A DNA stretch of 64,000 bases from an uncultured Thermomicrobiales bacterium (GTDB taxonomy: Bacteria > Chloroflexota > Chloroflexia > Thermomicrobiales > CFX8): NCBI GenBank assembly GCA_964577155.1, contig CAZNYB010000003.1, positions 13,815 to 77,814 of the forward strand. The letters are read 5' to 3'. Shown here piece by piece: positions 1 through 64,000 of this stretch. Under the pieces are notes generated by a model. It was not told the origin of the DNA, did not search any database, and worked only from the letters and a program-made list of their open reading frames with translations. A program made the translations under genes and the position numbers. Positions within the stretch are counted from its first letter, which is position 1. Each line of letters starts with the position of its first letter.

Positions 1-452
1 GAAGCGTCCGCCGCCGAGAAGACGGGGCATCCGAATCGTTGCGGATCTTCAACTGCCTTAAGAAAGATAGTCGCGCCACCTCGGAAGTCAGCCACTGCCG
101 GACCAATATCTGCATCGGTTGTATTATCACCGAGAATAACGCAGATTGACTCCCCTTCCGCAAAAGTTTCAGCCAAACTGAGAGCCTGGGCAATTCCACC
201 ACTATCTTCTTGGTAGGCGTATTCAAACTGCCGGACTCCAAACTGCCGGCCATTGCGCAACACAGGGATGAAATCTCCAGCGTGCGGCCCGCCTGTCACG
301 ATCATGATTTCATAGATACCAGCTGCTACCAGCGTCTGTATTGGATAGAAGATCATTGGCATGTCATAAACTGGCAGGAGGTGCTTGTTAGTCGCGTAGG
401 TCAGAGGATAGAGCCGGCTGCCGAGTCCGCCAGCGAGGATAATCCCTTTCAT
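1..452 (-). CDS. rmlA: glucose-1-phosphate thymidylyltransferase-like sugar nucleotidyltransferase; N-terminal ~150 aa only, the rest lies outside the window
   Basis: Absent from the ORF track because there is no stop in the window. My reverse-strand translation from the ATG at 452-450 reads MKGIILAGGLGSRLYPLTYATNKHLLPVYDMPMIFYPIQTLVAAGIYEIMIVTGGPHAGDF. This matches the GGxG[ST]RLxP[LI]T and K-x-LLP-[VI]-YDKPMIYYP signatures of RmlA/RfbA. Confidence 0.8.
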   Translation of the reverse strand, partial: MKGIILAGGLGSRLYPLTYATNKHLLPVYDMPMIFYPIQTLVAAGIYEIMIVTGGPHAGDFIPVLRNGRQFGVRQFEYAYQEDSGGIAQALSLAETFAEGESICVILGDNTTDADIGPAVADFRGGATIFLKAVEDPQRFGCPVFSAADA

Positions 453-767
453 GGTGAACAGATTCCTTCACGATTCACGAATTCAATTTCGAACCCGTCC
501 GCACACATCTCCCGGACCCGGCTTCTATCATGGAGTGCGATCAGCGCCGGTCATTCGAGATCGGTTGCGTTCGACTCTTCTACAGAATTGGACAAAATGG
601 TGTCAGCTGCCCGACCTGTCATCCAGAAAGCGCCTGCCGTCGCGTCCAGCAGTGGACCGAAAAAGAGCGATATACCATCTGAATCCCGACCCACCTGCTA
701 CGACGACGCTACGTATCATTTCAAGTCCTTCAGCTATACCGCGAATCTTCAGGTTAAATCGCGGCTA

Positions 768-1718
768 TCAAACGTCTGGGCCAGCTATCGCCATCTGTTC
801 TAGAGTCTCTCGAGTCCAGGCAACAGTCAGATTCAGACCATCCTGAAAGCTTGTAAGTGGTTCCCAATCAAGTCGCTGCCTGGCAAGGTCGCCGGTCAGA
901 TAGATCTTGTAAACCTCACCGGCCCGGACGGGCGCGAATTGAGGTTCATGCCTGTAGCCAATCGCCTCGGCAAGTGCGGCGAAGATCTGGTTGACGCTCA
1001 TCCCTCGCCCCGAACCGAGATTAACGATCGTTCTCGATCCGCGGTCGAGCGCGAGCAGATTCGACCGTGCCACATCACCAACGTACACAAAATCCCGTTC
1101 TTGCTTGCCATCGCCGTAGATCGTGACTGGTCTATTTTGTAGCATCAAGCCGATGAAGATGGCCACAACTCCGGCCTCACCTTCGGGATCTTGCCTCGGC
1201 CCGTAAACGTTGGGATAACGCAGCACCGTGAAGTCGAGGTCATAAAGCTGTGAGTAGAGTTCCAGATAGTGTTCGACGGTATGTTTCGAGATACCGTAGT
1301 GTGACAACGGCACGATCGGATGATCTTCGTCGCAGGGCAGATAGCGCGGTTCACCGTACATCGCACCACCGGTGGAAGCATAAATGATTTTACGCACCCC
1401 GGCGGTGGCGGCGATCTCAAGAAGATTAATCGAACCTTCCACGTTGATCTGAGCGTCCCGGCGCGGATGCTGGATGGATACTCGTACGCTCATCTGGGCT
1501 GCATGGTGGCTGATTACCTCGGGGCTGAAGTCCCGGACCGCGGCTTCGAGAGATGAATCACGAATGTCACATTCGTAGAGTTGGACCCCTTCGGGAATGT
1601 TGGAGCGTTTCCCGGTAGAGAAATCATCGAGCACTGCGACCTCATGCCCGGCGTTCCGACATTGCTCAGCGACGTGCGATCCGATAAATCCCGCGCCACC
1701 AGTAACCAGTATCCGCAT
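768..1718 (-). CDS. NAD-dependent epimerase/dehydratase (extended SDR, UDP-hexose 4-epimerase-like)
   Basis: ORF 768..1733. Start moved to the ATG at 1718 (MRILVTGGAGFIGSH), which has GAGGGA 9 nt upstream. GxxGxxG Rossmann motif, STGGAMYG and YGISK (YxxxK) catalytic motifs. Confidence 0.8.
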   Translation of the reverse strand: MRILVTGGAGFIGSHVAEQCRNAGHEVAVLDDFSTGKRSNIPEGVQLYECDIRDSSLEAAVRDFSPEVISHHAAQMSVRVSIQHPRRDAQINVEGSINLLEIAATAGVRKIIYASTGGAMYGEPRYLPCDEDHPIVPLSHYGISKHTVEHYLELYSQLYDLDFTVLRYPNVYGPRQDPEGEAGVVAIFIGLMLQNRPVTIYGDGKQERDFVYVGDVARSNLLALDRGSRTIVNLGSGRGMSVNQIFAALAEAIGYRHEPQFAPVRAGEVYKIYLTGDLARQRLDWEPLTSFQDGLNLTVAWTRETLEQMAIAGPDV

Positions 1719-1744
1719 ATGTTTGTCCCTCATTCGCTTGCTAG

Positions 1745-3232
1745 CTAGTACGCTCCAACACCACGCAACACGGCGGGCAACGTGCGCGCCAAAATCTCCA
1801 GATCACGCCAAACTGAATAGGTTCGGATGTAGTACATGTCGAGCCTGACGCGATCCTCATAGCCAAGACGGCTGCGCCCGCTAATTTGCCAGAGTCCGGT
1901 TAGACCCGGCTTCACGGTGATCAGGTTGTCACGCCAGTGACCAAATTTCGGCAGCTCACTTTCAGTGATCATCCGCGGACCAACCAGGCTCATCTGCCCA
2001 CGCAGCACATTGATCAGCTGAGGCAACTCATCCAGGCTCCATCTCCGCAAAAGATGTCCGATCGAAGTGATGCGCGGATCATCCTCGAGCTTCCCGCGTT
2101 CGGCAAGTTCGGCTCGTAGATCGGGACGGCTTAGAAGCATCTCCTCTCCGTCGGTTCGCATCGTGCGGAACTTCAGCGCATCAAAACGTCGCCCGCGCTC
2201 TCCAATTACTTGCCGCCGATACAACACAGGTCCAGGAGACGTGAGTTTGACGGCGATTGCCAGCAGAATAAGGAGAGGTGAAAGAAGCACAAGCACGGAA
2301 AGAGATATGAAATAATCCAGAGCGCGCTTGAAAATGAAATCGAAACCGGTGATGCGTACCTTCTTAAGAGTTACCAGCGGCAAGCCCTGAATGTCACGCA
2401 CATCGACGCCAGTCGTCTGGATTTCGTACATCCCGGGAATCAGATGGAGGTTGGTCGATTCCCTTGAAAGCTCTCTCACAAGCATCGCGAGTGCTGTCTG
2501 TGACACTGACGCTGCGCTGACGATAACGTCGTCAATGCGATGATAATTCGTCAGTTCGGATAGACGCGATGCTTCCTCAGGAGCACTCTCGTTCTCGAAA
2601 TCCCTCGGATCCAGCATTAAGACCGGATGCAACCCACTTGATGGTATGTCTCGAATCAGCTCGAGAAGTAGTTCCAGGTGTTCCTGGGAAGCGACGATAG
2701 CAACTCGACGCCCGGCAATTCCATTGACGCGGAGTCGGTAAATGACACGTCGCAGCACGAAGCGCGAGAGGGAAACCACGATTATCAAGCAGAACCAGGA
2801 AATGACGATCCAGCCACGGGAGATGACGAGGTTGTCGTCCAGAAAAAAACTCAATAGGATGACGAGAAGCATTGACGATGTCGACGCCGAAACGACGCGC
2901 GCGTATTCCTGATAGCCATCAAAGAGCAGGCTTAATGAATACAGTCGATAAATCGCGAAAATTATCACGATAAACGGCACGAGCCAAAAGACGAGAGACG
3001 AATAAAAGCCCTGTGGTGAACCCTCCGGCACGTAGAAGATGCCGAGTTGAGTTTTGAATCGAAACCAGTAGGCTCCATAAAACGCACCACATATGGCTGC
3101 AATGTCAACCCCGATGAGACAAAGCACCATCAAGGACCGCACCGCATTCGAGCGGCTGCGTGTTTCAAAGAGCGGCCATGGCGCTGGCGTGGACCCGGAG
3201 ATCGGGGCTTCGCGAGAAACTCCCAGGGTCAT
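1745..3232 (-). CDS. polyprenyl-phosphate glycosyl-1-phosphate transferase (bacterial sugar transferase, WbaP/CpsE-like initiating enzyme)
   Basis: ORF 1745..3304. N-terminal TM helices and a C-terminal bacterial sugar transferase domain (LSLVGPRMITESEL, KPGLTGLWQISGRS). Start placed at the ATG at 3232 (MTLGVS), 2 nt from the upstream stop. Confidence 0.85.
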   Translation of the reverse strand: MTLGVSREAPISGSTPAPWPLFETRSRSNAVRSLMVLCLIGVDIAAICGAFYGAYWFRFKTQLGIFYVPEGSPQGFYSSLVFWLVPFIVIIFAIYRLYSLSLLFDGYQEYARVVSASTSSMLLVILLSFFLDDNLVISRGWIVISWFCLIIVVSLSRFVLRRVIYRLRVNGIAGRRVAIVASQEHLELLLELIRDIPSSGLHPVLMLDPRDFENESAPEEASRLSELTNYHRIDDVIVSAASVSQTALAMLVRELSRESTNLHLIPGMYEIQTTGVDVRDIQGLPLVTLKKVRITGFDFIFKRALDYFISLSVLVLLSPLLILLAIAVKLTSPGPVLYRRQVIGERGRRFDALKFRTMRTDGEEMLLSRPDLRAELAERGKLEDDPRITSIGHLLRRWSLDELPQLINVLRGQMSLVGPRMITESELPKFGHWRDNLITVKPGLTGLWQISGRSRLGYEDRVRLDMYYIRTYSVWRDLEILARTLPAVLRGVGAY

Positions 3233-3234
3233 CG

Positions 3235-4434
3235 TCAGGTTGCCCTGGCCAGGATCGCGCTTGGAGCGTATAGCCGCTCGAACGCGCGAACAACATCGTC
3301 CCAATCATGGTTTCGCATTACGTAGTCATACCCCTCCCTGCGAAGAGACTCCGCGTACGTATCCTCTCGCAACAATCGCACGATCTCAGAAGCGAATTCG
3401 TTCGTGGTATCCGCAACGGTGACACCGGGGGGTGTCGTCGTTCCAAGACCGGCGGCAGCTGAACTGGATGCAACGACTGGTAGACCTGCGCCCATCGCTT
3501 CGAGCACCTTGTTCTGAATCCCAACGCTATATGTGATTGGCGCAACAGCAACGCGCGCTGTACGAAGCACGCTAGACATGTTGGGAGGATTGGCGATCAG
3601 GATGACGCCTGCCGTGTGTGTTGCCTGCAGCACCCACTCCGGAGGGTCAGCCCCGGCAATGGTAAGTTCGGCCGTTGGCAGTGCCTGCCGTACCTGCGGC
3701 CAGATTCCGTCCAGCAACCACTTTAATGCCGCCTGATTCGCGTGATAGCTTAGTTTCCCGGTGAACACTGCCCGGGGGACATCAGATAAAGGAGCCGGAC
3801 GAGCAACCGCTCTCTCAACCCCGTTGGGAATGACGACAACATTCTTGATCGGTCGATCGCGAACCATTGCTATGCGATCGCGTTCTGCGACCACAGAAAT
3901 GAAGCTTGCCTGTTCAATGAGACGGTCTTCTGCTCGCTGGGTGCGTCCACGTTCGATCCCCGCAACAATTCGAACTCTGCGGTCGACACCAAACGCCTGA
4001 GCTTGCTCCGCAAGAGCGGTGAGGCAGTCGACAGCGTCATAAACCACATGGGCATCAAGTCCTTGGAACAGATTTGCAGCAACGGCGCCTCTAAAGTGTT
4101 CGATATGGACGACATCATAAGGACGCCCAGACAGCTCGGCTGTGACCAGTTGCTCGCGTACGCAACGGGCAAATCTTGGCGAGGTAGATACCATCTCCTG
4201 AAGAGACCGGAGGGGGTCGCCGAGGAGTCCCCTTAGCTGGCGTATCCGACCGTGCCAAACGATGTAGACAGAGCTGACCTTAGAACGCCATTGGCCAAGA
4301 ATCACTGAATCGTCCGCGTTCCAGGCGAGTCCTACGAGTGTGACTTCATGCCTCAAACACAAGCGTTCCAAGATCATCTTCGATCTAACGCGAGTGAATC
4401 CGGGACCATACGGTAGCACGAACAAGATTCGCAA
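3235..4434 (-). CDS. glycosyltransferase family 4 (GT-B fold)
   Basis: 399-aa ORF with a C-terminal GT1/GT4 core (VAVAPITYSVGIQNKVLEAMGAGLPVVAS), the E-x7-E-type region. Confidence 0.8.
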   Translation of the reverse strand: MRILFVLPYGPGFTRVRSKMILERLCLRHEVTLVGLAWNADDSVILGQWRSKVSSVYIVWHGRIRQLRGLLGDPLRSLQEMVSTSPRFARCVREQLVTAELSGRPYDVVHIEHFRGAVAANLFQGLDAHVVYDAVDCLTALAEQAQAFGVDRRVRIVAGIERGRTQRAEDRLIEQASFISVVAERDRIAMVRDRPIKNVVVIPNGVERAVARPAPLSDVPRAVFTGKLSYHANQAALKWLLDGIWPQVRQALPTAELTIAGADPPEWVLQATHTAGVILIANPPNMSSVLRTARVAVAPITYSVGIQNKVLEAMGAGLPVVASSSAAAGLGTTTPPGVTVADTTNEFASEIVRLLREDTYAESLRREGYDYVMRNHDWDDVVRAFERLYAPSAILARAT

Positions 4435-4546
4435 ACGCAGACTCCTGATTTCCCACCGCTACTAGCATCACAGCATTGACACTACCAGACCCCATCGCGA
4501 TTCGAATGTTTCAGCAGTCCGTTCGAAGCTGACAATCAATTCACGA

Positions 4547-5983
4547 TCAGGCCGCGCTCGAAGCCGATCTGCGCCTGCCGCGCAGCAGTTCGTCAAGTGC
4601 TCGATCCTCTAGCTTCATCTCCACACTCATGGGATGCGGAGACGGGGCATTTGAGGCCAGGCGCATCAGGAGATCTCGCTCCACGCTCAGACGTTGAAGC
4701 GCTTTTGCAAGCGCGACACTGCTACCTGGCGCAAAGAGCAGACCGTCCACACCATCGCGAACCATCTCGGCCATGCCTCCGTGGTTCGCGGTGACGACGG
4801 GCACACCTATCGCCTGGGCTTCAAGAATGACGTTTGGGCTGTTTTCGAACCATCGAGATGGGACGACGAGCACATCCGATGCGGCAAGTGCATCGCCGAT
4901 CTGGTCCCGCGATAGCGATGTGCCGAGCCGGATACTTCCTCCTGCTCCGCTGCCGATTTTCATAGATCCATCTGTCATAGGACCATGGATATCGAGCTCG
5001 ATGTTATGTCCCTGTTCAACGAGTCGGGACACGGCATCAACGAGCAGGTCCACGCCCTTATGACGCGTTACCTGACCCAGATACAGGACTCGCAGGGTGC
5101 CCGGTTCGTGTGAGCTTCCCCTGGGAGTTGAGCGTTGCATATCATCGAGTCCCTGGCGGACAGTCAGAATCCGCTCACGCTTGACGCCAATATCGACGAA
5201 GACATCTGTGAGGAATTGAGAGTTGCAGATAACCAGACCGACGCCGGCCAGTGCCTGACGGATGCGCTCTTCGCGAAGTTCGAATGCTCTCACCCCTCCC
5301 GTCCGTAGTTGAGTCAGAGCCGCGGATCCGCGTCCGAAGTCTGATAGCAGAGTCCACGAGAGATGTTGAAATCTTGAACCGAAGAATTCGACCGGGTGGC
5401 GAGCAGTCAACCTGCACGACGCGCAATCGGAAGCGTGTCGCGGCCCGGGACAACAGCTGCCGTCGGGGCGCAGGAGCGTGTGGCGCTGGCAGCGGTGCCA
5501 AAAATCAGTCGCGAATAGCACCGATGGGATGTCGGACTCGGCAGCGATCTCCAGCGGATGCAACCCGAAGATTGCGCCACTGAGCTGATAGATGATGTCT
5601 GGCTGAAAACCATCGATGCAACGTCGCAATTCAGGTCCGAGGAGCGGATGGAGGTAGGTGTCCGATAGTGGCTGAGTACTGTCGGCAACAGCGAATTTCA
5701 ACCGACGAACCGGCGTCCCATCGATCTCATCCTCAGTACTCTCAAGCTGTCCGAATGGGATCTCCTTCGAAAGGCGTGGATCTGCTGCCAGGACCTGCAC
5801 CGTGTGACCATGCCGGCGCCACCACGCCACTTTACGTCGCATCTGCTGCTCAGCGCCTCCCATCTGGTTCGGCGGGTAGCCGTGCGCGACGACGAGAATG
5901 CGAAGGACCGCCTTCGCTTCGTCCTTGAACATATCTACTGGCGGTACCCTGAGCGGTGTGCCTAGGTTCGCCGTCTCATGCAC
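4547..5983 (-). CDS. glycosyltransferase family 4 (GT-B fold)
   Basis: 478-aa ORF with LVVPSRWFENSPNVILEAQAIGVPVVTANHGGMAEMV, typical of glycosyl transferases group 1. GTG start with AAGGGA upstream. Confidence 0.8.
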   Translation of the reverse strand: MHETANLGTPLRVPPVDMFKDEAKAVLRILVVAHGYPPNQMGGAEQQMRRKVAWWRRHGHTVQVLAADPRLSKEIPFGQLESTEDEIDGTPVRRLKFAVADSTQPLSDTYLHPLLGPELRRCIDGFQPDIIYQLSGAIFGLHPLEIAAESDIPSVLFATDFWHRCQRHTLLRPDGSCCPGPRHASDCASCRLTARHPVEFFGSRFQHLSWTLLSDFGRGSAALTQLRTGGVRAFELREERIRQALAGVGLVICNSQFLTDVFVDIGVKRERILTVRQGLDDMQRSTPRGSSHEPGTLRVLYLGQVTRHKGVDLLVDAVSRLVEQGHNIELDIHGPMTDGSMKIGSGAGGSIRLGTSLSRDQIGDALAASDVLVVPSRWFENSPNVILEAQAIGVPVVTANHGGMAEMVRDGVDGLLFAPGSSVALAKALQRLSVERDLLMRLASNAPSPHPMSVEMKLEDRALDELLRGRRRSASSAA

Positions 5984-6031
5984 CTCAATTCCCTTTCATC
6001 TACGCCGCAGGCACGATAAGCGACCTGCAAT

Positions 6032-7534
6032 TCACGTGGTGCGCGGTTGCGATTTATTGTGGCGCTGGAGCATTCCTCTTAATCTAGCCAGCATCGCCGA
6101 CGGATCGATTAGCCCGAAGGCGACCGCAGCAAGAATGTAAATGGTCGCGCCCAATATGATTGCCAAAACAAGTGAAATGTCGGGCGTGAGCCATAACGCC
6201 ACCGCCATCAGCCCGGTTGCCATGCTGACGCGCACCAGTGCGCTTGACAGATGAGGATGAAATGGAAGGATGCCTTGCAGCAGCACGAAGAATAGAATGA
6301 CCGTTGCGAGATCGCTCAAGACCGTGATCGACGCTGCTGCGTACATCCCAAAGCGCGGGATGAACATGAAATTCAGGATGATGTTTGCTACAGCACTTCC
6401 AACGTAGATCGCCGCAGCAGGGCGTTCGCGTCCAATTGCCGCGGTGATGTTTCCAAAAAGAGAAAGTAGAATAACGAATGGAATATCCCAGGCAATAATT
6501 GCGACGACCGGGACAGCCGACTCGAAGTTCGCGCCGTACAGGAAGCTCACCGTTCTGGAGGCAAGCAGCGCTAGGCCAGCACCTGCCGGGACCGCGAAGA
6601 CGATCATCCAATAAACGCTAGCGCGAACCCAGCTCGAAACCCGTTCGGGCGAGGCGCGATGCTCCCGCGCGAGCGAGGGGGTCATCACCACGAGAAACAC
6701 GCCGACGATGCTCACGGCATTGAAGATCAGGCGATAGGAAGCGTTGTACCAGCCGACATCGGCGTCCGCATGGAAGAGCCCCAGAATCACGGTGTCGACA
6801 TTGAAGTTGAGGGTGAGCGCCAGTGATGTGATGCCAAAGGGCAAACTCGCGCGGATAAAGTTTCTCCAGGTTTGCGGGTTGATTCGGAAAGGCAATGGTC
6901 CTAACCGATAGTGATGGATCACCCAGATAGCTGTCATGATTTGGAACGGTATCGCAACGAATCCCGTTAGCAGAAGCGCGTAGATGCCCAATCCAGCCCA
7001 GAGAAGCGCGAGTCCAAGCCCGCTTGTAATTATCTGCCCGATCAAACTGATCGCGGTCGATAGATCAAATCGTTCGTTTGCGGTAAGGATGATCACCAGC
7101 GGAACGAGCAATGCTGAGAGAAGGAATGTCAGCGAAAATAGGAAGATACCAATTGCAAGACTTTGCTCGTAGATTTCTAGCGCAAGCAGAGTTATTCCAG
7201 CGATGCCTGCGATCGCAAGGATCGCTCGCAGTATAACCAGGTTCCAGAAGAGATCGCCGGCCTTACGATGGTCCTGAGCAATTGACCGCTCCACATACTG
7301 GGCCATACCAAGTTCGGAGAAAACGCTAAAGAGCCCGACAAACGCGACTATTGTCGCGTATTGTCCCAGTGCCACTTCTCCGAGTATCCGCACGGCGATG
7401 ATGATGAAGAAAAAGTTCGCGATTCGCGTAAACCAAGAGCCAATCGACGCGGCCACGCTGTTTCGGAATATTGTCCGTCCCAGATCTCGTTCTTGGGCTT
7501 GCTCCTCTTCCGGCGCCGCACAATCCATATACAC
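6032..7534 (-). CDS. wzx: polysaccharide/oligosaccharide flippase (MOP superfamily, Wzx-like)
   Basis: 500-aa polytopic membrane ORF, roughly 12-14 hydrophobic helices by eye, inside a Wzy-type glycan locus. Confidence 0.7.
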   Translation of the reverse strand: MYMDCAAPEEEQAQERDLGRTIFRNSVAASIGSWFTRIANFFFIIIAVRILGEVALGQYATIVAFVGLFSVFSELGMAQYVERSIAQDHRKAGDLFWNLVILRAILAIAGIAGITLLALEIYEQSLAIGIFLFSLTFLLSALLVPLVIILTANERFDLSTAISLIGQIITSGLGLALLWAGLGIYALLLTGFVAIPFQIMTAIWVIHHYRLGPLPFRINPQTWRNFIRASLPFGITSLALTLNFNVDTVILGLFHADADVGWYNASYRLIFNAVSIVGVFLVVMTPSLAREHRASPERVSSWVRASVYWMIVFAVPAGAGLALLASRTVSFLYGANFESAVPVVAIIAWDIPFVILLSLFGNITAAIGRERPAAAIYVGSAVANIILNFMFIPRFGMYAAASITVLSDLATVILFFVLLQGILPFHPHLSSALVRVSMATGLMAVALWLTPDISLVLAIILGATIYILAAVAFGLIDPSAMLARLRGMLQRHNKSQPRTT

Positions 7535-8023
7535 CTCGCCGCTCTCGCCTGCTCATGGTCTAACCATCCAGCCCAACGCGACCAATCCAAGCCTAGGTCG
7601 CGGCGCTACCGCTGAACAGTCAGCACCCGTCGAGGCAGATTGCAGGATTGTCATCATGTCGTTCGATTGGCGAGCTCAGCCTCAATACAGAACAGAGCGA
7701 TAGCGATATCCGGGTCCTCTGATCGCAAACTCGTAATCCCGTCATAGGTCCCGTTTCGCGCCTTTCGGGTGTCCGAAGATTCCGCGTGTCAAACCTGGCG
7801 GCCGTCCAGCGCTGCACACAAGCCGCGAGATGCTCAATGGCATTTGCTTTATCCTCCATTCCGACGGTCGCCCAACGGGTACCCGCCGGCGCGTCACCAA
7901 TGCAGTTCCATTCGAGTCCGGGGTATCAACCACCAGTCGAATTCGAAGCTGCCTTCGCTGCAGCGCTGGGGGTAGATAGGCGCTGATGTCGCAACCGTCT
8001 GCTACGCACACCAGCCTCGACAA

Positions 8024-9415
8024 TTAGCTTGTCGCGACTTCCATCGAAGCGGTCTGGAAACGTTTTTTCGATTGTTGTTGTGCTTCAACTTTCGAAACTA
8101 TCTGTTTGGCCAGATTGACGACTGAGTCACCATTATTCAGACGCGGGTAGAAGTGTTTGGTCGATCCGAGCCAAAGCCCTTCGATCGGAGTTTGGATTCC
8201 CGGGATGTCTTGTGAACGTCCGATCGGGTGTAAGGGTTCAACGTATGGTGCGCGGAAGACTGGCGCGGCGACGATATCGGATTCGTCAAAATCTGGATAT
8301 ATCGTCTTCAACGCGGCAACGAACTGCTCACGCAACTCAGCGTCCGAGCGATGAAAGACTTCTTCGTCTGCCGCGGCGTATTTTGGCAAATAGACGAGAT
8401 GGCGACCATCCAGCAACTCGGGATCGATGATATTCGTTGACTCTATAACGGCGGTGAAAGGCAGGTCTGCGTCGCCGAGATAGAGCGTGTAGTTCGTGCT
8501 CAGGCGTTTCTTCAGCATGAGCACGACGCAGATGACGCCTAGATAATCCTGCATCCGCCTGACATGCTGGATATAGGCATCAGTGCGTTCGCGCTGAACA
8601 AGAGGTTCGACCCCGCGACGCTCACGGCCCTCAATGAGGTTTGCAGAGATTGGCAACGGCACGGTCAGTATGCCGACATCCGTGTCGAAGGTGCGCCCGC
8701 CGGCGCGAACGGTAGTGATGCGGCCATCGGTTGTTATCAGCCGTTCGACTGGCGCGGACATATGAACCTTGCCGCCGTAATCGATGATGCGCTCCGCAAG
8801 CCGGTCGCAGAGTGTCCGATAGCCACCGACGAGATGGCCCGCCATTTCGCGGCGCCCCCCTTTCGAGCGAGTATCACCCATCCTTACCGTGCGAGACCAG
8901 ATGTAGGTAGCCGGGACCTGCTCGAACTGTCCGTTGAACTTGGTCGTTAGAAGCGGACGCCATACACGCTCGAAAACGCGGTTTCCACTGTGCTGTCGAA
9001 GCCAGGTTTCAACATCGATCGATTCAAGTTCCTGCCAGTCCTTGATCCGACGGCATGCCAGGAGTGACCTGATCAATCTCAATCGATCGACAAGACCGAT
9101 CGGTGGAAAACGCAACATGTCGAACGGCGTCGATATCGGATAGGTTTTCCCATTCGTGAAGAATCCGGCTCGAACCGGCTTCATCCGGAACTCGCCGGAG
9201 AGACCTACTTCTGTAATCAGATCTAGTAGATCGAAATCCGCGGCCAGGATACAGTGATAGAAGCGGTCGACACGTACGCCGTCGACCTCAACGTCAGTCG
9301 CTAACCCACCAGGCTGTTCGCTGGCTTCGAGTACCGTGACGTCGTGCCCGTCGCGGGCTAGAAAATACGCGGCACTTAGTCCCAGTATCCCACCCCCGAC
9401 CACTACCGCACGCAT
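8024..9415 (-). CDS. FAD/NAD(P)-dependent oxidoreductase (amine oxidase / phytoene desaturase-like fold)
   Basis: N-terminal dinucleotide-binding motif MRAVVVGGGILGLSAAYFLARDGHDVTVLEASEQPGGLA. 463 aa. AAGAGGAA Shine-Dalgarno upstream. Confidence 0.75.
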   Translation of the reverse strand: MRAVVVGGGILGLSAAYFLARDGHDVTVLEASEQPGGLATDVEVDGVRVDRFYHCILAADFDLLDLITEVGLSGEFRMKPVRAGFFTNGKTYPISTPFDMLRFPPIGLVDRLRLIRSLLACRRIKDWQELESIDVETWLRQHSGNRVFERVWRPLLTTKFNGQFEQVPATYIWSRTVRMGDTRSKGGRREMAGHLVGGYRTLCDRLAERIIDYGGKVHMSAPVERLITTDGRITTVRAGGRTFDTDVGILTVPLPISANLIEGRERRGVEPLVQRERTDAYIQHVRRMQDYLGVICVVLMLKKRLSTNYTLYLGDADLPFTAVIESTNIIDPELLDGRHLVYLPKYAAADEEVFHRSDAELREQFVAALKTIYPDFDESDIVAAPVFRAPYVEPLHPIGRSQDIPGIQTPIEGLWLGSTKHFYPRLNNGDSVVNLAKQIVSKVEAQQQSKKRFQTASMEVATS

Positions 9416-9431
9416 CTTCAGTTCCTCTTTC

Positions 9432-9785
9432 TCAACTCTGAGCGATTAGCGAGACCCCCGCAACGATGGTGATCACCCCGACTATCCTGAGCGGGCTAAC
9501 CGACTCACCGAGAAAATACCAGGACGTGAGGACGATTAGCAGGTAGCTGAGACTAGTCATCGGATACGCAAATGACAGATCCACTCTGGAGAGCACCATC
9601 AGCCAAAAGAATGTCCCGGCGACATAGATGGATAGCCCGGCGATTACCCAGGGCGAAAGCGCCATGCGCAACGCCACTGCAACGATATTCGATTCGCTCA
9701 GCGACTGCGCGCCGAGCATGGTCATCCCTCGCTTGAGAACAAGTTGTCCAGCAACTCCGGCACAAATGCTGATAGCGATAAACAT
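9432..9785 (-). CDS. small EamA/SMR-like 4-TM membrane protein (ArnE/ArnF-type candidate flippase for polyprenyl-phosphate sugars)
   Basis: ORF 9432..9875. The hydrophobic core starts at MFIAISICAGVAGQLVLKRG (ATG at 9785). A TTG at 9875 would overlap the wecB stop. Size and TM pattern resemble ArnE/F-type proteins. Confidence 0.55.
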   Translation of the reverse strand: MFIAISICAGVAGQLVLKRGMTMLGAQSLSESNIVAVALRMALSPWVIAGLSIYVAGTFFWLMVLSRVDLSFAYPMTSLSYLLIVLTSWYFLGESVSPLRIVGVITIVAGVSLIAQS

Positions 9786-9871
9786 TACAGTGGTCAATGG
9801 ACTGTCTCCCAACACTCGAGTCAGCCTCGGACTCGTGAATATTCCCGATCGCAAGGAGATTCTTGACGCGG

Positions 9872-10999
9872 TCAAGCTACAACCTCTTTCTTCAATGATT
9901 TGAATGACTCAACCTCAACTAACGCGGCAATGACTCTTTCCGTTGCACCCACCCGTTCTCGCCCAACGGGACATCGCATGCGAGCAAGCAGACCAGGATC
10001 TTGAAGCACCGTCGCAACTGATGCGACGATGTTGGAGCGCTCATTACCCACAAGCCGGTGATGGCCGCGTTCCACCAGATCGATCCATTCCGTCTCGTTG
10101 CGCAAGACGAACGTGGGAGCCCCGATCACCGCCGACTCTTCCTGCAGTCCTCCCGAATCAGTCAGGATCGCGGTACAACGCTGCAACATTCTGACCATCT
10201 GGCGATAGCTAACTGGCTCGATACAATGCACCGACGCGGGCAGTGGCCGCCCTCGCAATAGATGAGCTGTCCGAGGATGGACTGGAAAAACTACCGGGGC
10301 TAGCGAGCTGAGATCTTCTAGCGCCCCGATAAGCCCTCCAAAAATCTCCGGCTCGGTGTTTTCGGCGCGATGAATCGTAGCGACGAAGAAGTCGCCGTCC
10401 AGCTCGATCCCATTGACACGCACCGCGTCGTCCGCGACTATCGCCGCCATCCGCAGGCAAGCATCCACTCCAGTGGAACCGACCAGGCTGACTCTGTTAC
10501 CAGAGATGCCTTCCGCCTTGAGGTTAGCAATGCCGACGCTGTCAGCCGCCAGCGCAACCGATGAGAGGTGATCAACGAGCACACGATTGATCTCTTCCGG
10601 CATCGCTCGGTTAAATGAGCGACAACCGGCCTCAAGATGTGCCACCGGAAGACCGAGCTTCGCGGCGGCCAACGCTCCGGACAAGGTTGAGTTTGTATCA
10701 CCTTGTACCAAGACACAGTCGGGTTTCAGCTGTAGGAGGATCGGCTCAATGGCTATCAGCATGCGCGCCATCTGGTTTGCGTGACTCTCCGATCCAACAC
10801 CGAGCTGGTGGTCCGGAGCGCGTAGCCCAAGCTCTTCAAAGAAAAGACGGTCCATATTCCAATCGTAGTGCTGGCCCGTATGTATCAATGTGTGCTGAAA
10901 CAGCTCATCAAGTCGCGGTATTACTGTCGAGCATTTGATGATCTCTGGACGGGTGCCGATAACTGTCGCGATGCGCATGCCGGGTTTCGCGATCATCAT
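9872..10999 (-). CDS. wecB: UDP-N-acetylglucosamine 2-epimerase (non-hydrolysing)
   Basis: MRIATVIGTRPEIIKCSTV, HTGQHYD, SGGLQEE motifs. 4-nt ATGA overlap with the upstream GT2 gene. Confidence 0.85.
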   Translation of the reverse strand: MMIAKPGMRIATVIGTRPEIIKCSTVIPRLDELFQHTLIHTGQHYDWNMDRLFFEELGLRAPDHQLGVGSESHANQMARMLIAIEPILLQLKPDCVLVQGDTNSTLSGALAAAKLGLPVAHLEAGCRSFNRAMPEEINRVLVDHLSSVALAADSVGIANLKAEGISGNRVSLVGSTGVDACLRMAAIVADDAVRVNGIELDGDFFVATIHRAENTEPEIFGGLIGALEDLSSLAPVVFPVHPRTAHLLRGRPLPASVHCIEPVSYRQMVRMLQRCTAILTDSGGLQEESAVIGAPTFVLRNETEWIDLVERGHHRLVGNERSNIVASVATVLQDPGLLARMRCPVGRERVGATERVIAALVEVESFKSLKKEVVA

Positions 11000-11778
11000 A
11001 CCTGTACCCGCTCTTCCCGCATCGAACGATCAGGTTCTTCCGTCAGCCAGAACCTACCGGTCAAGCGCAGCCACACAAGCTGCAACATGTAGCGCAGGTG
11101 GGTTCTGGTGATTTTCACGACGCGCGCCTTTGACTGGCCAACCTGACGTTGCGCCAGAACAGCCGGAATCTCGACGACGACGACCCCACGCCTGCAAGCT
11201 TCGACCAACGTTACCGCCACATTCAGGAAGCCCGGATGATCAGAGAGTGACGCGTCGAGGATCGGCCGCCGGTACGCCCTGACGAGTGCTGTGTACGTAT
11301 GGATACGCCGATCGACGAGAAGACGATACAGCATTGACGCCCCGCGACTGAAGAACAGTCGCCAGGAAGGAACTCCCGCCACGCCACCATCGGGATGATA
11401 TGGCGACGCGGTGGCTACGTCCGCGCCGCAAGCGATCGAGTCGACGAGAGGCTCAATTATCCTAAATGGATACGTGCCGTCGACATCAATCGTGACGACT
11501 ATCGGAGCCTCGGTCAGGTTGAGGCCAGTCTGCAATGCTGCCCCGAGCCCCCGGTTCCGATCATGCCTGCCGAGCACCACGGTCGCAGCCCATTCAACCT
11601 GGCGAAGCTGCTGCATCCAGTTCCAGGTCGCGTCTGTGCTGCCGTCATCAACAAGAATCAACTCCACTTTGTAGTGCTGCGCCACAGCCTCTAGCACCGG
11701 GCCAAGACCAGGTTGAAGTATCGATAGAGCTTCTTCCTCATTGCAGCAGGGAAGGATGATGGCCAATTGACCAGGCAT
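10996..11778 (-). CDS. GT2 glycosyltransferase, polyprenyl-phosphate sugar synthase-like (Dpm1/ArnC/GtrB type)
   Basis: ORF 10996..11820, start moved to the ATG at 11778 (MPGQLAIILPCCNEEEAL). LVDDGSTD and IDVDGTYP (DxD) motifs. Short soluble GT-A of the dolichol-phosphate-mannose-synthase type. Confidence 0.75.
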   Translation of the reverse strand: MPGQLAIILPCCNEEEALSILQPGLGPVLEAVAQHYKVELILVDDGSTDATWNWMQQLRQVEWAATVVLGRHDRNRGLGAALQTGLNLTEAPIVVTIDVDGTYPFRIIEPLVDSIACGADVATASPYHPDGGVAGVPSWRLFFSRGASMLYRLLVDRRIHTYTALVRAYRRPILDASLSDHPGFLNVAVTLVEACRRGVVVVEIPAVLAQRQVGQSKARVVKITRTHLRYMLQLVWLRLTGRFWLTEEPDRSMREERVQV

Positions 11779-11782
11779 TGAA

Positions 11783-12757
11783 TTAGTCCGCAGCGACCGG
11801 GATGAGTCGCGGCTGGACATGTGCCGCGATTGCGCGCTGGATCAACGAGGTGATCGTCGTGGCCATGACCATCGACCGATAGCCAGCCTCAATCCCCACA
11901 GCAGGATGCACCCCCAACTTCACGCTGTGAACGAAGTGTTCAAGTTCGAGTCTAAGCGGTTCCTGCGAACCGATTTCGGGCTGCTGAAGCATGGCCTTCA
12001 TCGATGGATCGACTTCAATGTTGATCACCTTGGCTAAGAGGTCGGCAAAGATCATCGCCTCATCGATGCGTACTTCCACAGCCCGTACTTTGTCTGCTGC
12101 GACTCGAGAGGCGACGAAACTAACCGGGAGATCACCCTTCATGCGGAGATCCGCTTCAGCATGATCAATCCGGCCTGAAACGATGGCTGCACCGGTTGCA
12201 TCAATCGACTCGATCTCCTCACCGAGCAGTTCAAACGCAAGATCAATGTCGTGAATCATCAAGTCGCAAACGATGTCACTATCGAGCGAGCGACGGTCGA
12301 AGGGACTGGTTCTCGTGAAGCGTAGTTGTCGGATGTTCCGGCCGTTGATCAACTCCTGCAGGGCGAGTATCGTCGGGTTAAAGCGCTCGATGTGGCCAAC
12401 CATGAACACCTGACGCCGGTGCTTGTTCGCTACCGCGAGGAGAAGCCCCGCTTCGTCGAGCGTCGCTGCGAGCGGTTTTTCAACCAGTATATGGCAACCA
12501 GCATCGAATGCCCGCAGTGCGACGTCAGCGTGAGTCGTCGTAGGCGACGCGATGCTCACGATGCTCACCTGCTCTAGCAAGTCATCGAGAGCAAGAACCT
12601 GTGTGCCATATCTATCCGCCACCTCGCAGGCTCGATCCTGATTGGGGTCATAGACACCAATCAGGTCTGTTTCCCTCATCTCTGTATAGACGCGGGCGTG
12701 GCGTTCGCCCATGATGCCGACTCCAACTACACCTGCTCTCAAAGTTCGATTCATCAA
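11783..12757 (-). CDS. Gfo/Idh/MocA family oxidoreductase (WbpB/WlbA-like sugar-nucleotide 3-dehydrogenase candidate)
   Basis: LRAGVVGVGIMGERHARVY N-terminal Rossmann fold, EKPLA motif, 324 aa. Confidence 0.75.
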   Translation of the reverse strand: MMNRTLRAGVVGVGIMGERHARVYTEMRETDLIGVYDPNQDRACEVADRYGTQVLALDDLLEQVSIVSIASPTTTHADVALRAFDAGCHILVEKPLAATLDEAGLLLAVANKHRRQVFMVGHIERFNPTILALQELINGRNIRQLRFTRTSPFDRRSLDSDIVCDLMIHDIDLAFELLGEEIESIDATGAAIVSGRIDHAEADLRMKGDLPVSFVASRVAADKVRAVEVRIDEAMIFADLLAKVINIEVDPSMKAMLQQPEIGSQEPLRLELEHFVHSVKLGVHPAVGIEAGYRSMVMATTITSLIQRAIAAHVQPRLIPVAAD

Positions 12758-12786
12758 TTGTTCCTTTTCATGTCTGAATCGACCGA

Positions 12787-14385
12787 TTACGGCGCATCTG
12801 TGTTCTCATACAATTCGTATCCGTCCTGACTCAGGATCAAGCGATAATCACCGGTAGCAAGCGCCGACCTGTAGATACCCACCCAATTGCCGAAATGCCC
12901 GACTACTAGAAAGCGGTGACTGAGCGAACCACTCAGATCGACATTGTCCGAAGAACCCAGCCAGGTTGCGCGAACGACCCGATCCAAACTTCCGCTCGGC
13001 GGGTATTGCAGTTCACGCTGGCTCAGGAAATTGATCTCTGGCTCCCAGCCATCGACGATAGCGCCTGTGGGAACAACCCGATCCATCGCGGCGGCAAAGT
13101 TCTGGGGCTCGCTTTCGTTCGAAGTAAATATCGGAGATATCTGGCTATATGCTCCGGCAGCAATAAGGAGAGCAATCATGCCAAGCGAGAGCAGCGCCGC
13201 CCCGGGTCGCCACCGCGATGCACCTTCATCCAACCGCAGCCAGGCAAGCGTGCGATCGATCAGATCTGTAACCATCACAGCTGCGTAAATCGCGCTGATT
13301 GCCAGGGCTGGAAAGGCGTACCGTGGCCAGGCTATTGACGCCATCGCGAACCAGAGAATCCAGCAGACCTGGAAAGCCGAAATCGAGACGAGTGCCAGTC
13401 TTCGGGCTGGATTAGCCGCGCCCCTGATTAGGAAGAGTCCGTAAGCAACGCTCGGCAGAACCACGAACAGAGTTCCAGGACCGAGCAGCAGTGTCCAGGC
13501 AGCGCGCATCCGATCGAGATTGAATACAAGCAACGCCCCACTCGACGTGTCGCGTAATTGGCGATAGTTTTCGAGAATGCTGCCGTCCCCGATCAGGTTC
13601 AGCAGAATGATGAACCAGCCAACATAAGCCACAGCCGCCGCGCCTATCAATGCCGCATGCCAGCGCAACGACCGGACCTGGTGTCCAAAATAGTCGAACG
13701 CGGCAACCAGGATCAGGACGGGGGGAAGCACCAGCAGATACTGGCCTTTGGTGATCATTGCGAAACCCAGCAGGACGCCAGCGAAGGCGGCTAGTTTCGC
13801 GCTCCTGGCTCTGAATGCAAGCCCCGCTCCAAGGATCAGAAAGAGCAAGGCAGCGGTTTCGCCGAGCAGCTGACGGCCGGTAGCAAGCCAGTCGAGCGCC
13901 GGCATTGAAAAGAGGAGCGCGATCGTCACGATAGCAGCCCGCGCGCCAAACAATTTGCCCGCCATCCAGTAGATCGCCCCACTTGTGATGATCAGATAGA
14001 GGACGCCTACGAGCCGCCCTGCCCAGAGCGTTGTCCCAAGGGTCGCTTGAGCAGCTGCGGCCGGCAGCAACACCGTCGGACCGGCCGCGATAACTGGCGC
14101 GAAGTCGCGCGTGCCATCCGGCGCCTGCGAGAAGTACTGGCCACGCTCGAAGATATTCTTCGATACTTCGAAATAGGAACCCTCGTCAAACCACGTCCGG
14201 GGATAGCGATCGAGGTGCCAGAAACCGAAGACTCCGGCCAGCAGCATGGTCAGCATCAGGCCATGCGTCAGCGTGAGGGTACTCTGGAAGAAGTTGAAAC
14301 GCCACCGAGCTGTAATCCGCGTGGCGACGGATTGATCCGTTACTTCTCCTACCATGGCCGTACCTTTTAAGTGCTGTTCTGACAT
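12787..14385 (-). CDS. GT-C fold membrane glycosyltransferase (GT39/GT83, PMT/ArnT-like)
   Basis: 532-aa polytopic protein with a first-loop acidic motif (WFDEGSYFE) followed by many TM helices. Sits in one coupled operon with the GT2 and the small EamA-type protein. Confidence 0.7.
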   Translation of the reverse strand: MSEQHLKGTAMVGEVTDQSVATRITARWRFNFFQSTLTLTHGLMLTMLLAGVFGFWHLDRYPRTWFDEGSYFEVSKNIFERGQYFSQAPDGTRDFAPVIAAGPTVLLPAAAAQATLGTTLWAGRLVGVLYLIITSGAIYWMAGKLFGARAAIVTIALLFSMPALDWLATGRQLLGETAALLFLILGAGLAFRARSAKLAAFAGVLLGFAMITKGQYLLVLPPVLILVAAFDYFGHQVRSLRWHAALIGAAAVAYVGWFIILLNLIGDGSILENYRQLRDTSSGALLVFNLDRMRAAWTLLLGPGTLFVVLPSVAYGLFLIRGAANPARRLALVSISAFQVCWILWFAMASIAWPRYAFPALAISAIYAAVMVTDLIDRTLAWLRLDEGASRWRPGAALLSLGMIALLIAAGAYSQISPIFTSNESEPQNFAAAMDRVVPTGAIVDGWEPEINFLSQRELQYPPSGSLDRVVRATWLGSSDNVDLSGSLSHRFLVVGHFGNWVGIYRSALATGDYRLILSQDGYELYENTDAP

Positions 14386-14544
14386 GGTTCCTCATTGGCA
14401 CATCACATGATCGACGCCATTCATCGACTTGCCCCGAGCATCGACTTGGAACGTGACATCCGAAGCGGCAACGCGGGGCGAACCGCTGACAATGCCGTCA
14501 CGTGCGATTCGGCTGTATGCAAAACAGACCCAAGACACAAATTC

Positions 14545-14558
14545 TGACGAATCTGTCA
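14545..14558. promoter_or_regulatory. palindromic operator-like site A: TGAC-GAATCT-GTCA
   Basis: Read directly (attcTGACGAATCTGTCAgttg). Lies in the 240-bp divergent gap between the GT-C gene and gmhB, about 70 nt upstream of gmhB. Member of the recurrent motif described in the findings. Confidence 0.55.
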
Positions 14559-14625
14559 GTTGTTTGCACCGGCCCTCTGTCCGAGTCACCCATTAAGAGG
14601 ATGCATATTCTGAACTATCGGGTTC

Positions 14626-15333
14626 ATGAACCATGACCAGATAACCAATGATGGCAGAGGCAAGGTGGCAACTCCGGCGGTATTTCTCGATCGCGACGGT
14701 GTCCTCAATCGTAATCGCAACGATCACGTGAAGGCCTGGGATGAATTTCATTTCATTCCCGGGGCGCTTTCTGCGATGCGGCTACTCGCCACAATTGGCA
14801 TGCCGATCGTGGTGGTGACAAATCAGGCAATCATCAATCAAGGGAAGGTGCCTCGCAGCACCGTCGAATTCATTCATGCCAGAATGACCAGCCGGATACA
14901 GCGTACTGGCGGTCGAGTCGACCGCATTCTGTATTGTCCCCATACCTCTGAGGAACATTGCGGCTGTCGCAAACCGCAACCGGGACTGCTCATGTTGGCT
15001 GCCCATGAACTGAACATTGATCTGGCGCGATCAGTGTTTGTCGGGGATGCCTTGACCGATATCGAAGCAGGCCAACGAGCCGGTTGCCGAACAGTCCTCG
15101 TTCGCTCCGGACGTGGGAATGATGCTCTGTCCAAGCTATCGCAATCAGTCGTTCGCTGGCCCGACACGGTTGCCACGGACCTCTTGTCAGCTTTACCAGC
15201 AATACGTGATCTATTGGGATTAGTCGGGAGCAGCGATGGCGCTCCCGATATGCAGCAGCAGGAACGAAGACATGAAGAATTCACGGGACACCAGTATGCG
15301 GCGCATCTCTCTGACGCGGCGTTCGATTCTTAG
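14626..15333 (+). CDS. gmhB: D-glycero-D-manno-heptose 1,7-bisphosphate (or alpha-1-phosphate pathway) phosphatase, HAD-IIIA
   Basis: VFLDRDGVLN, VVVTNQ, CPHxxxxxCGCRKPQPGLL (zinc-binding loop) and FVGDALTDIEAG motifs. Confidence 0.8.
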   Translation: MNHDQITNDGRGKVATPAVFLDRDGVLNRNRNDHVKAWDEFHFIPGALSAMRLLATIGMPIVVVTNQAIINQGKVPRSTVEFIHARMTSRIQRTGGRVDRILYCPHTSEEHCGCRKPQPGLLMLAAHELNIDLARSVFVGDALTDIEAGQRAGCRTVLVRSGRGNDALSKLSQSVVRWPDTVATDLLSALPAIRDLLGLVGSSDGAPDMQQQERRHEEFTGHQYAAHLSDAAFDS

Positions 15334-18300
15334 AGCCGGACTCGGCGGCACAGTCGCTTTTGCATTTTCAAACCATAATGTAAAACTGCGGCGGCGCTTC
15401 CTCTCGGCAAATGCCGCAACGCCGCCCGTTCAGACGGCTGCAACTCTGGCCGGCGACGAAGCTAGCCGCGAATTGGCGATCCAAGGGAACGGCTCGATCG
15501 CTATCGTCACCGATTCTTCAACTTCGACTTTCGGCGGCTATTTGGCAGAGATTCTGAGCGCGGAAGGGGTACGTGACTACAGTATTTTCCCACTGAGCTC
15601 GCTGAATTCAGTGATTCAAAATAGTCCGCGTGCCATCATTCTTGCGCCTTCGAGTCCTACATCAGCAAACATTACAACATTGCAAAATTACGTCTCATCA
15701 GGTGGCGGACTCGTCGTGTTGCGCCCCGATTCAGGGTTGAACAATCTGCTGGGTATCACGTCTGAGTCAGGGAGTATCAGCCAGGGTTATCTGCGTATCA
15801 CCGACACCCAGGTCGCTGGCGGCCTCTATAGCCAGACGATCCAATTTCACGGAACATCCAATAAATATAGCCTGAACGGTGCACAACAGATCGCCGAACT
15901 CTACACGTCCCGTACCAGCACCACCGGGTTGCCCGCGGCGACACTGTCAAACTTCGGATCGGGCCGCGCGGCGATGATGAGTTTTGATCTCGCGCAGAGC
16001 GTCGCCGAGATCCGCCAGGGCAATCCAGCTCAAGCAAACCAGGACACCGATGGGGACGGTATCGTCCGGTCTATTGATATCTATCGAAACTGGACCGACC
16101 TGGAACGGTCCAATGTTCCTCAAGCCGACATTCAACAGCGTCTGTTGGTGCGGCTGATCGATGCGGTATCTGGTTATCCTACGCCTCGCCTCTGGTACTT
16201 CCCCGGCAACTCCCGTAGCGTCTTTGTGCCAACTGGCGATGCCCACGGGAATCCGCAGTCCTATTTTCAGGCACTGATCGACGCCTTCAGTCAGCGCGGC
16301 ATCGGCATGACTTTCTTCGTTCCGACAACTTCCCCCCCACCATCAGCGGTTAGCCAGTGGATTAGCCAGGGTTTTGATTTCAGTATTCACCCCTATGTTG
16401 ATCAGGGTTATGGCTCCGGTTTTAGCGACAATCTGTCCGACTTCGTCAATGACTACGGCTTCAGCCCCGCGACGGCACGCACTCACCAGGTGCGCTGGAC
16501 CGGTTGGTCCACTGCGGCCGAAATCGAATCCCAATTTGGGATCGAGATGGACTTCAACTCCTATCAATGGAGCACATGGCTCTCAAATTCATCCGGTCAA
16601 GCCCGCGGTTATCTCAGCGGTAGTGGAATTCCGATGCGATTCGCCGCATCGGACGGAGATACCCTGTCGATCTTTCAACAGCACACGAACCTCGTCGACG
16701 AAGAACTCGCTCCAGAAGTAGGCGTGGCGGATCTCACGCTCACCGAAGCACTCTCCATCAGCCATCAAACGATTGACGATTGTATCGATCAGTTCCATAC
16801 CGCCATCGTCACGCAGTTTCACGTCGACTACTTCAATTTCGGCGATGTAAATTCATGGGTGCTCGGCACGACCGATTACGCTCTCCAGCGCGGAGCGACG
16901 CCGCTGACGGCAGCAGAATGGCTCGCATTCGTCAAGAGCCGCGCAGCGACGAATATCAGCGACGTAACCTGGGCTGCTAATGCCCTGTTGTTCACGGTTT
17001 CAGGCGGCGGATCAAACCGAACGGTACTCGTCCCACTCAGTCAACTCGGTTCCGCCTTGACCAGCGTTACGCGCAACGGCAGCAATGCAAGCTATAGCGT
17101 ATTGACGGTCGATGGCCGCTCGATGGCGGCCATTTCCGCAACCAACGGCAACTACAAGGCCACCTATGAGGCAGACACGACTGCCCCCGTCATCTCGAAC
17201 ATTGTGGTGACGTCGACAGCCAACACAGCTACCGTCACCTGGACGACGGACGAAGCGGCAACAAGCATCGTCGACTACGGTCTGACACCGTCGCTCGGCT
17301 CACAAGCCAGCGTCGCGGGTCTAGCGACCAGCCATAGCGTCACCCTTACCGGGCTCACACCGGCCACAACCTACTCCTACCAAGTCACGTCCGCGGATGC
17401 GTCGAACAACACCAGTTCGTCGGAGATTCAGTCATTCACGACAACACCGGCCGGCGCGCCAACACTGAGTGGCATTGCGCCTTCATCGGGGCAGAGCGGT
17501 ACAAGCCACAATGTGACCATTAGCGGCACGAACTTCGTCAATGGCATCTCAGCTTCACTCGGGACAACCGCGCTCCAGAATGTCGCTTTAACCAACTCCA
17601 CAACGATTCAGGCGGTCGTGCCGGCATCGCTGCCTGTCGGCCAGCATAACCTGGAGGTCACGAACCCGGACACCCAGAGCGCAACACTCGCAAACGCTTA
17701 TACGTCGACCGCGCCGCCGCCAGATCTGGTGAGCGTGGCGCCGCCAGTGGCGACCGCCGGTCAGCAGGTCACCCTCTCAGGCGCCGGATTCATCACCGGT
17801 GCAACGGTGCGCTTCAATTCGACCGCCGCGATGCAGACAACGGTGACATCATCGAGCTCGGCAACGGCGCAGATCCCGACATCGCTGGCTGGCGGGACTT
17901 ACTCAGTCACCCTGACCAACCCAGACCAGCAATCCGACACGCTAACCAACGCCCTGACCATCTCTGCCCTGCCGACTATCGGGCACACGACAGTGGCCGA
18001 CTTCACACCTGGCGTCTTCACAAACACCGCCGTCATAAGCGGTGGTCAGGCGGGTGACGGCGCGGTTGTTCTCGCGTCGAATGGGTGGCTCGATAACTTC
18101 GATCAGCCGAACCTGGATCCGAACCTCTGGACGAGCAATACCTGGCAGACGGGCGGCTCAATCGCCATCTCCACTGGGAATCTCAACGTCAATGGAGCAT
18201 GGATTCGAAGCGCTACGACGGTCGGCATCGGACGGGTGAATATGCGGGCAACGTTCACCGGGGCACCCTGGCTGAATATTGGCCTGAGCCGGACGGACGA

Positions 18301-21300
18301 TCTGGACAACCCGTGGTTCCTCTTCGGGGTGCCTGGCTGGGATACTTCTCAGGTCTATGTGCGATACAACTTCAGCGGTGGTTTCGCCAATATCCCCTTG
18401 CCAGATCTGCTCGGCGCGCCACACACGTATTCAATCGTCAAGGAATCCGGTCTTGTGCGATTCCTGGTCGACGATCAGGAGGTGCACCAAGTTGCGACCG
18501 GTGCGCTCGGCGGGCTAGCCACCTGGGTCAGTTCCGGCGCCATCGGCTCGCCGCTCAGCGTGGATTCTGTCGAGATTGTCACCTACCAGCCACAAGGCTC
18601 CTACCTGAGCCCAGCACTCGACGCCGGGCAGTCCGCGAACTGGCAGCAGCTCATCATTAGTGCGCCGTCAGTGCCATCCACCAGCTTCGTTGTGCGCGTT
18701 CGCTCGTCCACGTTCGGCTCCAACTGGTCAGCCTGGTCAACGGATATGAGCAGCTTCCCAGCCCAGTTGGCGTTGCCGGTCGGGCGCTACTTGCAGTACC
18801 AGATCGATCTCCAGAGCACGGACGGCACGACAACACCTATTATCGAAGCGGTCAGCGCTTCGTATCAGACCCAGTCAGGTCCGGTCGTTAGCAGCGTGGT
18901 CGTTTCGCCGGCATCGGTCAACCTCGAGCGCGACGAAACGCAACAGTTCATCGCCGAGGTCTCGGATACAGACGGCAATCCGCTGCCCGATGCACCCGTT
19001 ACCTGGAGCGTCACCAACGGCGGTGGCACGATCAATGCCAGCGGTCTCTTCACGGCCGGCGCCACTGGCGGAACGTTCACCAACACCGTCGTCGCTTCAA
19101 GCAACGGCATAACCGGATCGGCGTCCGTGACAGTGACTGTGCCTCCGGCTCCGCAGATCACCGACGTTTCGCCGCCCGCAGCTCTGGCTGGCGACACGGT
19201 CACCGTATCGGGTCAGAATTTCATCAGCGGTGCACAGGTTCATGTCGGATCGACACAGACCGACGACGTCAACGTCAGCAGCGCGACAACGCTGACCTTC
19301 ACCGTCCCAACTATCGCCAACGACACCTATTCGGTCACGGTGACGAATCCGGACGGACAGTTCGGCTCACTACAGAACGCACTCACGATCTCATCCCTCA
19401 ACTGGCTCAACCACACGTCGCTAAGCGACTTCCAAGCGGGCACTCACGCCAGCACGGCAGCCATTCAGGGTGGAGTAGCTGGTGATGGCGCGGTAATCCT
19501 CGCGAATCAAGGAAGTATCGATGATTTCAACGACGCATCATTGAATGGATCACTTTGGACCTCTGGTCTGTGGGATCCGAGCGGTTCGCTGACCATCTCC
19601 GGTGGAGCCTTGACGGCGCGGGGTGGTTGGGTGCGAAGCACGGCCTCCCTGACAAGCGGCGCTGCTTCTGGTCGGCTGACCTTCTCGAACACGGGTTGGC
19701 AGAACTTCGGCCTGAGCCGGACGGATGACCTGGACGCGCCGTGGTTCCTCTTCGGAGTACCGGGCTGGGATACTTCCCAGGTCTATGTGCGCTTCAACTA
19801 CAACGGCGGCTTGGGAAACGTTCCCATTCCGGGATTGATCGGCGAACCGCACGACTATGCGATCCAGGTCGGTGGCGGGATAGTCAGCTTCCTGGTCGAC
19901 GACCAGCAAGTTCATCAAGTCAACGTGCCGGCTCTCCCGACTATGGCAGTCTGGCTGAGCGTTGGTTCAACGATCGAGCCGGGAACGGTTGCAGATTCGC
20001 TCGGATCGGTGATCTACCCGGAGTCAGGCGCCTTCACGGGCCAGACCTTTGATGCCGGCCAGTATGCCAACTGGCAGGAACTCATCGTCGACGCTACGAC
20101 TATGCAGGGCACGACGCTTTCGTTCCGAGCACGCACATCGACCAACAGCACGACATGGTCAACTTGGTCGACCTCTACTAGCACGTCGCCTGCCCATTTA
20201 GCGCTGCCAGGTGGCCGGTATCTGCAGTACGAATTGAATCTTGCCACCACCAAGGGCTCGGCCACTCCGCTTATCCAGGTTGTCAGCGGCGGCTATACAC
20301 CGTCGACGCCGCCTGGTCCGGCGAGTATGACCATCACCCCGACAAACGCGACCTTGATACCTGGCGACACCCAACAATTCAGCGCTCAGGTGTTCGACAT
20401 TTCTGGCAACCTGATCACCGACGCGCCACTGAGCTGGAGCGTTGAGGCAGGTGGCGGAGAGATAACCTCCGGCGGGATGTTCACGGCAGGTTCGACGCTT
20501 GGTAACTACGCCGACACGGTGGTCGCGACGAGCAACAGCCTAAACGCGCGCGCCACGGTGAACGTCATCGCGCCACCCTCACCGCACATATCGAATGTAA
20601 ATCCGAGTTCAGCTGTCGTCGGCGCAAGTGTCACCATCACCGGCGACAACTTCGCCAGCGGTGCAACTGTGGCGCTCGATTCGATTCCGGTCAGCGACGC
20701 GACGGTCGTCAACGCGACAACGATCACGTTCACCGTTCCGCAGGTTCCGGCGGGAATGTACAGCGTCGTTGTAACGAATCCAAGAGAGCAGTCCGATATC
20801 CTCTCCGATGGTTTGACAGTATCAACACCTTCAGTTCCAGTTACGGTCTCACAGTCGACCGGTTCGGAGTTCGGTCAGGGTTCGCTGGTGAATACCGAGG
20901 TCACGACATTCGGCGATGGCGAAGTTCGTCTAACGGCAAGCTTCCTGGACGAGTTCAACGGTTCGGCGCTGGGTTCCGCGTGGAACTCCGGCAGCTATGG
21001 CAGCGGTGGTTCGGCAAGCGTCAACAACGGTCAGGCAGCCGTCACGAATGGGTGGATCCAGAGCACCGCTAGCTTCGGAGAGACGACGGCCACCGCACGC
21101 CTCACGTACAACAACAACGGTACGCCATATCTCAACTTCGGCTTCGGCTCAGCCGGTTCACTCGATTACCCGTGGTTCCTCTTTGGTATTCCGGGCTTTG
21201 ACACCAACCGCATCTACGCGCGCACGAACGTTCCGGGTGACTTCTATCTGGATCAGGTGATAAACGGCGTAACGCTGAATCAGCCCCATGAGTACTCGAT

Positions 21301-21754
21301 CCGGCGGCGTACCGGCGGTGTTGACTATCTCATCGACGGCCAGGTAGTCGCAACCCACACCGTCAACAGCCCGACAACCACAGCGCCACTTGCCGCATGG
21401 TTCAGCTCCGGTAACTCCGGGCAGACACTCAGCGCCGACTGGTTCCGGGTCGATCAGTATCCGTCCAATGGGACATTCACCTCGAACGACATCGATGCGG
21501 GCGTCACAGTCACATTGCAATCCGTCGCCGGTGACATTGACCTGCCGACCGGTACCAGCGCCAGTATCCGAGTGCGTACATCAACGAATGGCACGACGTG
21601 GAGCGCCTGGTCCTCGAGCGCAGCAATCTCTGGCAGTTCGGTCAATCTCGAGGCGCCGGACGGACGCTACGTTCAATATGAATTGACATTGACGAGCGGT
21701 GGCGAAAGCAGCCCTGAAATCCGCTCTGTCACCATCTCTGGAACCACAAGCTAG
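15272..21754 (+). CDS. giant secreted multidomain surface protein with Tat signal, FN3-like, IPT/TIG, LamG/ConA-like lectin-fold and Big_2 domains
   Basis: ORF 15236..21754. Likely starts are the ATGs at 15272 or 15296. Twin-arginine signal (TRRSILRAGLGGTVAFAF), one FN3-like domain (TVTWTTDEAATSIVDYG), and IPT-like units (ISGTNFVNG, LSGAGFITG, VSGQNFISG, ITGDNFASG). Big_2-like units (QQFIAEVSDTDGNPL, QQFSAQVFDISGNLI) and three lectin-fold modules are also present. The function of the N-terminal ~600 aa is not recognised with certainty. Confidence 0.8.
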   Translation: MKNSRDTSMRRISLTRRSILRAGLGGTVAFAFSNHNVKLRRRFLSANAATPPVQTAATLAGDEASRELAIQGNGSIAIVTDSSTSTFGGYLAEILSAEGVRDYSIFPLSSLNSVIQNSPRAIILAPSSPTSANITTLQNYVSSGGGLVVLRPDSGLNNLLGITSESGSISQGYLRITDTQVAGGLYSQTIQFHGTSNKYSLNGAQQIAELYTSRTSTTGLPAATLSNFGSGRAAMMSFDLAQSVAEIRQGNPAQANQDTDGDGIVRSIDIYRNWTDLERSNVPQADIQQRLLVRLIDAVSGYPTPRLWYFPGNSRSVFVPTGDAHGNPQSYFQALIDAFSQRGIGMTFFVPTTSPPPSAVSQWISQGFDFSIHPYVDQGYGSGFSDNLSDFVNDYGFSPATARTHQVRWTGWSTAAEIESQFGIEMDFNSYQWSTWLSNSSGQARGYLSGSGIPMRFAASDGDTLSIFQQHTNLVDEELAPEVGVADLTLTEALSISHQTIDDCIDQFHTAIVTQFHVDYFNFGDVNSWVLGTTDYALQRGATPLTAAEWLAFVKSRAATNISDVTWAANALLFTVSGGGSNRTVLVPLSQLGSALTSVTRNGSNASYSVLTVDGRSMAAISATNGNYKATYEADTTAPVISNIVVTSTANTATVTWTTDEAATSIVDYGLTPSLGSQASVAGLATSHSVTLTGLTPATTYSYQVTSADASNNTSSSEIQSFTTTPAGAPTLSGIAPSSGQSGTSHNVTISGTNFVNGISASLGTTALQNVALTNSTTIQAVVPASLPVGQHNLEVTNPDTQSATLANAYTSTAPPPDLVSVAPPVATAGQQVTLSGAGFITGATVRFNSTAAMQTTVTSSSSATAQIPTSLAGGTYSVTLTNPDQQSDTLTNALTISALPTIGHTTVADFTPGVFTNTAVISGGQAGDGAVVLASNGWLDNFDQPNLDPNLWTSNTWQTGGSIAISTGNLNVNGAWIRSATTVGIGRVNMRATFTGAPWLNIGLSRTDDLDNPWFLFGVPGWDTSQVYVRYNFSGGFANIPLPDLLGAPHTYSIVKESGLVRFLVDDQEVHQVATGALGGLATWVSSGAIGSPLSVDSVEIVTYQPQGSYLSPALDAGQSANWQQLIISAPSVPSTSFVVRVRSSTFGSNWSAWSTDMSSFPAQLALPVGRYLQYQIDLQSTDGTTTPIIEAVSASYQTQSGPVVSSVVVSPASVNLERDETQQFIAEVSDTDGNPLPDAPVTWSVTNGGGTINASGLFTAGATGGTFTNTVVASSNGITGSASVTVTVPPAPQITDVSPPAALAGDTVTVSGQNFISGAQVHVGSTQTDDVNVSSATTLTFTVPTIANDTYSVTVTNPDGQFGSLQNALTISSLNWLNHTSLSDFQAGTHASTAAIQGGVAGDGAVILANQGSIDDFNDASLNGSLWTSGLWDPSGSLTISGGALTARGGWVRSTASLTSGAASGRLTFSNTGWQNFGLSRTDDLDAPWFLFGVPGWDTSQVYVRFNYNGGLGNVPIPGLIGEPHDYAIQVGGGIVSFLVDDQQVHQVNVPALPTMAVWLSVGSTIEPGTVADSLGSVIYPESGAFTGQTFDAGQYANWQELIVDATTMQGTTLSFRARTSTNSTTWSTWSTSTSTSPAHLALPGGRYLQYELNLATTKGSATPLIQVVSGGYTPSTPPGPASMTITPTNATLIPGDTQQFSAQVFDISGNLITDAPLSWSVEAGGGEITSGGMFTAGSTLGNYADTVVATSNSLNARATVNVIAPPSPHISNVNPSSAVVGASVTITGDNFASGATVALDSIPVSDATVVNATTITFTVPQVPAGMYSVVVTNPREQSDILSDGLTVSTPSVPVTVSQSTGSEFGQGSLVNTEVTTFGDGEVRLTASFLDEFNGSALGSAWNSGSYGSGGSASVNNGQAAVTNGWIQSTASFGETTATARLTYNNNGTPYLNFGFGSAGSLDYPWFLFGIPGFDTNRIYARTNVPGDFYLDQVINGVTLNQPHEYSIRRRTGGVDYLIDGQVVATHTVNSPTTTAPLAAWFSSGNSGQTLSADWFRVDQYPSNGTFTSNDIDAGVTVTLQSVAGDIDLPTGTSASIRVRTSTNGTTWSAWSSSAAISGSSVNLEAPDGRYVQYELTLTSGGESSPEIRSVTISGTTS
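17977..21751 (+). repeat. three tandem intragenic modules of about 1.42 kb (A 17977-19395, B 19396-20828, C 20829-21751, truncated)
   Basis: Protein modules align by eye (LSRTDDLDNPWFLFGVPGWDTSQVYVRYN vs LSRTDDLDAPWFLFGVPGWDTSQVYVRFN vs GSAGSLDYPWFLFGIPGFDTNRIYARTN). At DNA level 18281-18370 vs 19709-19798 match at about 79 of 90 positions, by my count. Confidence 0.85.
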
Positions 21755-21762
21755 GAGCCTTT

Positions 21763-21805
21763 GGGCCGGTCACTGTACAAGTTGTCAACCGCAGATGACC
21801 GGCCC
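21763..21805 (+). terminator. GC-rich hairpin after the giant gene (GGGCCGGTCA / TGACCGGCCC, 23-nt loop)
   Basis: Perfect 10-bp inverted repeat read directly, 9 nt after the stop codon. No clear U-tract, so the terminator assignment is tentative. Confidence 0.4.
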
Positions 21806-21914
21806 GGATACCCATTGTCAGCCCCAAAGACCATCCTCGATGGAGGGTCGTCATCGCGACGACATGCCAGCGCGGCGCCCATGATGCAGCAGCAGCGCTC
21901 TAGCGGGAGATGAA

Positions 21915-22688
21915 GTGCCGAAGAGTCTGAACACCTACATTCATACGCAGTCGTCCAGTTTTGGTAGCTGGATCACGCAGGAGCTTGCTACCGGTTTGCT
22001 CGGCTGGATCCCTTCGCTGCCGGGTATCGCATTGCGTGGCATTGGTTACCGCACGCTTCTGGATGCCGAAAGCATGCCCGTAATAGAACAAGGCGTCCGG
22101 CTTCGCTATATCGAAAACATTCGTCTCGGGCGCAATGTCTATCTCGATCAGGACACTTACCTGCATGCCTGCCCGGGTGGCATCGCGATCGGTGACGACA
22201 GCGTCATTATGCACGGCACGATCCTGCATGTCTTCAACTTCCGTAATTTGCCGCACGCCGGCATCACGATCGGCAAGCGCTGTTTCATCGGCGAGCGCAG
22301 CGTGATTCGCGGACAAGGCGGGGTACGGATCGGTGACGACGTGTTACTTGCGCCGCACGTCCAGATCCTGGCGATCGATCACGTCGTCGCGACAACTCGG
22401 GTGCCTATCATGGATCAGGGAATCAAAGGCGAAGGCATCATCATAGAAGACGGCGCTTGGCTCGGTGCAGGCTCGATTATTACGGACGGCGTCCGGGTTG
22501 GACGCAATGCGGTTGTCGGAGCCGGCGCAGTGGTAACCCACGATGTGCCCGACGGCGCGGTTGCTGTCGGAATCCCGGCGCGTGTCGTGCGAGAGATCGC
22601 CGATGAACCGCCCCCGCTTGACATAGCCCCACCGATTACCAAGGTCACTCGCAACGGTCCCACTCAGATAGCGGCGACATGGCGTTGA
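21915..22688 (+). CDS. left-handed beta-helix (hexapeptide repeat) acyl/acetyltransferase
   Basis: Repeated [LIV]-G-x4 hexapeptides (IGDDSVIMHGTIL, IGKRCFIGERSVI, IGDDVLLAPHVQI, GAWLGAGSIITDGVRVGRNAVVGAGAVV). Confidence 0.75.
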   Translation: MPKSLNTYIHTQSSSFGSWITQELATGLLGWIPSLPGIALRGIGYRTLLDAESMPVIEQGVRLRYIENIRLGRNVYLDQDTYLHACPGGIAIGDDSVIMHGTILHVFNFRNLPHAGITIGKRCFIGERSVIRGQGGVRIGDDVLLAPHVQILAIDHVVATTRVPIMDQGIKGEGIIIEDGAWLGAGSIITDGVRVGRNAVVGAGAVVTHDVPDGAVAVGIPARVVREIADEPPPLDIAPPITKVTRNGPTQIAATWR

Positions 22689-22707
22689 AGTTCGACGCAG
22701 AAAGAGG

Positions 22708-24150
22708 TTGAGCATGGTGGTGGAACTGAATCAACAGAGTCAGGTCGCTGTGCTTGGTGGTGGCGCAGCCGGTCTCAGCGCCGCTTGGAAGCTGGCCGAA
22801 GCTGGTGTTTGTGTCAATCTCTACGAGGCCGCCCCAGACCTCGGTGGAATGGCCGCCAGCATCCGTAAGGGTGGTTACATCTGGGACTTCGGACCACATC
22901 GTTTCCACAGCAAGAACCCGGCCATTATCGACACCGTACAGGGGTTGCTCGGCGACGATCTGCGGGGACGCAAGCTGAAGACGCGGGTAAATTTTATGGA
23001 GCGCTATTTCGACTACCCGCTCAACGCCGGCAACCTGCTTACCAACCTGCCGCCTTCAGTGGCCGCGCTCTCGTTCCTCGACTTTGCCGGTATGAAAGTC
23101 AAGCAACAGTTCCATCCTGCCGAAGACGATTCGTTCGAGTCTTGGGTCGTCAACCGTTTTGGCCGTCGACTTTATGACATCTATTTTGGTCCGTATACGA
23201 AGAAGGTCTGGGGGCGTGATCCAAAGGAGCTTTCGGCTAGCTGGGCGGCTCAGCGCGTCGCAGTCGTCGATCTCTGGGATCTGCTCTTTCGGATGTTGAA
23301 GATCCGGCGAGGCGACAACGGCTTCCATCACTCCGAGTTCAAAAATGATTTCTGGTACCCGCGCAACGGCATCGGCCAGATTTCAGAGGCAATGCAGCAA
23401 CGCGCCGTTGATCATGGCGCCAACCTGCTGACTGGCGCACGGATCACTGGCGTCGAGCATCACCAGGGCAAGATCGTCGCTATTCACTACCAACGCGCCG
23501 GTCAACAGTTCGTCGCCCCGTGTGATGCCGTCGTGTCGTCACTACCGCTACCATTGCTGGTGCGGCTGTTGATTCCGGCAGCCCCTGAAGACGTCATGAC
23601 TTCAGCTTCCGGATTGAACTACCGAGCTATGATCTTCTGCTTCGTCGAGATCGACAAACCGGGCATTTCTGACGACCACTGGACCTATTTTCCAGACGAG
23701 CGCATCATCTTCAATCGCACCTCGGAAATGCGCAATTTCAGTCCGGATGCGGTTCCGCCGGGCAAAACGTCACTAACGCTGGAGATCACCTGCGACATAG
23801 GCGATGAACTCTGGACAGCGCCGGAAAACGATATCTTCGAACGCTCGGTCCAGGGGCTGCTTGCGACCGAACTCATCGAGGATCGGAGCCAGGTGACGGA
23901 CCATTTCTTCCGACGCTTGTCGCATGCCTACCCGACCTACGACATCGATTTCGAGTCGCGCATCGGCCATCTGGCCTATCACCTGGCCGAATATGACAAC
24001 CTCGTCAATGCCGGACGGCAAGCTCTATTTCGTTACGTCAACACCGATCACGTGATGGAAATGGGCTTCAGTGCAGCCCAGGAGTTGCTCGACGGCGCGC
24101 TTGGGACGCGAGTTGAGCGAGTTGGTTCTGAACAAGTCTGGTTTGGATAA
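22708..24150 (+). CDS. FAD/NAD(P)-dependent oxidoreductase (amine oxidase-like fold), second copy of this fold in the locus
   Basis: VAVLGGGAAGLSAAWKLAEAGVCVNLYEAAPDLGGMA dinucleotide-binding motif. 480 aa. Confidence 0.75.
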   Translation: MSMVVELNQQSQVAVLGGGAAGLSAAWKLAEAGVCVNLYEAAPDLGGMAASIRKGGYIWDFGPHRFHSKNPAIIDTVQGLLGDDLRGRKLKTRVNFMERYFDYPLNAGNLLTNLPPSVAALSFLDFAGMKVKQQFHPAEDDSFESWVVNRFGRRLYDIYFGPYTKKVWGRDPKELSASWAAQRVAVVDLWDLLFRMLKIRRGDNGFHHSEFKNDFWYPRNGIGQISEAMQQRAVDHGANLLTGARITGVEHHQGKIVAIHYQRAGQQFVAPCDAVVSSLPLPLLVRLLIPAAPEDVMTSASGLNYRAMIFCFVEIDKPGISDDHWTYFPDERIIFNRTSEMRNFSPDAVPPGKTSLTLEITCDIGDELWTAPENDIFERSVQGLLATELIEDRSQVTDHFFRRLSHAYPTYDIDFESRIGHLAYHLAEYDNLVNAGRQALFRYVNTDHVMEMGFSAAQELLDGALGTRVERVGSEQVWFG

Positions 24151-24195
24151 TCGTCCGGCTCACGCTGTAGTGGCGGACCGAAGAAAGGGTCGTTC

Positions 24196-25824
24196 ATGAA
24201 CGACAACGGCAATGGAATCGATACACCGACAACAACAGGGAATGGAGCCAATGGCACGGTTACGACGACGACGAAGACCCAGTTGAAAGTCGTGCCGACC
24301 GTCGGAAATGTTGACCTCCTGAAGATCAGTAGCACGAGTGTCCGCGACTTCGCCGGCGAGCAGAAGAGTCTCGTCGACTTGCTCTTCGTCAACCCTCCAT
24401 CCCCGGACGGAGAGGTCTTCATCCGCGATATCCACCGGGTTGGCCGGCGATCGCGGGAGAAAATGATCTGGCCGCAAACCGAACTGGCAGGACTGGCTGC
24501 CGTCATGGAAGAAGCAGGCTTTTCAACCGAGATCCTCGACTGCATCGCCGAGGACATGGATTGGCCGCACTTCCAGGCGCTTATCGAGAAAAAGCGTCCG
24601 CGCTACCTTGTCACCAACGTCACTGCGCCAACACTCAAGAACGACCTGACTGCGACATTCCTTGCAAAGTCGATCGGGAGCATCACCATTGCTATTGGTT
24701 CGCATGTAACTCCCATGGCCTACGAAACCCTAAACGACTACCCAACGCTCGACATCATAATCCGCCACGAGCCGGAGTTCACACTGCGTGAGCTGGTTCA
24801 GACGTTGGAGGAGGACAGGACATTACACGGGGTCCAGGGCACAGTCTTTCGACACGAAGGTAAGATCGTCGCCAATCCGGACCGTCCCTTCATCGAGAAT
24901 CTCGACGATCTACCGATGCCGCTCTATGAAAAGCTGCCGCTCGACAAATACCGCATTCCGATGATTCGCGGCCCGTATTGCTTCGTCGTCACAAGCCGCG
25001 GCTGCCCGGCCGGCTGTCGCTTTTGCATCAAACATGTCATGTGGCAAAACACTGTGCGGTCACATTCACCTGAGCGTATTTTTGCTGAAATGAAGCATTT
25101 GGCTTCTCTGGGCGTGACGAACATCCACTTCTACGCTGATCTGTTCACGGTCGATCGCCAAGTCGTCATCGACCTCTGCAAGCTGATAGTCGACGATGGC
25201 GTCAAGTTCCGCCTGACGAGCAACAGTCGTGTCGACTTCATCGACGAAGAGATGCTGGCCTGGATGGCAAAAGCCGGCTTCTGGATGATCTCCTGGGGAC
25301 TCGAGTCCGGTTCGATGGATGTGCTGAAGCGCATGCGCAAGGGCATCAACTTCGACAAGACCCGGAAGGCGCTGGAGACGAGCAAAAAGCTTGGGATAAA
25401 GAACTGGGGCTACTTCATCATCGGTATGCCGGGCGAGACCGTTGACTCGATCAACGATACGATTGCATTCGCCAAGAGCCTGCCGCTTACACTGGCGCTC
25501 TTTCACATCGCCGTGCCGTACCCAGGAACGCCCTTCTATTACGAAGCAGTCGAAAACGGCTGGATCAACGCCTCGCGCTGGGAAGACTTCGACATGGATG
25601 TTTCTACAGCGCTGAACTATCCGGATCTGTCTGCTGAGGAGCTGGAGAACCACGCCAAACGAGCGTTCCGGGAATGGGCGCTACGTCCCGGCCCGGCCAT
25701 GACTTATCTGCGCAGTATGAACTCGCTGGCCACGCTGAAACCAGCGCTGAGTCTTGGCTTCGAACATATGAAATGGGTGGTCTCTGGCAGGAACAAACCA
25801 CGGCGCGCCGCCAGCGCAAACTAG
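24196..25824 (+). CDS. B12-binding domain radical SAM enzyme (class B type)
   Basis: CxxxCxxC cluster motif (SRGCPAGCRFCIKH) preceded by a cobalamin-binding-like N-terminal domain (LLFVNPPSP, LAGLAAVMEEAGFSTEILD). 542 aa. Confidence 0.8.
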   Translation: MNDNGNGIDTPTTTGNGANGTVTTTTKTQLKVVPTVGNVDLLKISSTSVRDFAGEQKSLVDLLFVNPPSPDGEVFIRDIHRVGRRSREKMIWPQTELAGLAAVMEEAGFSTEILDCIAEDMDWPHFQALIEKKRPRYLVTNVTAPTLKNDLTATFLAKSIGSITIAIGSHVTPMAYETLNDYPTLDIIIRHEPEFTLRELVQTLEEDRTLHGVQGTVFRHEGKIVANPDRPFIENLDDLPMPLYEKLPLDKYRIPMIRGPYCFVVTSRGCPAGCRFCIKHVMWQNTVRSHSPERIFAEMKHLASLGVTNIHFYADLFTVDRQVVIDLCKLIVDDGVKFRLTSNSRVDFIDEEMLAWMAKAGFWMISWGLESGSMDVLKRMRKGINFDKTRKALETSKKLGIKNWGYFIIGMPGETVDSINDTIAFAKSLPLTLALFHIAVPYPGTPFYYEAVENGWINASRWEDFDMDVSTALNYPDLSAEELENHAKRAFREWALRPGPAMTYLRSMNSLATLKPALSLGFEHMKWVVSGRNKPRRAASAN

Positions 25825-25828
25825 CTGC

Positions 25829-27127
25829 GTGACGATGCAGACACAGTCCCCACATTCGGCCAATGGGGCAAAGAGGCTTCAATCAGTATCAGACTGCGCC
25901 TCAGGCTCCGTGGCACCCAGGGTGCTACTCGGGCATGTCCGTCAGGCACGGGTAGCACTCCTTTCTACGTGGCATCCGGAACCGGCAGATAACGGTCGGA
26001 AGCAACGTACTCGCATCATTATTGACGCGCTGGCCCGAGAACATGAGGTGTTCTTGATCTCGTTGGTCGATCCCGCCGATGCCGCCCGCGGCACACTTCC
26101 CGTCGTGTCAGGAGTAGCGGAGCAGTTTCTGCTGCCGTTGCCGGTTTTCAAGTCACTCTCGCTGGCAGGAATCATCGGAACCCTGTCGCCGTTGCCTCGC
26201 TCGATCTTTGCGACTTGGAATCCTGCGACAGCACACCAAATCAACCGGATATTAAGCGAGCATGAGATTACCGTAGCGATTGGGACCGACCTGCGCACCC
26301 TGCGCTACTTGACAAACCTGCCTCCCGGTGTTGCCCGCATCCTTGATGAACCGGATGTTTCACCGTTCGTGTCGACACCCAAGAGCTTACGGAGCCTCCT
26401 GAGACAGTTTAAATACCATCACTTCCTGGAGCACTCACGAAATAGCCTAGATGCAGTGGCATTGGCTTCTGAGCTCGAAGAAGAGGCGTTTGCAAATCTC
26501 TCCGGAGGATCGAGCTTCGTCATCGCCAACGTCGTCCCAGAAGTGCCCGGCGAGCGTTGGAGTGCCGGAGACGCTACGACACTTCTCTATACCGGGGCGT
26601 TGACTTACCGGCCAAATCTCGAAGCAATCGAGTTCATGTCGCGCGGCATACTGGAGCACATTCAGGCCGAGTATCCCGACCTACAGCTCATTGTAACGGG
26701 CGCAGTCCCGGAACCGCGTCCCGCGGTCTGTGAAAACCCCCTGCTAACGTTTACAGGGAGAGTACCTTCGCTGGACAGGTTATATCGTGAGTCCCGGCTC
26801 TTTGTCGTCCCGCTGCTCACCGGTACTGGAACGCGGATCAAGCTGCTCGAAGCGATGTCGTATGGAATGCCAGTCGTCAGCACGCGCAAAGGCGCAGAGG
26901 GTCTACCAGTTGTCGATGGAGAGCACCTGCTACTGGCTGATAGCTGCGACGAGTTCATCGCTGCAATCCTACTGTTACTAGGAGATCGAGAGCGTTGTGA
27001 ACGACTCGGCGGGAACGCTAGACAACTCATCGTCGAACGTTTCAGCGCCGCTGCGACCGCGAGCATCTGGGACGAGCTGGTGGTGCATGCGATGATCAGC
27101 GAACAGGAACGCACGAATCGTGGCTAG
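25829..27127 (+). CDS. glycosyltransferase family 4 (GT-B fold)
   Basis: C-terminal LFVVPLLTGTGTRIKLLEAMSYGMPVVSTRKGAEGL motif. Confidence 0.8.
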   Translation: MTMQTQSPHSANGAKRLQSVSDCASGSVAPRVLLGHVRQARVALLSTWHPEPADNGRKQRTRIIIDALAREHEVFLISLVDPADAARGTLPVVSGVAEQFLLPLPVFKSLSLAGIIGTLSPLPRSIFATWNPATAHQINRILSEHEITVAIGTDLRTLRYLTNLPPGVARILDEPDVSPFVSTPKSLRSLLRQFKYHHFLEHSRNSLDAVALASELEEEAFANLSGGSSFVIANVVPEVPGERWSAGDATTLLYTGALTYRPNLEAIEFMSRGILEHIQAEYPDLQLIVTGAVPEPRPAVCENPLLTFTGRVPSLDRLYRESRLFVVPLLTGTGTRIKLLEAMSYGMPVVSTRKGAEGLPVVDGEHLLLADSCDEFIAAILLLLGDRERCERLGGNARQLIVERFSAAATASIWDELVVHAMISEQERTNRG

Positions 27128-28520
27128 TCTCGTATTGCGCGACGTACCGACTTCGCTGAGGCGGACTTCATTCGTATTGCCTGCAATCGTAGCGAGTCTT
27201 CTATTCGTCGCCCTCCTCGTGTTCCGGTTACAGGGTTTCGGTACTGTCATGCCGATGCTGCTGCTGATTACGATGTGCCTCGGGGTTCTTGTCGTCCTGC
27301 GACCGGCCATCGGGCTCGTGACCGTTGTCTTCAGCGCCGAATTTCTCCGCATTACTATCAGCACCGGCACTGACAGCGCCCTCGTCGTCAGCCTGCTCTG
27401 TGCGATATTGCTCGTAGTTGGTTGGAGTGCCCACCGGCTGATCGAACGCAAACCACTGTTCCTACTCCCACAACCCGTGGCAATTCCGGCAATCATCCTT
27501 GCTGGCGCAACAGCTCTCTCCTTTATCTGGGGGCGACTCGTGCTCGATCCCCGCATCGACGTACCACCTACTTTTTATCGAGTGCAAATTGGCCAGGCGC
27601 TCCTGACGCTGGTTTCGCTTGGAATGCTCTTCGTCAGTGCGGATTTGCTCCGCAACCGGCAGTTGAGGAACTTCATCGTCATCACCCTGCTCGGGATCGG
27701 AGCAGTAGCACTACCCTTTCGCTGGTTCGGTTGGAACTCTCTCGACATCAACACAGCCGGACTCTTCGGTCTCTGGTTCGTCGCACTCGCCTGGTCCAAT
27801 GCCCTGGCCAACGAGGACCTCGCACGCTGGATGCGCTTCACACTCGCCAGCCTGGCGCTCGGCTGGTTGCTGATGGCGTACATCCAAGAGGGGAGCTGGG
27901 TGAGCGGCTGGCTTCCCGCCGTGATTGCAATTCTAGCGATTACGCTCATCGCACGACCCAAAGCTGGAATCGTGCTGCTCCTCTCTTTCGTCGTCGGAGT
28001 CACCTTCTACTTTTCAATCATCTATAACCTCCTCGTCACGACGCAGGAACAAGAGGGCAGTATTGGCGGTGACTTCGGCCGGCTTCAGCTCATTGAGCGC
28101 AACCTGAGCCTCATTAAAGATCACTTGTTGCTTGGAACAGGGCCGGCAGGCTACGCGCTCTATTACGTCACATTTTTCCCAGATCGCGCGATGTCGACGC
28201 ATAACAACTATGTCGACATCCTCTCGCAAAATGGCGTGGCGGGCTTGATCGGCTTCGTTGCGCTACTGTTCGGGCTCGGGATCATTGCCGTGCAGCTCGT
28301 CCCACACGTTACCTATCAATCCGACCGGGCTCTAGCAATTGCTCTCGCAGGCGGCATTCCGGCACTCATCTTTTCACTTTGGCTGGGAGACTGGCTCATT
28401 CCATTTGTCTACAACCAGACGATTGCCGGTTTTGACCATGCTGTCTATAGCTGGCTGATGCTGTCCTGCCTGTGTGGGCTTTATGCTCAGTATCGTGTTA
28501 GGAACAGAGCCGATGGCTGA
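27120..28520 (+). CDS. O-antigen polymerase/ligase family membrane protein (Wzy-like)
   Basis: About 10-12 TM helices and the Wzy_C-type loop LLGTGPAGYALYYVTFFPDRAMSTHNNYVDILSQNGVAGLIG. GTG start overlaps the upstream stop by 8 nt. Confidence 0.7.
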   Translation: MASLVLRDVPTSLRRTSFVLPAIVASLLFVALLVFRLQGFGTVMPMLLLITMCLGVLVVLRPAIGLVTVVFSAEFLRITISTGTDSALVVSLLCAILLVVGWSAHRLIERKPLFLLPQPVAIPAIILAGATALSFIWGRLVLDPRIDVPPTFYRVQIGQALLTLVSLGMLFVSADLLRNRQLRNFIVITLLGIGAVALPFRWFGWNSLDINTAGLFGLWFVALAWSNALANEDLARWMRFTLASLALGWLLMAYIQEGSWVSGWLPAVIAILAITLIARPKAGIVLLLSFVVGVTFYFSIIYNLLVTTQEQEGSIGGDFGRLQLIERNLSLIKDHLLLGTGPAGYALYYVTFFPDRAMSTHNNYVDILSQNGVAGLIGFVALLFGLGIIAVQLVPHVTYQSDRALAIALAGGIPALIFSLWLGDWLIPFVYNQTIAGFDHAVYSWLMLSCLCGLYAQYRVRNRADG

Positions 28521-29433
28521 ACTGAGTGTGGTGATTGTCTCCTACAATACCTGCGATCTGCTTGCACGTTGTCTATCCGAGTTGCGCATCGCAGCGCAAC
28601 ATCTCGTGCTCGAGATTATCGTGGTTGACAATGGTTCGACGGATGGTACGCGTGAATTCCTCGCAGGCCAACTCGATATTCAGTCGATCCTGAATGATTG
28701 CAATTCGGGTTTCGCAGTGGCCAACAACCAGGGTTTCAAGCTTGCTGAAGCGCCAATCATTCTGTTGCTCAATAGCGACGCCTTCGTGACGAGCCAAACA
28801 CTGCGCCGAGCGATGAGGGCAATGCAATACAACCCGTTCGTCGGCCTGGTAGGTGTGAAAATCCTCAACGCCGACGGTTCGATTCAGGCCGAGAATGGCT
28901 CGTTTCCGACACTCTGGCACGATATTCGGGCTTCGATCGGTCTGAATCAATTCGAGCGCGGTCAGAAGCATGCGCCGACGGTCTCCGGCCCTGTCGATTG
29001 GGTACATGGCGCTTGCATGTTCGCTCGAAAAGAGGCGATTGAAGCCGTCGGCGGACTAGACGAACGATACTTCATGTACAGTGAAGAAATCGATTGGTGT
29101 CACCGCTTCTGGGACGCTAATTGGCAAGTCTGGTATGTGCCCGAAGCCTCGGCGGTTCATGTTGGCGGAAGTTCGTCACGCTCGAACGACCTGAGCCGTC
29201 GAGTCGCATTGTACGAGAGCAGGCTTGGGCTTCGACGCCATCTGACTGGCCCACACTCTAGCCTGTTGCTCTGGCTAGCGATGCTTTCCGGACTCACCGG
29301 CAGGGTGATAACTCGCCCGTTGCTGCAGGCCGTTACCCGTCGTGAATTCGGCAATCAGAGTGCGACCGCCGACTGGCAGCTGGTGCGCGCCATCGCCCGG
29401 ATGGATCCACTGGCCCGAAAACTGGCTTCCTGA
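28513..29433 (+). CDS. GT2 glycosyltransferase (rhamnosyl/galactosyl-transferase-like GT-A)
   Basis: LSVVIVSYNTCDLLARCL, VVDNGSTDGT and LNSDAF motifs. The ATG at 28513 overlaps the upstream stop (ATGGCTGA). Confidence 0.8.
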   Translation: MAELSVVIVSYNTCDLLARCLSELRIAAQHLVLEIIVVDNGSTDGTREFLAGQLDIQSILNDCNSGFAVANNQGFKLAEAPIILLLNSDAFVTSQTLRRAMRAMQYNPFVGLVGVKILNADGSIQAENGSFPTLWHDIRASIGLNQFERGQKHAPTVSGPVDWVHGACMFARKEAIEAVGGLDERYFMYSEEIDWCHRFWDANWQVWYVPEASAVHVGGSSSRSNDLSRRVALYESRLGLRRHLTGPHSSLLLWLAMLSGLTGRVITRPLLQAVTRREFGNQSATADWQLVRAIARMDPLARKLAS

Positions 29434-29519
29434 ACAACCTGTCACTTATCAAAGACACCCATCCGGCACGCTCAGCAGCCTGGACGTTGCAGGCTTATGC
29501 TGATTGTGAAAGGCACGCT

Positions 29520-31061
29520 ATGGCTTCCATCGCCGACGCACAAATCCCAAACTTGACCCTGACTGCGCAACACGATCGCAAACGCCTGCATCGCCCTAAT
29601 GTCGCAATCCTCCTGCCGCTTGGCCTGGTGCTGTTGTTTGCCTTCATCTACACGCCTCCACGCTGGCAGGACTGGAACCAGAATTCACGCTTCGATCTAA
29701 CGCGAGCGATCGTCAACGATGGCACGGTGCGCATCGACCGCTATGCTGCCAATACCGGAGACTACGCCAAGTTCGGTGACCGCATGTACTCCGACAAGGC
29801 GCCAGGACTCTCCTTGATGGCAGTTCCAGTTTACGCGGTAACTACCACTCTGGAACCGTACGGGTTGGGACAGCTCTCCCAACGACTCGGACGAAGTGGC
29901 GGCTTTCAGGATTCGCTGAACCCTGATGGTCGCGGACTCAGCGGTGACCGCGTCAATACCGCCGTAGCCCTCTATATCGCGACGATCATGACCGTAAGCA
30001 TTCCTGCCGTCGTCATGCTGCTGCTACTGGCGCTCATCATCGAGCGCCTGACCGGCTGTCAGACCGCTGCAACGCTTGCGACTCTCGCGATTGGGCTGGC
30101 GACGCCGGTCTTCTCGTACTCGCAGGCATTCTACGGTCATATCCCTGCGGCAGCCTGTGTGGTCGGCATCCTTGCTCTCCTGATCCTCAACGACGACGGA
30201 TACCTGAGCACACGGCGATTACTCGGCATCGGTTTACTGGCCGGTTGGGCGATCGTCATCGAATACCCGGTGGCGGTGATCCTTCTGCCGCTTGGCATCT
30301 GGATCGTCTGCCGGGAACGCGAGCGAGCGGTCATCTACGGCCTCGCGGGCATGCTACTGCCACTGACGATCCTGGCCGCCTACGATCTCATCGCCTTCGG
30401 CACACTCCTACCAATCGGCTACGAACACTCTGCTCTTTGGCAGGAACAGCATTCAACCGGCTTCATGAGCGTGACCTATCCTCGCCCCGAAGCGCTCTGG
30501 GGTTTGACTTTCTCACGTTTCCGAGGCCTGTTCGTGCTCGCTCCGATACTGCTACTTGCACTGCCGGGCATGATCATCGGCCTGTGGCAGACCGCAACGC
30601 GGAGCCTCTTTGTCGCCGTCGGCGCGTCGATCCTGGCTTTCCTTCTCTTCATCAGCTCTTCGGTCATGTGGTGGGGCGGCTTTGCCGTCGGCCCCCGCTA
30701 CCTCGTGCCGGCGCTGCCACTTATGGCGCTGCCGCTCGGGGTCATTATCAGCAAGATCAACAGTGAGAGAATGCCGATGCGTGGACTAGGGCTGTGCGTC
30801 GTGGGCCTGTTCGGTCTTATCTCTCTGGCGCTGGTCTGGTCGACGACATTTGCTGGCCAGAACTATCCCGCGGACACAGTACGCAATCCACTGACCGCTT
30901 ACGTGATACCCGCTTTGCGACATGGAGATGTCGCCCGTAATCTGGGCATGGCATTGCAGCTGAGCGGTCTTGCCAGCCTGATTCCCCTGATCCTCATAAT
31001 GGCGGTCGGCACGGCCATCATCGGGCTGCGATTGCTGGTCCGGCCGGTGGTGACGGCATGA
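29520..31061 (+). CDS. polytopic GT-C-like membrane glycosyltransferase (start uncertain: TTG 29487 or ATG 29520)
   Basis: First-loop motif YAKFGDRMYSDKAPGLSLMAVP followed by many TM helices. PMT_2/ArnT-like pattern by eye. Confidence 0.6.
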   Translation: MASIADAQIPNLTLTAQHDRKRLHRPNVAILLPLGLVLLFAFIYTPPRWQDWNQNSRFDLTRAIVNDGTVRIDRYAANTGDYAKFGDRMYSDKAPGLSLMAVPVYAVTTTLEPYGLGQLSQRLGRSGGFQDSLNPDGRGLSGDRVNTAVALYIATIMTVSIPAVVMLLLLALIIERLTGCQTAATLATLAIGLATPVFSYSQAFYGHIPAAACVVGILALLILNDDGYLSTRRLLGIGLLAGWAIVIEYPVAVILLPLGIWIVCRERERAVIYGLAGMLLPLTILAAYDLIAFGTLLPIGYEHSALWQEQHSTGFMSVTYPRPEALWGLTFSRFRGLFVLAPILLLALPGMIIGLWQTATRSLFVAVGASILAFLLFISSSVMWWGGFAVGPRYLVPALPLMALPLGVIISKINSERMPMRGLGLCVVGLFGLISLALVWSTTFAGQNYPADTVRNPLTAYVIPALRHGDVARNLGMALQLSGLASLIPLILIMAVGTAIIGLRLLVRPVVTA

Positions 31062-32665
31062 AGCGCTTCGTCGCGGCGGTAACGATAGGCATCTACCTCG
31101 TCACGAGCATCCCTTATCTCTTTGGATATGTGGTGGCGGGCCAAGGGAACCACTTCACCGGTATCGTGTTCGACGTCCCCGACACCGCCCAATATTTCGC
31201 TTGGATGCGCGCCTTCTCACATGGCCCTGTCATCGCAAATCCTCTGACGCCGGAGCCCGGCATTGCGCGTTTTTTCAACCTGCAATGGTGGTTGCTCGGA
31301 ATGCTGGCATTCAAGACGCCGCTTGGTCCGATCGTCGTCTACCAACTGCTACGGATCATCGCCCTGGTTGGCTTCGCGGTGGCCACGGCGGTATTTTGCC
31401 GACTAACCGTGCCTCGCCACGAGAAATTAGCTTTTGCATTGCTCATGTTCGGATCCGGAGTAGGCTGGATGCTGGTTGTCTTGAAATATGCTCTCGGCGA
31501 GAGCGAGGTACGCTACCCGCTGGATATCCACGTCGGGGAAGCCAACGCCTTTTTCTCTGCCATGGCATTCCCACATCTCTTAGTGGCGGGAGCGTTGCTC
31601 GTCACTGTATTCATCCTGTTTCTGAAAGCTTCTGGATCACGGAAGCGGCGGTTCAGCCTGGCGCTTATTCCGCTGACATTGTGCCTGGGATTTTCACATG
31701 GCTATGATCTCATCCCCGCGATGGCGATTCCGATAGCGACGGCGTTGTTACTGTCATGGAGGGAGAAACGCGCCTCCGATTCCCTCTGGCCGGCCGCAGC
31801 AATTGTCGTTGGCGCGACGCCTCCTGCGCTATACGCGCTTCTGCTGACGCGCCTCGATGGAACGTGGGAAGGTGTCTTGAGTCAGTACGGCAACGCCGGG
31901 GTATTCTCTCCGTCGCCGCCACATCTACTGATCTTAATCGGACTGCCCATGATCTTGGCTTTACCCCAGCTCAAGCCCTCACTATGGAGAACAGCCGATG
32001 TCCCAGGACTGTTCATTCGAGTTTGGACGGTCATCGGCTTTTTCCTGTTGTACATATCCACCGATTACCAAATCAAGATGCTGATCGCATACCAGGTACC
32101 GGTCTCGCTGCTGTCTGCGCTAACCCTCACACAAGCGGCTGGCGCGCTTTCTCGACGCTTGGTTTCAATCGAACCAGCGAGAATCCGCATGGTTGGCGCT
32201 TTCATCGTCGTTGGATTCATCTCTCTGACGAATATCTACCTGACCGGCTGGAGAATGATCGATCTACATCGCACCGACTATCCCTATTACCTGTCGACCA
32301 CCGATATCCGGGCAATCACCGAACTCAATGAAGTAGCCGGAGAGTACGATGTTGTCCTTTCGTCGGAAGATATCGGTGTCTTCGTTCCTGTCTACAGTGA
32401 TTCGCGACCTTTTCTTGCACACTGGGCCCAAACTCTGGACTACCTGGATCGCCGGGACCAAGCCAGCTGGTTCTTCCAACCCACGACTTCCGATAGAAGC
32501 CGGGCCGACTTTCTCAACCAGCACAACATCGACTTCGTAATCTCAGGACCTGCCGAGGCTGCTCAATCGCAGACAACTTCTCCAGTCACACTGCATCTTG
32601 AGTCCGTTATCAGCGGGACTACAACACTGTATCGCTCGCCACCAATACAGGCTCGGAAACGATGA
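31058..32665 (+). CDS. polytopic membrane protein, GT-C-like candidate
   Basis: 535 aa with an acidic first-loop motif (FDVPDTAQYFAWMR), more than 10 TM helices and a soluble C-terminal domain. 4-nt ATGA overlaps on both sides. Confidence 0.5.
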   Translation: MKRFVAAVTIGIYLVTSIPYLFGYVVAGQGNHFTGIVFDVPDTAQYFAWMRAFSHGPVIANPLTPEPGIARFFNLQWWLLGMLAFKTPLGPIVVYQLLRIIALVGFAVATAVFCRLTVPRHEKLAFALLMFGSGVGWMLVVLKYALGESEVRYPLDIHVGEANAFFSAMAFPHLLVAGALLVTVFILFLKASGSRKRRFSLALIPLTLCLGFSHGYDLIPAMAIPIATALLLSWREKRASDSLWPAAAIVVGATPPALYALLLTRLDGTWEGVLSQYGNAGVFSPSPPHLLILIGLPMILALPQLKPSLWRTADVPGLFIRVWTVIGFFLLYISTDYQIKMLIAYQVPVSLLSALTLTQAAGALSRRLVSIEPARIRMVGAFIVVGFISLTNIYLTGWRMIDLHRTDYPYYLSTTDIRAITELNEVAGEYDVVLSSEDIGVFVPVYSDSRPFLAHWAQTLDYLDRRDQASWFFQPTTSDRSRADFLNQHNIDFVISGPAEAAQSQTTSPVTLHLESVISGTTTLYRSPPIQARKR

Positions 32666-34308
32666 TGCGCATACCACGAAGTTTCATTGCCGCACTAGCC
32701 CTGTTGACATTTGGTCTCAGTCAGGCAAGATTAGAGGTCACAAGCGCACAAGCGCCGTCTGTCATCTGGTCAGAAGCTCAACCGATTGGTGAGAACCTTC
32801 CGTCCTCCTGGTTCCCGGAGATTCACGTCGACTCCTACGGAACGACGCGCCTCGTCTGGGAATCGGTCCGTGACAGCACCGATCCAACAGTGAATAGTGC
32901 CAACGGCGGCGCAATCATGTTATCCGAACTTCGTGATGGCGAATGGACTGAACCAAGCGACATATACGTCAAAGATGTCCTCAACGCCGCCCGCCCAATC
33001 CTAGCTTCAGACACGGAGTATCTCCATCTTCTCTCGCGTAGTCCTCGACCAGATGGGCGAATCACGATCCAGACATTGTCGGCGCTTTACTACATGCGCG
33101 CGCCGCTCGCGTCGGACGCTACGGATGCGCGCTCATGGAGCATCCCGATACGCCTCACATCAGGACCAGCATACTGGGCTCAGATTCAAACACTCGCAAA
33201 TGGACGGGTTGTTGTCGTCTACAATCAGATCATCGATCCCACCTCGGATCAGAGCGGACAGACGAGCTCCGGGTTTTCGACGACAGCACTATTCTCACGC
33301 GTATCGGACGACTTCGGAGCGACCTGGGGACAGCCGACGAGAATCTCTTTCACGACAAACCAAGTCGCGCGGTCATCATTGGTCGTCTCGCCGGTCGACG
33401 GGACGCTGATCCTTGCCTGGGATGAAGGCTACGATAATCTGACTGGTCAAGGGACCGCAGCCGGAATCTTCACCGCCACCTCCACTACTGGAGGATCGGA
33501 CTGGGTCGTCGGGGGAAGGTTAGACGAACCGCAATCCACTGATGAACGTCTTGTAACATTCGCGGCCCGCGGTTCCGTGGAGTCAAGCACACTAGTGTCT
33601 ACAGAACAAACGACGATGCTGGTCTATCGATCGACTGTCGAAGATGTGTTGCTCTACCGTCTCAGCAACGATCAGGGTCGTAGCTGGTCAGAAGAACAAC
33701 CAATTCCAGAGGCGATTGCACGCGAATACCTCACTCCCCACAACTTCGACAAGCTCGCGCTTACGGCAGACTCAGATGGACGCATCATCCTGGCCTTTGT
33801 CGGGCAAGATCCGAACACCGAAAGTGGTCTTTCCGTCCAGACGATGACCTTCGAGGATGGCGCGTGGTCGGTGCCTTGGATCGTCGCTGCTCCCGCTGGC
33901 TATCCTGAGTATCCTCGACTAGTCGTTACCGGCGGCAACCAGGTGAACATGACCTTTTTTGTGCGAGACCAAGCGTTCGTTGAACACGGACGATACGTCA
34001 TCTGGACTGCGAGTGGAACGACTACTGCGCCTCAAGTGGAACCTTTGCCAAAAAAGGATATGCCGGAACAAGATATCGGCATACAATCAGATTCAACAGC
34101 GCCAGTGACAAATGAAGAGAAGGGCGTACAGATTACGCCATATCCTAGCATTCCAGAATCGACACGAGCTGTAAACACTTCCAGCAAGCTCGAATCGCCG
34201 GCCAACACAATTTCTCAGCCAATTCTCAAATCTTCTCTCCTGACCGTTGGATTCCTCATGCTTTCGATCACAGCAATAAAGGTCATGAGGAGGCTGACAA
34301 CGTTCTAG
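32662..34308 (+). CDS. BNR/Asp-box (sialidase-like) beta-propeller protein with signal peptide and C-terminal TM anchor
   Basis: Asp-box motifs SDDFGATW, STTGGSDW and SNDQGRSW. N-terminal signal-like MMRIPRSFIAALALLTFGLSQA. C-terminal hydrophobic LLTVGFLMLSITAIKVMRRL. Confidence 0.7.
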   Translation: MMRIPRSFIAALALLTFGLSQARLEVTSAQAPSVIWSEAQPIGENLPSSWFPEIHVDSYGTTRLVWESVRDSTDPTVNSANGGAIMLSELRDGEWTEPSDIYVKDVLNAARPILASDTEYLHLLSRSPRPDGRITIQTLSALYYMRAPLASDATDARSWSIPIRLTSGPAYWAQIQTLANGRVVVVYNQIIDPTSDQSGQTSSGFSTTALFSRVSDDFGATWGQPTRISFTTNQVARSSLVVSPVDGTLILAWDEGYDNLTGQGTAAGIFTATSTTGGSDWVVGGRLDEPQSTDERLVTFAARGSVESSTLVSTEQTTMLVYRSTVEDVLLYRLSNDQGRSWSEEQPIPEAIAREYLTPHNFDKLALTADSDGRIILAFVGQDPNTESGLSVQTMTFEDGAWSVPWIVAAPAGYPEYPRLVVTGGNQVNMTFFVRDQAFVEHGRYVIWTASGTTTAPQVEPLPKKDMPEQDIGIQSDSTAPVTNEEKGVQITPYPSIPESTRAVNTSSKLESPANTISQPILKSSLLTVGFLMLSITAIKVMRRLTTF

Positions 34309-34630
34309 ATGTACGAACAGTTTGTGTCTGGACGTGGATGTTCTGCTCTACTATTACTATTGAGGATCTCATACCGGTCGCCCAGATCAGCAGAGATCTC
34401 ATTCACGAGGCTCTCAAACAGCATCAGTAGTGATTTGCTCGACTAGATTCAATTTAAGCGAGTTGGGTCGGCGCTGAAGATCATCTGCCACTTTCTGGGA
34501 CCGATCAATTGCCCATTCACCGGGTCTAGGTGGCGCCAGTCAATAGCCTATACCAACTGGAGCGCGGCGAAGCCAACCACCTCCCTATCAACGGATGACT
34601 GGAGAACCGAGAAGGAAGACGCCACATACA

Positions 34631-34644
34631 TGACGGATTTGTCA
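34631..34644. promoter_or_regulatory. palindromic operator-like site B: TGAC-GGATTT-GTCA
   Basis: Read directly (catacaTGACGGATTTGTCAtttc). About 100 nt upstream of the Wzz/BY-kinase-like gene, in a 435-bp gap. Confidence 0.55.
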
Positions 34645-34743
34645 TTTCGGCATCTACGCACCCAACTATGTGAGTGAGATTGGGACCGCATACTTCATGT
34701 GGGCATGCGGGCAGCGCTTTCGAAGCGGTGAGGGCTCTTGTGT

Positions 34744-36393
34744 ATGAATTCTCGCAATTTGTATTTGGAGTTTGTAAAAAACTGGTACTGGCTAGTTGCC
34801 CTCGGCATGATTATCTCGCTTGCCGCCACCTACCTTGCGATTGGTAATCGGGCCACCTTATATCGCTCGACTTCAACACTTCAAGTTGGTCAAACCCTTG
34901 AGAATGAAAGCCCAAGCCAGGACGAGATAGCTATTACCGATCGCCTCGTCACCATCTATGGCGATCTGGCTACGAGAGATCCCGTGCTTGAAGCTGTCGT
35001 CACCAACCTCCAACTTGCACTGACGCCAGACGATTTGCGTGCCCGCATGCTAGTGAAGGCAGTTCCGGCGACCCAGCTCATCGACATCACCATCATTGAT
35101 TCCGATCCTGTGGTCGCCGCGGCAATTGCAGACGAAGTCGCGCGGCAGATCGCGCTTGCAAGTCCGGGGCCAAACACGGACTCAGAGACCCAACGCTTTC
35201 TGACGGATCAGCTCAGCGACCTGCAGGCGAAGATCATCGCGGCGCAAGACGAGCTAAAGACGACTGAAACATCAATGCTAGGTATGACTAGCGCGGCGGA
35301 CATCTACGACGCTCAGCAGCGTATTGATCTGCTCAATGCGCAGATAGAATCCTGGCAGCAGACGTATGGCGTGTTGCTCACGCAGCTAGAGCCAAGCGCT
35401 ACGAACGTCGTCCGCGTCATCAACGATGCCACGCCTTCCGTCAGACCCCTGCCACACCGGACGATGCTCTACTATGGATTCGCAGTCCTAATGGGAGCCG
35501 GGCTCGCGACCCTTATCGCTCTCGCGCTTTCCTATTTCGACCGTGCGATAAGAAATAGCAAGGATCTAGCAGACTGGGACGAAGATCTCCCGATTGTTGA
35601 TATTCCATCTTTCAAAACTCGTAAGTCGTCGGCGGTCGTCGCTATGCACAATCCGGCGAGTCAAGGCGCAAGCGCCTACCGCGTCCTCCGGAACGTGCTC
35701 AAACTCAACATCAAAGACAACAGGTCGACTGCAATGATGGTCACGAGTTTGGGTGTCGGAGAAGGGAAGACGACGACAGCTGCCAATCTGGCTGTTTCGC
35801 TCGCGAACAGCGGCACTCTCGTGATCGTTGTTGATGCTAACTTCCACAACCCTGAGCTTGACGAGCTCTTTGGAGCCAGTCTCCAACAGGGGTTTAGCGA
35901 TCTGGTAGTCGGTCGCCGCACGGTGCGAGAGGTGGTTCAGGAAACCGATCACCCCCGCCTTTGGTTGCTGGGTAGCGGCACCGTGCCGTTCGACTATCTC
36001 GATGTCCTCGCATCCGACAAGGTCAAGACCGCGGTTAATGCCTTGCTCCAGCAAGCGGACGTTGTCCTCTTTGACGCGCCAGCGCTAGATCAGGAACAAG
36101 ATGCTCAGTTGCTTGCGAAGGTGATCGAGCAGGTTGTACTCATCGCCGAGTCCGCACATTCGACGCCAGAGTCAATCGCCACCGCCATCGAAATGATTCG
36201 AGAAGCTGGTGCGCAGGTTTCTGTCGTCGTCGTCAACAAGGTGCGACGCCCCTGGCATTCCTTCGTTCTGCAGTGGCCGTTGTCGCGTGAACGCCGGCTC
36301 GAAGCCCGCGCAAGCGCCAGACGTGGGCGTAAAATGGCGGAAACGCCTGGAGATTTGCCAAAAGAACAAACCTCAACGGGAGTCGCCGACTAG
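34744..36393 (+). CDS. polysaccharide co-polymerase (Wzz domain) fused to a BY-kinase-like P-loop ATPase
   Basis: N-terminal TM helix, Wzz-like periplasmic coiled region and a second TM helix. These are followed by Walker A GVGEGKTTTAANLA, Walker A' VVDANFHNPEL and Walker B VVLFDAPALD. The ATG at 34744 has GGTGAGGG upstream. Confidence 0.75.
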   Translation: MNSRNLYLEFVKNWYWLVALGMIISLAATYLAIGNRATLYRSTSTLQVGQTLENESPSQDEIAITDRLVTIYGDLATRDPVLEAVVTNLQLALTPDDLRARMLVKAVPATQLIDITIIDSDPVVAAAIADEVARQIALASPGPNTDSETQRFLTDQLSDLQAKIIAAQDELKTTETSMLGMTSAADIYDAQQRIDLLNAQIESWQQTYGVLLTQLEPSATNVVRVINDATPSVRPLPHRTMLYYGFAVLMGAGLATLIALALSYFDRAIRNSKDLADWDEDLPIVDIPSFKTRKSSAVVAMHNPASQGASAYRVLRNVLKLNIKDNRSTAMMVTSLGVGEGKTTTAANLAVSLANSGTLVIVVDANFHNPELDELFGASLQQGFSDLVVGRRTVREVVQETDHPRLWLLGSGTVPFDYLDVLASDKVKTAVNALLQQADVVLFDAPALDQEQDAQLLAKVIEQVVLIAESAHSTPESIATAIEMIREAGAQVSVVVVNKVRRPWHSFVLQWPLSRERRLEARASARRGRKMAETPGDLPKEQTSTGVAD

Positions 36394-36411
36394 CAAACGA
36401 GGTCTCTGAGC

Positions 36412-37671
36412 ATGCGCTTGCTCATGTTGACACAGATCGCACCTTTTCCGCCGGATGCTGGCCCAAAGATCAAAACGTATTTTCTCCTTAAGAAACTGTC
36501 GATGTTCCACGACATCGACTTAGTGACTTTCGCTCGAGATGAGCACGAGCGCGAAGCCGCCAACGCATTGAAACATCTCTGTTCCAATGTCACAACTATT
36601 TCACTGGAGCGCAGCAGAGTTCGAGAACCTCTGTATGCGGCTCGAGGCTGGGCTAGCCGGCAGCCATTTCTCGTTGCTCGTGACTACCGTAAGGAAATGA
36701 TGGCAACGGTCAGCCGCCGCGTCGAATCAGGATCGATCGATGTGGTTCACGCAGATCAGCTTTCAATGGCTCAATATCTGCCTGATCGACGAAGATTACC
36801 CAGGGGAGTCTATCTTGTCTTCGATGCCCACAACGCAGTCTGGAAATTGGTGCAATCACTGGTTGGCAACCAACCAACACCTGTCCATCGAGTCGCCGCT
36901 TCTATTGAATGGCGCATGCTGAAGCGTTTCGAAGGGCGCGCTTGCTCAATTTCCAATCTAACCCTCGCGGTATCGCCGATCGACGTATCCTATCTTCAGC
37001 AAGCAGCCGGCGGCGCGGGCAGATACGTTATCGCTCCGATTGGCATCGAGGCTCGAGAAACCGAGCAAATACCAATACGTGCGTCGAAGCGTCGCTTGTT
37101 AAGCATTTCGACAATGCACTATCCACCAAACATCGACGCAATCCGCTGGTTCAGAGAATTCGTTTGGTCACAGTTCACACCTGCTGAGCGGAGCATCGGC
37201 TTTGATATAGTAGGCAGCCGCCCGCCTGCGGATATCATTTCCTGGGCTAGCGAAGATCCGCATGTCAAGGTCCATGGATTTGTCCCTGATCTTTCACCGT
37301 TACTCAATAATGCGGGCATCTTCGTCGTACCGCTGAACGCTGGCAGCGGTATTCGAGTCAAGATACTGGAGGCAATGGCGCATGGATTGCCGATCGTGTC
37401 GACGAGTATAGGAGTTGAAGGGTTGCCGGTTGTTTCCGGTGAGCATCTGCTAGTTGCGGACACACCGGAAGCGTTCGCAAACGCAATTCGACGACTCATG
37501 GCTGACCCTGTCCAACGCCGGAAGGTTGGTACGAGTGGCAGGTCTTTCGCCATGGACTACGACTGGCGCTCCTGTCTTCAGCCGGTCATTGAAGCCTACG
37601 ATCACCTGAGCGATCCAACGATGGGATCAACCAATCACATGCTTCAGCCCGATCAGAATGAGCAACCATAA
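36412..37671 (+). CDS. glycosyltransferase family 4 (GT-B fold)
   Basis: IFVVPLNAGSGIRVKILEAMAHGLPIVSTSIGVEGL motif. Confidence 0.8.
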   Translation: MRLLMLTQIAPFPPDAGPKIKTYFLLKKLSMFHDIDLVTFARDEHEREAANALKHLCSNVTTISLERSRVREPLYAARGWASRQPFLVARDYRKEMMATVSRRVESGSIDVVHADQLSMAQYLPDRRRLPRGVYLVFDAHNAVWKLVQSLVGNQPTPVHRVAASIEWRMLKRFEGRACSISNLTLAVSPIDVSYLQQAAGGAGRYVIAPIGIEARETEQIPIRASKRRLLSISTMHYPPNIDAIRWFREFVWSQFTPAERSIGFDIVGSRPPADIISWASEDPHVKVHGFVPDLSPLLNNAGIFVVPLNAGSGIRVKILEAMAHGLPIVSTSIGVEGLPVVSGEHLLVADTPEAFANAIRRLMADPVQRRKVGTSGRSFAMDYDWRSCLQPVIEAYDHLSDPTMGSTNHMLQPDQNEQP

Positions 37672-37737
37672 GCCCAGACTGGCAACTATCGCAAGCAGCC
37701 ACCATTCCCAGTAGATGGAGCCTCGACTATCGTCCAT
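37627..37737 (-). CDS. possible 36-aa single-TM mini-protein (below the ORF-track size cutoff)
   Basis: My translation gives MDDSRGSIYWEWWLLAIVASLGLWLLILIGLKHVIG. AAGGAG lies 9 nt upstream of the ATG. It overlaps the 3' end of the convergent GT4 gene by 45 nt and has no homology support. Confidence 0.25.
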   Translation of the reverse strand: MDDSRGSIYWEWWLLAIVASLGLWLLILIGLKHVIG

Positions 37738-38111
37738 ACCACGTAGCTCCTTGGCGCCGTTGAAACTAGAATTCCATACCAGGTAACTCCAGGAGCTAGA
37801 ATATTTGGTCCCAGATCGACGCGTTGCGGGTTACTAAAACGTCAGAGTCGCGCGAGACGTCATTCAAACCGAACAGAACCGGGACCAAAACAGCTACCGG
37901 ATACAGTTTGCCTGGTTACTTTTGTACTGGTTTGGTGGCATGTTGATAGTACTGCCTGGCTGAGAGCGGCGGCAGAGCTAGTCAAACCGGAATACCAGCA
38001 GAAGTCAGCGTCTGATCTATCAAAATCAGACTTCACAACCCGTGCCAACAGATGCAATCTCAATAGTGTATACCTATGCAATCCTGGAGTGGATAGGCGA
38101 AGGGAACACAC

Positions 38112-38855
38112 GTGGCTCTTCAGGATCCGGTGGCGGTTGCTTCAGGCAATATCGTGATCGTCGATGATGATGTGGTGACGACCAAAGTGCTGCGCTTCCT
38201 GCTCGAGGAGGAAGGCTACTCTACCTACGTCATCCATCGCGGCAGTCAGGTCGTCCAGGCTGTCACCAACCAGGAAACCGACCTCGTCCTCCTCGACATC
38301 AATCTGCCCGACATCGATGGCTTCACCCTCACCAAACTCCTGCGCGCTCACCGCTACTTCGGTCCCATCATCCTCCTCACCGGCCGGAGTTCTCTGGCCG
38401 ATAAACTCAGCGGCTTCGAACATGGCGCCGACGATTATCTTCCTAAACCTTACGAACCGCTCGAACTCCTCGCCCGCATCGAAGCCGTCCTCCGTCGAGC
38501 CAAACATGCCGACCAGCAACCTCTCGGTTCTGTCCTCCGCGTCGATGATGCCGAACTCTCGCTGGGTGAACTCACCTACCGGAGCAATGCCGTCGCAGAC
38601 GCCCTGCTCACTCCCACCGAAATGCGGCTGCTCGAAGTGCTGATGCGCAACAGCTGGATCGTCATTGGACGCGACACCTTGATCGAACGTGTCTGGGGGT
38701 ATGACTTTGAAGGCGACACCAATCGTGTCGATGTCTACATTCGCCGGGTCCGTCGCAAGATCGAAGCCGATCCCCAACAACCCCGCTATCTCCACACCGT
38801 CCGTGGCGTCGGCTACGTCTTTCGTGTCGAATCAGCTACGGTCAACACCGAATAG
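38112..38855 (+). CDS. OmpR/PhoB-family response regulator, copy 1 (canonical receiver plus winged helix)
   Basis: Receiver residues are present: IVDDD, DLVLLDINLPDIDG, LLTGRS, GADDYLPKP. Trans_reg_C domain (LTPTEMRLLEVL, VDVYIRRVRRKIE, TVRGVGYVF). GTG start with GAAGGGAA upstream. Confidence 0.85.
   Translation: MALQDPVAVASGNIVIVDDDVVTTKVLRFLLEEEGYSTYVIHRGSQVVQAVTNQETDLVLLDINLPDIDGFTLTKLLRAHRYFGPIILLTGRSSLADKLSGFEHGADDYLPKPYEPLELLARIEAVLRRAKHADQQPLGSVLRVDDAELSLGELTYRSNAVADALLTPTEMRLLEVLMRNSWIVIGRDTLIERVWGYDFEGDTNRVDVYIRRVRRKIEADPQQPRYLHTVRGVGYVFRVESATVNTE
38155..38837 (+). repeat. 683-bp perfect direct repeat, copy 1 (internal to the response regulator CDS)
   Basis: Compared line by line with 40935..41617 at an offset of 2780 nt. 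No mismatch seen between these bounds, and the flanks are unrelated. Confidence 0.9.
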
Positions 38856-39024
38856 CTCTGCTGAGACCTCCCAGTTGTTCCCTCTCAAGCGCTCATGTCA
38901 GATTTCTCATACGCCAGTGCCCGGAATGACGCACTCGCCACTACATTGACGAGTTCTACTATGAACGTCGGAGCGTTCATCGCCTCGACATATCATTCGT
39001 CGACTCGATGTGGAGAGCATAGCC

Positions 39025-39687
39025 ATGGCGCCGAACATCTCCGACTACCTCAAGGATATCCAGTGTGCTCTGGAGCTAGTCAATGCTGATGATATTGAAG
39101 CGATCGTTTCGAGACTGTTTCGAGCCTACGCCGAGAGCCGGACCGTGTTCACCTGTGGGAATGGAGCGAGTGCTGCGCTTGCTTCACACATGGCTTGTGA
39201 CCTCGGCAAGGGAACCGCACCGGATCTTGGTAGAGGTCCGGACAAACTGTCGGCGAGACGGCTACGCATTCATAGTTTGAACGATAACGCCGCACTGCTA
39301 ACTGCTTATAGCAACGACCTTGCTTACGAAGATGTCTTTGTAGAGCAGTTAAAGAATTTCCTCAGCCCGAATGACGTCCTCATCGGTATCAGCGGAAGTG
39401 GTGGATCACCGAACGTTCTGAGAGCAATGGCCTATGCGCGCAAGGCTGGTGCAACCACGATAGGGCTCACCGGCTCGCAATCTAGCGCGTTCAAGATCAT
39501 TGAACTCTCCGACCTCCGATTGCAAGTGGCCCCGGAATTGATGGAGCAGATTGAGGATCTGCACGTAATTGTTCACCACATTATCGGGCTGAGATTGCGT
39601 GCAAGAATTGCCGACTACGCACCTGTCGATTTAGCCGAGCCTGTGATGACCAACATCGAGCGCCCATATATCAATCCTTGGGACTAA
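39025..39687 (+). CDS. gmhA: SIS-domain sedoheptulose-7-phosphate isomerase (phosphoheptose isomerase)
   Basis: FTCGNGASAALASHMACDLGK and LIGISGSGGSPNVLRAMAYARKAGATTIGLTG motifs. The ATG at 39025 has GGAGAG 7 nt upstream. Confidence 0.75.
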   Translation: MAPNISDYLKDIQCALELVNADDIEAIVSRLFRAYAESRTVFTCGNGASAALASHMACDLGKGTAPDLGRGPDKLSARRLRIHSLNDNAALLTAYSNDLAYEDVFVEQLKNFLSPNDVLIGISGSGGSPNVLRAMAYARKAGATTIGLTGSQSSAFKIIELSDLRLQVAPELMEQIEDLHVIVHHIIGLRLRARIADYAPVDLAEPVMTNIERPYINPWD

Positions 39688-40502
39688 GGATCACCCGTCA
39701 AAGATACGTTATCTCCACGATCGGCCGGACGGGTTTGAGGTTTTCCAGCGTTGGGCATTTGGACGGACATCTCTTCGCGTGAGAGCTTGTAATCTGACGA
39801 TCGCCGGAACCGGGCAACGTATCCACGATTCTGGACTGTTATGACCGAGATCGCCACGAATCCGCTGGTTTCGAGTTTTCGGCGTATATGGCTAATGATC
39901 CTGGGCACTGTCGAGGGCTGAACTCGGCCTCTATCCATGTCTTTCGCTATGGTGTCAGTAGATACCGGTAGGCCATCATGTTCGAGTAGGACGCTCAAGA
40001 CTTCCCATTCGAGTGGAGAGAGCTGTACCTTAAGGGGTCCGGCTACGATTGTATGGCTCTCAGAATCAAACTTGATGCCACTACTTTCGCGCCGTTCGGT
40101 GAACGGCCAGATCCGGGTAACGAGAGCGCGCATCCTCGCAACAAGTTCGGCAGGTTCGTAAGGGCTGACCAGATAATCATCGGCGCCGGAACGCAGAACA
40201 TCGGCTATGACCTGAGGATTCCGGTCAGCGCAAATAACCAGAATCTTCGCCCGACTTACAGCTCTGGCTCCAACAACGATTTCCAATCCTCTCCGAGCAT
40301 CCTGTGTCAAACTGAAAATGATCAAATCCAGCTGCTCATCGGGAACCTCCGCCAGTTGAAACGGATCAACAGGTCGAGTCTCCCAACCTAGTTCCTCGAC
40401 CAACGATACAATTTCACTGGTTTCGAACGGTTCCTCCGAATAAATTCCAACGTATATTGGACCTTGGTCGGCACGCTCGCTAGCCTGGATGTCAGCTTCC
40501 AT
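39684..40502 (-). CDS. atypical OmpR-family regulator with a pseudo-receiver domain
   Basis: The winged-helix output domain is intact (LSPLEWEVLSVLL, IISHIRRKLE, VQNRGYVARF). The receiver lacks the phospho-chemistry residues: DLIIFSL instead of DxxxxD, VSPYEP instead of TKPF, YSEEP instead of DD. Confidence 0.75.
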   Translation of the reverse strand: MEADIQASERADQGPIYVGIYSEEPFETSEIVSLVEELGWETRPVDPFQLAEVPDEQLDLIIFSLTQDARRGLEIVVGARAVSRAKILVICADRNPQVIADVLRSGADDYLVSPYEPAELVARMRALVTRIWPFTERRESSGIKFDSESHTIVAGPLKVQLSPLEWEVLSVLLEHDGLPVSTDTIAKDMDRGRVQPSTVPRIISHIRRKLETSGFVAISVITVQNRGYVARFRRSSDYKLSREEMSVQMPNAGKPQTRPADRGDNVSLTGDP

Positions 40503-40513
40503 GGGTTAACTCC

Positions 40514-40732
40514 TTAGTCGAGCCTCTGATGACGCAATCCAGACATGTTATCGACAGTCTCAGCACCAATTACTTTGTCCAATTCACCATATATCGTCTG
40601 TATAGTAATTGGAAGAACCAGGAGAATCCAAATTGCAACAAGATAATTCGTCTGAACATACATACACCTAATCAATAGCGTAAGCAACTTACCTGGCGGT
40701 TGTCCATCATCCCCATGAAACGAGCGAATCAC
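40514..40732 (-). CDS. possible small membrane protein immediately upstream of the atypical regulator
   Basis: 72-aa ORF (49 aa from the internal ATG) with one hydrophobic helix (LVAIWILLVLPITIQTIY). Its stop lies 11 nt before the regulator start. The region is low-GC and coding status is unproven. Confidence 0.25.
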   Translation of the reverse strand: MIRSFHGDDGQPPGKLLTLLIRCMYVQTNYLVAIWILLVLPITIQTIYGELDKVIGAETVDNMSGLRHQRLD

Positions 40733-40751
40733 CGGCTCGCAGCTTCCTTCA

Positions 40752-40785
40752 TGACAGATTTGTCAGATTTATGACAGTCGGGTCA
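40752..40785. promoter_or_regulatory. tandem operator-like sites C1 (TGAC-AGATTT-GTCA, 40752-40765) and C2 (TGAC-AGTCGG-GTCA, 40772-40785)
   Basis: Read directly (catGACAGATTTGTCAGATTTATGACAGTCGGGTCAcc). The two perfect-arm palindromes start exactly 20 bp apart. They lie in the AT-rich divergent gap between the atypical regulator and response regulator copy 2. Confidence 0.6.
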
Positions 40786-40912
40786 CCAATTGCGAGTCAA
40801 ATCAGCAGCTATTCTGATTATGTTGTTCAGAATTCTAAACAGCTGGATGTCTTGCGATCCAGTAACCGATGTCTGGATACAACTGACATAGTTGCGACAA
40901 ACATGGAAATGA

Positions 40913-41638
40913 GTGACAATGTCTTCCAATGTCATGATCGTCGATGATGATGTGGTGACGACCAAAGTGCTGCGCTTCCTGCTCGAGGAGGAAGGCTACT
41001 CTACCTACGTCATCCATCGCGGCAGTCAGGTCGTCCAGGCTGTCACCAACCAGGAAACCGACCTCGTCCTCCTCGACATCAATCTGCCCGACATCGATGG
41101 CTTCACCCTCACCAAACTCCTGCGCGCTCACCGCTACTTCGGTCCCATCATCCTCCTCACCGGCCGGAGTTCTCTGGCCGATAAACTCAGCGGCTTCGAA
41201 CATGGCGCCGACGATTATCTTCCTAAACCTTACGAACCGCTCGAACTCCTCGCCCGCATCGAAGCCGTCCTCCGTCGAGCCAAACATGCCGACCAGCAAC
41301 CTCTCGGTTCTGTCCTCCGCGTCGATGATGCCGAACTCTCGCTGGGTGAACTCACCTACCGGAGCAATGCCGTCGCAGACGCCCTGCTCACTCCCACCGA
41401 AATGCGGCTGCTCGAAGTGCTGATGCGCAACAGCTGGATCGTCATTGGACGCGACACCTTGATCGAACGTGTCTGGGGGTATGACTTTGAAGGCGACACC
41501 AATCGTGTCGATGTCTACATTCGCCGGGTCCGTCGCAAGATCGAAGCCGATCCCCAACAACCCCGCTATCTCCACACCGTCCGTGGCGTCGGCTACGTCT
41601 TTCGTGTCGAATCAGCTGTTGACAATCTGGATGCTTAA
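40913..41638 (+). CDS. OmpR/PhoB-family response regulator, copy 2
   Basis: Identical to copy 1 from IVDDDVVTTKV to VFRVESA. The N-terminus (MTMSSNVM) and C-terminus (VDNLDA) are unique. Start is GTG 40913 or ATG 40919. Confidence 0.85.
   Translation: MTMSSNVMIVDDDVVTTKVLRFLLEEEGYSTYVIHRGSQVVQAVTNQETDLVLLDINLPDIDGFTLTKLLRAHRYFGPIILLTGRSSLADKLSGFEHGADDYLPKPYEPLELLARIEAVLRRAKHADQQPLGSVLRVDDAELSLGELTYRSNAVADALLTPTEMRLLEVLMRNSWIVIGRDTLIERVWGYDFEGDTNRVDVYIRRVRRKIEADPQQPRYLHTVRGVGYVFRVESAVDNLDA
40935..41617 (+). repeat. 683-bp perfect direct repeat, copy 2
   Basis: See copy 1 (38155..38837). Confidence 0.9.
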
Positions 41639-41896
41639 CCTGATAATCAAGAATCGAAGCAATGTGTAAATTCATCCACCGACGTGGGCTATTGGACCGG
41701 GGACGGACGATAAACCCCGACTTACGTCACGATGCGTTATGACATGTCGAATGGATTATCCCATGGTTTTCGTTACGGTCGAGCATGATTGACGTTTTCA
41801 AATTACGACTCCGTCTCGGTCAAGTCGTTCGGGCAGGAAGTCTGATCGAGGTATGGATCATGCGGGGTAAGCTGTAGATCCTAGTAGGCAATTGGA

Positions 41897-42676
41897 ATGA
41901 CAACGCAACGCAATCGTTCAACGCACGATGCCTCCGACAAGGATTCAGTGCGCAACGAGCAGCCTGAACAGCAGCCAGCGCCTGTCGACAGGCGGTTGAT
42001 TGCCGCGATGGCCGGTCATGAATTGCGAGAACCTATCAATGCCATTATCAGCTTCCTCAATGTTACGGTCCAGGAACGTCTCGGTCCATTGAATGCACTG
42101 CAGTCGGAGTTCCTGCGTAGCACGGAATCAGCCGCAAGAAGACTCGAACGGCGCATTGATGACGTGCAAGTCGCGCTGCTGGAAGGCGACGCGCTGAAAC
42201 TTCATAGAGCATGGATCGATCCCAATAGACGAGTCGTCGCGACATGCCGGGAGCTCGAATGGGCGGCAGAGAAGTACGAGACAAAAGTGCTCATGAACCT
42301 TGAACGGTCGACAAGAAATCCGGGGACATGGGCAGATGCCGATCGCCTCGCTCAAATACTATCCAACGTAATTGAGAACGCAATTCGGTACGCTCCAGCG
42401 GGAACTGAAGTGCGCGTTTCAACGTCTTTTCGAGAACATGGTTACTGGACATTCATTGTGGAGAATGACCTGGAGCAAGATCAACAGTTTAGTACTGCCA
42501 ACTGGTTTCTGCCTGGCGATCGCTCAACACGAGCAAACGATCGGCAACGGCCTGGGCTAGGTTTAGGGCTGACTATTGCGAAGTACCTGGTCGAGGCACA
42601 TCAAGGAGAGATCTGGGCAGATATCGTCGACAGTAAAGTACAGGTAGGATTCTCGATCCCTCACCACAAAAGGTAG
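41897..42676 (+). CDS. small cytoplasmic histidine kinase (DHp plus HATPase_c only, no sensor or TM region)
   Basis: H-box AAMAGHELREPINAI, N-box LSNVIENAIRYAP and G2 box RPGLGLGLTIAKYLVEAHQGEIWAD. The expected G1 box DxGxG reads ENDLEQ. Confidence 0.75.
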   Translation: MTTQRNRSTHDASDKDSVRNEQPEQQPAPVDRRLIAAMAGHELREPINAIISFLNVTVQERLGPLNALQSEFLRSTESAARRLERRIDDVQVALLEGDALKLHRAWIDPNRRVVATCRELEWAAEKYETKVLMNLERSTRNPGTWADADRLAQILSNVIENAIRYAPAGTEVRVSTSFREHGYWTFIVENDLEQDQQFSTANWFLPGDRSTRANDRQRPGLGLGLTIAKYLVEAHQGEIWADIVDSKVQVGFSIPHHKR

Positions 42677-42739
42677 GCGCAATCCAACGATGTCGTCGTT
42701 GTTCTACCCATACGTGGAAATCGATGAACTAACTCAGTG

Positions 42740-43021
42740 TCAATCTATCGGAGCACGACCTGAGTCAACGATAGCCATTTCTTCAATCGGACTGACTGAT
42801 CCATTCGAATTTGGGTGGCGGCTCGTTCGCCACTCAAGATACGTGCTGAGATCATCGCCCCAAAGCGCTAGCGCGAGCCTGCTATCTGACACGCTGACCG
42901 GAAGCGCTTCAGACAATTTTAGTTCAAGGACGATCTGGCCAATAACTTTCGCTTCTCCGGTCACAACCACGGCCGAGTTCTGATCCGTCCAATGTTCTTG
43001 AAGCAAAGCACCACTCGACAT
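42740..43021 (-). CDS. hypothetical protein (weak call)
   Basis: 93-aa ORF, more protein-like than the overlapping plus-strand ORF 42690..42983. No recognisable motif. Confidence 0.3.
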   Translation of the reverse strand: MSSGALLQEHWTDQNSAVVVTGEAKVIGQIVLELKLSEALPVSVSDSRLALALWGDDLSTYLEWRTSRHPNSNGSVSPIEEMAIVDSGRAPID

Positions 43022-43159
43022 TGAATACCTTGTCCCCCTCCAGGGTACCCGTAGACGGTCCTAACTCCGAGCTACGATGTGACGAGCTATCGTACGTACA
43101 GGTTATCATCCGTGCTCGACTTGCACAACCACCCAATACTCCCAATTTGAAGATTGAAC

Positions 43160-43173
43160 TGAAGATACTGTCA
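43160..43173. promoter_or_regulatory. operator-like site H with one arm mismatch: TGAA-GATACT-GTCA
   Basis: Read directly (aaCTGAAGATACTGTCAGTTc). About 100 nt upstream of hddA. Shares the 9-mer CTGTCAGTT with site A. Confidence 0.4.
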
Positions 43174-43270
43174 GTTCATTAGAGAAGGCACTGCGACTAG
43201 TTGTGCCTGAATACTGCCGTATTGTAAACGGTGTGAAATAGTAGATGTCAAGCTGATCTCGGAGGACCAC

Positions 43271-44314
43271 ATGACAGTCATTGCCCGCGCACCTCTCAGA
43301 ATCGGACTGGCTGGCGGTGGTACGGATCTACCCGCTTACGCCGATCACCATCAAGGGTTGGTCGTCAGCACGACGATCGATCGATACGTCTACGTCATCC
43401 TGACCAGCACCGCGCAGTCATCGCTACAAATCATGGCTGCCGACGCCAACTCGATGCTATCACGTCGCGACCATCTCTTTGATTCAGCGCTGTTCTGGGG
43501 AGCGGACTATCGCTTACCACTTGAAATCCTCGAGTATTTTGGAGTCTCAGGAGGCAGGCGTGTCTTCATCGCCTCAGAAGTTCCGCCCGGCACCGGGCTC
43601 GGCTCCTCTAGCGCAACGGCAGTCGCTCTCATTCGGGCGCTCGATGCTGATTTGACTCTCCGGCTCTCTACGAAAGAGATCGCGGACATCGCCTGTCACA
43701 TCGAAATCGACCGTATGGGAATGCCGATCGGAAGACAGGATCAATACGCAGCTGCATTCGGCGGTCTGAACGTTCTGACATTCACCTCAGAGGACACGCA
43801 GATTGAGTCATTGCGGGTTCCTGAATTGTACCGGCATGAGCTTGAGTCTCGTATCTTACTCTTCTTCACCGGCCGTCGGCGACGGTCAACCAATATTCTA
43901 GAAAGCCAGCGCAAGGCAACCACTGAAGCTGGCTCACGAACACTGGAATCTCTCCACGAGATCAAGCGTCTAGCGAAGCAGATGATCACCGCCATCCAGA
44001 ATGGGGATTTCGAGCTAGTAGGTCGATTGCTCGACGAGTCCTGGAACCAGAAACGACGACTCGCGAGTGGCGTTTCTACGCCCGAGATAGATAGCTGGTA
44101 TGACGAAGCTCGAAAAGCCGGCGCTTTGGGTGGAAAGATCACCGGCGCAGGAGGCGGCGGCTTCCTGATGCTATATGCCGAGCCGCACCTGCGCTCAGCC
44201 GTGATCCGTCGCATGAGTGAGCTTGGTCTCGTCTGGGTCGACAGCGCGTTCGACCGGCAGGGGGCGATTCCATTGCTCGCTATCCCGAGCGGTGAACTGG
44301 TTTACGCTGATTAG
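43271..44314 (+). CDS. hddA: GHMP-family sugar kinase, D-glycero-alpha-D-manno-heptose 7-phosphate kinase-like
   Basis: RAPLRIGLAGGGTDLPAY N-terminus, GHMP motif PPGTGLGSSSATAVALIRAL and C-terminal GGKITGAGGGGFLMLY. Confidence 0.7.
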   Translation: MTVIARAPLRIGLAGGGTDLPAYADHHQGLVVSTTIDRYVYVILTSTAQSSLQIMAADANSMLSRRDHLFDSALFWGADYRLPLEILEYFGVSGGRRVFIASEVPPGTGLGSSSATAVALIRALDADLTLRLSTKEIADIACHIEIDRMGMPIGRQDQYAAAFGGLNVLTFTSEDTQIESLRVPELYRHELESRILLFFTGRRRRSTNILESQRKATTEAGSRTLESLHEIKRLAKQMITAIQNGDFELVGRLLDESWNQKRRLASGVSTPEIDSWYDEARKAGALGGKITGAGGGGFLMLYAEPHLRSAVIRRMSELGLVWVDSAFDRQGAIPLLAIPSGELVYAD

Positions 44315-44642
44315 CTCGTCAAAAACCCCGATCCCATCTCATTAGCCTTGCAAGAACGGTCCCGTCCGGGGCTTCAATGTAATCACTGAGCCTATTGAGC
44401 CGCATCAGAGTGGCTCTGCCGAGCAGCGCCGTCAACCTACTCATTCAAGGGCGGAGATTGCTCTATGCTGGTCAGGACAGGAATTGCAGGTGTACGTATA
44501 TTGCTGTGACGAACTGGTCAAGTGGCAAACCGTATGGTATCTTGCGCAGAGGCGGAACGAGTTTCGGATGAGGGTTCGTAACTTACTTTCCGTAAAACTG
44601 GGACTATTCGCCCAGTGCGAAGGAATTCCGCCGGAGTTGATA

Positions 44643-44662
44643 ATCTGACAAATGTGTCAGAT
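44643..44662. promoter_or_regulatory. operator-like site D: extended palindrome ATCTGACA-AATG-TGTCAGAT (core TGAC-AAATGT-GTCA at 44646-44659)
   Basis: Perfect 8-4-8 inverted repeat read directly. Lies in the 806-bp gap between hddA and the secreted protein gene. Confidence 0.55.
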
Positions 44663-45120
44663 GGAATGTTCGTTTGGCGCTCGTACGGTGGGGACTGGGG
44701 CGAGCCAATCGGATCATCGACACATGTTGGAAACTCAGCTAGATGCAGATCTAGTAAACAGACGATATTTGACATTACTGAGAGGATGGAATTGCGTCGA
44801 TCGGTGACTGCTCTGGCAGCGGCTGCACTCTGTCATGAAGTAAAAGAAGGTGCCGCGCTGGAACGGTAGATTAAAATACCGTTGTAATCGGCATCGAGTG
44901 TCAGCAGTCGGCCAAACACCAACCGATCATCATAAATCCCCGGGGAAGATGTGACGGACCTTCGCTGAGGCTACCCCACCTTTAATTCAGTGCGCTCATA
45001 CCGCCGGACCTTGTTGTGCTGGCGTGCATTAGGAATGTGGGTCTATTCGGACCTGAGGTTACCTCGTGCGTTGCCACCGGTTGGTTTTGCGTGCACTCAA
45101 AATCAAGAGGGGCATACTCA

Positions 45121-46641
45121 ATGAACGCGTGTTTAAAGCGACCGTCTTCACGGCGGCTAGGATTTCTTTTCTTCGCTGGCCTGGCAGCTATTATTGTTAT
45201 GGCAACTTCCCCCCAGGACGCCTCGACCTCCATACGGGCAGGTGACAACTTCGGGTCAACCATGATCGTCAGCGACATCAGCCTCACGATATCTGGAGAT
45301 TCTCAGATTCAGGTGATGGTGGAAGTGCGATCTGCCGACACTGCCGTTCGCAGGGCAATTGTGAAGGGCAAACTCACGGTTCCATCCTCCGACCAATCGA
45401 TTTGGATACGAGGTCGAACAGCATCCAACGGTCAATTCGTGAAGAAGCTGTCGCAATCGGGTCCTGGCGCCTATGTTTTCGAAGTCACCGAAGTCAAAGC
45501 ACGAGGTTTGACGTTTGACCGGGATTCGAGCCCCAGTTTGGAAGCCACGCTCACAATAGATGATTCGGGCATACCTGCTGCGACGGCGACGAATGTTCCC
45601 AGTCAGCCGCCTGCGACGGCGACCGCGACAACTGTTGTGCCAACCGCAACGAGCGTTGTGCCAACGGCGACCAATGTGCCACCGACCACCACCTCGGGCA
45701 ACTACTGCTCTGAAGCCATCCACAACCAGTACGTCGCCACCGGCCCCGACGGCAACCTCTATCCCACCTGGCATCCTCCTGTCGATCCTGCCACCGGCTG
45801 CGTCTTCGACCACGAACACGGCGACAATCCCAACGGCAACCCCGCCTTGCAAGGTCGCAATGTCGTCTTCTGCTATATGGCTACCTTCACAAATAACTGT
45901 ATGCCTCACAACGGCTACAAAGTCTTCGCCTGGTCTAACATCTCTCATTACAACGCACCAGCTCACTCCGGCGCTTCCGTCGTCATGGTCCTCCACCAGG
46001 GCACCAGTGGCGCGGGCCGCTTCACCACCGTCTTCCATGACATCGAAATTCACTACTACAATCCCAACGACGGTCGCGAAGCTCACATCTACATGCTCGC
46101 ACCCTTTGGCGAACTCCTCGTTGGCTGTGGCGCAAACGATCCCAACATGGATCTGCGTCTCAGTCAAGCCAATGCTCCCGGCGCCCGTCAAATATCGGCC
46201 AGCAAGTGTTTCGATCCACCTAATATCCCCTACGAGGACTGGATCACTGCTCTCTACATCGGAACCGACAGTCAGGGCAACTGGAAAGGGTATATGGATC
46301 CGCACTTCGCCATCTTCAATCCCAACACCTACTGCATCGTGCAGGACAACAGTTGTGTGCTCGGTTACTCCGATGAGCGTGCCGGTACCGGAGCCGATCC
46401 AAACAGTGCCGACTCCTGGTTCAAAGGCGTCAAACGCGAGGCCTATCTCAACCAGGTCTGGATCAGAAACGCTGGCGGTTCCACCACCATCTGGACCGAT
46501 CCCTACGGCAAACTCGTCCCGGCTGGACAGGGCATCCCGCAATACCTCTCAACCGTCAACCAACAACCGTTGACCAACTCCGCCGCCTTCGGGGCCGACC
46601 ACGACAACGATCCCGCTGGCGCTGTCCACGCTCCTAACTAG
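45121..46641 (+). CDS. secreted protein of unknown function: signal peptide, beta-rich N-domain, Pro/Thr/Ala linker, Cys/His-rich C-terminal domain
   Basis: ORF 45016..46641, start moved to the ATG at 45121 (MNACLKRPSSRRLGFLFFAGLAAIIVMA) with AGAGGGG upstream. Linker ATATNVPSQPPATATATTVVPTATSVVPTATNVPPTTT is encoded by short imperfect tandem repeats near 45577-45700. The C-domain contains YPTWHPPVDPATGCVFDHEHGDNP. Confidence 0.7.
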   Translation: MNACLKRPSSRRLGFLFFAGLAAIIVMATSPQDASTSIRAGDNFGSTMIVSDISLTISGDSQIQVMVEVRSADTAVRRAIVKGKLTVPSSDQSIWIRGRTASNGQFVKKLSQSGPGAYVFEVTEVKARGLTFDRDSSPSLEATLTIDDSGIPAATATNVPSQPPATATATTVVPTATSVVPTATNVPPTTTSGNYCSEAIHNQYVATGPDGNLYPTWHPPVDPATGCVFDHEHGDNPNGNPALQGRNVVFCYMATFTNNCMPHNGYKVFAWSNISHYNAPAHSGASVVMVLHQGTSGAGRFTTVFHDIEIHYYNPNDGREAHIYMLAPFGELLVGCGANDPNMDLRLSQANAPGARQISASKCFDPPNIPYEDWITALYIGTDSQGNWKGYMDPHFAIFNPNTYCIVQDNSCVLGYSDERAGTGADPNSADSWFKGVKREAYLNQVWIRNAGGSTTIWTDPYGKLVPAGQGIPQYLSTVNQQPLTNSAAFGADHDNDPAGAVHAPN

Positions 46642-46666
46642 GGAGACATCGTCGGACATACATGGA

Positions 46667-46685
46667 CCGGCCCTTTCTGGGCCGG
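46667..46685. terminator. hairpin CCGGCCC-TTTCT-GGGCCGG between convergent genes
   Basis: Read directly. Followed by a T-rich stretch (catgtttctactttt). Positioned between the stops of 45121..46641 (+) and 46695..47423 (-). Confidence 0.5.
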
Positions 46686-46694
46686 CCCATGTTT

Positions 46695-47423
46695 CTACTT
46701 TTCCGGGAACGTGTTCCTATCAAACAGGAAGAGCTGCATCACAACAAGCACAAGTAGCATCTCGCTCCCTTCCTGTACCTGTTGCACGAATGAGAGTCGT
46801 CTCCAAGCAGAGGCAGTCATCGCGTAGGGTTCCGTTGGACTGACAAGTTCGTAGTTCTTGGGATTTCCAGAAAGCGCGACTTCATAGCGATCAAGCAGCG
46901 GATTGAATACCGCAATGATAACGACCAACCAGAATGCAGCGATAGCAATCCTATTGCCCGGCAGATGTCTGTACAGCAACCCAAAGAAGATCGCTGTTAT
47001 GAACGCCGCTAGGACCAGAAAAAATACGCCGCCCGGATGAACGAGGAGCAGGTCGGAGAGCGCATAACCAGCACATCCAACACCAAGCAAAGCCCATCGC
47101 AGTCGCTCCCACCGCCTTGATTGTGCGCTACGCAGACAAGCTATCAGACTCGACAGGATGCCGATCGCTGCGGCATACACAGCAGCGAGATTGGCTGACC
47201 CTTCCAGATCAACTTGTTTCGCAAGCCACGCGGGAATCAGGTCAGAAAAATACAGGTTCCCGAGGCTCATGCCGAGTAGCACTGCGAGGATAGAGATCGA
47301 TCCAACGAGTATTTCGTTCCGGCGCTCGCTGCACCATCTCAGCAATCGATCAGCTTTGATCTCCAACCATCCCGTGGAAAAGAATGCGACTTTCTTCGCC
47401 GAGCCCGTTCTGAAGTCAACCAT
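46695..47423 (-). CDS. polytopic membrane protein of unknown function
   Basis: 242-aa ORF with about 6 hydrophobic helices and no recognisable motif. Confidence 0.55.
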   Translation of the reverse strand: MVDFRTGSAKKVAFFSTGWLEIKADRLLRWCSERRNEILVGSISILAVLLGMSLGNLYFSDLIPAWLAKQVDLEGSANLAAVYAAAIGILSSLIACLRSAQSRRWERLRWALLGVGCAGYALSDLLLVHPGGVFFLVLAAFITAIFFGLLYRHLPGNRIAIAAFWLVVIIAVFNPLLDRYEVALSGNPKNYELVSPTEPYAMTASAWRRLSFVQQVQEGSEMLLVLVVMQLFLFDRNTFPEK

Positions 47424-47560
47424 GCTGAGCCAACAGCGCTACACCGGCGGTGTGCACAGGCACATTCCTCATGCATCTCCAATCTTCAGGCATCACGAAC
47501 ACTCTGGAAATTGTTTCAGAGCGGACGGTCAGCTGATTAGAGCGAGCGCAGTGTTTTATC

Positions 47561-47574
47561 TGAATCATCTGTCA
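47561..47574. promoter_or_regulatory. operator-like site F with one arm mismatch: TGAA-TCATCT-GTCA
   Basis: Read directly (ttatcTGAATCATCTGTCAccaa). About 90 nt upstream of the GT2 start at 47664, in a divergent gap. Confidence 0.35.
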
Positions 47575-47663
47575 CCAACACTTCTGCGGCTCGTCCGGGC
47601 CAGATAGGCCAATCCTGGGATGCTGGTATGCGACGGGGTCTGATGTATGGAGGCGTTCCTCAT

Positions 47664-48572
47664 ATGACACGATCATTGGCGCTGATCGTCCTGAACTGGA
47701 ATCGAAAAGACGACACGCTACGCTGTCTGGCTTCTATCGAGCGAAGCAGCTATGCGTCGTTCGACACGATCGTGGTCGACAATGCATCCGTCGATGATTC
47801 GGTTCAAGCCATTCATAAGACTTACCCGCAGGTGCGCATCATCGAGAATCGAGAGAACCTTGGGTATGCAGGTGGGAACAACGTCGGTCTGGAAGCGGCT
47901 CTGACAGACGGCTATGAATTCGTTCTTTTGCTCAACAACGACACCATCGTCGATCCAATGGCGTTAGAGCGTCTCATGAGTCTGGCCAAATGCGAACCGC
48001 AAGCCGGTATCGTTGCGCCTTCAATCTTCTATCTCGACGACCCGCAGCGGGTGTGGTCAGCCGGCGGAACGATTGACTGGCAAAGAGGCGTCGTCGGATC
48101 ATCCTACCTCAATGCGCTCGCGGCAGAACTCCCGAGCAAGCCCTACCACACAGACCATGTAACCGGCTGCTGTCTGTTGCTGCGAGCCGAGGCGCTACGT
48201 AGAGCAGGATTAATCGACCAGCGCTTCTTCCTCTACTTTGAAGAAACTGAGTGGTGCGTCCGCATCGCGAGATCCGGCTACCAGATCTTGGTTGACCCAG
48301 CGGCGCACATTTGGCACGAAATCCACCCTGATGAACAAAGCGGAACTCCCGCTATCGCCTATTACATGACGCGCAACCAGTTGCTCTTCTTCAAACTAGC
48401 TGGCGCGCCGGTCATGACCAGATTGCGCGCGTCCGCCAGACAAGTGCGCACACTGATCAGCCTCTACTTGCGTCCCCATTCCGCCGCCCGCAGGCGTGGT
48501 CGGCGTCCGATGATGCGAGCAATGTGGGATTACATGCTGGGTCACTTCGGTCCGGCTCCGATTGCCTGGTGA
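47664..48572 (+). CDS. GT2 glycosyltransferase (GT-A)
   Basis: LALIVLNWNRKDDTLRCLASI, VVDNASVDDS and LLNNDT motifs. The ATG at 47664 has GGAGG 10 nt upstream. Confidence 0.8.
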   Translation: MTRSLALIVLNWNRKDDTLRCLASIERSSYASFDTIVVDNASVDDSVQAIHKTYPQVRIIENRENLGYAGGNNVGLEAALTDGYEFVLLLNNDTIVDPMALERLMSLAKCEPQAGIVAPSIFYLDDPQRVWSAGGTIDWQRGVVGSSYLNALAAELPSKPYHTDHVTGCCLLLRAEALRRAGLIDQRFFLYFEETEWCVRIARSGYQILVDPAAHIWHEIHPDEQSGTPAIAYYMTRNQLLFFKLAGAPVMTRLRASARQVRTLISLYLRPHSAARRRGRRPMMRAMWDYMLGHFGPAPIAW

Positions 48573-48577
48573 ACGCA

Positions 48578-49765
48578 ATGACAACGAAGAGACTTCGCAT
48601 AGGAATCGACGCGCGCTATCTCTCGCATGGCCTGGTTGGCGGGGTGCACACCTACGTCCGCAACCTTGCGAACGCCCTGATCGAGTCGGATGCGCCCATT
48701 GACTATGATCTCTGGATCGATGACAAGTGTCCATATGATGCCGGAGCACTGCCCGTTGGATCGCAAACGCGGATTCTCTCCTGGAGGAGCCCGCTCAGCA
48801 GTCTTCGCCACGATTGGCGGCTGGGGATGCTCATGCGCCGAGCCGGAGCTGATGTAGTGCACTTTCCGGCAAACTATGGCAATATGCCGCCCGGTGTTCC
48901 CACTGTTCTGACGCTCCACGACGCGATCAACATTCTGCCTTACCTGGAGATCGTACGGGGTCATGAGAAACGGCCCCGCGCGCTGCTCACCATGAGCTAT
49001 CTTCACCTTATGACGCGTTGGGCCGTCCAGCAGCAACCACTTGTCATTACCGTCAGCCAGCACGCACGCCGGGAGATTTTGCGGCACTCGGACCTAAAGC
49101 CTGAGCGCGTGCAGGTGGTCTATTCGGCGGCGGACGCGATCTTCCGGAAGCTGGCCTGGGGAGAACGTGTCGCAGAGCAGGAGCGCCTCCAGCTGCGAGA
49201 ACGCGTTCTTCTAGCCGATGCGATCAAGAATCCCCAGACAACGCTCCAGTCCTATCGACGCCTGCCCAATGACCTGCGTGCGAAGACAAGTCTGATATTC
49301 TTTTCGCGACGTGAGCCAGGCGCAGACGTAACCGCAGCCGCCAGAAACGGGGAATGCATAGTCATCCGACGACCCTCTACCGGCTACCTGGTGAAGCTGT
49401 ACAATCTTGCCGATATCTTTGTGTTTCCGTCCTATATCGAAGGTTTTGGACTGCCGGTGCTAGAAGCAATGAGCTGCGGCACCCCCGTCGTGGCGTCCGG
49501 AGCTGGATCGCTTCCGGAAATCGTCGATGGCGGCGGCTGTATCATCCCCGACCCCGACGATCATGCACACTTCACGAAGGTGCTAACTGATCTTCTGTCC
49601 AATTCAGAAAGACGAGCACACTTATCCGAGCTGGCCCTGGAGCGATCGGCGGCATTCTCCTGGCGACACACCGCGGCCGAAACGCAAGCAGCTTATATTC
49701 GCGCAATCGAATCATCGCGCAAAACCAGGGCTCGTGCCAGCAAACACTCAACCGCACCCGTCTAA
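48578..49765 (+). CDS. glycosyltransferase family 4 (GT-B fold)
   Basis: MTTKRLRIGIDARYL N-terminus and IFVFPSYIEGFGLPVLEAMSCGTPVVASGAGSLPEIV core. Confidence 0.8.
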   Translation: MTTKRLRIGIDARYLSHGLVGGVHTYVRNLANALIESDAPIDYDLWIDDKCPYDAGALPVGSQTRILSWRSPLSSLRHDWRLGMLMRRAGADVVHFPANYGNMPPGVPTVLTLHDAINILPYLEIVRGHEKRPRALLTMSYLHLMTRWAVQQQPLVITVSQHARREILRHSDLKPERVQVVYSAADAIFRKLAWGERVAEQERLQLRERVLLADAIKNPQTTLQSYRRLPNDLRAKTSLIFFSRREPGADVTAAARNGECIVIRRPSTGYLVKLYNLADIFVFPSYIEGFGLPVLEAMSCGTPVVASGAGSLPEIVDGGGCIIPDPDDHAHFTKVLTDLLSNSERRAHLSELALERSAAFSWRHTAAETQAAYIRAIESSRKTRARASKHSTAPV

Positions 49766-51960
49766 CGAGAAGCGGCTGGAATGGCGACGTAGTACAGCGC
49801 CTGATCGTCAAAGAGCCCGTCGTCATTCAGATCTTCGTCGAAGAAAACCAGGTCAATATAGTCTTCCGCTGGCGTTGAGAATGCTCCCGCCCAGCGGAAA
49901 ACAGCAGACCCATCGGCCTCGATTTTGATCAACTGCTGCCAGGCGCTCCAACCGGACGCGTTGCCATACATAACATTCATACCTTCCGGTGGATGGAATT
50001 CGTCGTGCCCCGAAACAATGAAGGTTCCGTCAGCGTATATGCCCAACCCGGGGGCGTGCGTAAAGTAGTCACCGCCTACCGGTATATCCTCCCAGACGTC
50101 GCTGCGTAGGGATCGCAGTCTCAAGAATGACCCGGAATCAACATAGAGAATGTAGGGGACGCCGCCCGGTGTTATGAGACAGGAGGGTCCCTGGTCGATA
50201 CTTTCCGGACCAAGAACATCATCAGCGACGATGTCAGGAGCCGACCAGCCTTGACCGCTGTCGCGCGTTGCGATAATCAGGTTCAGGGTTGCGTCATAGC
50301 CAGCCAGATACCAGGTTCCATCAGGCCCAAGCGCCAGGACAGGATGCCAGACGAATGATCCTTCCTGTCGCAAAGGTTCGCCAGGCGCGGACCAGTGATT
50401 TTCAGAACGTTCACGCACTCGGATCTGAGTATGATTTCCGATGACAACGTAAGCGATGCGGATATTGCCTTGCAGATCAAGAGCAATGCTCGCACCCCCC
50501 TGCCCCGCTTCTCCACCGAAACCGTCGAGGCCGGTATCGTCGACGCGTTCGGCGTCGGTAGCCCATGACGACGTCGCGAGATCGAAACTCCTGTAATAGA
50601 TTGGAACACCCGGTTGACCCCGATCTACCCAGATGACATGCAACCGCTGGTTGCTGTCAAGCGCGGCGTCTGCCATGACGATTTCACCACCGCCTGACGC
50701 ACTCTCGATGATCCCGGACTCGACAAGGTCGAATGCCACCGGAACTCCCGGCGTCGTGGCGCGATACATGACCAGCCGGCCAGGACCACTGCCAGTGCGT
50801 GGGCGGTTATTGTCGAGCGCCACAATCCAAAGACGATCATCGGCGTCCCTCACGACAGATCTCATCCAGGCGTCGACTGCGCCATCTCCAACAGTTACGA
50901 GCTCGATTTGCGAAGGAGTGTGCGGTACATCGGTGACAGTAGGCTCCGGCGGTGGTGTCGCTGAAGGGATTGCGGTCGGTTCAGGAATTGTCGTCGTTGG
51001 AGTCGGAGCCGGTGACTCTGCCGTGCCGTAGAGCCACTCATAGTAGTGGAGACCGACATTGCCTGATTCCACCTTCCAGCCGGCCGGGTTACTCGGCGTA
51101 TAGGTCAGCACTCGCCGCTCAAATGCCTGGAATAGGATGAATTGATCCACCCCGCCAAGCCGCGCGTTAACCCAGTATGCCTCGGTTAGCGGGTAACCGG
51201 TTGCAAAAAAGGGAGAACTGAACAAATGCTCATCTTGAAGTTCCCCATCGACGAGCACTGGCCCGGTCGCATTCATAAACTCCCAAAAGACGCTGGCTAC
51301 ATGATGATCGATACCAGGCACCGTCACTCGATACGCGGCGTAAACACCCTGTTCCGCGAGAGATGAGTCTTCCACGACCTTCCCCGCCTGTGACACCAGT
51401 GCGATGATTGCGCCCCCATCGCTTCCTGCAGGGAGGGCGATGAGGTTACTTAGCGCGGCGTAGGTGGGGACACCGGCGCTACTGCGATCGCCAGCAACAG
51501 GAATCGAGGCAGCATCCCGCGCTTCGAACTCATTGTCTCCAATCTGTCTCCTTCCAGTCATTAGCTCAACGACCAGCAGACCATTTGTGACATACCAGGA
51601 GCTCTCAGGATCGTTATCCGGATGAGTCAACTCCATCCGGCTCTTGTCGAAGTAGCGCACCTCTCGCCGACCTTCCGACGCGTCAGCGTAAGGCTCCACC
51701 AGTTCGATCGCGCTTGCCTGTGGCCCCCAGATCCAGGTGCGGCTCACCGCGCCGTTCGCAACCGGCCTATCGGTTCGCTCCCAGATTGCGTCGAACGGCT
51801 GGACCGTGGCAACAGCCTGCGCGGCTACGGACTGCGGGGATTGTTCTCTTGTACACGATGATCCCATGAGAGTCGCACAGACGAGACATATTTGAACGAT
51901 TGACGCTAGCCGAATATGTCCGGTCCGACAACTCCGGTCTGGTTCAGTCAAACACTTCAT
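49762..51960 (-). CDS. secreted (possibly lipo-)protein: N-terminal domain, Pro/Thr linker, C-terminal propeller-like repeat domain
   Basis: Signal-like ASIVQICLVCATLMGSSC, linker APTPTTTIPEPTAIPSATPPPEPTVTDVPHTPS, and repeated strand-rich blades ending in W-S-x-P-type motifs (HWSAPGEPL, GWSAPDIV, GWSAWQQL). Confidence 0.6.
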   Translation of the reverse strand: MKCLTEPDRSCRTGHIRLASIVQICLVCATLMGSSCTREQSPQSVAAQAVATVQPFDAIWERTDRPVANGAVSRTWIWGPQASAIELVEPYADASEGRREVRYFDKSRMELTHPDNDPESSWYVTNGLLVVELMTGRRQIGDNEFEARDAASIPVAGDRSSAGVPTYAALSNLIALPAGSDGGAIIALVSQAGKVVEDSSLAEQGVYAAYRVTVPGIDHHVASVFWEFMNATGPVLVDGELQDEHLFSSPFFATGYPLTEAYWVNARLGGVDQFILFQAFERRVLTYTPSNPAGWKVESGNVGLHYYEWLYGTAESPAPTPTTTIPEPTAIPSATPPPEPTVTDVPHTPSQIELVTVGDGAVDAWMRSVVRDADDRLWIVALDNNRPRTGSGPGRLVMYRATTPGVPVAFDLVESGIIESASGGGEIVMADAALDSNQRLHVIWVDRGQPGVPIYYRSFDLATSSWATDAERVDDTGLDGFGGEAGQGGASIALDLQGNIRIAYVVIGNHTQIRVRERSENHWSAPGEPLRQEGSFVWHPVLALGPDGTWYLAGYDATLNLIIATRDSGQGWSAPDIVADDVLGPESIDQGPSCLITPGGVPYILYVDSGSFLRLRSLRSDVWEDIPVGGDYFTHAPGLGIYADGTFIVSGHDEFHPPEGMNVMYGNASGWSAWQQLIKIEADGSAVFRWAGAFSTPAEDYIDLVFFDEDLNDDGLFDDQALYYVAIPAASR

Positions 51961-52057
51961 CTCCAGATGCTCCTATCGGCTCTGGCGCAAATCTGAGTCC
52001 GAACTAAGGTATATCCGACTCATTCGCCATCCCGGGGAGCACGGTTCAGCCAACGGC

Positions 52058-52071
52058 TGACGGTATTGTCA
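52058..52071. promoter_or_regulatory. operator-like site E: TGAC-GGTATT-GTCA
   Basis: Read directly (acggcTGACGGTATTGTCAgtac). Lies in the 200-bp divergent gap between 49762..51960 (-) and the acetyltransferase gene (+). Confidence 0.5.
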
Positions 52072-52160
52072 GTACCGACGCCGTCGGTGAGCGGTTGGAG
52101 AGTGGGAGTCGATTCGTAGATTGGGGGAGAGATTGATCGAGATGGATCGGGAGCAAGAAA

Positions 52161-52769
52161 TTGACAGCAACATTGACAGACCGTAGACAGAGCACAGTAG
52201 CACCGAACCCACCAAGTATCCACGAGACGGCAGATGTTTCAACGTCTGCCATCATAGGAAGCGGTGTCAAGATCTGGCACGACGTGCAGGTGCGTGAGAA
52301 CGCTCAGATTGGCGCAAACTGCATCATAGGCAAAGGCGCTTACATCGACGCCAATGTAGTAATCGGCACAAATTGCAAAATTCAGAACTACGCGCTTATC
52401 TACAGTGGCGCTTCGCTTGGGAATGGCGTTTTCATTGGTCCTGCGGCGATTCTCACAAATGACCGCTATCCACGCGCGGTCACCTCGGATGGAGAACTCA
52501 AACAGGCGGATGACTGGGATCATGGAACGATCGTGATCGAGGACGGTGCAGCAATCGGCGCCGGCGCGGTCCTGGTCACGAACATCACCGTCGGCAGATT
52601 CGCAACCGTCGGAGCGGGGTCTGTCGTAACTCATGATGTGCCCGCGCATGCGTTGATGATTGGCAGTCCTGCGTACCAGTGTGGCTGGGTCTGCCGCTGT
52701 GGCCGGCCGATGACCGTCGATGTGACTTGCCCGACATGCGGCGACTCAATAGAGAGAGTGCGAACATGA
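52161..52769 (+). CDS. hexapeptide-repeat N-acetyltransferase, WbpD/WlbB-like (3-amino-sugar nucleotide N-acetyltransferase candidate)
   Basis: IHETADVSTSAIIGSGVKIWHDVQVRENAQIGANCIIGKGAYID and IGAGAVLVTNITVGRFATVGAGSVVTHDVPAHALMIGSPA resemble the WbpD family. TTG start is uncertain (52161 or 52173). Confidence 0.7.
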   Translation: MTATLTDRRQSTVAPNPPSIHETADVSTSAIIGSGVKIWHDVQVRENAQIGANCIIGKGAYIDANVVIGTNCKIQNYALIYSGASLGNGVFIGPAAILTNDRYPRAVTSDGELKQADDWDHGTIVIEDGAAIGAGAVLVTNITVGRFATVGAGSVVTHDVPAHALMIGSPAYQCGWVCRCGRPMTVDVTCPTCGDSIERVRT

Positions 52770-53863
52770 TTCCGATGGCGCGACCCCTCATAGGAGAAGC
52801 AGAAGTTGAAGCTGTTACAGCCGTGCTGCGTTCCGGACAACTCACGCAGGGCGATACGGTGAGAGAATTCGAGGATGCCTTCGCAAAGCTATGCGCGGTC
52901 GAGCACGCTATCGCGACCACGTCAGGCACAACAGCTCTCCATCTGGCGCTGCTCGCCCACGGCATCGGACCTGGGGATGAAGTCATTACGACGGCCTTCT
53001 CGTTCATCGCGAGTGCCAATGCGGCGCTCTATGTCGGTGCACGGCCAGTGTTCGCCGACATCGATCCAACTACCTTCAATATCGATCCGGACGATATCGA
53101 GCATCGCATCACACCTCGCACAAAAGCGATCTTGCCTGTGCATCTGTACGGCAATCCAGCTGATATCGGGAAATTGGTGGAAATCGCGCGGAAACACAAT
53201 TTAATTCTTATCGAAGACGCCTGCCAGGCACATGGAGCAACCTGGCGAGGCCAACCTGTTGGCTCCTTCGGCACCGGCTGCTTCTCATTCTATCCGACGA
53301 AGAATGTCACGAGCGGCGAAGGCGGTATTATCACTACCAATGATGCGGTGATTGCTGAGCGTGCACGGCTCCTTCGATCACATGGTATGCCGCAACGATA
53401 CTATCACGAGATCCTCGGCTATAATTTTCGGCTGAGCAATATTCACGCCGCGATCGGGCTCACCCAGCTTTCACGGATAGAAGACTGGACTCGCAAGCGG
53501 CAATCGAATGCCGAGATACTGGAAAACCTCTTGCGAGGACTAGATATCTCTTTTCAGTCTGTATTGCCGGATGCAGTGCACGTCTATCATCAGTTTACGG
53601 TTCGTATTCCGAAGCTGCGAGATCGAGTAGCCGAATGTTTGAAGGTTCGCAACGTTGGATGTGAAATCTACTATCCGATTCCCATTCACATGCAGGCCGT
53701 GTATCTCAATATTGGCTACGATGTCCATTTACCTGAAACTGAAAAGGCAACTCTCGAAGTACTCTCACTTCCGGTTCACCCATCTTTGGAAAGGCACGAA
53801 CTAGCGACCATTGCACTCGCCGTTAGCGACGCGATCAACCAGACGTCACTGGTCACACATTAA
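52766..53863 (+). CDS. DegT/DnrJ/EryC1/StrS family PLP-dependent sugar aminotransferase (WbpE/WlbC-like)
   Basis: MIPMARPLIGEAEVEAV N-terminus and FSFYPTKNVTSGEGG (Schiff-base Lys present). ATGA overlap with the acetyltransferase gene. Confidence 0.85.
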   Translation: MIPMARPLIGEAEVEAVTAVLRSGQLTQGDTVREFEDAFAKLCAVEHAIATTSGTTALHLALLAHGIGPGDEVITTAFSFIASANAALYVGARPVFADIDPTTFNIDPDDIEHRITPRTKAILPVHLYGNPADIGKLVEIARKHNLILIEDACQAHGATWRGQPVGSFGTGCFSFYPTKNVTSGEGGIITTNDAVIAERARLLRSHGMPQRYYHEILGYNFRLSNIHAAIGLTQLSRIEDWTRKRQSNAEILENLLRGLDISFQSVLPDAVHVYHQFTVRIPKLRDRVAECLKVRNVGCEIYYPIPIHMQAVYLNIGYDVHLPETEKATLEVLSLPVHPSLERHELATIALAVSDAINQTSLVTH

Positions 53864-53877
53864 TCAATAGATCTTGC

Positions 53878-53922
53878 GAGAGCCTGTCGGCACACCTGCG
53901 CCAGGCGGGCTCTCTTGGGTTT
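53878..53922 (+). terminator. rho-independent terminator candidate
   Basis: GAGAGCC ... GGCTCTC stem followed by TTGGGTTT, 15 nt after the aminotransferase stop. Confidence 0.5.
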
Positions 53923-54044
53923 ACCTTATCGTGTACTATCTTACGGCGAGTTCTGTGGAACCAAATTGTTTGTCGTTGGAAACTAACTCATCCGGCGTCG
54001 CAAAGCAATGGATCACAATCTCAAGTCGTTAGATACCATGCCGT

Positions 54045-54989
54045 TTGAGCCATTCAGGCGTACCGGGAATCACGTGTAAAGCATCTTTGAGGTACAGGCG
54101 AGTATCGATCAGGACGATCGTCTTTGCATGTGCGACGGCCTTCTTGGCACTAGTAGGCTATGTGATCTTCTGCTTGACCTCATTGCAGGTCACGAAGTTG
54201 AACGTGACGGTGCCGGACCTTCCGACAGATCTCAATGGCTCCAGATTGTCCCTCCTCAGTGACTTTCACCTCGGTCGCTTCGGGACTTCCCAAAGAGTCA
54301 TCGCCCAAGCCATCGATGCCGCTGGCAGGTTCAACGCGGACATAACACTACTTGCGGGTGATTACATTGATGCCAGACATTCGACCGCATATGCAGACCT
54401 GCTCCATCGCCTTAGCGAGCACAGAAATTTGATAGCCGTCCTTGGAAATCATGACTACGCACGAGGAACGGCACATCTCAGCAAGACACTCTCAATCCTT
54501 GGGTCCATTGGAAGTCAGGTGCTGCGCAACGAAGCCCTGAGGGTTGGGCTGCGCTCTTCGACTATCTGGGTCGTCGGACTCGATGATCCCTTCACGCTGC
54601 GAGATGATATTGAAACTGCGAGATCCATCGTACCGGACGATGGTTCCCCAATACTCCTCCTGGCTCATGCACCCGTCATCTCGAAGTTTGGTGATCTTCA
54701 CCGCGTGGCTCTTGTGCTCTGTGGCCACACACACGGTGGTCAAATCCGCATCTTTCCATCGGGCAATGTCCCGGGCAAACGACTCCTTCGTTGGTTGGCA
54801 CGCGAGCGTGGACCTCGACAGGACCCCGATGTGTTTCGAGGCGTTCACACACTTGGCGCCTCAGCGCTGGTAATTTCCAATGGCCTGGGTGTTTCCTTAT
54901 TACCTCTTCGCTTTCGAACACGCCCGCAACTTATACTGATCTCACTTAACAGCCCTGCCGCGACACATCACAATTCCACACCTTCTTGA
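54045..54989 (+). CDS. membrane-anchored calcineurin-like metallophosphoesterase
   Basis: SDFHLG, AGDYID, VLGNHDY and CGHTHGGQI motifs with an N-terminal TM helix. TTG start is uncertain. Confidence 0.75.
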   Translation: MSHSGVPGITCKASLRYRRVSIRTIVFACATAFLALVGYVIFCLTSLQVTKLNVTVPDLPTDLNGSRLSLLSDFHLGRFGTSQRVIAQAIDAAGRFNADITLLAGDYIDARHSTAYADLLHRLSEHRNLIAVLGNHDYARGTAHLSKTLSILGSIGSQVLRNEALRVGLRSSTIWVVGLDDPFTLRDDIETARSIVPDDGSPILLLAHAPVISKFGDLHRVALVLCGHTHGGQIRIFPSGNVPGKRLLRWLARERGPRQDPDVFRGVHTLGASALVISNGLGVSLLPLRFRTRPQLILISLNSPAATHHNSTPS

Positions 54990-55332
54990 ACGCGATTGAC
55001 CTCGATGCTCCGCACGCGATGTCCTGTCAAATGTCCGTCACCAAATAAGTGACGCTCACGCCGCTCAATCGTCGCGCTGTTGCATCTCGTTCGTTGGCTT
55101 CACGTTCCTCATCGTCTGCCAAAGAACCTCCCTTCACCTCTAGACACTCCTTCATTTAATGAAGAGATTAGGTTAGGAAAACGTTTGCAGTGCGTGAAGC
55201 TTATTGATGCTTCCGCCAGTATCTGGCGGCGACCGCCGCACTTCTCTACAATGGCAACAAGGCCGGGTTGGAAATCCAGATTTTCGTAGTGGAGAGCTCG
55301 TCTTCACCACTACAGACAAACCGTAGACTTTT

Positions 55333-55827
55333 ATGACGTTTGGAGAAAGCGAGCCAGCCATGAGCGGCACAATCGAAGGCATCTTCATCACGTTCGCGGC
55401 CAGCCAGCCGATGACCGCCTTGAACGAAGTTCAAGCGATTGCTGGCAAAGGGCTTGAAGGAGATCGCTACTTGCTTGAAACCGGCTTCTACTCAGATGGG
55501 CAGGACGGGCGACAGTTGACCCTGATTGAAGCGGAGGATCTGGAACAGCTTGCCAGGAACTATGACATCGAGCTAACCGCAATCGAGTCGCGACGCAACC
55601 TGCTGACACGGGGCATCTCATTGCCGGCTCTGATTGGCCAGCGCTTTCACGTCGGGGAGGTCGAATGCGAGGGCATCCGGATGTGCCCGCCATGCAACCA
55701 TCTGGAGGAACTGACCCGCCCGGGACCCTTGCGCGGGTTAGCCCGCAGCGGCGGCATCCGGGCGCATGTGCTGAGCGATGGCGTCATTCGAGTAGGTGAT
55801 ACGATCAGCATGCGGGAACCATCCTGA
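55333..55827 (+). CDS. MOSC domain-containing protein
   Basis: GKGLEGDRY and a conserved Cys region (ECEGIRMCPPCNHLEE). 164 aa. Confidence 0.7.
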   Translation: MTFGESEPAMSGTIEGIFITFAASQPMTALNEVQAIAGKGLEGDRYLLETGFYSDGQDGRQLTLIEAEDLEQLARNYDIELTAIESRRNLLTRGISLPALIGQRFHVGEVECEGIRMCPPCNHLEELTRPGPLRGLARSGGIRAHVLSDGVIRVGDTISMREPS

Positions 55828-55849
55828 AAACAAGAGAAGGGGCCGGCAG

Positions 55850-56650
55850 ATGCCTGATTTGACCGGTAAGACGGTACTCATCACCGGAGCAGGGCGCGGC
55901 TGGGGTCACAGCATTGCCCGGACATTCGCCTCGTTCGGCGCGCAGGTGGTCGCGGCCAGTCGAACCGGGAGCGAGCTGGCCGACCTCGAACAGACCATTC
56001 AGTCTGAGGGTGGGCAGGTAGATGTCCACTCGGTGGACCTGACCGATCTGGACGCCAACGACCGGCTGGCAGCTGACGTGCTCGACCGGTATGGCACAGT
56101 TGATATCCTGGTCTGTGCGGCGGCGATTCTTCGGAATACGCCGTTCATGGAGTTGACCGATCAGGAGTGGGACCAAACACTTGCTGTTATGCTCTCTTCA
56201 CCAGCCCGGCTGGCCAGGGCGGTGCTGCCAGGCATGATCGAAGCTGGCCACGGCGCAATCATCAACATCTCGTCCCGGGCAGGCGTCCAACCCTTCGAGC
56301 TGGAAGTTGACTACTGCGCCGCAAAGTACGGTCTGGAAGGCTTCAGCCGCTCGCTGGCATTGGAAGTCAAACAGCACAATGTCAGCGTCTATACCGTGAC
56401 ACCGGGGCCGTCGGACCTGCCGATCAAACCGACCTCGGTCAACGCCAGCGACTTCGCAAACTGGCCGGAGGGACGACGGGCACAGTATCGCGACTCGATG
56501 GCGTTCAGTGATGGTATCGTCTACCTGGCGACACGGGAGGGTACTGAGTTGAGCGGACGCCGCTTCGCTGCCTTCAAGCTCTCGGAGCTGATTCGCCAGC
56601 ATGGCTACGATCTGTCGCAGACTCTCGCCGAGACAGCTCAGGAACCGTAG
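55850..56650 (+). CDS. short-chain dehydrogenase/reductase (classical SDR)
   Basis: GKTVLITGAGRGWG (TGxxxGxG), NISS and YCAAK (YxxxK). Start moved to the ATG at 55850. Confidence 0.8.
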   Translation: MPDLTGKTVLITGAGRGWGHSIARTFASFGAQVVAASRTGSELADLEQTIQSEGGQVDVHSVDLTDLDANDRLAADVLDRYGTVDILVCAAAILRNTPFMELTDQEWDQTLAVMLSSPARLARAVLPGMIEAGHGAIINISSRAGVQPFELEVDYCAAKYGLEGFSRSLALEVKQHNVSVYTVTPGPSDLPIKPTSVNASDFANWPEGRRAQYRDSMAFSDGIVYLATREGTELSGRRFAAFKLSELIRQHGYDLSQTLAETAQEP

Positions 56651-56660
56651 ACCAATCTTT

Positions 56661-56687
56661 CCCCTCCCCCTGGAAATGGGAGAGGGG
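56661..56687. terminator. G/C-rich hairpin CCCCTCCCCC-TGGAAAT-GGGAGAGGGG followed by TTTAGGGGTGAGGG (terminator or REP-like element)
   Basis: Read directly, 11 nt after the SDR stop. One mismatch in a 10-bp stem. Confidence 0.4.
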
Positions 56688-56742
56688 TTTAGGGGTGAGG
56701 GTCGATACCCTTTCCTCTGAATCGTAAGCAACAGGAGTTCAG

Positions 56743-57879
56743 ATGACGGCAACACAACGACCAGACACCGTGATGGGGCAGGCACTGGCCGACCGGGTGC
56801 TGGAGCATATTCAGCCAGACCTGGACCCCCCTTCCGGGGCTGGCATCATAGATCTGACAATCCCGGAAGTTGCGCCGACGCCGGAGCCGGTTCGGGAAGC
56901 GGCCAAGATCGCCCTGGATGAAGGCGAGACCCACTACACTTCCGGCGCTGGCATCCCCCGGCTTCGCAAGACGCTAACCAAACGGTTGAATGAAACCGGC
57001 ATCCCGATTGACCCGGAAGGTCTCGGCATCACCAACGGCGGCACCGAGGCGATCTACATCGTCCTGCAGTCATTGATGCAGCCGGGAGAGCAGGCGTTGA
57101 TCGTCGAACCGATGTCGCCGCATATCGTCGAGATGGTCAGCTTCGTCGGCGCTGTCCCGATCCGCCTGGAGACATCTGTCGCAACCGGCTTCGTGCCTGA
57201 CATCGCCGGGATCGAAGCTAGCGATGCGAAGGTGCTGCTGCTCACGTCACCGTCGCCGGTGACCGGCAAGCTGATCCCGCCGGACGAACTGGACCGCATC
57301 ATCACTGCCGCTCGGGACCGTGAGATGACCGTCATTCTCGATCTCTCCTACCTCGCCGGGCTGTACATCGCCGATACGCCGCCACTGGCCAACCCGGAAC
57401 TGGCCAGCGAAATCATCCTGATCGGCTCGTTTTCGACGACCTATGGCCTATCAGGATGGCGGATCGGCTTTTTCAGCGCTCCAACGGCGGATGCCCGCAC
57501 CTTCAACAACCTCAAAGGCGCGATGTCGATCTGCACGACCGCCGTCAGCCAGTTCGCCGCCGTTGCCGCGCTCGAAACGTCGTCCGAGTGGTTGACCGGG
57601 AGGATGCAGAGTTACGCCGGCCACCTCGACGCAGCTATTCACGCACTGAGCGAAGCCGGGCTTGCCTTCGTCATGCCAGACGCCTTCCCGCCGCTCCTGA
57701 TCGATGTCAGTCACCTGGGAGCCGACGATGTTGAAGTGGCCCGGCGGCTGGCATCCGACGCTGGCGTCATCGTAACCTCCGGCTCAAGGTTTGGACGGTC
57801 TACCACGGGCTACGTCCGGGTGAACCTTGGAGTTAGCGAAGAAGTGCTTGTCGAGGGGATACGACGGTTCAGCACGTAG
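56743..57879 (+). CDS. class I/II aminotransferase-fold protein lacking the Schiff-base lysine
   Basis: The fold motifs are present (ITNGGTEAIY, ILDLSY, GWRIGF, YVRVNL). The SxSK position reads SFSTTYGLSGWRIG, with codon ACG at 57436-57438. Confidence 0.75.
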   Translation: MTATQRPDTVMGQALADRVLEHIQPDLDPPSGAGIIDLTIPEVAPTPEPVREAAKIALDEGETHYTSGAGIPRLRKTLTKRLNETGIPIDPEGLGITNGGTEAIYIVLQSLMQPGEQALIVEPMSPHIVEMVSFVGAVPIRLETSVATGFVPDIAGIEASDAKVLLLTSPSPVTGKLIPPDELDRIITAARDREMTVILDLSYLAGLYIADTPPLANPELASEIILIGSFSTTYGLSGWRIGFFSAPTADARTFNNLKGAMSICTTAVSQFAAVAALETSSEWLTGRMQSYAGHLDAAIHALSEAGLAFVMPDAFPPLLIDVSHLGADDVEVARRLASDAGVIVTSGSRFGRSTTGYVRVNLGVSEEVLVEGIRRFST

Positions 57880-57947
57880 GGACGAACTTTGTGTTCGCCC
57901 TCCAATAGCCTTTGCAAAATAAGAGGGGCGAACACAAGGTTCGCCCC
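57879..57947. repeat. pair of inverted REP-like hairpin elements (GGGACGAACTTTGTGTTCGCCC and GGGGCGAACACAAGGTTCGCCCC)
   Basis: Read directly. Each element is itself a hairpin (GGGGCGAAC-ACAAG-GTTCGCCCC), and the two are near reverse complements of each other, separated by 24 nt. The related GTTCGCCCCTCC recurs at 59759-59770. Confidence 0.6.
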
Positions 57948-58005
57948 TACCAGATCGTAGATTACAACGAGAGACGACGGCAGGATCAAGAGGAGAATCT
58001 ATTCG

Positions 58006-59172
58006 ATGACTGACACAGCAACCACAACTACCAACGAAGCCATCGATGAGAACATCAGCATCTTCCAGCTACAGGAACTGGCGGAACGATCCTCGGACTT
58101 CATCAGCCTGGGACTCGGCGACCCGGACTTCGCAACCCCGGAACACATCACCAGGGCTGCTAAGCTGGCGATCGACGAAGGACGCACCGGACCTGCCCCG
58201 ACCAACGGGCTGCCGGAACTACGGCAGGCTATCGCCAGCAAGCTCCAACGGATCAACGATATCGACGTTGATCCGGCTACCGAGGTGCTGGTGACGACCG
58301 GCAGTCAGGAAGCGCTCTTCCTATTAATACAGTCGCTGATCAACCCCGGCGACGAGGTGCTGGTTCCCGACCCGCGCTACCCGGCCTACGACGCCGCGAT
58401 CAACCTGGCTGGCGGCAAGATGGTGCTGGTGCCGACCGACGAGGAGTACGATTTCGTCCTCCAGCCGGAGGAGATCGAAGCCCGGATCACACCCCGCTCG
58501 AAGACGCTGCTGATGATCACCCCGAGCAATCCGACTGCTGCCGTCATCCCACCGGAGAATATCCGCGCCATCGCAGACCTGGCCCGCGAGCACAATCTGA
58601 TCATCATCGCCGACGAGATCTACGAGTACTTCCTCTACGATGGAGCAGAGCACCTGAGCATCGGATCGCTGCCGGGCATGAAAGAACGCACCATTACCCT
58701 GAACGGTCTCTCCAAAGCCTATGCGATGACCGGTTGGCGGGTGGGCTACATCGCCGCCCCGGCTGAGTTCATCGCCGCTGTCTCGTCACTGAAAGCAATG
58801 ATCAACGTCCACGCGCCAACCGTCTCCCAGTGGGCGGCTGTCGCGGCGCTGACCGGACCGCAGGAGTGCATCATCGAAATGCGCGATGCCTACGCCCGTC
58901 GCCGCCGGATGATGATGGACGCCTTGAGAGAGATGGGGTTCACTTTCGGCCGCTCCGACGGCGCATTCTACATCTGGGCCAATGTCTCCTCGCTGAACCG
59001 GGGTTCCTCTATCCAGCTAGCCTACGAATTGTTGCGAGATGCCGGGGTGCTCATCTTCCCCGGGTCCGGTTTCGGCGCTGGCTGGGATGACTACATGCGC
59101 TTCACCCTGCTCCAGCCGGAACCGGTCATCATGGAGGCGATTGATCGGATGGATCGGGTGTTGGGAGTTTGA
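58006..59172 (+). CDS. class I/II pyridoxal-phosphate-dependent aminotransferase (aspartate/aromatic aminotransferase-like)
   Basis: NGLSKAYAMTGWRVGY (Lys present), IADEIYEYF and YMRFTL motifs. Confidence 0.8.
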   Translation: MTDTATTTTNEAIDENISIFQLQELAERSSDFISLGLGDPDFATPEHITRAAKLAIDEGRTGPAPTNGLPELRQAIASKLQRINDIDVDPATEVLVTTGSQEALFLLIQSLINPGDEVLVPDPRYPAYDAAINLAGGKMVLVPTDEEYDFVLQPEEIEARITPRSKTLLMITPSNPTAAVIPPENIRAIADLAREHNLIIIADEIYEYFLYDGAEHLSIGSLPGMKERTITLNGLSKAYAMTGWRVGYIAAPAEFIAAVSSLKAMINVHAPTVSQWAAVAALTGPQECIIEMRDAYARRRRMMMDALREMGFTFGRSDGAFYIWANVSSLNRGSSIQLAYELLRDAGVLIFPGSGFGAGWDDYMRFTLLQPEPVIMEAIDRMDRVLGV

Positions 59173-59211
59173 TGGAGAGAGTGTTGATGACTTATCCAGG
59201 GAGTTGATTCG

Positions 59212-59673
59212 CTAATTCTCACCTGAGGATGCGCTGATCAGAAGCGCGGCAAGCAAGCACTCCTGGTCTCCGCGGTTTTCCCAGGCATGATTTGTTCCTC
59301 GCTGAACGACGGTGTCTCCTGGCTTCAGGAGCACTTCACCTTCCTCCATGATGAGATAGACATCCCCTGAGAGAACCACAATCAAGTCGATGGTCTCTGT
59401 GATGTGCATCGGTCCAGTTCCTTGACCGAAGGTGACTAGCCTGAAGATTGCACCTCCACGAGGCGGCTCGAGCGCATAATCCTGGATATCTGCCGTGTTC
59501 GTATCTTCATCCATCACTGGCGGCAGTGCCTCGATGATCCACTGCTCTTCCGATTTCCACCCATCGAAGTCGACGGTATTCGGAACCGGCTCTGCCGATA
59601 CGATGATGGACCGTCCTTGATCATCCAGACCGGTAACGACGCGCTTGCGGGTATCGCGCAAGTATTCCCCCAT
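59212..59673 (-). CDS. cupin domain protein
   Basis: GDVYLIMEEGEVLLKPGDTVVQRGTNHAWEN, a typical cupin_2 two-motif barrel. Confidence 0.65.
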   Translation of the reverse strand: MGEYLRDTRKRVVTGLDDQGRSIIVSAEPVPNTVDFDGWKSEEQWIIEALPPVMDEDTNTADIQDYALEPPRGGAIFRLVTFGQGTGPMHITETIDLIVVLSGDVYLIMEEGEVLLKPGDTVVQRGTNHAWENRGDQECLLAALLISASSGEN

Positions 59674-59777
59674 TCATTAAAAATAAAAGAGTCGCCAACT
59701 GCATAGGCTAACAATCCGAAACACGACTGGTCTAAAATTAAAAATAGTTGGGTTCTGCGTTCGCCCCTCCCAGGTGG

Positions 59778-59936
59778 TTACGATCCAGCTGGGATTTCTG
59801 GCGCTCCATCTAAGTAGGGCTTAAGTGCCCTATAGATCACCTCATTGCTTGGCGTCGGAATTCCAAGCTCCCGGCCCATGTGTGAGGCCGTTCCATTCAA
59901 GGCCTCAAGCTCCAGGCGTCGTCCGTGCGTCAAGTC
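59778..59936 (-). pseudogene. C-terminal remnant of a 2-dehydropantoate 2-reductase (PanE/ApbA) gene
   Basis: My reverse-strand translation gives DLTHGRRLELEALNGTASHMGRELGIPTPSNEVIYRALKPYLDGAPEIPAGS followed by a stop. This resembles the ApbA_C signature (GRxTExDxLNGxxxxxGxxxGxxTPxN). Upstream sequence to about 60250 shows only frame-broken similarity, and no intact N-terminal half is present. Confidence 0.45.
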
Positions 59937-60251
59937 TTAGCTATCGCTCCACCCCTAAGGCCACTTGTTTGCCAGGTTGGTCACATCATGGGGCTGAGAT
60001 CAGGGAATGTCAATTGCTGCCTGACCAGTGGTTCAGAATTACCGGCCGGATATGGTTGCAATTCCCTTCTTCCTCTCTCTCGACTTTCTCGCCACACTCT
60101 TCCTGCTATCCACACGACTCCAGCACCGTGGCTATGAGACCGCTTCTCGTCAACAGTTGTGAGAATCGCTTTAGGTACTGGGGTTGACACCGATGGTGCC
60201 GTAGCCGCATGCTGACAGCAGCAACGCCAATCTGCAGTAAGGACCAGCGCT

Positions 60252-62573
60252 ATGGGCACAACCCCGCTCTCTGATCACCGGCCTGCCGGGTCGGACCTGT
60301 CCATCCCGCGCACTCCACTGTTCGGCAGGGAAGCGGAAGTTATTGCCGTCCAAGCGCTATTGGCACGCGACGACGCTCCGCTCGTTACATTGACCGGTCC
60401 CAGTGGGGTTGGCAAGACGCGGCTGGCACTGCAGGTCGCGGCAGGGTTGGCGGGTCACTTCGCCGACGGCGCGGCCTTTGTCTCGCTGGCCCCGGTCACC
60501 GACGCTGGCTTGGTCGCGTCCACGATTGCCCAGGCACTCGGCATTCGCGATCCCGGAGATCGGCAGGTCGTTGATAGCCTCAAGCTCTGGCTCGGTCAAC
60601 GCCAGCTCTTGCTGGTGTTGGACAACTTCGAGCAGATCCTGCCAGCCGCCCCGTTGGTGGGCGAACTGCTCGGCGCCTTCCCCGGGCTGACGGTGCTCGT
60701 CACCAGCCGGGCGGCGTTGCACATCAGCGGTGAGCAGGAGTTCCTGGTTCCGCCGCTCGCGCTGCCCGAACCGGCGCAGACCCTGACGGTCGAGATGTTG
60801 GACGCCTACGCTGCGACGGCACTCTTCGTCGAGCGGGCACGCGCCGTCCGGCGAAACGTGCGTTTCACCGACATGAGCGCCCAGGCTGTGGCGGCAATCT
60901 GCCGGCAGCTTGATGGATTGCCGCTGGCGATCGAGCTGGCGGCGGCGCGGATCAACGTCCTCTCGCCGGAAGCGATCCTGGTGCGGCTGGATCATCGGCT
61001 CGCTCTGCTCACCGACGGACCTCGCGACCAGCCGCCGCGACTGCAGACACTGCGCAACGCAATCGCCTGGAGCTATGATCTACTGGCTCCGGCCGAACAG
61101 CAGATTTTCTGGGAGCTGGCTGTCTTCAGCGGCGGCTGGACGTTGGAGGCGGCCGAGGCCGTCGCTGCCTCACCCGCGACCGTCCTGGATCGGCTGAGCA
61201 CTCTCATCACTCACAGCCTGATCAGCCGGGTGGAACAGCCAGATGGCACACTCCGCTACAGCATGCTGGAGACGATTCGCGAGTACGCCGCCGAGCGCTT
61301 GGTGGAGAGTGACGAAGAGGACCAACTGCGGTGGCGGCACGTCCAGTACTTTCTGAAGTTGGCCCGCTCGATGTCAATATGGGCCGGGGACGACCTGCGC
61401 TGGCCGCTAGCGCCCGGCGAGCTGGAAGCATGGTTGCGCCGGCTGGCAGACGACCATGACAACCTTCGGTCAGCGCTAGCCTGGGCACTCGACCACGAGC
61501 CGGAGACCGCGTTACGGATGACCGAAGCCCTCGGCTGGTTCTGGTATCTCAACGACCGCTCGAGGGAAGGCCGCCGCTGGTTGGAGCTAGCCCTTGCCGC
61601 GGCCGAAGGACCGCCGATGGCTCGCATGAGCACCCTGTCCCATCTTTCGGCGATCGCGGCGTACCAGGGAGCTGGCGAGGAGGCGGTGCGGTGGGCGGAA
61701 GCATCGCTGGCGATCGCTCGGGACCTGGATCTTCCGTTTGCGATATTCTGGGCACTGCACGCGCTGGGACGGGCCACCGAGAGTACCGGCGACCTGGAGC
61801 GCGCGATTGAGCTCTACGAGGAAAACATCGTCTTCGGCCGCCAGCACGGTATGTCGGAGGCTGTCGGCACACCGCTCGGGAATCTCGGCAATCTCCTGCT
61901 CAAGCGCGGCGATATCGAGCGTGGCGAGCAGCTGTATCGCGAGATGCTGGCTCTTGCACGCGCGACCCAGGACGATGCCCTCGTCGTAAACGCACTGATC
62001 TTCCTTGCCGACGTTTTGATTGAACGGAAGCAGGCAGTCGAAGCTCGCGCCGTGCTGGCCGAGGCGCTGCAGATCAACCGCCGCTTTGGCGCACGGATAG
62101 CGGTTGCCTATTGCCTGGAACACCTGGCCGCCGTGGCGCTGTTGGAGAGACAGCCTGAGCGCGCTGCGCGGCTGCTCGGGTTCTGCGGCACAGAGTACCA
62201 GCACCTTGAGCTGCAGCTACTACCAACCGATCAGCAGCGCTTCGAGCGCGTTACCGAGGACGCCCGCCAGTGGTTCGGGAAGGAGGCGTTCACGACCGCC
62301 TTCGCCGCCGGCCGCGAGCTAGAAGTCGAGGAAGCCATCGCACTGGCGCTGGCAGTCGAACCGCGGCTGCTGGAATCGCAAGATGGCCTGACAGCGCGCG
62401 AGCTGGAGGTGCTGCGACTGATCGCGGCCGGCAAGAGCAACCGCGAGATAGGGGAACTGCTGTTCATCAGCCCGCGTACCGTCGAACGGCACATCGCCAA
62501 TATTTATCTGAAGATCGATGTGAACAACAGGGCTGAAGCGACCGCCTACGCATTGAGCCGCCGGATCGACTGA
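60252..62573 (+). CDS. LuxR-family transcriptional regulator with N-terminal STAND/AAA ATPase and TPR-like middle region
   Basis: P-loop LTGPSGVGKTRLAL, Walker B-like LLLVLDNFEQ, and C-terminal HTH LTARELEVLRLIAAGKSNREIGELLFISPRTVERHIANIYLKI. Confidence 0.85.
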   Translation: MGTTPLSDHRPAGSDLSIPRTPLFGREAEVIAVQALLARDDAPLVTLTGPSGVGKTRLALQVAAGLAGHFADGAAFVSLAPVTDAGLVASTIAQALGIRDPGDRQVVDSLKLWLGQRQLLLVLDNFEQILPAAPLVGELLGAFPGLTVLVTSRAALHISGEQEFLVPPLALPEPAQTLTVEMLDAYAATALFVERARAVRRNVRFTDMSAQAVAAICRQLDGLPLAIELAAARINVLSPEAILVRLDHRLALLTDGPRDQPPRLQTLRNAIAWSYDLLAPAEQQIFWELAVFSGGWTLEAAEAVAASPATVLDRLSTLITHSLISRVEQPDGTLRYSMLETIREYAAERLVESDEEDQLRWRHVQYFLKLARSMSIWAGDDLRWPLAPGELEAWLRRLADDHDNLRSALAWALDHEPETALRMTEALGWFWYLNDRSREGRRWLELALAAAEGPPMARMSTLSHLSAIAAYQGAGEEAVRWAEASLAIARDLDLPFAIFWALHALGRATESTGDLERAIELYEENIVFGRQHGMSEAVGTPLGNLGNLLLKRGDIERGEQLYREMLALARATQDDALVVNALIFLADVLIERKQAVEARAVLAEALQINRRFGARIAVAYCLEHLAAVALLERQPERAARLLGFCGTEYQHLELQLLPTDQQRFERVTEDARQWFGKEAFTTAFAAGRELEVEEAIALALAVEPRLLESQDGLTARELEVLRLIAAGKSNREIGELLFISPRTVERHIANIYLKIDVNNRAEATAYALSRRID

Positions 62574-62865
62574 GCCGGGACCCGCATACCACGCAGCCCA
62601 ATCTGCATACCCCGAATACATAGTTCAACGGATGCTGGCCGGCCAGGTTCGTCTCAGAATAGCGCCAGCTGAGGGATTCGCAGGACGTCGGTCAAGGAAT
62701 TGCTGACACCCGGCGACCCCTCGGCGCCTCACCCCGCTGCGACGTAGAACAGGAGGCACACGAACCGAACAACGCGACGACTGGCCCGCCAGGTCGCCAA
62801 TCCGACACGGCACTATCGTTTGCTGATTACGGCACTTTCGGTCACCGAATAAGGAGGTGGATACC

Positions 62866-63438
62866 ATGTTTCGCACACGCTGGCTCCTGCTCGCGCTGGT
62901 CTTTTTTGCAGGGCTGACTCCGCTGATAGCCGCTCCTGGCTCGGTCGGAGCCGCTCCAGGACCGAACCCAAACAAACCGACCGTGATTGACATCGATAGC
63001 ACCTTCCTGGCGCCAAACCTCACATTTCAATGCGGTTTCGACGTCTGGGCTCATTTTGTCGGTACGATCAAGACAAAGGTGCATCGTAACGGCGTTCTGA
63101 TTGAACGAGTAAACCTCCGGCGCATCTTCACTGGTCCCGGTGACAGTCTAACGGCAGTTGACGCTGGCGTTAACAAGGTCACTGAGACGATCTCGCCGGA
63201 CGGAACAACGGTCGTCTTAACTATCACGTCCAACGGCTCGTTGCCCTACCATTTTGTCGTGCCTGGCCACGGCTCGGTCGGCAATAACTCCGGCCACGAA
63301 ATCATTCAGATCACCTTAGAGTGGGATGAGGCATCGGGTGAGTACGTGGAGGTTGATTTTCAGGTCCTGTTCGATGCGGGACCGAACGATGAACTCAGCC
63401 AAGCTGATTACGCGGTGATCTGCGACTACCTTGCCTGA
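62866..63438 (+). CDS. small secreted protein of unknown function
   Basis: Strong AAGGAGGTG Shine-Dalgarno 6 nt upstream of the ATG at 62866. Signal peptide MFRTRWLLLALVFFAGLTPLIAAPGSVGA. Confidence 0.65.
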   Translation: MFRTRWLLLALVFFAGLTPLIAAPGSVGAAPGPNPNKPTVIDIDSTFLAPNLTFQCGFDVWAHFVGTIKTKVHRNGVLIERVNLRRIFTGPGDSLTAVDAGVNKVTETISPDGTTVVLTITSNGSLPYHFVVPGHGSVGNNSGHEIIQITLEWDEASGEYVEVDFQVLFDAGPNDELSQADYAVICDYLA

Positions 63439-63459
63439 CACCGACGAACGGAACGAGCG

Positions 63460-63493
63460 AGATCGTGGACGGTCCTTCGACCGCCCACGATCT
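63460..63493 (+). terminator. hairpin AGATCGTGG ... CCACGATCT after the secreted protein gene
   Basis: 9-bp perfect inverted repeat with a 16-nt loop, followed by GCTTTCG. The U-tract is weak. Confidence 0.4.
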
Positions 63494-63673
63494 GCTTTCG
63501 AGGATTGAGATCTTGAATAGTGAGATTGCTGCCGGGCAATCCCTCTCCCTGCCATGGAATCTCAAGAACTGGCATCATAACCAGCCTGCCTGGCCACTCC
63601 TGGGCGACCTGGTGGCTCCCTCTATCTCACAAATATTCATTACTGGATGAACATCACCTAACCCTCTCACTAC

Positions 63674-64000
63674 CTACCATCCCCACGACTTCAGCACCTC
63701 CGCACCGTGGCAGCGAAGGAATACCTGGAATGGGGCTGCAATGTCCAGGTGGTACTCGAACACCGCCCGTTCGAAATACTGGGTCAGGACGGTGTCGCTG
63801 TCACCGTTGGTCTCGATCATCGGCTCGGAGAGCGGGTAACCGAACAGCCCAAGCCACTCGCAGTAGCTGACTCCTTCGCCGCTGAACGAGTGGCCGGATT
63901 CAGGGTAGTAGTTCTGCTCAAGGTCCGTCTGATCAGACGGCAGTACGCAAGCCAAAGGCAGACGAGCGGAATCGATCTGGCGTCTCGCCGGTATACTCCG
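63674..64000 (-). CDS. hypothetical protein, C-terminal part (5' end outside the window)
   Basis: ORF 63674..63955 stays open in frame to position 64000 in my reading (RSIPARRQIDSARLPLACV...). Contains YYPESGHSFSGE and TQYFERAVFEYH, motifs I associate only loosely with repeat domains of secreted proteins. Confidence 0.5.
   Translation of the reverse strand, partial: RSIPARRQIDSARLPLACVLPSDQTDLEQNYYPESGHSFSGEGVSYCEWLGLFGYPLSEPMIETNGDSDTVLTQYFERAVFEYHLDIAAPFQVFLRCHGAEVLKSWGW

Follow-up and report, generated by a model that had tools for sequence, protein, structure and literature searches.

The window analysed here, a stretch of 64 kb, holds a cluster of heptose and glycan biosynthesis genes and, at 54-64 kb, a non-glycan part. 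Within the cluster lie two response regulator genes of the OmpR/PhoB family, an atypical OmpR-type regulator gene and a histidine kinase gene without any membrane or sensor domain, and the gaps ahead of about a dozen promoters carry, at one constant position, the palindromic dyad TGAC-N6-GTCA or a close variant. The sites, the -10 hexamers predicted for them and the regulatory genes are listed in Table 1.

Table 1. Predicted operator sites and -10 hexamers, and regulatory genes, in the 64-kb window
Feature	Position	Strand	Remarks
Weaker operator, one arm mismatch	4530-4543	-	TGAATTGATTGTCA in gene orientation; 95 nt upstream of GT-Bac_transf-epimerase operon (start codon 4434)
Predicted -10 TAGTGT of the 4530 operator	4479-4484	-	
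Operator A0 (perfect)	14487-14500	-	101 nt upstream of GT-C (PMT_2) operon start 14385
Predicted -10 GATGCT of A0	14437-14442	-	
Operator A (perfect)	14545-14558	+	67 nt upstream of gmhB (14626)
Predicted -10 CATATT of A	14604-14609	+	
Candidate operator TGAACAACCTGTCA	29431-29444	+	Short gap before ORF 29487; predicted -10 CAGGCT 45 nt downstream
Operator B (perfect)	34631-34644	+	93 nt upstream of Wzz/BY-kinase-like gene (34738)
Predicted -10 CATACT of B	34689-34694	+	
Response regulator copy 1 (RR1)	38112-38855	+	OmpR/PhoB family, RegX3-like; candidate binder
Atypical OmpR-type regulator	39684-40502	-	Degenerate receiver, Ser at phospho-acceptor position; alternative binder or modulator
Operator array C1 + C2	40752-40785	+	Divergent gap, atypical regulator/RR2
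Predicted -10 TATTCT of RR2-kinase operon	40810-40815	+	C1 44 nt upstream
Response regulator copy 2 (RR2)	40913-41638	+	98% identity with RR1; candidate binder; C1/C2 in own promoter
Histidine kinase, 259 aa	41897-42676	+	HisKA and HATPase domains only
Operator H TGAAGATACTGTCA, one arm mismatch	43160-43173	+	97 nt upstream of hddA (43271)
Predicted -10 TATTGT of H	43220-43225	+	
Orphan site D0 (perfect)	44507-44520		Geneless gap of ~800 nt
Orphan site D (perfect)	44646-44659		Best PWM score in window
Operator F TGAATCATCTGTCA, one arm mismatch	47561-47574	+	53 nt upstream of annotated GT2 start (47628)
Predicted -10 GATGCT of F	47619-47624	+	
Operator E (perfect)	52058-52071		Two divergent promoters
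Predicted -10 TAGATT of E, + side	52117-52122	+	Ahead of hexapeptide transferase gene (52161)
Predicted -10 TACCTT of E, - side	52006-52011	-	Ahead of ORF 49762-51960

An earlier note on this DNA had reported six perfect gap sites (A, B, C1, C2, D and E) and two with one arm mismatch (H and F). On rechecking, the coordinates and sequences of both groups were found as claimed, and so were the spacer rule RRATNT for A, B, C1 and D and the common flanks, CTGTCAGTT in A and H and GTCAGAT in C1 and D. The perfect set was incomplete, since A0 and D0 had been overlooked. In the whole window the dyad has 11 perfect matches, versus 1.30 +/- 1.07 expected from dinucleotide shuffles (0 of 100 shuffles reached 11). 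Eight of these fall within the 5,810 nt that are non-coding according to a curated gene map, where 0.10 (shuffles) to 0.19 (observed 4-mer frequencies) would be expected (Poisson p = 3e-13 to 4e-11), so the earlier statement that the gap sites are far above chance is reinforced. The comparison of coding and non-coding frequency, which had been suggested as a check, places the enrichment specifically in non-coding DNA, with 8 of 11 matches in 9% of the sequence (binomial p for 8 or more, 6e-7). When all 256 palindromic dyads of 4-mers were scanned without bias at spacers of 0-12, TGAC-N6-GTCA was the sole outlier. Unrelated genomic loci totalling 1.35 Mb had one match per 80 kb, and the window between 54 and 64 kb contained no sites.

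The motif is nevertheless not literally restricted to gaps, as had been claimed, given that three perfect matches (8116, 22193 and 23994) lie in coding sequence; they look like chance occurrences and are without the promoter architecture of the gap sites. These matches, together with the presence of the common codons GAC and GTC in TGAC and GTCA and a number of one-mismatch matches about twice the expectation across the window, are what could be said for a non-functional motif, whether it arose by chance or from codon usage, is a piece of a dispersed repeat or MITE, or marks a restriction-modification target or a small RNA hairpin. However, the enrichment is specific to non-coding DNA, and the sites show a fixed -10 spacing and cross-lineage conservation (see below). 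For an RNA hairpin, the 4-bp stem is too weak and there were no Rfam hits. A dispersed repeat, which the earlier note had named as a possibility, or a MITE was rejected as well, because the site flanks are unrelated and copies share no extended similarity beyond the core. Between 37 and 43.5 kb, the only repeats besides the duplicated regulator coding sequence are two two-copy matches of 23-24 nt at 83%, of a kind that often arises by chance. Considering the dyad outlier, the non-coding enrichment, the fixed spacing and the composite-pattern results described next, the non-functional reading is effectively refuted, and we regard it as extremely improbable.

Read towards the gene, the site consensus is cTGAC-N5-yGTCAg, a palindrome of 14-16 bp (cTGAC-N6-GTCAg, equal to TGACr-N4-yGTCA). 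The core common to 22 oriented sites reads TGA(C16/A6)-R-N4-Y-GTCA, and five window sites have the exact form TGACR-N4-TGTCA. A -10-like hexamer nAnnnT, mostly TAnnnT, begins 45-47 nt past the site, with 44-46 nt between the two, in 21 of the 22 oriented promoters, compared with a control frequency of 0.164 (p = 6e-16, for an offset picked post hoc, which survives a 70-fold correction). Because of this fixed distance, the site centre, about 52 bp upstream of the hexamer, would lie near -63.5 from the inferred transcription start, a position like that of a class-I activator, with the starts placed solely from the hexamer. The constant distance of ~97 nt to the start codons follows from the same spacing. 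Promoters of the sigma-70 type that depend on a class-I activator combine a -10 that can be recognised with a poor -35, and their activator site has its centre, to within 1-2 bp, at about -61.5 on the same helical face. Among the motif promoters there was no consistent -35 element, a canonical promoter scan found nothing near the operator sites, and the gap from a weak TTG-like element to the -10-like hexamer would be short (15-16 nt). The oriented composite pattern of site, spacing and -10 has 13 matches in the window, all in the 9% that is non-coding, versus 0.95 per 64 kb in the 1.35 Mb of unrelated loci.

The earlier note had listed all three heptose genes or their surroundings, the chain-length regulator and the local regulators as targets. 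Sites do precede gmhB, hddA, the Wzz-like gene and RR2, but gmhA has only a weak candidate site and no target gene could be identified for the orphan sites D and D0. D0 has neither a downstream gene nor an Rfam hit; at D, the + strand is geneless for more than 350 nt and the - strand has a -10-like CAGTTT at the right offset. Weaker sites occupy the same position ahead of other operons (4530, 29431, 7640 and 38896), and the candidate at 29431 had no comparative support. No site was found upstream of RR1. In front of RR2, C1 and C2 form an array of four half-sites (TGAC/GTCA/TGAC/GTCA) in 10-bp register, in which C2 would sit near -43.5.

Conservation at orthologous promoters, another of the suggested checks, was examined in loci of metagenomic relatives, and the sites were kept in four diverged lineages. 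The motif-bearing relatives are probably Chloroflexota, and in those that keep the site at orthologous promoters the regulators are only 54-79% identical. At the hddA promoter, the distance from site to start codon is 97 nt in the window and in the related loci L092 and L096, and 101 nt in the related locus L086; the site is perfect in the three relatives. The GT/Bac_transf operon has a site in the window, L092 and L096, in the latter two as an orthologous perfect TGACGCGATTGTCA 96-100 nt upstream, and the Wzz-like gene has one in the window, L088 (88 nt) and L096 (84 nt), with the same -10 in the orthologues. The RR2 promoter carries a site in the window, L081, L082, L086 and L096; in the window, L081 and L082, ATGACA-N5-GTCAGAnnTATGACAG and the -10 are invariant, with spacers, flanks and surroundings diverged. 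The module of regulator, kinase and hddA accompanies the motif in every motif-bearing relative, a co-occurrence of regulator and motif that is partly by construction, as the loci were retrieved via the regulators themselves. Regulator orthologues 73-87% identical in other contexts (L089, L090, L091, L095, L097 and L098) lacked a convincing site upstream of their own genes, and about 88 kb of non-glycan loci of relatives had almost no sites. Together with the fixed -10 spacing, the conservation at orthologous promoters bears out the proposal that the sites are real cis-regulatory elements of co-regulated glycan and heptose transcription units; as judged from the sequence, the gap sites are operators of a transcription factor.

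As for the protein that binds them, the local regulators proposed earlier are plausible, but the STAND-LuxR protein at 60252, proposed alongside them, shows no link to the motif and is absent from every related locus that keeps it. Our preferred reading, with a probability of roughly 0.6, is that the palindrome is the operator of a locus-encoded OmpR/PhoB-family response regulator, most likely the RegX3-like pair RR1/RR2 acting with the sensor-less kinase. The closest solved homologue of the local response regulator is RegX3 (2oqr, E = 1.5e-47), and the recognition helix TNRVDVYIRRxRxKIE is invariant over orthologues 54-98% identical, which matches the invariance of the motif. A regulator dimer would bind symmetrically to the two inverted half-sites, which are separated by one helical turn, and from about -63.5 it would activate class-I-like promoters that do without a good -35. 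This control would extend to at least 10 transcription units of the heptose/glycan cluster, among them the unit of gmhB and a giant surface protein, the GT-C operon, the operon of the initiating GT, Bac_transf and epimerase, the Wzz-like gene, hddA, the GT2 gene and the divergent pair at 52 kb, and the RR2-kinase operon would be autoregulated through C1/C2. In this scheme we infer the identity of the binder, activation rather than repression and the positions of the transcription starts.

The operator had not been recognised as that of a characterised regulator, but its type is known. CusR and CopR, of the OmpR family, have as consensus the inverted repeat TGACA-N4-TGTCA (PMC12428095), so that the copper boxes of Escherichia coli CusR and of Pseudomonas aeruginosa and Pseudomonas putida CopR have the same core consensus as the local operator, and the near-identical palindrome AAGTGACA-N4-TGTCATTT is known for GraR-type regulators upstream of vraFG (PMC3128592). 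Further likenesses to CusR/CopR are the OmpR/PhoB-family binder (here a candidate), the divergent gaps between regulator and target, autoregulation (here predicted), and multiple half-sites giving an extended protection comparable to the C1/C2 array. As in those systems, the regulators and kinase at 38-42.7 kb adjoin target promoters and the RR2 promoter carries C1/C2. However, the likeness of the operators is not backed by subfamily membership, because the local regulator scores 172.4 bits on TIGR01387 (heavy-metal CusR/CopR/CzcR subfamily), below the cut-off of 279.2. Scores for the CusR and HprR equivalogs were far below cut-off, and no named equivalog cut-off was reached. Moreover, the local targets are glycan and heptose biosynthesis genes and not copper/silver efflux or other metal-resistance genes, the local kinase lacks a periplasmic sensor, and the host is probably a member of the Chloroflexota. 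Membership of the heavy-metal subfamily was thus rejected.

The mycobacterial SenX3-RegX3 system shares with the local one the inverted geometry and the spacing of one turn: the site reported for RegX3 consists of inverted GTGAAC half-sites separated by 5-7 nt (PMC7525159), and the DNA-binding domains of RegX3 dimerise symmetrically (PMC6868441). A RegX3-type operator was rejected, since the half-sites here are cTGACr and not GTGAAC; RegX3 also governs phosphate-starvation genes, unlike the glycan targets here, and SenX3 has a membrane/PAS sensor, which the local kinase has not. BceR and VirR of the Firmicutes, like GraR, bind inverted repeats (PMC3128592), and the target of ArlR, ahead of a polysaccharide operon, is an inverted repeat of 20 bp (PMC6868441). 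As here, the sites of these OmpR-family regulators are inverted repeats that precede the -35 region of genes for the cell envelope. In the case of GraR, the functional core was narrowed to ACAAA-TTTGT, and GraR, BceR and VirR differ from the local system in subfamily, sensing partner (a BceAB-type transporter) and phylum. It weighs against the preferred reading that direct repeats are the target of most OmpR-family regulators with a characterised structure (PMC6868441, PMC8345958).

The atypical regulator could instead be the binder, independently of phosphorylation and alone or with the canonical regulator, in a head-to-head arrangement like that of the orphan HP1043, which would make the two-component system a target and not the master of the regulon. 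The winged-helix domain of the atypical regulator fits this role, as does its degenerate receiver, in which the acceptor position is Ser. It also belongs to a rare family always encoded divergently from the RR2-kinase(-hddA) module, with a C1/C2-type array between them (window, L081, L082, L086 and L096). HP1043 (HsrA) of Helicobacter pylori, likewise an atypical OmpR-family member with a degenerate receiver, has been modelled head-to-head on a site readable as an inverted repeat (PMC8345958), but its consensus is TTTAAG-N5-TTTAAG and it is an essential orphan, whereas the local protein has a complete two-component pair beside it. Against such a role, conserved sites at the hddA, GT and Wzz-like promoters persist in L092 and L088, where no atypical-regulator gene adjoins the regulator or lies in the retrieved flanks. 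The recognition-helix region of the atypical protein varies between lineages (STVPRIISHIRRKL, STIPTIISRIRRKL and STVASVLSRLRRKL), whereas the motif is constant, and on its promoter side C1/C2 has no -10 at the canonical offset. We consider this alternative unlikely.

The binder could also be encoded elsewhere in the genome, as a dimer of the CRP/FNR type or another global factor for which the local two-component system is merely a target. CRP/FNR-type sites are 5-N6-5 palindromes related to TGTGA-N6-TCACA, and the geometry of the sites here (CTGAC-N6-GTCAG) as well as their class-I-like position agree with this. The visible genome is 64 kb, so that sites may exist elsewhere, and further composite matches stand ahead of non-glycan genes in relatives (L089 7548, L088 12013 and L096 4888). 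Yet the half-site differs from that of CRP, no CRP/FNR-type or cNMP-binding gene was found among the scanned window ORFs, and the sites are, as described, missing from the non-glycan part of the window and nearly missing from about 88 kb of non-glycan loci of relatives. In addition, the core exactly matches published OmpR-family operators and the motif travels with the regulator-kinase-hddA module. A binder from outside the locus is accordingly quite improbable in our view.

A more elaborate reading can be put forward as a speculation that we think rather doubtful. The sensor-less kinase, the two-copy regulator and the phosphorylation-blind OmpR-type paralogue might form a three-part switch, the parts of which would compete or cooperate on alternating C1/C2-type half-sites one helical turn apart. 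The rigid, bidirectional palindrome at -63.5 would then toggle a whole S-layer-type, heptose-containing programme of envelope glycosylation in a lineage of Chloroflexota, and the transcripts driven from D and D0, beside hddA, would be unannotated or antisense.

Two-component regulons for polysaccharide loci are already known as a concept, and the one proposed here is of a fairly ordinary kind. It probably adds an OmpR-family regulator whose target is a symmetric palindrome and not direct repeats, in a setting other than the metal-resistance systems for which the consensus was defined. To our knowledge, almost nothing is known about the regulation of envelope glycan synthesis in Chloroflexota and other uncultured Terrabacteria. 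For this locus, sequence alone provides an operator consensus, a promoter architecture (site, 45 nt, TAnnnT) and a list of at least 10 target units with a named candidate regulator, all of which are directly testable with recombinant protein and no need for culturing.

The palindrome TGAC-N6-GTCA has 11 matches in the 64-kb window (56.6% G+C), whereas dinucleotide-preserving shuffles gave an expectation of 1.30 +/- 1.07 and none of the 100 got to 11. On a gene map assembled from the ORF list together with Pfam and NCBIfam annotation, which leaves a non-coding remainder of 5,810 nt, eight of the 11 perfect matches are non-coding, where 0.10-0.19 would be expected (Poisson p 3e-13 to 4e-11; binomial p = 6e-7 for the coding/non-coding split). 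All the sites listed in the earlier note were found in place, and its observation as a whole is confirmed and extended. Two perfect gap sites (A0 and D0) had been overlooked, and the proposed restriction to gaps holds for most matches but not for three coding ones that it had not seen; these have no -10 element and are best read as chance. When all 256 four-base palindromic dyads with spacers of 0-12 were scanned, TGAC-N6-GTCA was the sole outlier (eight non-coding and three coding matches), the second-ranked dyad, CTGA-N8-TCAG, being the same sites read otherwise. Unrelated genomic loci (1.35 Mb) contain it once per 80 kb. The flanks of the sites have no further common sequence and, therefore, the motif is not part of a dispersed repeat. 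Position and spacing rule out both a restriction-modification target and an RNA hairpin, and the perfect inverted symmetry makes a more parsimonious reading than a direct repeat (CTGAC/CTGTC, 9-bp spacing). A weight matrix trained on the eight sites of the earlier note identified weaker sites in further gaps.

Positions (window coordinates) of sites, genes and other elements, with site-to-start-codon distances in the window and in related metagenomic loci
Feature	Position	Distance in window (nt)	Related loci (nt)
Site A	14545-14558
Site A0	14487
Site B	34631-34644
Sites C1, C2	40752-40765, 40772-40785
Site D0	44507
Site D	44646-44659
Site E	52058-52071
Site H (one mismatch)	43160-43173
Site F (one mismatch)	47561-47574
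hddA promoter site		97	L092 97, L096 97, L086 101
GT/Bac_transf/epimerase operon site		95 (one mismatch)	L092 96, L096 100
Wzz-like gene site		93	L088 88, L096 84
RR2 promoter site		present	present in L081, L082, L086, L096
Coding matches	8116, 22193, 23994
Weight-matrix sites	4530, 29431, 14487, 38896, 7640
Response regulators RR1, RR2	38112-38855, 40913-41638
RR1/RR2 repeat	38147-38446, 40927-41226
Atypical OmpR-type regulator	39684-40502
Histidine kinase	41897-42676
RR2-kinase predicted -10 (TATTCT)	40810-40815
TTCTGA-N9-TCAGAA	40812-40832
Invariant block	40640-40660
gmhB, gmhA, hddA	14626, 39010, 43271
IPT/TIG protein	15334-21754
Region with the candidate operator and annotated start of ORF 29487	29431-29490
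Gap after hddA	44315-45120
541-aa ORF	45016-46641
STAND-LuxR protein	60252

The sites were turned towards their own genes and the sequences stacked without gaps, since automatic alignment of the hddA upstream regions misplaced the sites. In 21 of 22 promoters, a -10-like nAnnnT hexamer begins 45-47 nt past the end of the 14-bp core (mainly TAnnnT: TAGGCT, TATGCT, TACGCT, TAGTGT, TAGATT, TATTCT, TATTGT), versus 0-5 such hexamers at any other offset. Given a control frequency of 0.164 for a three-offset window in the window's non-coding DNA, this corresponds to p = 6e-16 for all promoters and p = 1e-7 when restricted to the ten distinct promoters of the window; the offset was picked post hoc, and both values stay significant after a 70-fold correction. 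Site E serves both divergent promoters: a -10 at the proper spacing lies to either side. The oriented composite pattern (TGA-N7-GTCA, 44-46 nt, nAnnnT) has 13 matches in the window, all 13 in the 9% that is non-coding, versus 0.95 matches per 64 kb in unrelated loci. No consistent -35 element was seen at these promoters, and a canonical sigma-70 promoter scan gave none near the sites, with a total under the shuffle expectation, the -10 having emerged solely by anchoring on the operator. The palindrome centre lies ~52 bp 5' of the first -10 base, from which we infer a position of about -63.5 relative to the transcription start and a leader of ~40 nt. This fixed position plus leader would account for the constant distance of ~97 nt to the start codons (84-105 nt for almost all sites). 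With the sites oriented towards their genes, conservation is stronger in the promoter-proximal arm (yTGTCAg) than in the distal arm, where 16 sites have TGAC and 6 have TGAA or another sequence. Activation is the mode suggested for the predicted operator by the -63.5 position together with the poor -35; repression is possible.

With regulators only 54-79% identical to those of the window, the related loci retrieved through the regulator proteins nevertheless retain the site at orthologous promoters. The GT/Bac_transf/epimerase operon has an identical TGACGCGATTGTCA in L092 and L096, and the -10 CATACT of the Wzz-like promoter is common to the window and L088. A metagenome scan yielded three short orthologous contigs only, informative for the regulator gap. 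The three-way alignment of that gap shows diverged spacers and flanks around an unchanged ATGACA-N5-GTCAGAnnTATGACAG and an unchanged TATTCT -10, a classical phylogenetic footprint. Among the motif-bearing relatives, eight of 10 perfect matches are intergenic, and essentially none occur around the regulator orthologues whose context is not glycan-related (L089, L090, L091, L095, L097, L098; ~88 kb in total). Composite matches also occur in relatives before non-glycan genes (L096 4888, 5862 and 9664; L089 7548; L088 12013), among them small ORFs and the genes for a GGDEF/PAS protein and the atypical regulator; the regulon may extend somewhat beyond the glycan genes. Separately, a ~560-nt gap upstream of the regulator orthologues in L088 (9439-10000) and L089 (9413-10000), in a different context with a divergent 212-aa protein and a kinase, has several long blocks of conserved non-coding sequence (e.g., ccataccaaaagggctatg, TGACnatttactgtacgttc, gaccctataacctgccca) and no palindrome; an unannotated small gene or RNA may lie inside. 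The 212-aa protein was considered as a hidden atypical regulator and rejected, as no similarity was found.

As binder, we favour the canonical response regulator over the atypical one, because L092 and L088 retain sites without an adjacent atypical regulator, because the canonical recognition helix is, like the motif, invariant in all orthologues, and because the helix of the atypical regulator differs between lineages. The STAND-LuxR protein, also named as a candidate in the earlier note, was rejected as the binder, as no related locus with the motif has it. The family of the atypical regulator is rare, its 13 homologues all coming from metagenomes; a scan of GTDB genomes, a collection without this lineage, with the alignment of the atypical regulator returned nothing but generic OmpR-family proteins at <=31% identity. 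Orthologues of the canonical regulator are numerous, and a tentative taxonomic placement follows from the named ones, which come from Chloroflexi and Thermomicrobiales MAGs.

The earlier note did not recognise the operator as that of a characterised regulator; however, the idea of an unknown operator type is not supported, and inverted-repeat operators are known for the OmpR family. Published cases are a GraR-type palindrome, AAGTGACA-N4-TGTCATTT, and the inverted repeats bound by BceR and VirR (PMC3128592) and, in front of a polysaccharide operon, by ArlR (PMC6868441). Among solved homologues, RegX3 is closest to the local regulator (E = 1.5e-47); it is reported to bind inverted GTGAAC half-sites 5-7 nt apart (PMC7525159), and its half-site differs from the local one. 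By analogy with these published operators, the natural reading is symmetric binding of a predicted OmpR-family dimer to two half-sites that lie one turn of the helix apart. The local site would work like a CusR/CopR-type box (TGACA-N4-TGTCA, PMC12428095); in contrast, the local regulator lies outside that subfamily (172 bits versus a cut-off of 279), reaching no named equivalog, and the local targets are glycan genes.

The regulatory island sits at 38-43 kb, inside the glycan cluster. RR1, which has no site upstream, and RR2 are OmpR-family proteins 98% identical to each other (99% in DNA), with the repeat limited to coding sequence. The corresponding paralogues are well diverged in L086 and L096, and the near-identity here suggests that this lineage underwent gene conversion or a recent re-duplication. 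The atypical regulator has Ser at the position of the phospho-acceptor Asp, and the histidine kinase (259 aa) consists of HisKA and HATPase only, with a polar N-terminus of 30 aa and no membrane or sensor domain; for these reasons the input signal of the system is obscure. Two further elements were observed in the regulator gap. TTCTGA-N9-TCAGAA, perfect and unique in the window, overlaps the predicted RR2-kinase -10, is largely kept in L081 (one right-arm mismatch) and could represent a leader structure or an extra operator; the reading as a second regulon motif was rejected, given its single window copy and a left arm coinciding with the RR2 -10. The window, L081 and L082 all carry the block TCTGAAyATACATACACCT unchanged, and its minus strand (AGGTGTATGTATrTTCAGA) has a -10-like element, TATGTT/TATATT. 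The atypical regulator is probably transcribed from this block, whose distance from C1 is not canonical.

The gap of ~800 nt after hddA has no convincing gene, yet contains the perfect palindromes D0 and D, one of which is the best-scoring of the window. Each palindrome has, at the canonical offset on the minus strand, a hexamer resembling a -10, and transcription from there would run towards the hddA 3' end. An Rfam search of the window and of this gap gave zero matches. The 541-aa ORF at 45016-46641 has no family match and is overlapped by a 428-aa ORF on the opposite strand; its probable start is an internal Met near 45121, ahead of a signal-peptide-like stretch (MNACLKRPSSRRLGFLFFAGLAAIIVMA).

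A single, very large glycan cluster occupies 0.7-54 kb, with epimerases and a Bac_transf initiating transferase, many GT1/GT2/GT4 enzymes, Wzx, a Wzy_C-domain protein, a Wzz/BY-kinase-like protein, a GT-C (PMT_2) enzyme, BNR proteins, a B12-radical SAM enzyme, a hexapeptide transferase, a DegT aminotransferase and the heptose genes. The last 10 kb of the window (54-64 kb) contain unrelated metabolism, the STAND-LuxR protein and zero sites. The earlier note had proposed all three heptose genes or their surroundings as targets; gmhB and hddA have sites upstream, and gmhA has only a weak candidate (38896); a literature search on heptose (hddA) regulation by response regulators gave nothing relevant. 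Directly 3' of gmhB, in the same predicted operator-controlled unit, lies a 2,172-aa protein (IPT/TIG, fn3, Big_1), plausibly a surface (S-layer-like) glycoprotein substrate of the cluster. Before ORF 29487 (LA_3751/3752-like putative glycosyltransferase), the predicted -10 of the candidate operator falls on the annotated TTG start codon, and the true start is probably further downstream. Overall, the analysis supports the regulon interpretation of the earlier note, with a predicted palindromic OmpR-family operator and two-component regulon.

What the first reader, a model, noticed from the sequence alone, without database searches (positions are those of the whole stretch)
14626..44314. GDP-heptose-type pathway genes (gmhB, gmhA, hddA) are scattered over 30 kb and interleaved with two-component genes; no cognate nucleotidyltransferase is visible
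The window has a GmhB-type phosphatase (14626), a GmhA-type isomerase (39025) and a GHMP kinase of the HddA type (43271). Together these are three of the four steps to GDP-D-glycero-alpha-D-manno-heptose, as established for the S-layer glycan of Aneurinibacillus thermoaerophilus. In that organism the genes are clustered. Here they are split. gmhB overlaps the start of the giant Tat-signal surface protein gene. gmhA sits between regulator genes. hddA follows the kinase. I see no HddC-type guanylyltransferase. The only nucleotidyltransferase in view is the partial RmlA-like gene at 1-452. The operator-like motif occurs upstream of gmhB and hddA and, in weaker form, upstream of gmhA.
Basis: partly seen in the sequence, partly recalled or inferred. 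Interest (0 to 1): 0.65.

Follow-up and report, generated by a model that had tools for sequence, protein, structure and literature searches.

The report
Scattered heptose-type sugar-phosphate genes, Chloroflexota glycan locus
A large cell-surface polysaccharide locus of an uncultured Chloroflexota bacterium holds a real heptose-type sugar kinase, a matching phosphatase and an atypical isomerase-like gene; they are dispersed by rearrangement, kinase and phosphatase share an operator, and as in related genomes there is no dedicated nucleotide-activating enzyme, which makes this a modest variant of a known pathway.

Summary
The window has a GmhB-like HAD-IIIA phosphatase (14626-15333), a GmhA-fold SIS protein (39010-39687) and an HddA-type GHMP kinase (43271-44314). 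They lie in a roughly 60-kb Wzx/Wzy glycan locus. The only nucleotidyltransferase is a partial short RmlA (1-452, minus strand).

- The kinase and phosphatase are solid. Their best matches are heptose enzymes, and all tested catalytic residues are conserved.
- In 26-29 of 80 Chloroflexota species genomes, kinase, SIS and GmhB sit together beside a GalE epimerase and the priming transferase.
- Only one of those modules carries a nucleotidyltransferase. The "missing HddC" is therefore a feature of the phylum, not of this window.
- The window's SIS is not canonical GmhA. Its metal tetrad is H/D/E/H rather than H/E/Q/H, and Q175E inactivates Burkholderia GmhA.
- It belongs to a sister subfamily that pairs with ROK kinases in sugar-catabolic loci elsewhere. 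Its role as sedoheptulose-7-phosphate isomerase is therefore unproven.

The operator-like motif is real. It is the palindrome CTGAC-N6-GTCAG, and 7 of 8 sites are intergenic. It lies upstream of gmhB and hddA but only as a half-site upstream of gmhA.

The scattering reflects rearrangement, marked by a duplicated response-regulator gene at 2x read depth. This is a new variant of a known kind, of moderate interest.

The parts
1..452 (-). 5' part (150 aa) of a short RmlA-type sugar-1-phosphate nucleotidyltransferase. It is the only nucleotidyltransferase in the window and a candidate activating enzyme.
   Evidence: Translation. Pfam NTP_transferase 95.8 bits. NCBIfam rmlA 130 bits over half the model, against 23.9 for HddC. 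A full-length 84%-identical homologue, L097, is 256 aa; its best PDB match is B. anthracis RfbA 3hl3 at 256 bits.
768..1733 (-). GalE-type UDP-hexose 4-epimerase. In other Chloroflexota this gene is the constant neighbour of the kinase-SIS-GmhB module.
   Evidence: Pfam Epimerase 211 bits. PDB 4zrm, UDP-glucose 4-epimerase, 309 bits. Neighbourhoods.
1745..3304 (-). Priming phosphoglycosyl transferase (Bac_transf). It precedes the epimerase and the module in relatives.
   Evidence: Pfam Bac_transf 201.6 bits. Synteny.
14486..14501 (.). Operator-like palindrome, one mismatch (CTGACAATGCCGTCAC). It lies in the divergent promoter region between the PMT_2 gene and gmhB-like.
14544..14559 (.). Operator-like palindrome, perfect arms (CTGACGAATCTGTCAG), ending 67 bp upstream of the gmhB-like ATG.
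14626..15333 (+). GmhB-like HAD-IIIA sugar-bisphosphate 7-phosphatase. It has a C-terminal extension that overlaps the start of the giant gene.
   Evidence: NF006506 175.9 bits against a cut-off of 178; TIGR01656 134.6 bits against 84. PDB GmhB 4pnh 127 bits. Motifs present: DxD, T, CxH-5-CxC zinc cap, K, DxxxD.
15272..21754 (+). Giant secreted protein of about 2160 aa with a Tat signal. Its start overlaps the end of gmhB-like. It is a possible glycosylation target.
   Evidence: ORF. Tat motif TRRSIL read. Pfam TIG x4, Big_1 and fn3-like domains.
21915..22688 (+). WcaF/WbbJ-type hexapeptide O-acetyltransferase. A homologue flanks the module in Anaerolineales.
38112..38855 (+). OmpR-type response regulator, copy 1 of a near-identical duplicate of about 690 bp.
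   Evidence: The repeat is a 683-bp unitig at about 2x depth in three runs.
39010..39687 (+). GmhA-fold SIS protein, subfamily I. Its metal/catalytic tetrad is H60/D64/E182/H190.
   Evidence: SIS_2 67 bits; gmhA 94.5 bits against a cut-off of 209. PDB GmhA 68 bits. AlphaFold model pLDDT 92; best fold match is B. pseudomallei GmhA at TM 0.75/0.85. Residue table and tree.
39684..40502 (-). Atypical OmpR-family regulator with a degenerate receiver domain. It is conserved next to the two-component system in relatives.
   Evidence: Trans_reg_C 38 bits; Response_reg 22 bits, below cut-off. Relatives L006 and L008.
40751..40766 (.). Operator-like palindrome, one mismatch (ATGACAGATTTGTCAG). It lies between the atypical regulator and response regulator copy 2.
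40913..41638 (+). OmpR-type response regulator, copy 2, in the ancestral position upstream of the histidine kinase.
41897..42676 (+). Short cytoplasmic histidine kinase of 259 aa with HisKA and HATPase_c domains and no sensor domain.
   Evidence: It is conserved upstream of the kinase gene in L006 and L008.
43159..43174 (.). Operator-like palindrome, one mismatch (CTGAAGATACTGTCAG), ending 97 bp upstream of the hddA-like ATG.
   Evidence: Equivalent sites lie upstream of the kinase in L005 (9816) and L006 (9893).
43271..44314 (+). HddA-type GHMP kinase, a predicted sugar-7-phosphate C1 kinase.
   Evidence: NF049969 206 bits against 123 for fucokinase. PDB 3k85 204 bits, WcbL 186, 4n3o 165, fucokinase 90. 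R10, D19, S112-114, Q156 and D157 correspond to WcbL R13, D22, S118-120, Q162 and D163.
44645..44660 (.). Operator-like palindrome, perfect arms (CTGACAAATGTGTCAG), upstream of a conserved secreted 541-aa protein.
52057..52072 (.). Operator-like palindrome, perfect arms (CTGACGGTATTGTCAG), upstream of the acetyltransferase/DegT aminotransferase genes.

Best explanation
The window is a large Wzx/Wzy-type surface-glycan locus of an uncultured Chloroflexota bacterium.

**Proposed pathway.** Within the locus, the HddA-type kinase (43271-44314) and the GmhB-type phosphatase (14626-15333) form the core of a route from sugar-7-phosphate to sugar-1-phosphate. [quoted passage not shown] The GmhA-fold SIS protein (39010-39687) most likely supplies the aldose-7-phosphate from sedoheptulose 7-phosphate, using a rearranged His/Asp/Glu/His metal site. 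The sugar-1-phosphate is then activated by an enzyme that is not HddC. The short RmlA at the window edge is the local candidate; an unlinked ManC/HddC-like enzyme is the alternative. The activated sugar is finally built into the polysaccharide or onto secreted proteins.

**Regulation and arrangement.** The kinase and phosphatase genes, the regulators and several other units of the locus share a palindromic operator, CTGAC-N6-GTCAG. They probably form one regulon under the adjacent two-component system or the atypical OmpR-type regulator. The dispersed layout is a secondary rearrangement of a module that is compact in other Chloroflexota.

**Shown:**
- the family placement of the three proteins and their residue conservation;
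- the conservation of the module in other Chloroflexota;
- the general absence of a nucleotidyltransferase from it;
- the enrichment of the operator;
- the rearrangement that dispersed the genes.

**Inferred:**
- the substrate identity (heptose);
- the participation of this SIS protein;
- the identity of the activating enzyme;
- which regulator binds the operator.
For: **Kinase**
- The best characterised relatives are heptose-7-phosphate kinases.
- All seven WcbL residues shown by mutation to be essential (PMC4691232) are conserved in the window kinase and in all 42 Chloroflexota homologues examined.

**Phosphatase**
- It scores 175.9 bits on the GmhB model NF006506.
- It has the full DxD/T/K/DxxxD set and the CxH/CxC zinc cap, which is specific to GmhB and HisB-N (PMC9798254).

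**Module conservation**
- Of 80 epimerase-centred loci from different species genomes, 32 carry the kinase next to the epimerase, 29 add the SIS gene, and 26 hold all three within about 3.2 kb. Gene order varies between loci.
- Ktedonobacteraceae have kinase-SIS pairs convergent with the epimerase.
- L025 has an HddC/ManC-like nucleotidyltransferase inside the module, which ties the module to NDP-sugar synthesis.

**Co-location in the window's own clade**
- One 43,996-nt contig also holds a GmhB-like protein.
- This was checked directly for the 78-kb contig.

**Operator**
- Enrichment is shown.
- It is conserved upstream of the kinase in L005 and L006, and in other intergenic regions of relatives' loci.

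**RmlA link**
- An RmlA-like gene lies 3.8 kb from the SIS gene in L095.
- It lies directly after a subfamily-II SIS in L137.
Against: - **The SIS protein fails GmhA's defining active-site test.** It has D64 for E68, E182 for Q175 and L57 for D61. Q175E renders B. pseudomallei GmhA inactive, and D61A leaves 6% activity (PMC5705639).
- **It is not the orthologue of the kinase-linked SIS** (tree). Its named relatives at 57-59% identity, from Deinococcus and Symbiobacteriaceae, follow ROK kinases in catabolic loci with sugar ABC transporters or with GH38, GH2 and GH84 enzymes.
- **The gmhA-like gene has only a half operator.** It also sits inside a recently duplicated segment.
- **Curated cut-offs are missed.** The kinase scores 206 against 600, and GmhB-like 175.9 against 178.
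- **RmlA may be a housekeeping enzyme.** Close homologues of the RmlA-like gene sit in housekeeping contexts, for example next to argS.
- **There is no chemical evidence for heptose in any Chloroflexota glycan** in the searched literature.
Confidence: 0.5

Rival explanations
1. Same enzyme logic, different sugar. The reconfigured SIS isomerase (H/D/E/H site) acts on another ketose phosphate. One possibility is fructose 6-phosphate to mannose 6-phosphate. The kinase and phosphatase would then convert that product to the 1-phosphate, as a phosphomutase-independent route. The end product would be an activated hexose or another non-heptose sugar.
For: - Q175E inactivates true GmhA on sedoheptulose 7-phosphate (PMC5705639). 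Yet Glu is invariant at this position in both Chloroflexota SIS subfamilies.
- Subfamily-I SIS genes follow generic ROK sugar kinases in loci with alpha-mannosidase-type GH38, GH2 and GH84 enzymes or with sugar ABC transporters. That pattern fits a kinase plus phosphosugar-isomerase catabolic pair.
- WcbL binds mannose in its sugar pocket (PMC4691232).
- No HddC is present.
Against: - The kinase conserves all heptokinase residues, and heptokinases are its closest characterised relatives.
- GmhB-type phosphatases are the closest relatives of the phosphatase.
- The paired E68D and Q175E changes could simply swap acid and base roles while keeping the same reaction.
- No enzyme of this subfamily has been assayed.
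Confidence: 0.2
2. The three genes are not one pathway here. The kinase serves the polysaccharide locus. The GmhB-like gene is a general HAD-IIIA phosphatase co-transcribed with the giant secreted protein. The SIS gene is a catabolic or unrelated phosphosugar isomerase brought in by the rearrangement that duplicated the response regulator.
For: - The genes lie 24 kb and 3.6 kb apart and in separate transcription units.
- The SIS gene belongs to the ROK-associated subfamily.
- The SIS gene lacks a full operator.
- It lies between the two copies of a 99.9%-identical repeat at a synteny breakpoint.
- Relatives L006, L008 and L009 have the kinase without SIS or GmhB within 10 kb.
Against: - Kinase and SIS-I recur on the same contigs in five relatives, and all three proteins occur on one 44-kb contig.
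- gmhB-like and hddA-like share the operator.
- An HddA-type kinase has no known substrate source other than a GmhA-type isomerase.
- The three gene types are tightly clustered in at least 26 other Chloroflexota genomes.
Confidence: 0.2
3. There is no nucleotide activation at all. The module's end product is a free heptose phosphate (1-phosphate or 1,7-bisphosphate), used directly as a donor, a metabolite or a signal.
For: A nucleotidyltransferase is absent within 10 kb of the module in all but one of the Chloroflexota loci examined.
Against: - The module always sits in glycan-assembly loci beside the priming transferase and glycosyltransferases, which use nucleotide sugars.
- L025 carries a nucleotidyltransferase within the module.
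- Unlinked or promiscuous nucleotidyltransferases are a simpler explanation.
Confidence: 0.05

Closest known systems
[quoted passage not shown] 2001, as cited in PMC7705670 and PMC9798254)
   Same: - A GHMP-type C1 kinase and a HAD-IIIA 7-phosphatase with a zinc cap.
- An isomerase with the GmhA fold.
- Location in a surface-glycan locus next to a large secreted protein.
   Different: - There is no HddC.
- The genes are dispersed over 30 kb instead of clustered.
- The isomerase has an H/D/E/H site instead of H/E/Q/H and scores far below the GmhA cut-off.
- The nucleotide carrier is unknown.
Capsule heptose kinases WcbL (Burkholderia pseudomallei) and HddA (Campylobacter jejuni), and Bacteroides 3k85
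   Same: - The alignment is full-length, at 165-204 bits.
- WcbL residues R13, D22, S118-120, Q162 and D163 are all conserved.
   Different: - Identity is only about 35-40%, and the score is below the NCBIfam equivalog cut-off (206 against 600).
- The gene is linked to a two-component system and to a Chloroflexota-specific operator.
Compact Chloroflexota module: priming transferase, GalE, HddA-like, SIS (subfamily II), GmhB-like. It is uncharacterised and was found here in Anaerolineales-type genomes and, in part, in Ktedonobacteraceae.
   Same: - The same three enzyme types.
- The same non-canonical SIS metal site.
- The same GalE and priming-transferase partners.
- The same lack of a nucleotidyltransferase.
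   Different: - The window's genes are dispersed.
- Its SIS belongs to sister subfamily I.
- Its kinase is only 35% identical to the Anaerolineales kinases and 50% identical to the Ktedonobacteraceae ones.
ROK kinase plus SIS (subfamily I) pairs in Deinococcus yavapaiensis and a Symbiobacteriaceae MAG. They are annotated as phosphoheptose isomerase and are uncharacterised.
   Same: The SIS proteins are 57-59% identical to the window's and carry the identical N-A-S-L-H-D...E-D-H-H signature.
   Different: There the partner is a ROK sugar kinase in catabolic loci with ABC transporters or glycoside hydrolases, not an HddA-type kinase in a glycan-synthesis locus.

Membership tests
GmhA (sedoheptulose-7-phosphate isomerase) | GmhA-class SIS fold (Pfam SIS_2) | tested here: met
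   SIS_2 scores 67 bits. The AlphaFold model has pLDDT 92. The best PDB fold matches are GmhA structures at TM 0.75/0.85, with DiaA just behind.
GmhA (sedoheptulose-7-phosphate isomerase) | Score at or above the curated equivalog cut-off | tested here: not met
   TIGR00441 scores 94.5 bits against 209.45, and NF010546 scores 87 against 276.
GmhA (sedoheptulose-7-phosphate isomerase) | Invariant zinc/catalytic tetrad His64, Glu68, Gln175, His183 (B. pseudomallei numbering; PMC5705639) | tested here: not met
   The window has H60, D64, E182 and H190. Asp61 is replaced by Leu. Q175E is inactive in B. pseudomallei GmhA.
GmhA (sedoheptulose-7-phosphate isomerase) | Ser/Thr phosphate-binding loop and the Asn55/Ser58 sugar contacts | tested here: met
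   The GISGSGGSPN loop, N51 and S54 are conserved.
GmhA (sedoheptulose-7-phosphate isomerase) | Isomerisation of sedoheptulose 7-phosphate | not testable with these tools
   This needs an enzyme assay.
[quoted passage not shown] | GHMP kinase N and C domains over the full length | tested here: met
   PF00288 scores 63 bits and PF08544 scores 56.5 bits.
[quoted passage not shown] | Closer to heptose kinases than to sister GHMP families (fucokinase, galactokinase, mevalonate kinase) | tested here: met
   NCBIfam gives 206 bits for HddA, 123 for fucokinase and 108 for mevalonate kinase. PDB gives 204, 186 and 165 bits for heptose kinases against 90 for fucokinase.
[quoted passage not shown] | Score at or above the curated equivalog cut-off | tested here: not met
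   NF049969 scores 206 bits against 600.
[quoted passage not shown] | WcbL catalytic and sugar-binding residues R13, D22, S118-120, Q162, D163 | tested here: met
   All are conserved in the window kinase and in all 42 Chloroflexota homologues examined.
GmhB (heptose-1,7-bisphosphate 7-phosphatase) | HAD-IIIA catalytic motifs plus the CxH/CxC zinc cap | tested here: met
   Present are D22xD24, T65, C104xH106, five residues, C112xC114, K116 and D141xxxD145. The cap rule comes from PMC9798254.
GmhB (heptose-1,7-bisphosphate 7-phosphatase) | Score at or above the curated cut-off, and above the histidinol-phosphatase models | tested here: inconclusive
   NF006506 scores 175.9 bits against 178, and TIGR00213 scores 112 against 149.6. 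The subfamily domain TIGR01656 passes at 134.6 against 84. The HisB models score only 73-80 bits.
GmhB (heptose-1,7-bisphosphate 7-phosphatase) | Preference for the alpha anomer, as needed after an HddA-type kinase | not testable with these tools
   The profile labelled 'beta' scores higher than the one labelled 'alpha' (175.9 against 96 bits). Anomer preference cannot be read from this.
HddC (heptose-1-phosphate guanylyltransferase) | An HddC-type nucleotidyltransferase gene in the locus | tested here: not met
   The only NTP_transferase in the window is the short RmlA (rmlA 130 bits against HddC 23.9).

The most novel reading that the evidence does not exclude
Chloroflexota, together with some Deinococcota and Firmicutes for the SIS part, use a distinct GmhA-like isomerase class. 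Its metal site is His/Asp/Glu/His, and a Glu sits where canonical GmhA is inactivated by that very change. Together with an HddA-type kinase and a GmhB-type phosphatase, this enzyme class forms an HddC-independent route. The route would either make a sugar-1-phosphate other than D-glycero-D-manno-heptose-1-phosphate, for example as a mutase-free route to a hexose-1-phosphate, or hand heptose-1-phosphate to an RmlA-type enzyme and so yield a dTDP- or UDP-heptose not described so far.
Probability: 0.18. Interest if true: 0.75.

Novelty: new variant of a known kind. Interest (0 to 1): 0.45.

Why it matters
Heptose-containing glycans and their NDP-heptose precursors are known mainly from Proteobacteria, a few Firmicutes and actinomycete natural products. 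Here a conserved kinase/isomerase/phosphatase module appears across Chloroflexota. These are abundant in soil, sediment and wastewater, but their envelope chemistry is almost unknown.

- **Testable prediction.** The module predicts heptose, or a related sugar, in Chloroflexota surface glycans.
- **Enzymology puzzle.** The GmhA-like enzymes have a swapped catalytic pair.
- **Open question.** It is not known which enzyme activates the sugar.
- **Annotation caution.** Both the SIS and the kinase are routinely named as heptose enzymes by KO transfer, while failing curated cut-offs.
- **Regulation.** The shared palindromic operator gives a handle on how a 60-kb glycan locus is regulated.

Tried and rejected
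1. **Hidden nucleotidyltransferase in the 257-aa hexapeptide protein (21915-22688).** Rejected. It is a WcaF/WbbJ-type O-acetyltransferase.
2. **Epimerase as an HldD-like heptose epimerase.** Rejected. It is a GalE, scoring 309 bits to 4zrm against 120 bits to the HldD model.
3. **RmlA-like gene as a mis-called HddC.** Rejected. It is a short RmlA, best matched by B. anthracis RfbA.
4. **SIS protein as a NagS-type GlcNAc-6-phosphate dehydratase.** Rejected. NagS is MurQ-related and confined to Streptomycetaceae (PMC12680351).
5. **Extending the window leftwards to see what follows RmlA.**
   - Exact-protein look-ups gave only short Logan contigs that stop before RmlA.
   - The right-edge protein is not on record.
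   - The source genome is not among the GTDB representatives.
   - Metagenome hits to RmlA are not syntenic.
6. **Rfam scan of the window.** No hits.
7. **Promoter and terminator scan.** Uninformative; counts were at the level of shuffled sequence.
8. **Literature search for heptose in Chloroflexota.** Nothing relevant was found.
9. **Accession look-up to prove the proteins share contigs.** It returned no accessions.

Full report
**What the window is**

Pfam and NCBIfam scans of all major ORFs show one large surface-glycan locus. It contains:
- a priming phosphoglycosyl transferase (1745-3304, minus strand) and a GalE-type epimerase (768-1733, minus strand);
- several GT4 and GT2 glycosyltransferases, a Wzx flippase (6032-7534) and a Wzy polymerase (27120-28520);
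- a chain-length tyrosine-kinase-like protein (34738-36393);
- acetyltransferases, aminotransferases and a B12-radical SAM enzyme;
- a PMT_2/ArnT-like GT-C operon;
- a 2160-aa Tat-secreted protein with TIG, Big_1 and fn3-like domains.

Homologues come almost only from Chloroflexota MAGs. The source genome itself is not among the GTDB species representatives. The best epimerase match there is 67% identical, to a Thermomicrobiales MAG.

**Check of the observation**

- *Phosphatase, 14626-15333.* The GmhB model NF006506 scores 175.9 bits, just under its cut-off of 178. The histidinol-phosphatase models score 73-80 bits. PDB GmhB structures are the best hits. The DxD, T, K and DxxxD motifs are present, as is the CxH...CxC zinc cap. 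That cap is a feature specific to GmhB and HisB-N (PMC9798254).
- *Kinase, 43271-44314.* It scores 206 bits on the HddA model against 123 on fucokinase. Against PDB it scores 204, 186 and 165 bits to heptose kinases and 90 to fucokinase.
- *SIS protein, 39010-39687.* It is closest to GmhA but weakly so, at 94.5 bits against a cut-off of 209.
- *Gene arrangement.* The gmhB-like ORF overlaps the giant gene's start by 38-62 nt. The SIS gene lies between two regulator genes. The kinase gene follows the histidine kinase gene.
- *Nucleotidyltransferase.* A six-frame HMM and phmmer scan found only the partial RmlA-like gene, which is on the minus strand at 1-452.

**The kinase and phosphatase are convincing**

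The WcbL study showed that R13A, D22A, S118-120A, Q162L and D163A each abolish activity (PMC4691232). The aligned residues in the window kinase are R10, D19, S112-114, Q156 and D157. All are conserved, both here and in all 42 Chloroflexota homologues I collected. Of the 29 other GmhB-like proteins collected, 28 share the window protein's catalytic and zinc-cap residues (one with Ser at the Thr position).

**The three gene types are a real module elsewhere**

I scanned one genome per species for relatives of the window's epimerase. This returned 80 Chloroflexota-type loci.
- In 32 loci an HddA-like kinase lies next to the epimerase.
- In 29 loci a GmhA-like SIS gene is there as well.
- In 26 loci kinase, SIS and GmhB-like all lie within about 3.2 kb.

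The usual order is priming transferase, epimerase, kinase, SIS, then GmhB on the opposite strand. Several permutations occur (domains confirmed for L053). Ktedonobacteraceae have kinase-SIS pairs convergent with the epimerase. Conservation across varying gene orders argues for functional coupling. The epimerase itself is an ordinary GalE, at 309 bits to T. maritima UDP-glucose 4-epimerase. It probably serves the priming transferase.

**The missing nucleotidyltransferase is general**

I searched every six-frame ORF of 94 loci with the RmlA fragment and with an HMM built from it. Only one further NTP_transferase turned up. It is an HddC/ManC-like gene that sits between the epimerase and the kinase in L025. 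L025 does show that at least one version of the module feeds an NDP-sugar.

The window's RmlA-like gene is a true short RmlA. A full-length 84%-identical homologue is 256 aa, and its best PDB hit is B. anthracis RfbA at 256 bits. Close homologues sit in housekeeping contexts. Three hints keep it as a candidate:
- It lies directly downstream of the epimerase, where other Chloroflexota have the module.
- In relative L095 it lies 3.8 kb from the SIS gene.
- In L137 a short RmlA directly follows a subfamily-II SIS gene.

**The isomerase is the weak point**

[quoted passage not shown] Q175E is inactive, and D61A retains 6% activity (PMC5705639). The window protein has H, D, E and H at the ligand positions and Leu at position 61.

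The same H/D/E/H pattern is invariant in all 33 Chloroflexota SIS proteins from the loci. It is therefore a stable alternative active site and not decay. The AlphaFold model has pLDDT 92 and the GmhA fold, at TM 0.75/0.85 to 2x3y.

A neighbour-joining tree separates two sister subfamilies.
- Subfamily II has the signature N-G-S-T-H-D. It holds every SIS that sits beside the HddA-like kinase.
- Subfamily I has the signature N-A-S-L-H-D. It holds the window's protein, its close relatives, and proteins from Deinococcus, Calidithermus, Symbiobacteriaceae, Thermomicrobiales and Propionicimonas.

The two subfamily-I genes whose context I could read follow a generic ROK sugar kinase. One is next to a sugar ABC transporter. 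The other is next to GH38, GH2 and GH84 glycosidases. The window's SIS is thus not the orthologue of the kinase-coupled isomerase, and members of its subfamily look catabolic.

Against a complete uncoupling, subfamily-I SIS and the kinase of the window's clade occur on contigs of identical length in five relatives. One 43,996-nt contig also carries a GmhB-like protein. For the 78-kb contig I confirmed that both genes lie in the same extended glycan locus, about 50 kb apart. The same dispersed state therefore recurs in the clade.

**The operator-like motif**

The shared 9-mer CTGTCAGTT upstream of gmhB-like and hddA-like is part of a 16-bp palindrome, CTGAC-N6-GTCAG.
- With at most one mismatch there are 8 sites against 2.6 expected.
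- The looser form CTGA-N6-10-TGTCAG gives 7 sites against 0.72 expected.
- Seven of the 8 sites lie in the 10.7% of the window that is intergenic.

The sites mark these promoter regions:
- PMT_2/gmhB-like, with two copies;
- atypical regulator/response regulator;
- hddA-like;
- a conserved secreted 541-aa protein;
- the acetyltransferase/DegT unit;
- a STAND/LuxR regulator.

The motif recurs in relatives, upstream of the kinase in L005 and L006 and in other intergenic gaps of their glycan loci. gmhA-like has only a half-site. I infer one regulon, but the binding protein is not identified.

**Why the genes are scattered**

In relatives at 61-67% kinase identity the order is as follows: BNR protein, tyrosine-kinase-like protein, GT4, GT4, priming transferase and epimerase on one strand; convergent with them kinase, histidine kinase and response regulator; then the atypical regulator. 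In the window this block is broken between the two GT4 genes, and the regulator-kinase unit is inverted.

At the breakpoint lies a direct repeat of about 690 bp, with one or two mismatches. It duplicates the response-regulator gene and brackets the SIS gene and the atypical regulator. In three public runs the repeat is a separate 683-bp unitig at about twice the depth of its flanks, with three distinct flanking contigs. The duplication is therefore real and not an assembly error.

**Conclusion**

The best-supported reading is as follows. A heptose-type route from sugar-7-phosphate to sugar-1-phosphate serves this glycan locus. It is co-regulated through a shared operator, dispersed by rearrangement, and completed by a nucleotidyltransferase that is not HddC.

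Three things remain inferred: the identity of the sugar, the part played by this particular SIS protein, and the nucleotide carrier. The main rivals are a different substrate for the reconfigured isomerase, and a non-pathway reading in which the SIS gene is unrelated.

This is a new variant of a known pathway. The general points of interest are the Chloroflexota-wide module without a nucleotidyltransferase and the GmhA-like enzymes with a swapped catalytic pair.

Noticed in passing
window 38147-38838 and 40927-41618: There is a near-perfect direct repeat of about 690 bp that duplicates an OmpR-type response-regulator gene. In three public runs it forms a separate 683-bp unitig at about 2x depth. 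It sits at a synteny breakpoint relative to related genomes and brackets the SIS gene and the atypical regulator.
   Followed up: yes
window 14486, 14544, 40751, 43159, 44645, 52057, 60021: The palindrome CTGAC-N6-GTCAG marks seven intergenic sites across the glycan locus. It is conserved in the intergenic regions of related loci (L005, L006, L008, L009). The regulator that binds it is unknown.
   Followed up: partly
window 8024-14385 (minus strand): An operon encodes a PMT_2/ArnT-like GT-C transferase, a GFO/IDH/MocA oxidoreductase, a GT2, a UDP-GlcNAc 2-epimerase, a small 147-aa EamA-like membrane protein and an amine oxidase. It looks like a polyprenyl-phosphate-sugar system for glycosylation outside the cytoplasm. 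It is divergent from gmhB-like and the giant Tat protein.
   Followed up: no
window 45016-46641: A secreted 541-aa protein has no Pfam match and a Pro/Thr-rich linker, which is a possible O-glycosylation region. It is conserved in relatives (L095, L005) and is preceded by a perfect operator palindrome.
   Followed up: no
L025 1292-1984; L137 4807-6255: These are two exceptions to the module's lack of a nucleotidyltransferase. L025 has an HddC/ManC-like gene between the epimerase and the kinase. L137 has a subfamily-II SIS gene directly followed by a short RmlA that is 72% identical to the window's.
   Followed up: partly
L176 7072-8603; L177 6978-8612: In Deinococcus yavapaiensis and a Symbiobacteriaceae MAG, proteins annotated as phosphoheptose isomerase (57-59% identical to the window's SIS) directly follow ROK sugar kinases. 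The loci also hold a sugar ABC transporter, or GH38, GH2 and GH84 enzymes. The annotation may be wrong for this subfamily.
   Followed up: partly
L011-L014 (Ktedonobacteraceae), about 4800-12800: The kinase-SIS pair sits downstream of sulfate-activation genes (ATP sulfurylase, APS kinase), a phosphodiesterase/sulfatase-family gene and an inositol-1-phosphate synthase gene. This hints at a sulfated or otherwise unusual glycan.
   Followed up: no
window 24196-25824 and 60252-62573: A B12-binding radical SAM enzyme is embedded among the glycosyltransferases. A STAND-type (NB-ARC/TPR) LuxR-family regulator lies at the right end of the window, with an operator-like site upstream.
   Followed up: no

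Follow-up and report, generated by a model that had tools for sequence, protein, structure and literature searches.

Gene conversion between paralogs can keep duplicated bacterial genes alike, and tufA and tufB in Salmonella are the classic case of such concerted evolution by ectopic gene conversion. Direct repeats also allow RecA-dependent unequal exchange, thus leading to deletion or amplification of the DNA between them, as in enteric bacteria. Duplicated two-component pathways, in work from the Laub laboratory, are reportedly insulated from each other by adaptive divergence, which prevents cross-talk. A prokaryote-wide survey of concerted evolution among paralogs lists 26 genes, the majority coding for subunits of stable complexes, and its text mentions no response regulators or two-component systems among them (Wang & Chen 2018, PMC6053082). 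The tandem duplicates mtrA-1 and mtrA-2 in methanogens have reportedly undergone long-lasting gene conversion (PMC4632066).

The locus described here is a Chloroflexota sugar-coat gene cluster that carries two response regulator genes, RR-A and RR-B, with an identical core. Recent homologous gene conversion between these tandem paralogs, recurrent in the clade, is very probably the best explanation of this identity. The window, that is, the whole stretch of DNA analysed, is 64 kb long, and the two genes and the repeat that they contain are placed in it as follows:

38112..38855, plus strand: RR-A, OmpR-family response regulator of 247 aa, with the N-tail MALQDPVAVASGNIV and the C-tail TVNTE; Pfam Response_reg 95.5 bits, Trans_reg_C 98.2 bits; exact protein P0241 (NCBI, Logan).
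38155..38837, plus strand: repeat copy 1, the conserved core of RR-A (receiver and winged-helix domain, IVDDD...FRVESA), an exact 683-bp match; Logan contig L017 (window 36385-38184) ends and L009 (38808-40964) starts inside it.
38838..40934, no strand: unique spacer between the repeats, 2097 bp, delimited by direct comparison; one Logan contig, L009 (2157 bp), covers it with 99.8% identity.
40913..41638, plus strand: RR-B, OmpR-family response regulator (Pfam; P0247), with the N-tail (MT)MSSNVM and the C-tail VDNLDA; L007 and L098 align with its upstream region, L007 also with the start of its C-tail (GTTGACAA).
40935..41617, plus strand: repeat copy 2, the conserved core of RR-B, an exact match; L009 ends at 40964, and L012, L013 and L014 begin at 41588.

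By direct comparison, the maximal exact run between 38155-38837 and 40935-41617 matches at 683/683 bases with 0 mismatches, at an offset of 2780, so the perfect direct repeat claimed in the original prediction is borne out. Outside this run, identity drops to the random level at either edge: the two copies agree at 6 of the 10 bases preceding the left edge, and beyond the right edge no similarity can be recognised. The further claim that identity ends within coding sequence on both sides, leaving unrelated flanks, also holds. ORF analysis places the block within two ORFs, in the same reading frame in both; it is preceded by 14 codons in RR-A and by 7 codons in RR-B (5 from the ATG at 40919), and followed by 5 codons plus the stop in the former and 6 codons plus the stop in the latter. 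The repeat comprises the entire conserved core of both genes, receiver and DNA-binding domain, and only the short N- and C-terminal tails differ. RR-B is 241 aa long from a GTG start and 239 aa from the ATG at 40919, where the public call P0247 begins; an exact look-up of the version from GTG found no record. Both proteins belong to the OmpR/PhoB family, with all Pfam scores above the cut-offs (Response_reg 95-96 bits, Trans_reg_C 98 bits), and in the alignment both retain the motifs DDD, LLD, T and KP, which supply the acidic pocket, the phospho-acceptor Asp, the Thr and the Lys. In a repeat search, which reported the pair cut to a 300-nt reference, this was the sole long repeat of such quality across the 64-kb window, and the search of the window found no inverted repeats at the repeat edges.

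The genes and motifs around and between the two copies are the following:

38895..38905, plus strand: motif ATGTCAGATTT, candidate operator, 5' of the gmhA-like gene; its other matches in the window are only at 40751 and 40760, and it also occurs upstream of gmhA in L099 and L005.
39010..39687, plus strand: GmhA-like SIS-domain sugar-phosphate isomerase, 225 aa; Pfam SIS_2 67 bits, NCBIfam best match TIGR00441; syntenic in L098, L099, L005, L100 and L101.
39684..40502, minus strand: pseudo-receiver OmpR-type regulator, 272 aa; Trans_reg_C 38 bits, Response_reg 22.3 bits, under the 30.2 cut-off; part of a small conserved family, P0121-P0133.
40751..40770, plus strand: two overlapping copies of motif ATGTCAGATTT, found by a motif search of the window, intergenic between the pseudo-receiver gene and RR-B.
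41897..42676, plus strand: soluble histidine kinase, 259 aa, with HisKA and HATPase_c (Pfam) and without a sensor domain; also 3' of RR-B in L098 (65% aa), L102, L100 and L010.
43271..44314, plus strand: HddA-like GHMP sugar kinase; Pfam GHMP_kinases_N/C, NCBIfam best match HddA at 206 against a 600-bit cut-off.

Three ORFs lie in the spacer: the GmhA-like SIS gene, the minus-strand gene for the OmpR-type regulator with a pseudo-receiver, and an ORF of 72 codons, which is probably spurious. The original prediction named the first of these gmhA. The family likeness stands, but the identity at the curated equivalog level does not: TIGR00441, although the best match, scores 94.5 bits against the NCBIfam cut-off of 209.45 for GmhA, sedoheptulose-7-phosphate isomerase. 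The label 'gmhA' for 39010..39687 denotes a family-level resemblance only; an HddA-like kinase lies nearby. In the BLASTP alignment of the pseudo-receiver with RR-B, the phospho-acceptor Asp is replaced by Ser, the Lys by Ser and the Thr by Cys, and the acidic pocket DDD reads SEE. By Pfam and alignment, the product of 39684-40502 does not qualify as a phosphorylatable receiver and retains the winged helix; it is predicted to act like an OmpR-type DNA binder with a pseudo-receiver. A single-protein search of genome and metagenome contigs for its relatives gave distant OmpR matches only, and an alignment-based search yielded no ortholog among its 80 matches, all generic OmpR regulators; this lineage is evidently lacking among the species-representative genomes. 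The histidine kinase at 41897..42676 is the sole kinase of this type at the locus by Pfam. The motif ATGTCAGATTT may serve as an operator. A promoter and terminator scan gave matches at background level overall, and the terminator-like matches within the repeat are coding sequence.

In related genomes, the flanks and the cores of the two genes tell different histories. The right flank of RR-A, which carries gmhA, is orthologous to that in L005, L098 and L099, where gmhA likewise lies 3' of the RR-A side. L098 is fully syntenic, with the RR-A 3' end, gmhA (73% aa), the pseudo-receiver (54% aa), RR-B and the kinase in order, and its repeat spacing is 2792 as against 2780 in the window. The L098 paralogs agree at 93/96 nt (~97%), 96 nt being all of the RR-A copy that is present as DNA, and 3/3 differences are synonymous, while each of them is ~85% identical to the window core. 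The RR-A-type (P0243) and RR-B-type (P0248) cores of the L098 species, taken from proteins of different samples, are identical over 224 aa. For L099, a third lineage, the evidence consists entirely of contig ends: either end of its Logan contig lies ~30-37 nt into the RR core.

The window paralogs are 100% identical to each other, versus 87% (L007) and 85% (L098) to their orthologs, and dS is 0 between them versus 0.57-1.05 to the nearest orthologs; protein-level selection, therefore, cannot account for their identity. Farther away, the paralogs of the CFX8 pair L101/L102 are 75.3% identical over 677 nt, and those of the L010 pair, which are inverted, are 70.8% identical at the nucleotide level. 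Comparison of the locus in related strains, suggested in the original prediction, thus separates close relatives, which are homogenised, from distant ones, in which the paralogs have diverged throughout (71-75%). In the NJ tree, the genes in A-type and B-type contexts form no separate clades, and grouping follows lineage. A division of {window, L007} from {L005, L008} into B-type and A-type clades, with RR-B as the donor, was considered and rejected, as L098 and the tree group paralogs by lineage; the species lineage confounds this split, and hence it gives no direction of conversion. P0244 looks like a clean mosaic: in a comparison of sequences from different samples, it matches one core variant over residues 1-149 and another over 188-224, with a single apparent breakpoint between them. 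Taken together, within-genome similarity exceeds ortholog similarity, synonymous sites included, the duplication is older than the homogenisation, and diverged paralogs exist elsewhere, as in concerted evolution.

Four things are directly observed: the repeat exists, independent reads reproduce its boundaries, flanks and core are discordant, and paralogs group by lineage. Gene conversion between paralogs, as read earlier from this DNA, is well supported by the separate ancestries of the flanks, the identical cores including their synonymous sites, the independent homogenisation in relatives and the divergence of distant paralogs. We propose the following: RR-A and RR-B would be old tandem paralogs, each with a promoter and tails of its own and with a separate partner downstream, which is the gmhA-like gene in the case of RR-A and the histidine kinase in that of RR-B. 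A recent non-reciprocal homologous exchange, presumably of the RecA type, would have written the full alignable core of one gene onto its paralog. The conversion tract would end at the limit of alignable homology, just 5' of IVDDD and just 3' of FRVESA, thus leaving the tails, promoters and neighbours of both genes untouched. The same homogenisation appears to have arisen independently in related lineages, which means that the pair would evolve in concert. As a result, two promoters would drive two regulators whose receiver and DNA-binding domains are identical, and both should respond to one kinase and bind the same sites. We infer both this recombination pathway and the functional equivalence of RR-A and RR-B. 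Since paralogs ~80% alike would be poor substrates for a first conversion, this reading requires a continuous history of exchange, which is assumed.

Several other origins of the repeat have to be weighed. The second copy, or its perfect identity, may have been made by the assembler or by polishing, a concern already raised in the original prediction. Indeed, the 88,895-bp source contig probably comes from a metagenome assembly, repeat resolution gives exact identity by construction, and the collection holds no 683-bp repeat contig that would show an unbranched interior; a look-up of the 227-aa core as a fragment, for the repeat's own unitig, found no match. The perfect identity inside the block comes from this assembly only, in which a collapsed repeat walked twice could mask a few SNPs; the boundaries, unlike the interior, are independently confirmed by Logan contigs. 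In four other sequencing runs (SRR15635845, -46, -47 and -57), the k=31 contigs reach exactly 30 nt (k-1) into the repeat and stop there at 4/4 junctions, reproducing the boundaries to the base, and thus a two-in, two-out repeat is real in independent reads. One copy alone would yield no branching, but the graph branches exactly at the four boundaries in four independent read sets, and all four distinct flanks are recovered; RR-A is complete with its own two flanks in a Logan assembly, and the two-copy synteny was also assembled in L098, which comes from a separate project. The boundaries being recovered in other reads, the repeat is not an artefact of this assembly, and we regard an assembler-made copy or identity as highly improbable. 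It is also very unlikely that circular or mobile DNA carrying an RR core with the gmhA-like and pseudo-receiver genes recently entered a single ancestral RR gene by Campbell-type integration. Such an event would give the same picture, identical direct repeats around a cargo and two intact genes, and comparable loci in a few relatives (L003, L004 and L100) have a single RR. However, the linkage of the B-left flank to the B-type C-tail and that of the RR to a downstream gmhA are each present in other species, and the order RR-A, gmhA, pseudo-receiver, RR-B, kinase is common to L098 and L099, whose spacer proteins are 49-73% identical to those of the window; the two-gene arrangement is thus far older than the core identity. 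If the RR core had been recently duplicated in every lineage independently, paralogs would also group by lineage, but each duplication would have had to hit the same pair of gene shells, with tails, neighbours and spacing unchanged. As for extreme purifying selection at the nucleotide level, the orthologous cores differ at many synonymous sites, and their dS of 0.57-1.05 means that such constraint is absent; we give next to no credence to either of these two explanations.

Gene conversion remains our preferred reading of the repeat, and its geometry raises a separate question. If the two copies recombined, a unit of 2780 bp, made of the 2097-bp spacer and one repeat, would be lost or duplicated, and junction prediction gives an intact, in-frame hybrid gene; the original prediction was right on this deletion or amplification with the hybrid regulator intact. 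It had further suggested a reversible switch of heptose supply, for which we found no direct support. In such a switch, RecA exchange would delete the unit, excise it as a circle or amplify it in tandem, resulting in heterogeneous heptose or glycan production. The geometry permits this, since both hybrid genes are intact and in frame, and a near-identical repeat is kept in more than one lineage; moreover, two proteins of relatives, P0245 and P0242, encoded on contigs of 1160 bp and 911 bp, respectively, combine a B-type N-tail with an A-type C-tail, the pairing expected at the junction of a circle or a tandem amplification. However, both lie on very short contigs, where low coverage may give chimeric paths through the repeat, and that TRSP is an A-type tail is likewise inferred. 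A Pfam scan of ORFs between 15 and 63 kb gave no recombinase, integrase or transposase, and neither these ORFs nor the repeat edges point to a dedicated recombinase or a specific site, as a programmed switch would use. A simple deletion is irreversible without a replicating circle, and the full arrangement and its spacing (2780 versus 2792) are conserved across species. For the strain of the window itself, no hybrid is recorded: an exact look-up of its five predicted hybrid proteins found none, which is a weak negative, and the k=31 graph is the same whether the full form or deletion plus circle is present, so that short-read graphs do not distinguish them. We consider the switch unlikely, and the hybrids P0245 and P0242 keep it as a lead only. 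Similarly unlikely is the idea that the identical cores are more than a consequence of their closeness and are maintained because exchange yields natural copy-number variants (amplification, circle, loss) of the gmhA-like and pseudo-receiver module, with P0245 and P0242 as real junctions. In practice, when this uncultured Chloroflexota lineage is assembled from short reads, the repeat breaks the assembly at a predictable spot and can yield chimeric gene calls.

Compared with direct-repeat amplification in enteric bacteria, the 683-bp perfect direct repeat with its 2.8-kb spacing is a competent substrate, but no alternative configuration is on record for the window strain. The locus resembles the ectopic-conversion cases (tufA/tufB and those in PMC6053082) in that the paralogs are closer within a genome than to their orthologs, at synonymous sites too, the flanks are not homogenised, several lineages are involved, and homologous recombination is presumed. 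It differs from them in that RR-A and RR-B are two-component response regulators, 2.8 kb apart and in direct orientation, and in that the tract spans precisely both functional domains, sparing the short private tails. Like mtrA-1 and mtrA-2, as reported in PMC4632066, they are adjacent duplicates in a conserved cluster, long kept similar by conversion; the methanogen genes reportedly encode subunits of an archaeal enzyme complex, unlike the regulators here. The pair is a clear but ordinary case of conversion keeping duplicates alike, which on its own points to no new mechanism, and it adds regulators to the short list of prokaryotic genes evolving in concert. The comparison with the insulated pathways studied in the Laub laboratory also concerns duplicated response regulators and kinase specificity, but the outcome is the opposite. 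Duplicated two-component regulators are expected to diverge and thereby avoid cross-talk; in RR-A and RR-B the specificity-bearing domains, which appear to have been repeatedly reset to identity, are the same, so there would be no mutual insulation and only expression signals and tails can differ. The locus would thus place one regulator protein under two expression regimes, beside a pseudo-receiver paralog and a single kinase.

The two response regulator genes RR-A and RR-B share an identical interior: when the sequence is compared with itself base by base at an offset of 2780, positions 38155-38837 and 40935-41617 form a maximal exact run of 683 bp with zero mismatches, and identity is at random level just beyond both edges. 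A repeat finder returned the same pair and, across the 64-kb window, no second repeat of comparable quality. The original prediction had described this repeat and was right in all details checked. Both genes encode complete response regulators of the OmpR family, with Pfam receiver and Trans_reg_C domains. In an alignment with 15 homologs the repeat block coincides exactly with the family's conserved core (IVDDD to FRVESA), and the variable N-tails and C-tails are private to each gene. The RR-A protein has exact matches on an 88,895-bp NCBI contig and on a Logan contig, and RR-B is recorded from the same NCBI contig; the closest named relatives of the regulator are Chloroflexota, several of them labelled Thermomicrobiales. 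The locus runs BY-kinase/Wzz-like, GT4 glycosyltransferase, RR-A, GmhA-like, pseudo-receiver regulator, RR-B, histidine kinase, HddA-like, with the following features:

38112-38855: RR-A, 247 aa, with the repeat block in frame inside the ORF
39010-39687: GmhA-like SIS isomerase (NCBIfam best match, under the curated equivalog cut-off)
39684-40502: OmpR-type regulator with a pseudo-receiver, on the opposite strand to RR-A and RR-B
40913-41638: RR-B, 241 aa from a GTG start, or 239 aa from ATG 40919 in the public annotation P0247
41897-42676: soluble histidine kinase
43271-44314: HddA-like GHMP kinase (best match, under the curated equivalog cut-off)

Because the best matches stay below the curated cut-offs, gmhA and hddA are family-level labels only. 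In the pseudo-receiver, aligned with RR-B, the phospho-acceptor Asp is replaced by Ser, the conserved Lys by Ser and the conserved Thr by Cys. This regulator belongs to a small, well-conserved family (P0121-P0133) known only from metagenome fragments, and a search of 185,579 species-representative genomes gave no ortholog. Beyond the locus, the window is a large glycan-synthesis island that encodes several glycosyltransferases, a Wzy-like protein, a radical SAM enzyme, acetyltransferases and a PseC-like aminotransferase. Five ORFs in this island (524, 535, 541, 242 and 732 aa; 29487-32665, 45016-47423 and 49762-51960) have no Pfam match, three of them no NCBIfam match either, and several are kept in relatives. 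Elsewhere, a 2172-aa ORF (15236-21754) with TIG/IPT domains and a purple-acid-phosphatase N domain has internal repeats of its own (18269-18492, 19697-19920 and 21170-21223; period 1428-1431 nt, 72-91% identity). Long antisense ORFs lie on the minus strand inside both copies of the 683-bp repeat (38142-38795, 217 aa; 40835-41575, 246 aa); they are almost certainly a by-product of regulator codon composition and not genes.

The repeat is real, with boundaries that are the same to the base in four independent read sets, and is not an artefact of the window assembly. In Logan assemblies (k=31, runs SRR15635845 to -58) of a strain 99.6-100% identical to the window, contig L017 spans window positions 36385-38184, L009 spans 38808-40964, taking in the 2097-bp spacer and 30 nt at each side of it, and L012, L013 and L014 have a common start at 41588. 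The contig ends that reach the repeat all lie exactly 30 nt (k-1) within it, as a de Bruijn graph produces where two paths enter a node and two leave it. Both left flanks and both right flanks are therefore present in the four read sets. The 100% interior identity comes from the window assembly, the Logan contigs covering the boundaries of the repeat. The full form and the deletion form plus circle give an identical k=31 graph, which carries the boundaries and not the left-to-right phase of the flanks.

The same arrangement is found in other species. L098, an ENA contig of 3826 bp with the gene order of the window, has the final 117 nt of RR-A followed by gmhA (73% aa), the pseudo-receiver (54% aa), RR-B (core 85% nt and 92% aa to the window) and the kinase (65% aa), with a repeat spacing of 2792 against 2780 in the window. 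Its two regulator 3' ends are identical to each other at 93/96 nt, all three differences being synonymous, whereas either end matches the window at only about 85%. P0243, a protein with an RR-A-like C-tail (KQDIDQ), equals the RR-B of this contig (P0248) over the 224-aa core and shares its 90% protein cluster. In a third lineage, the Logan contig L099 (gmhA 70% aa, pseudo-receiver 49% aa) has both ends about 30-37 nt inside the regulator core, a matching break pattern whose boundaries differ slightly. Distant relatives have paralogs that differ along their whole length: in the MAG CFX8, the copy followed by gmhA (L101) and the copy between a pseudo-receiver-like gene and a kinase (L102) share 75% nt identity, and in L010 and L011 the paralogs are inverted around the pseudo-receiver and 71% identical. 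One stretch of 254 nt in the DNA-binding half of the L010 pair (8244-8497 and 11770-12023) reaches 78% complementarity, compared with 71% over the full core, and may be a trace of older partial conversion. Single-regulator loci also occur among relatives (L003, L004 and L100).

A neighbour-joining tree of the cores does not separate genes in RR-A-like and RR-B-like contexts into two clades but groups them by lineage, and dS is 0 between the window copies, compared with 0.57 for L007 and about 1.05 for both L005 and L008. The flanks align differently. Upstream of RR-B, both L007 and L098 align, and at the start of the RR-B C-tail (GTTGACAA) L007 does. RR-A has the GN/GH-IV ending of its N-tail in common with L008 and L005, and gmhA lies in the right flank of RR-A, likewise in L005, L098 and L099. 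These alignments indicate that flank ancestry differs from core ancestry. Old paralogs with separate flanks, a core identical even at synonymous sites and homogenisation in several lineages are the signature of ectopic gene conversion. Of the two origins first proposed for the repeat, gene conversion or a recent copy, conversion and concerted evolution of RR-A and RR-B are supported by the separate flanks, the dS of 0, the lineage-wise grouping and the diverged pairs in distant relatives. Homogenisation has occurred independently in at least two lineages and probably in a third.

The original prediction went further and suggested that recombination between the repeats could act as a reversible switch of heptose supply. 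Its geometry holds: exchange is predicted to delete or duplicate the 2780-bp unit (spacer plus one repeat) and to leave both hybrid genes intact. P0245 and P0242, from relatives, combine an RR-B-like N-tail with an actual or apparent RR-A-like C-tail, the junction expected of a circle or tandem amplification, and P0244 joins two core variants in a clean two-part mosaic. These are leads only; the three come from JGI metagenome contigs of related populations of 1160, 911 and 904 bp, respectively, lengths at which low coverage can yield chimeric paths through a repeat, and they could be either real recombination products or such chimeras. The scan of ORFs across the window, vicinity of the repeat included, gave neither a recombinase nor a transposase; a deletion would be irreversible unless a circle were maintained, and the full gene arrangement is kept between species. 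A look-up by exact match for five hybrid proteins predicted for the window strain found none, a weak argument given that short-read contigs break at the repeat. A programmed, reversible switch is unsupported but keeps a small probability.

For gene conversion, we infer the recombination pathway behind the copying. The tract stops at the end of alignable homology, as a homology-driven process would, and this accounts for the untouched promoters and tails. The 2.8-kb proximity and direct orientation of the copies favour repeated exchange; in the sole lineage where the paralogs are inverted, the copies are also diverged. An early reading of RR-B as the donor of the core was dropped, lineage and paralog type being confounded. 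The repeated core (38157-38837) has a GC3 of 0.69 against 0.51-0.62 in neighbouring genes, which is compatible with GC-biased gene conversion or high expression.

With the same receiver and DNA-binding surfaces, RR-A and RR-B are predicted to depend on the one kinase nearby and to bind the same operators, and would differ in expression and tails only. The motif ATGTCAGATTT, upstream of the gmhA-like gene (38895-38905) and twice between the pseudo-receiver gene and RR-B (40751-40770), is limited to these two intergenic regions and is kept upstream of gmhA in L099 and L005, which makes it a candidate operator, to be bound either by the identical regulators or by the pseudo-receiver. The best sigma-70-like match of the region (41619-41647; TTGACA, 17-nt spacer, GATAAT, 11/12) begins 2 nt past repeat copy 2, within RR-B C-tail codons (VDN, GTTGACAAT), and the GTTGACAA stretch is conserved in L007. 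This match may be the kinase promoter, and it could help account for the conversion tract stopping there.

Gene conversion between bacterial paralogs is established, with tufA/tufB as the textbook case. Discussion of duplicated two-component regulators usually centres on their divergence, by which cross-talk is avoided. A survey across prokaryotes identified 26 genes with recurrent, long-lasting conversion, most of them for subunits of stable complexes; neither response regulators nor two-component systems are mentioned in its text (PMC6053082). Since conversion of bacterial paralogs is already known, this locus joins a known phenomenon, and what it adds is a response regulator pair. It is the gene class that is mildly unexpected, with specificity-bearing domains held identical rather than diverging.
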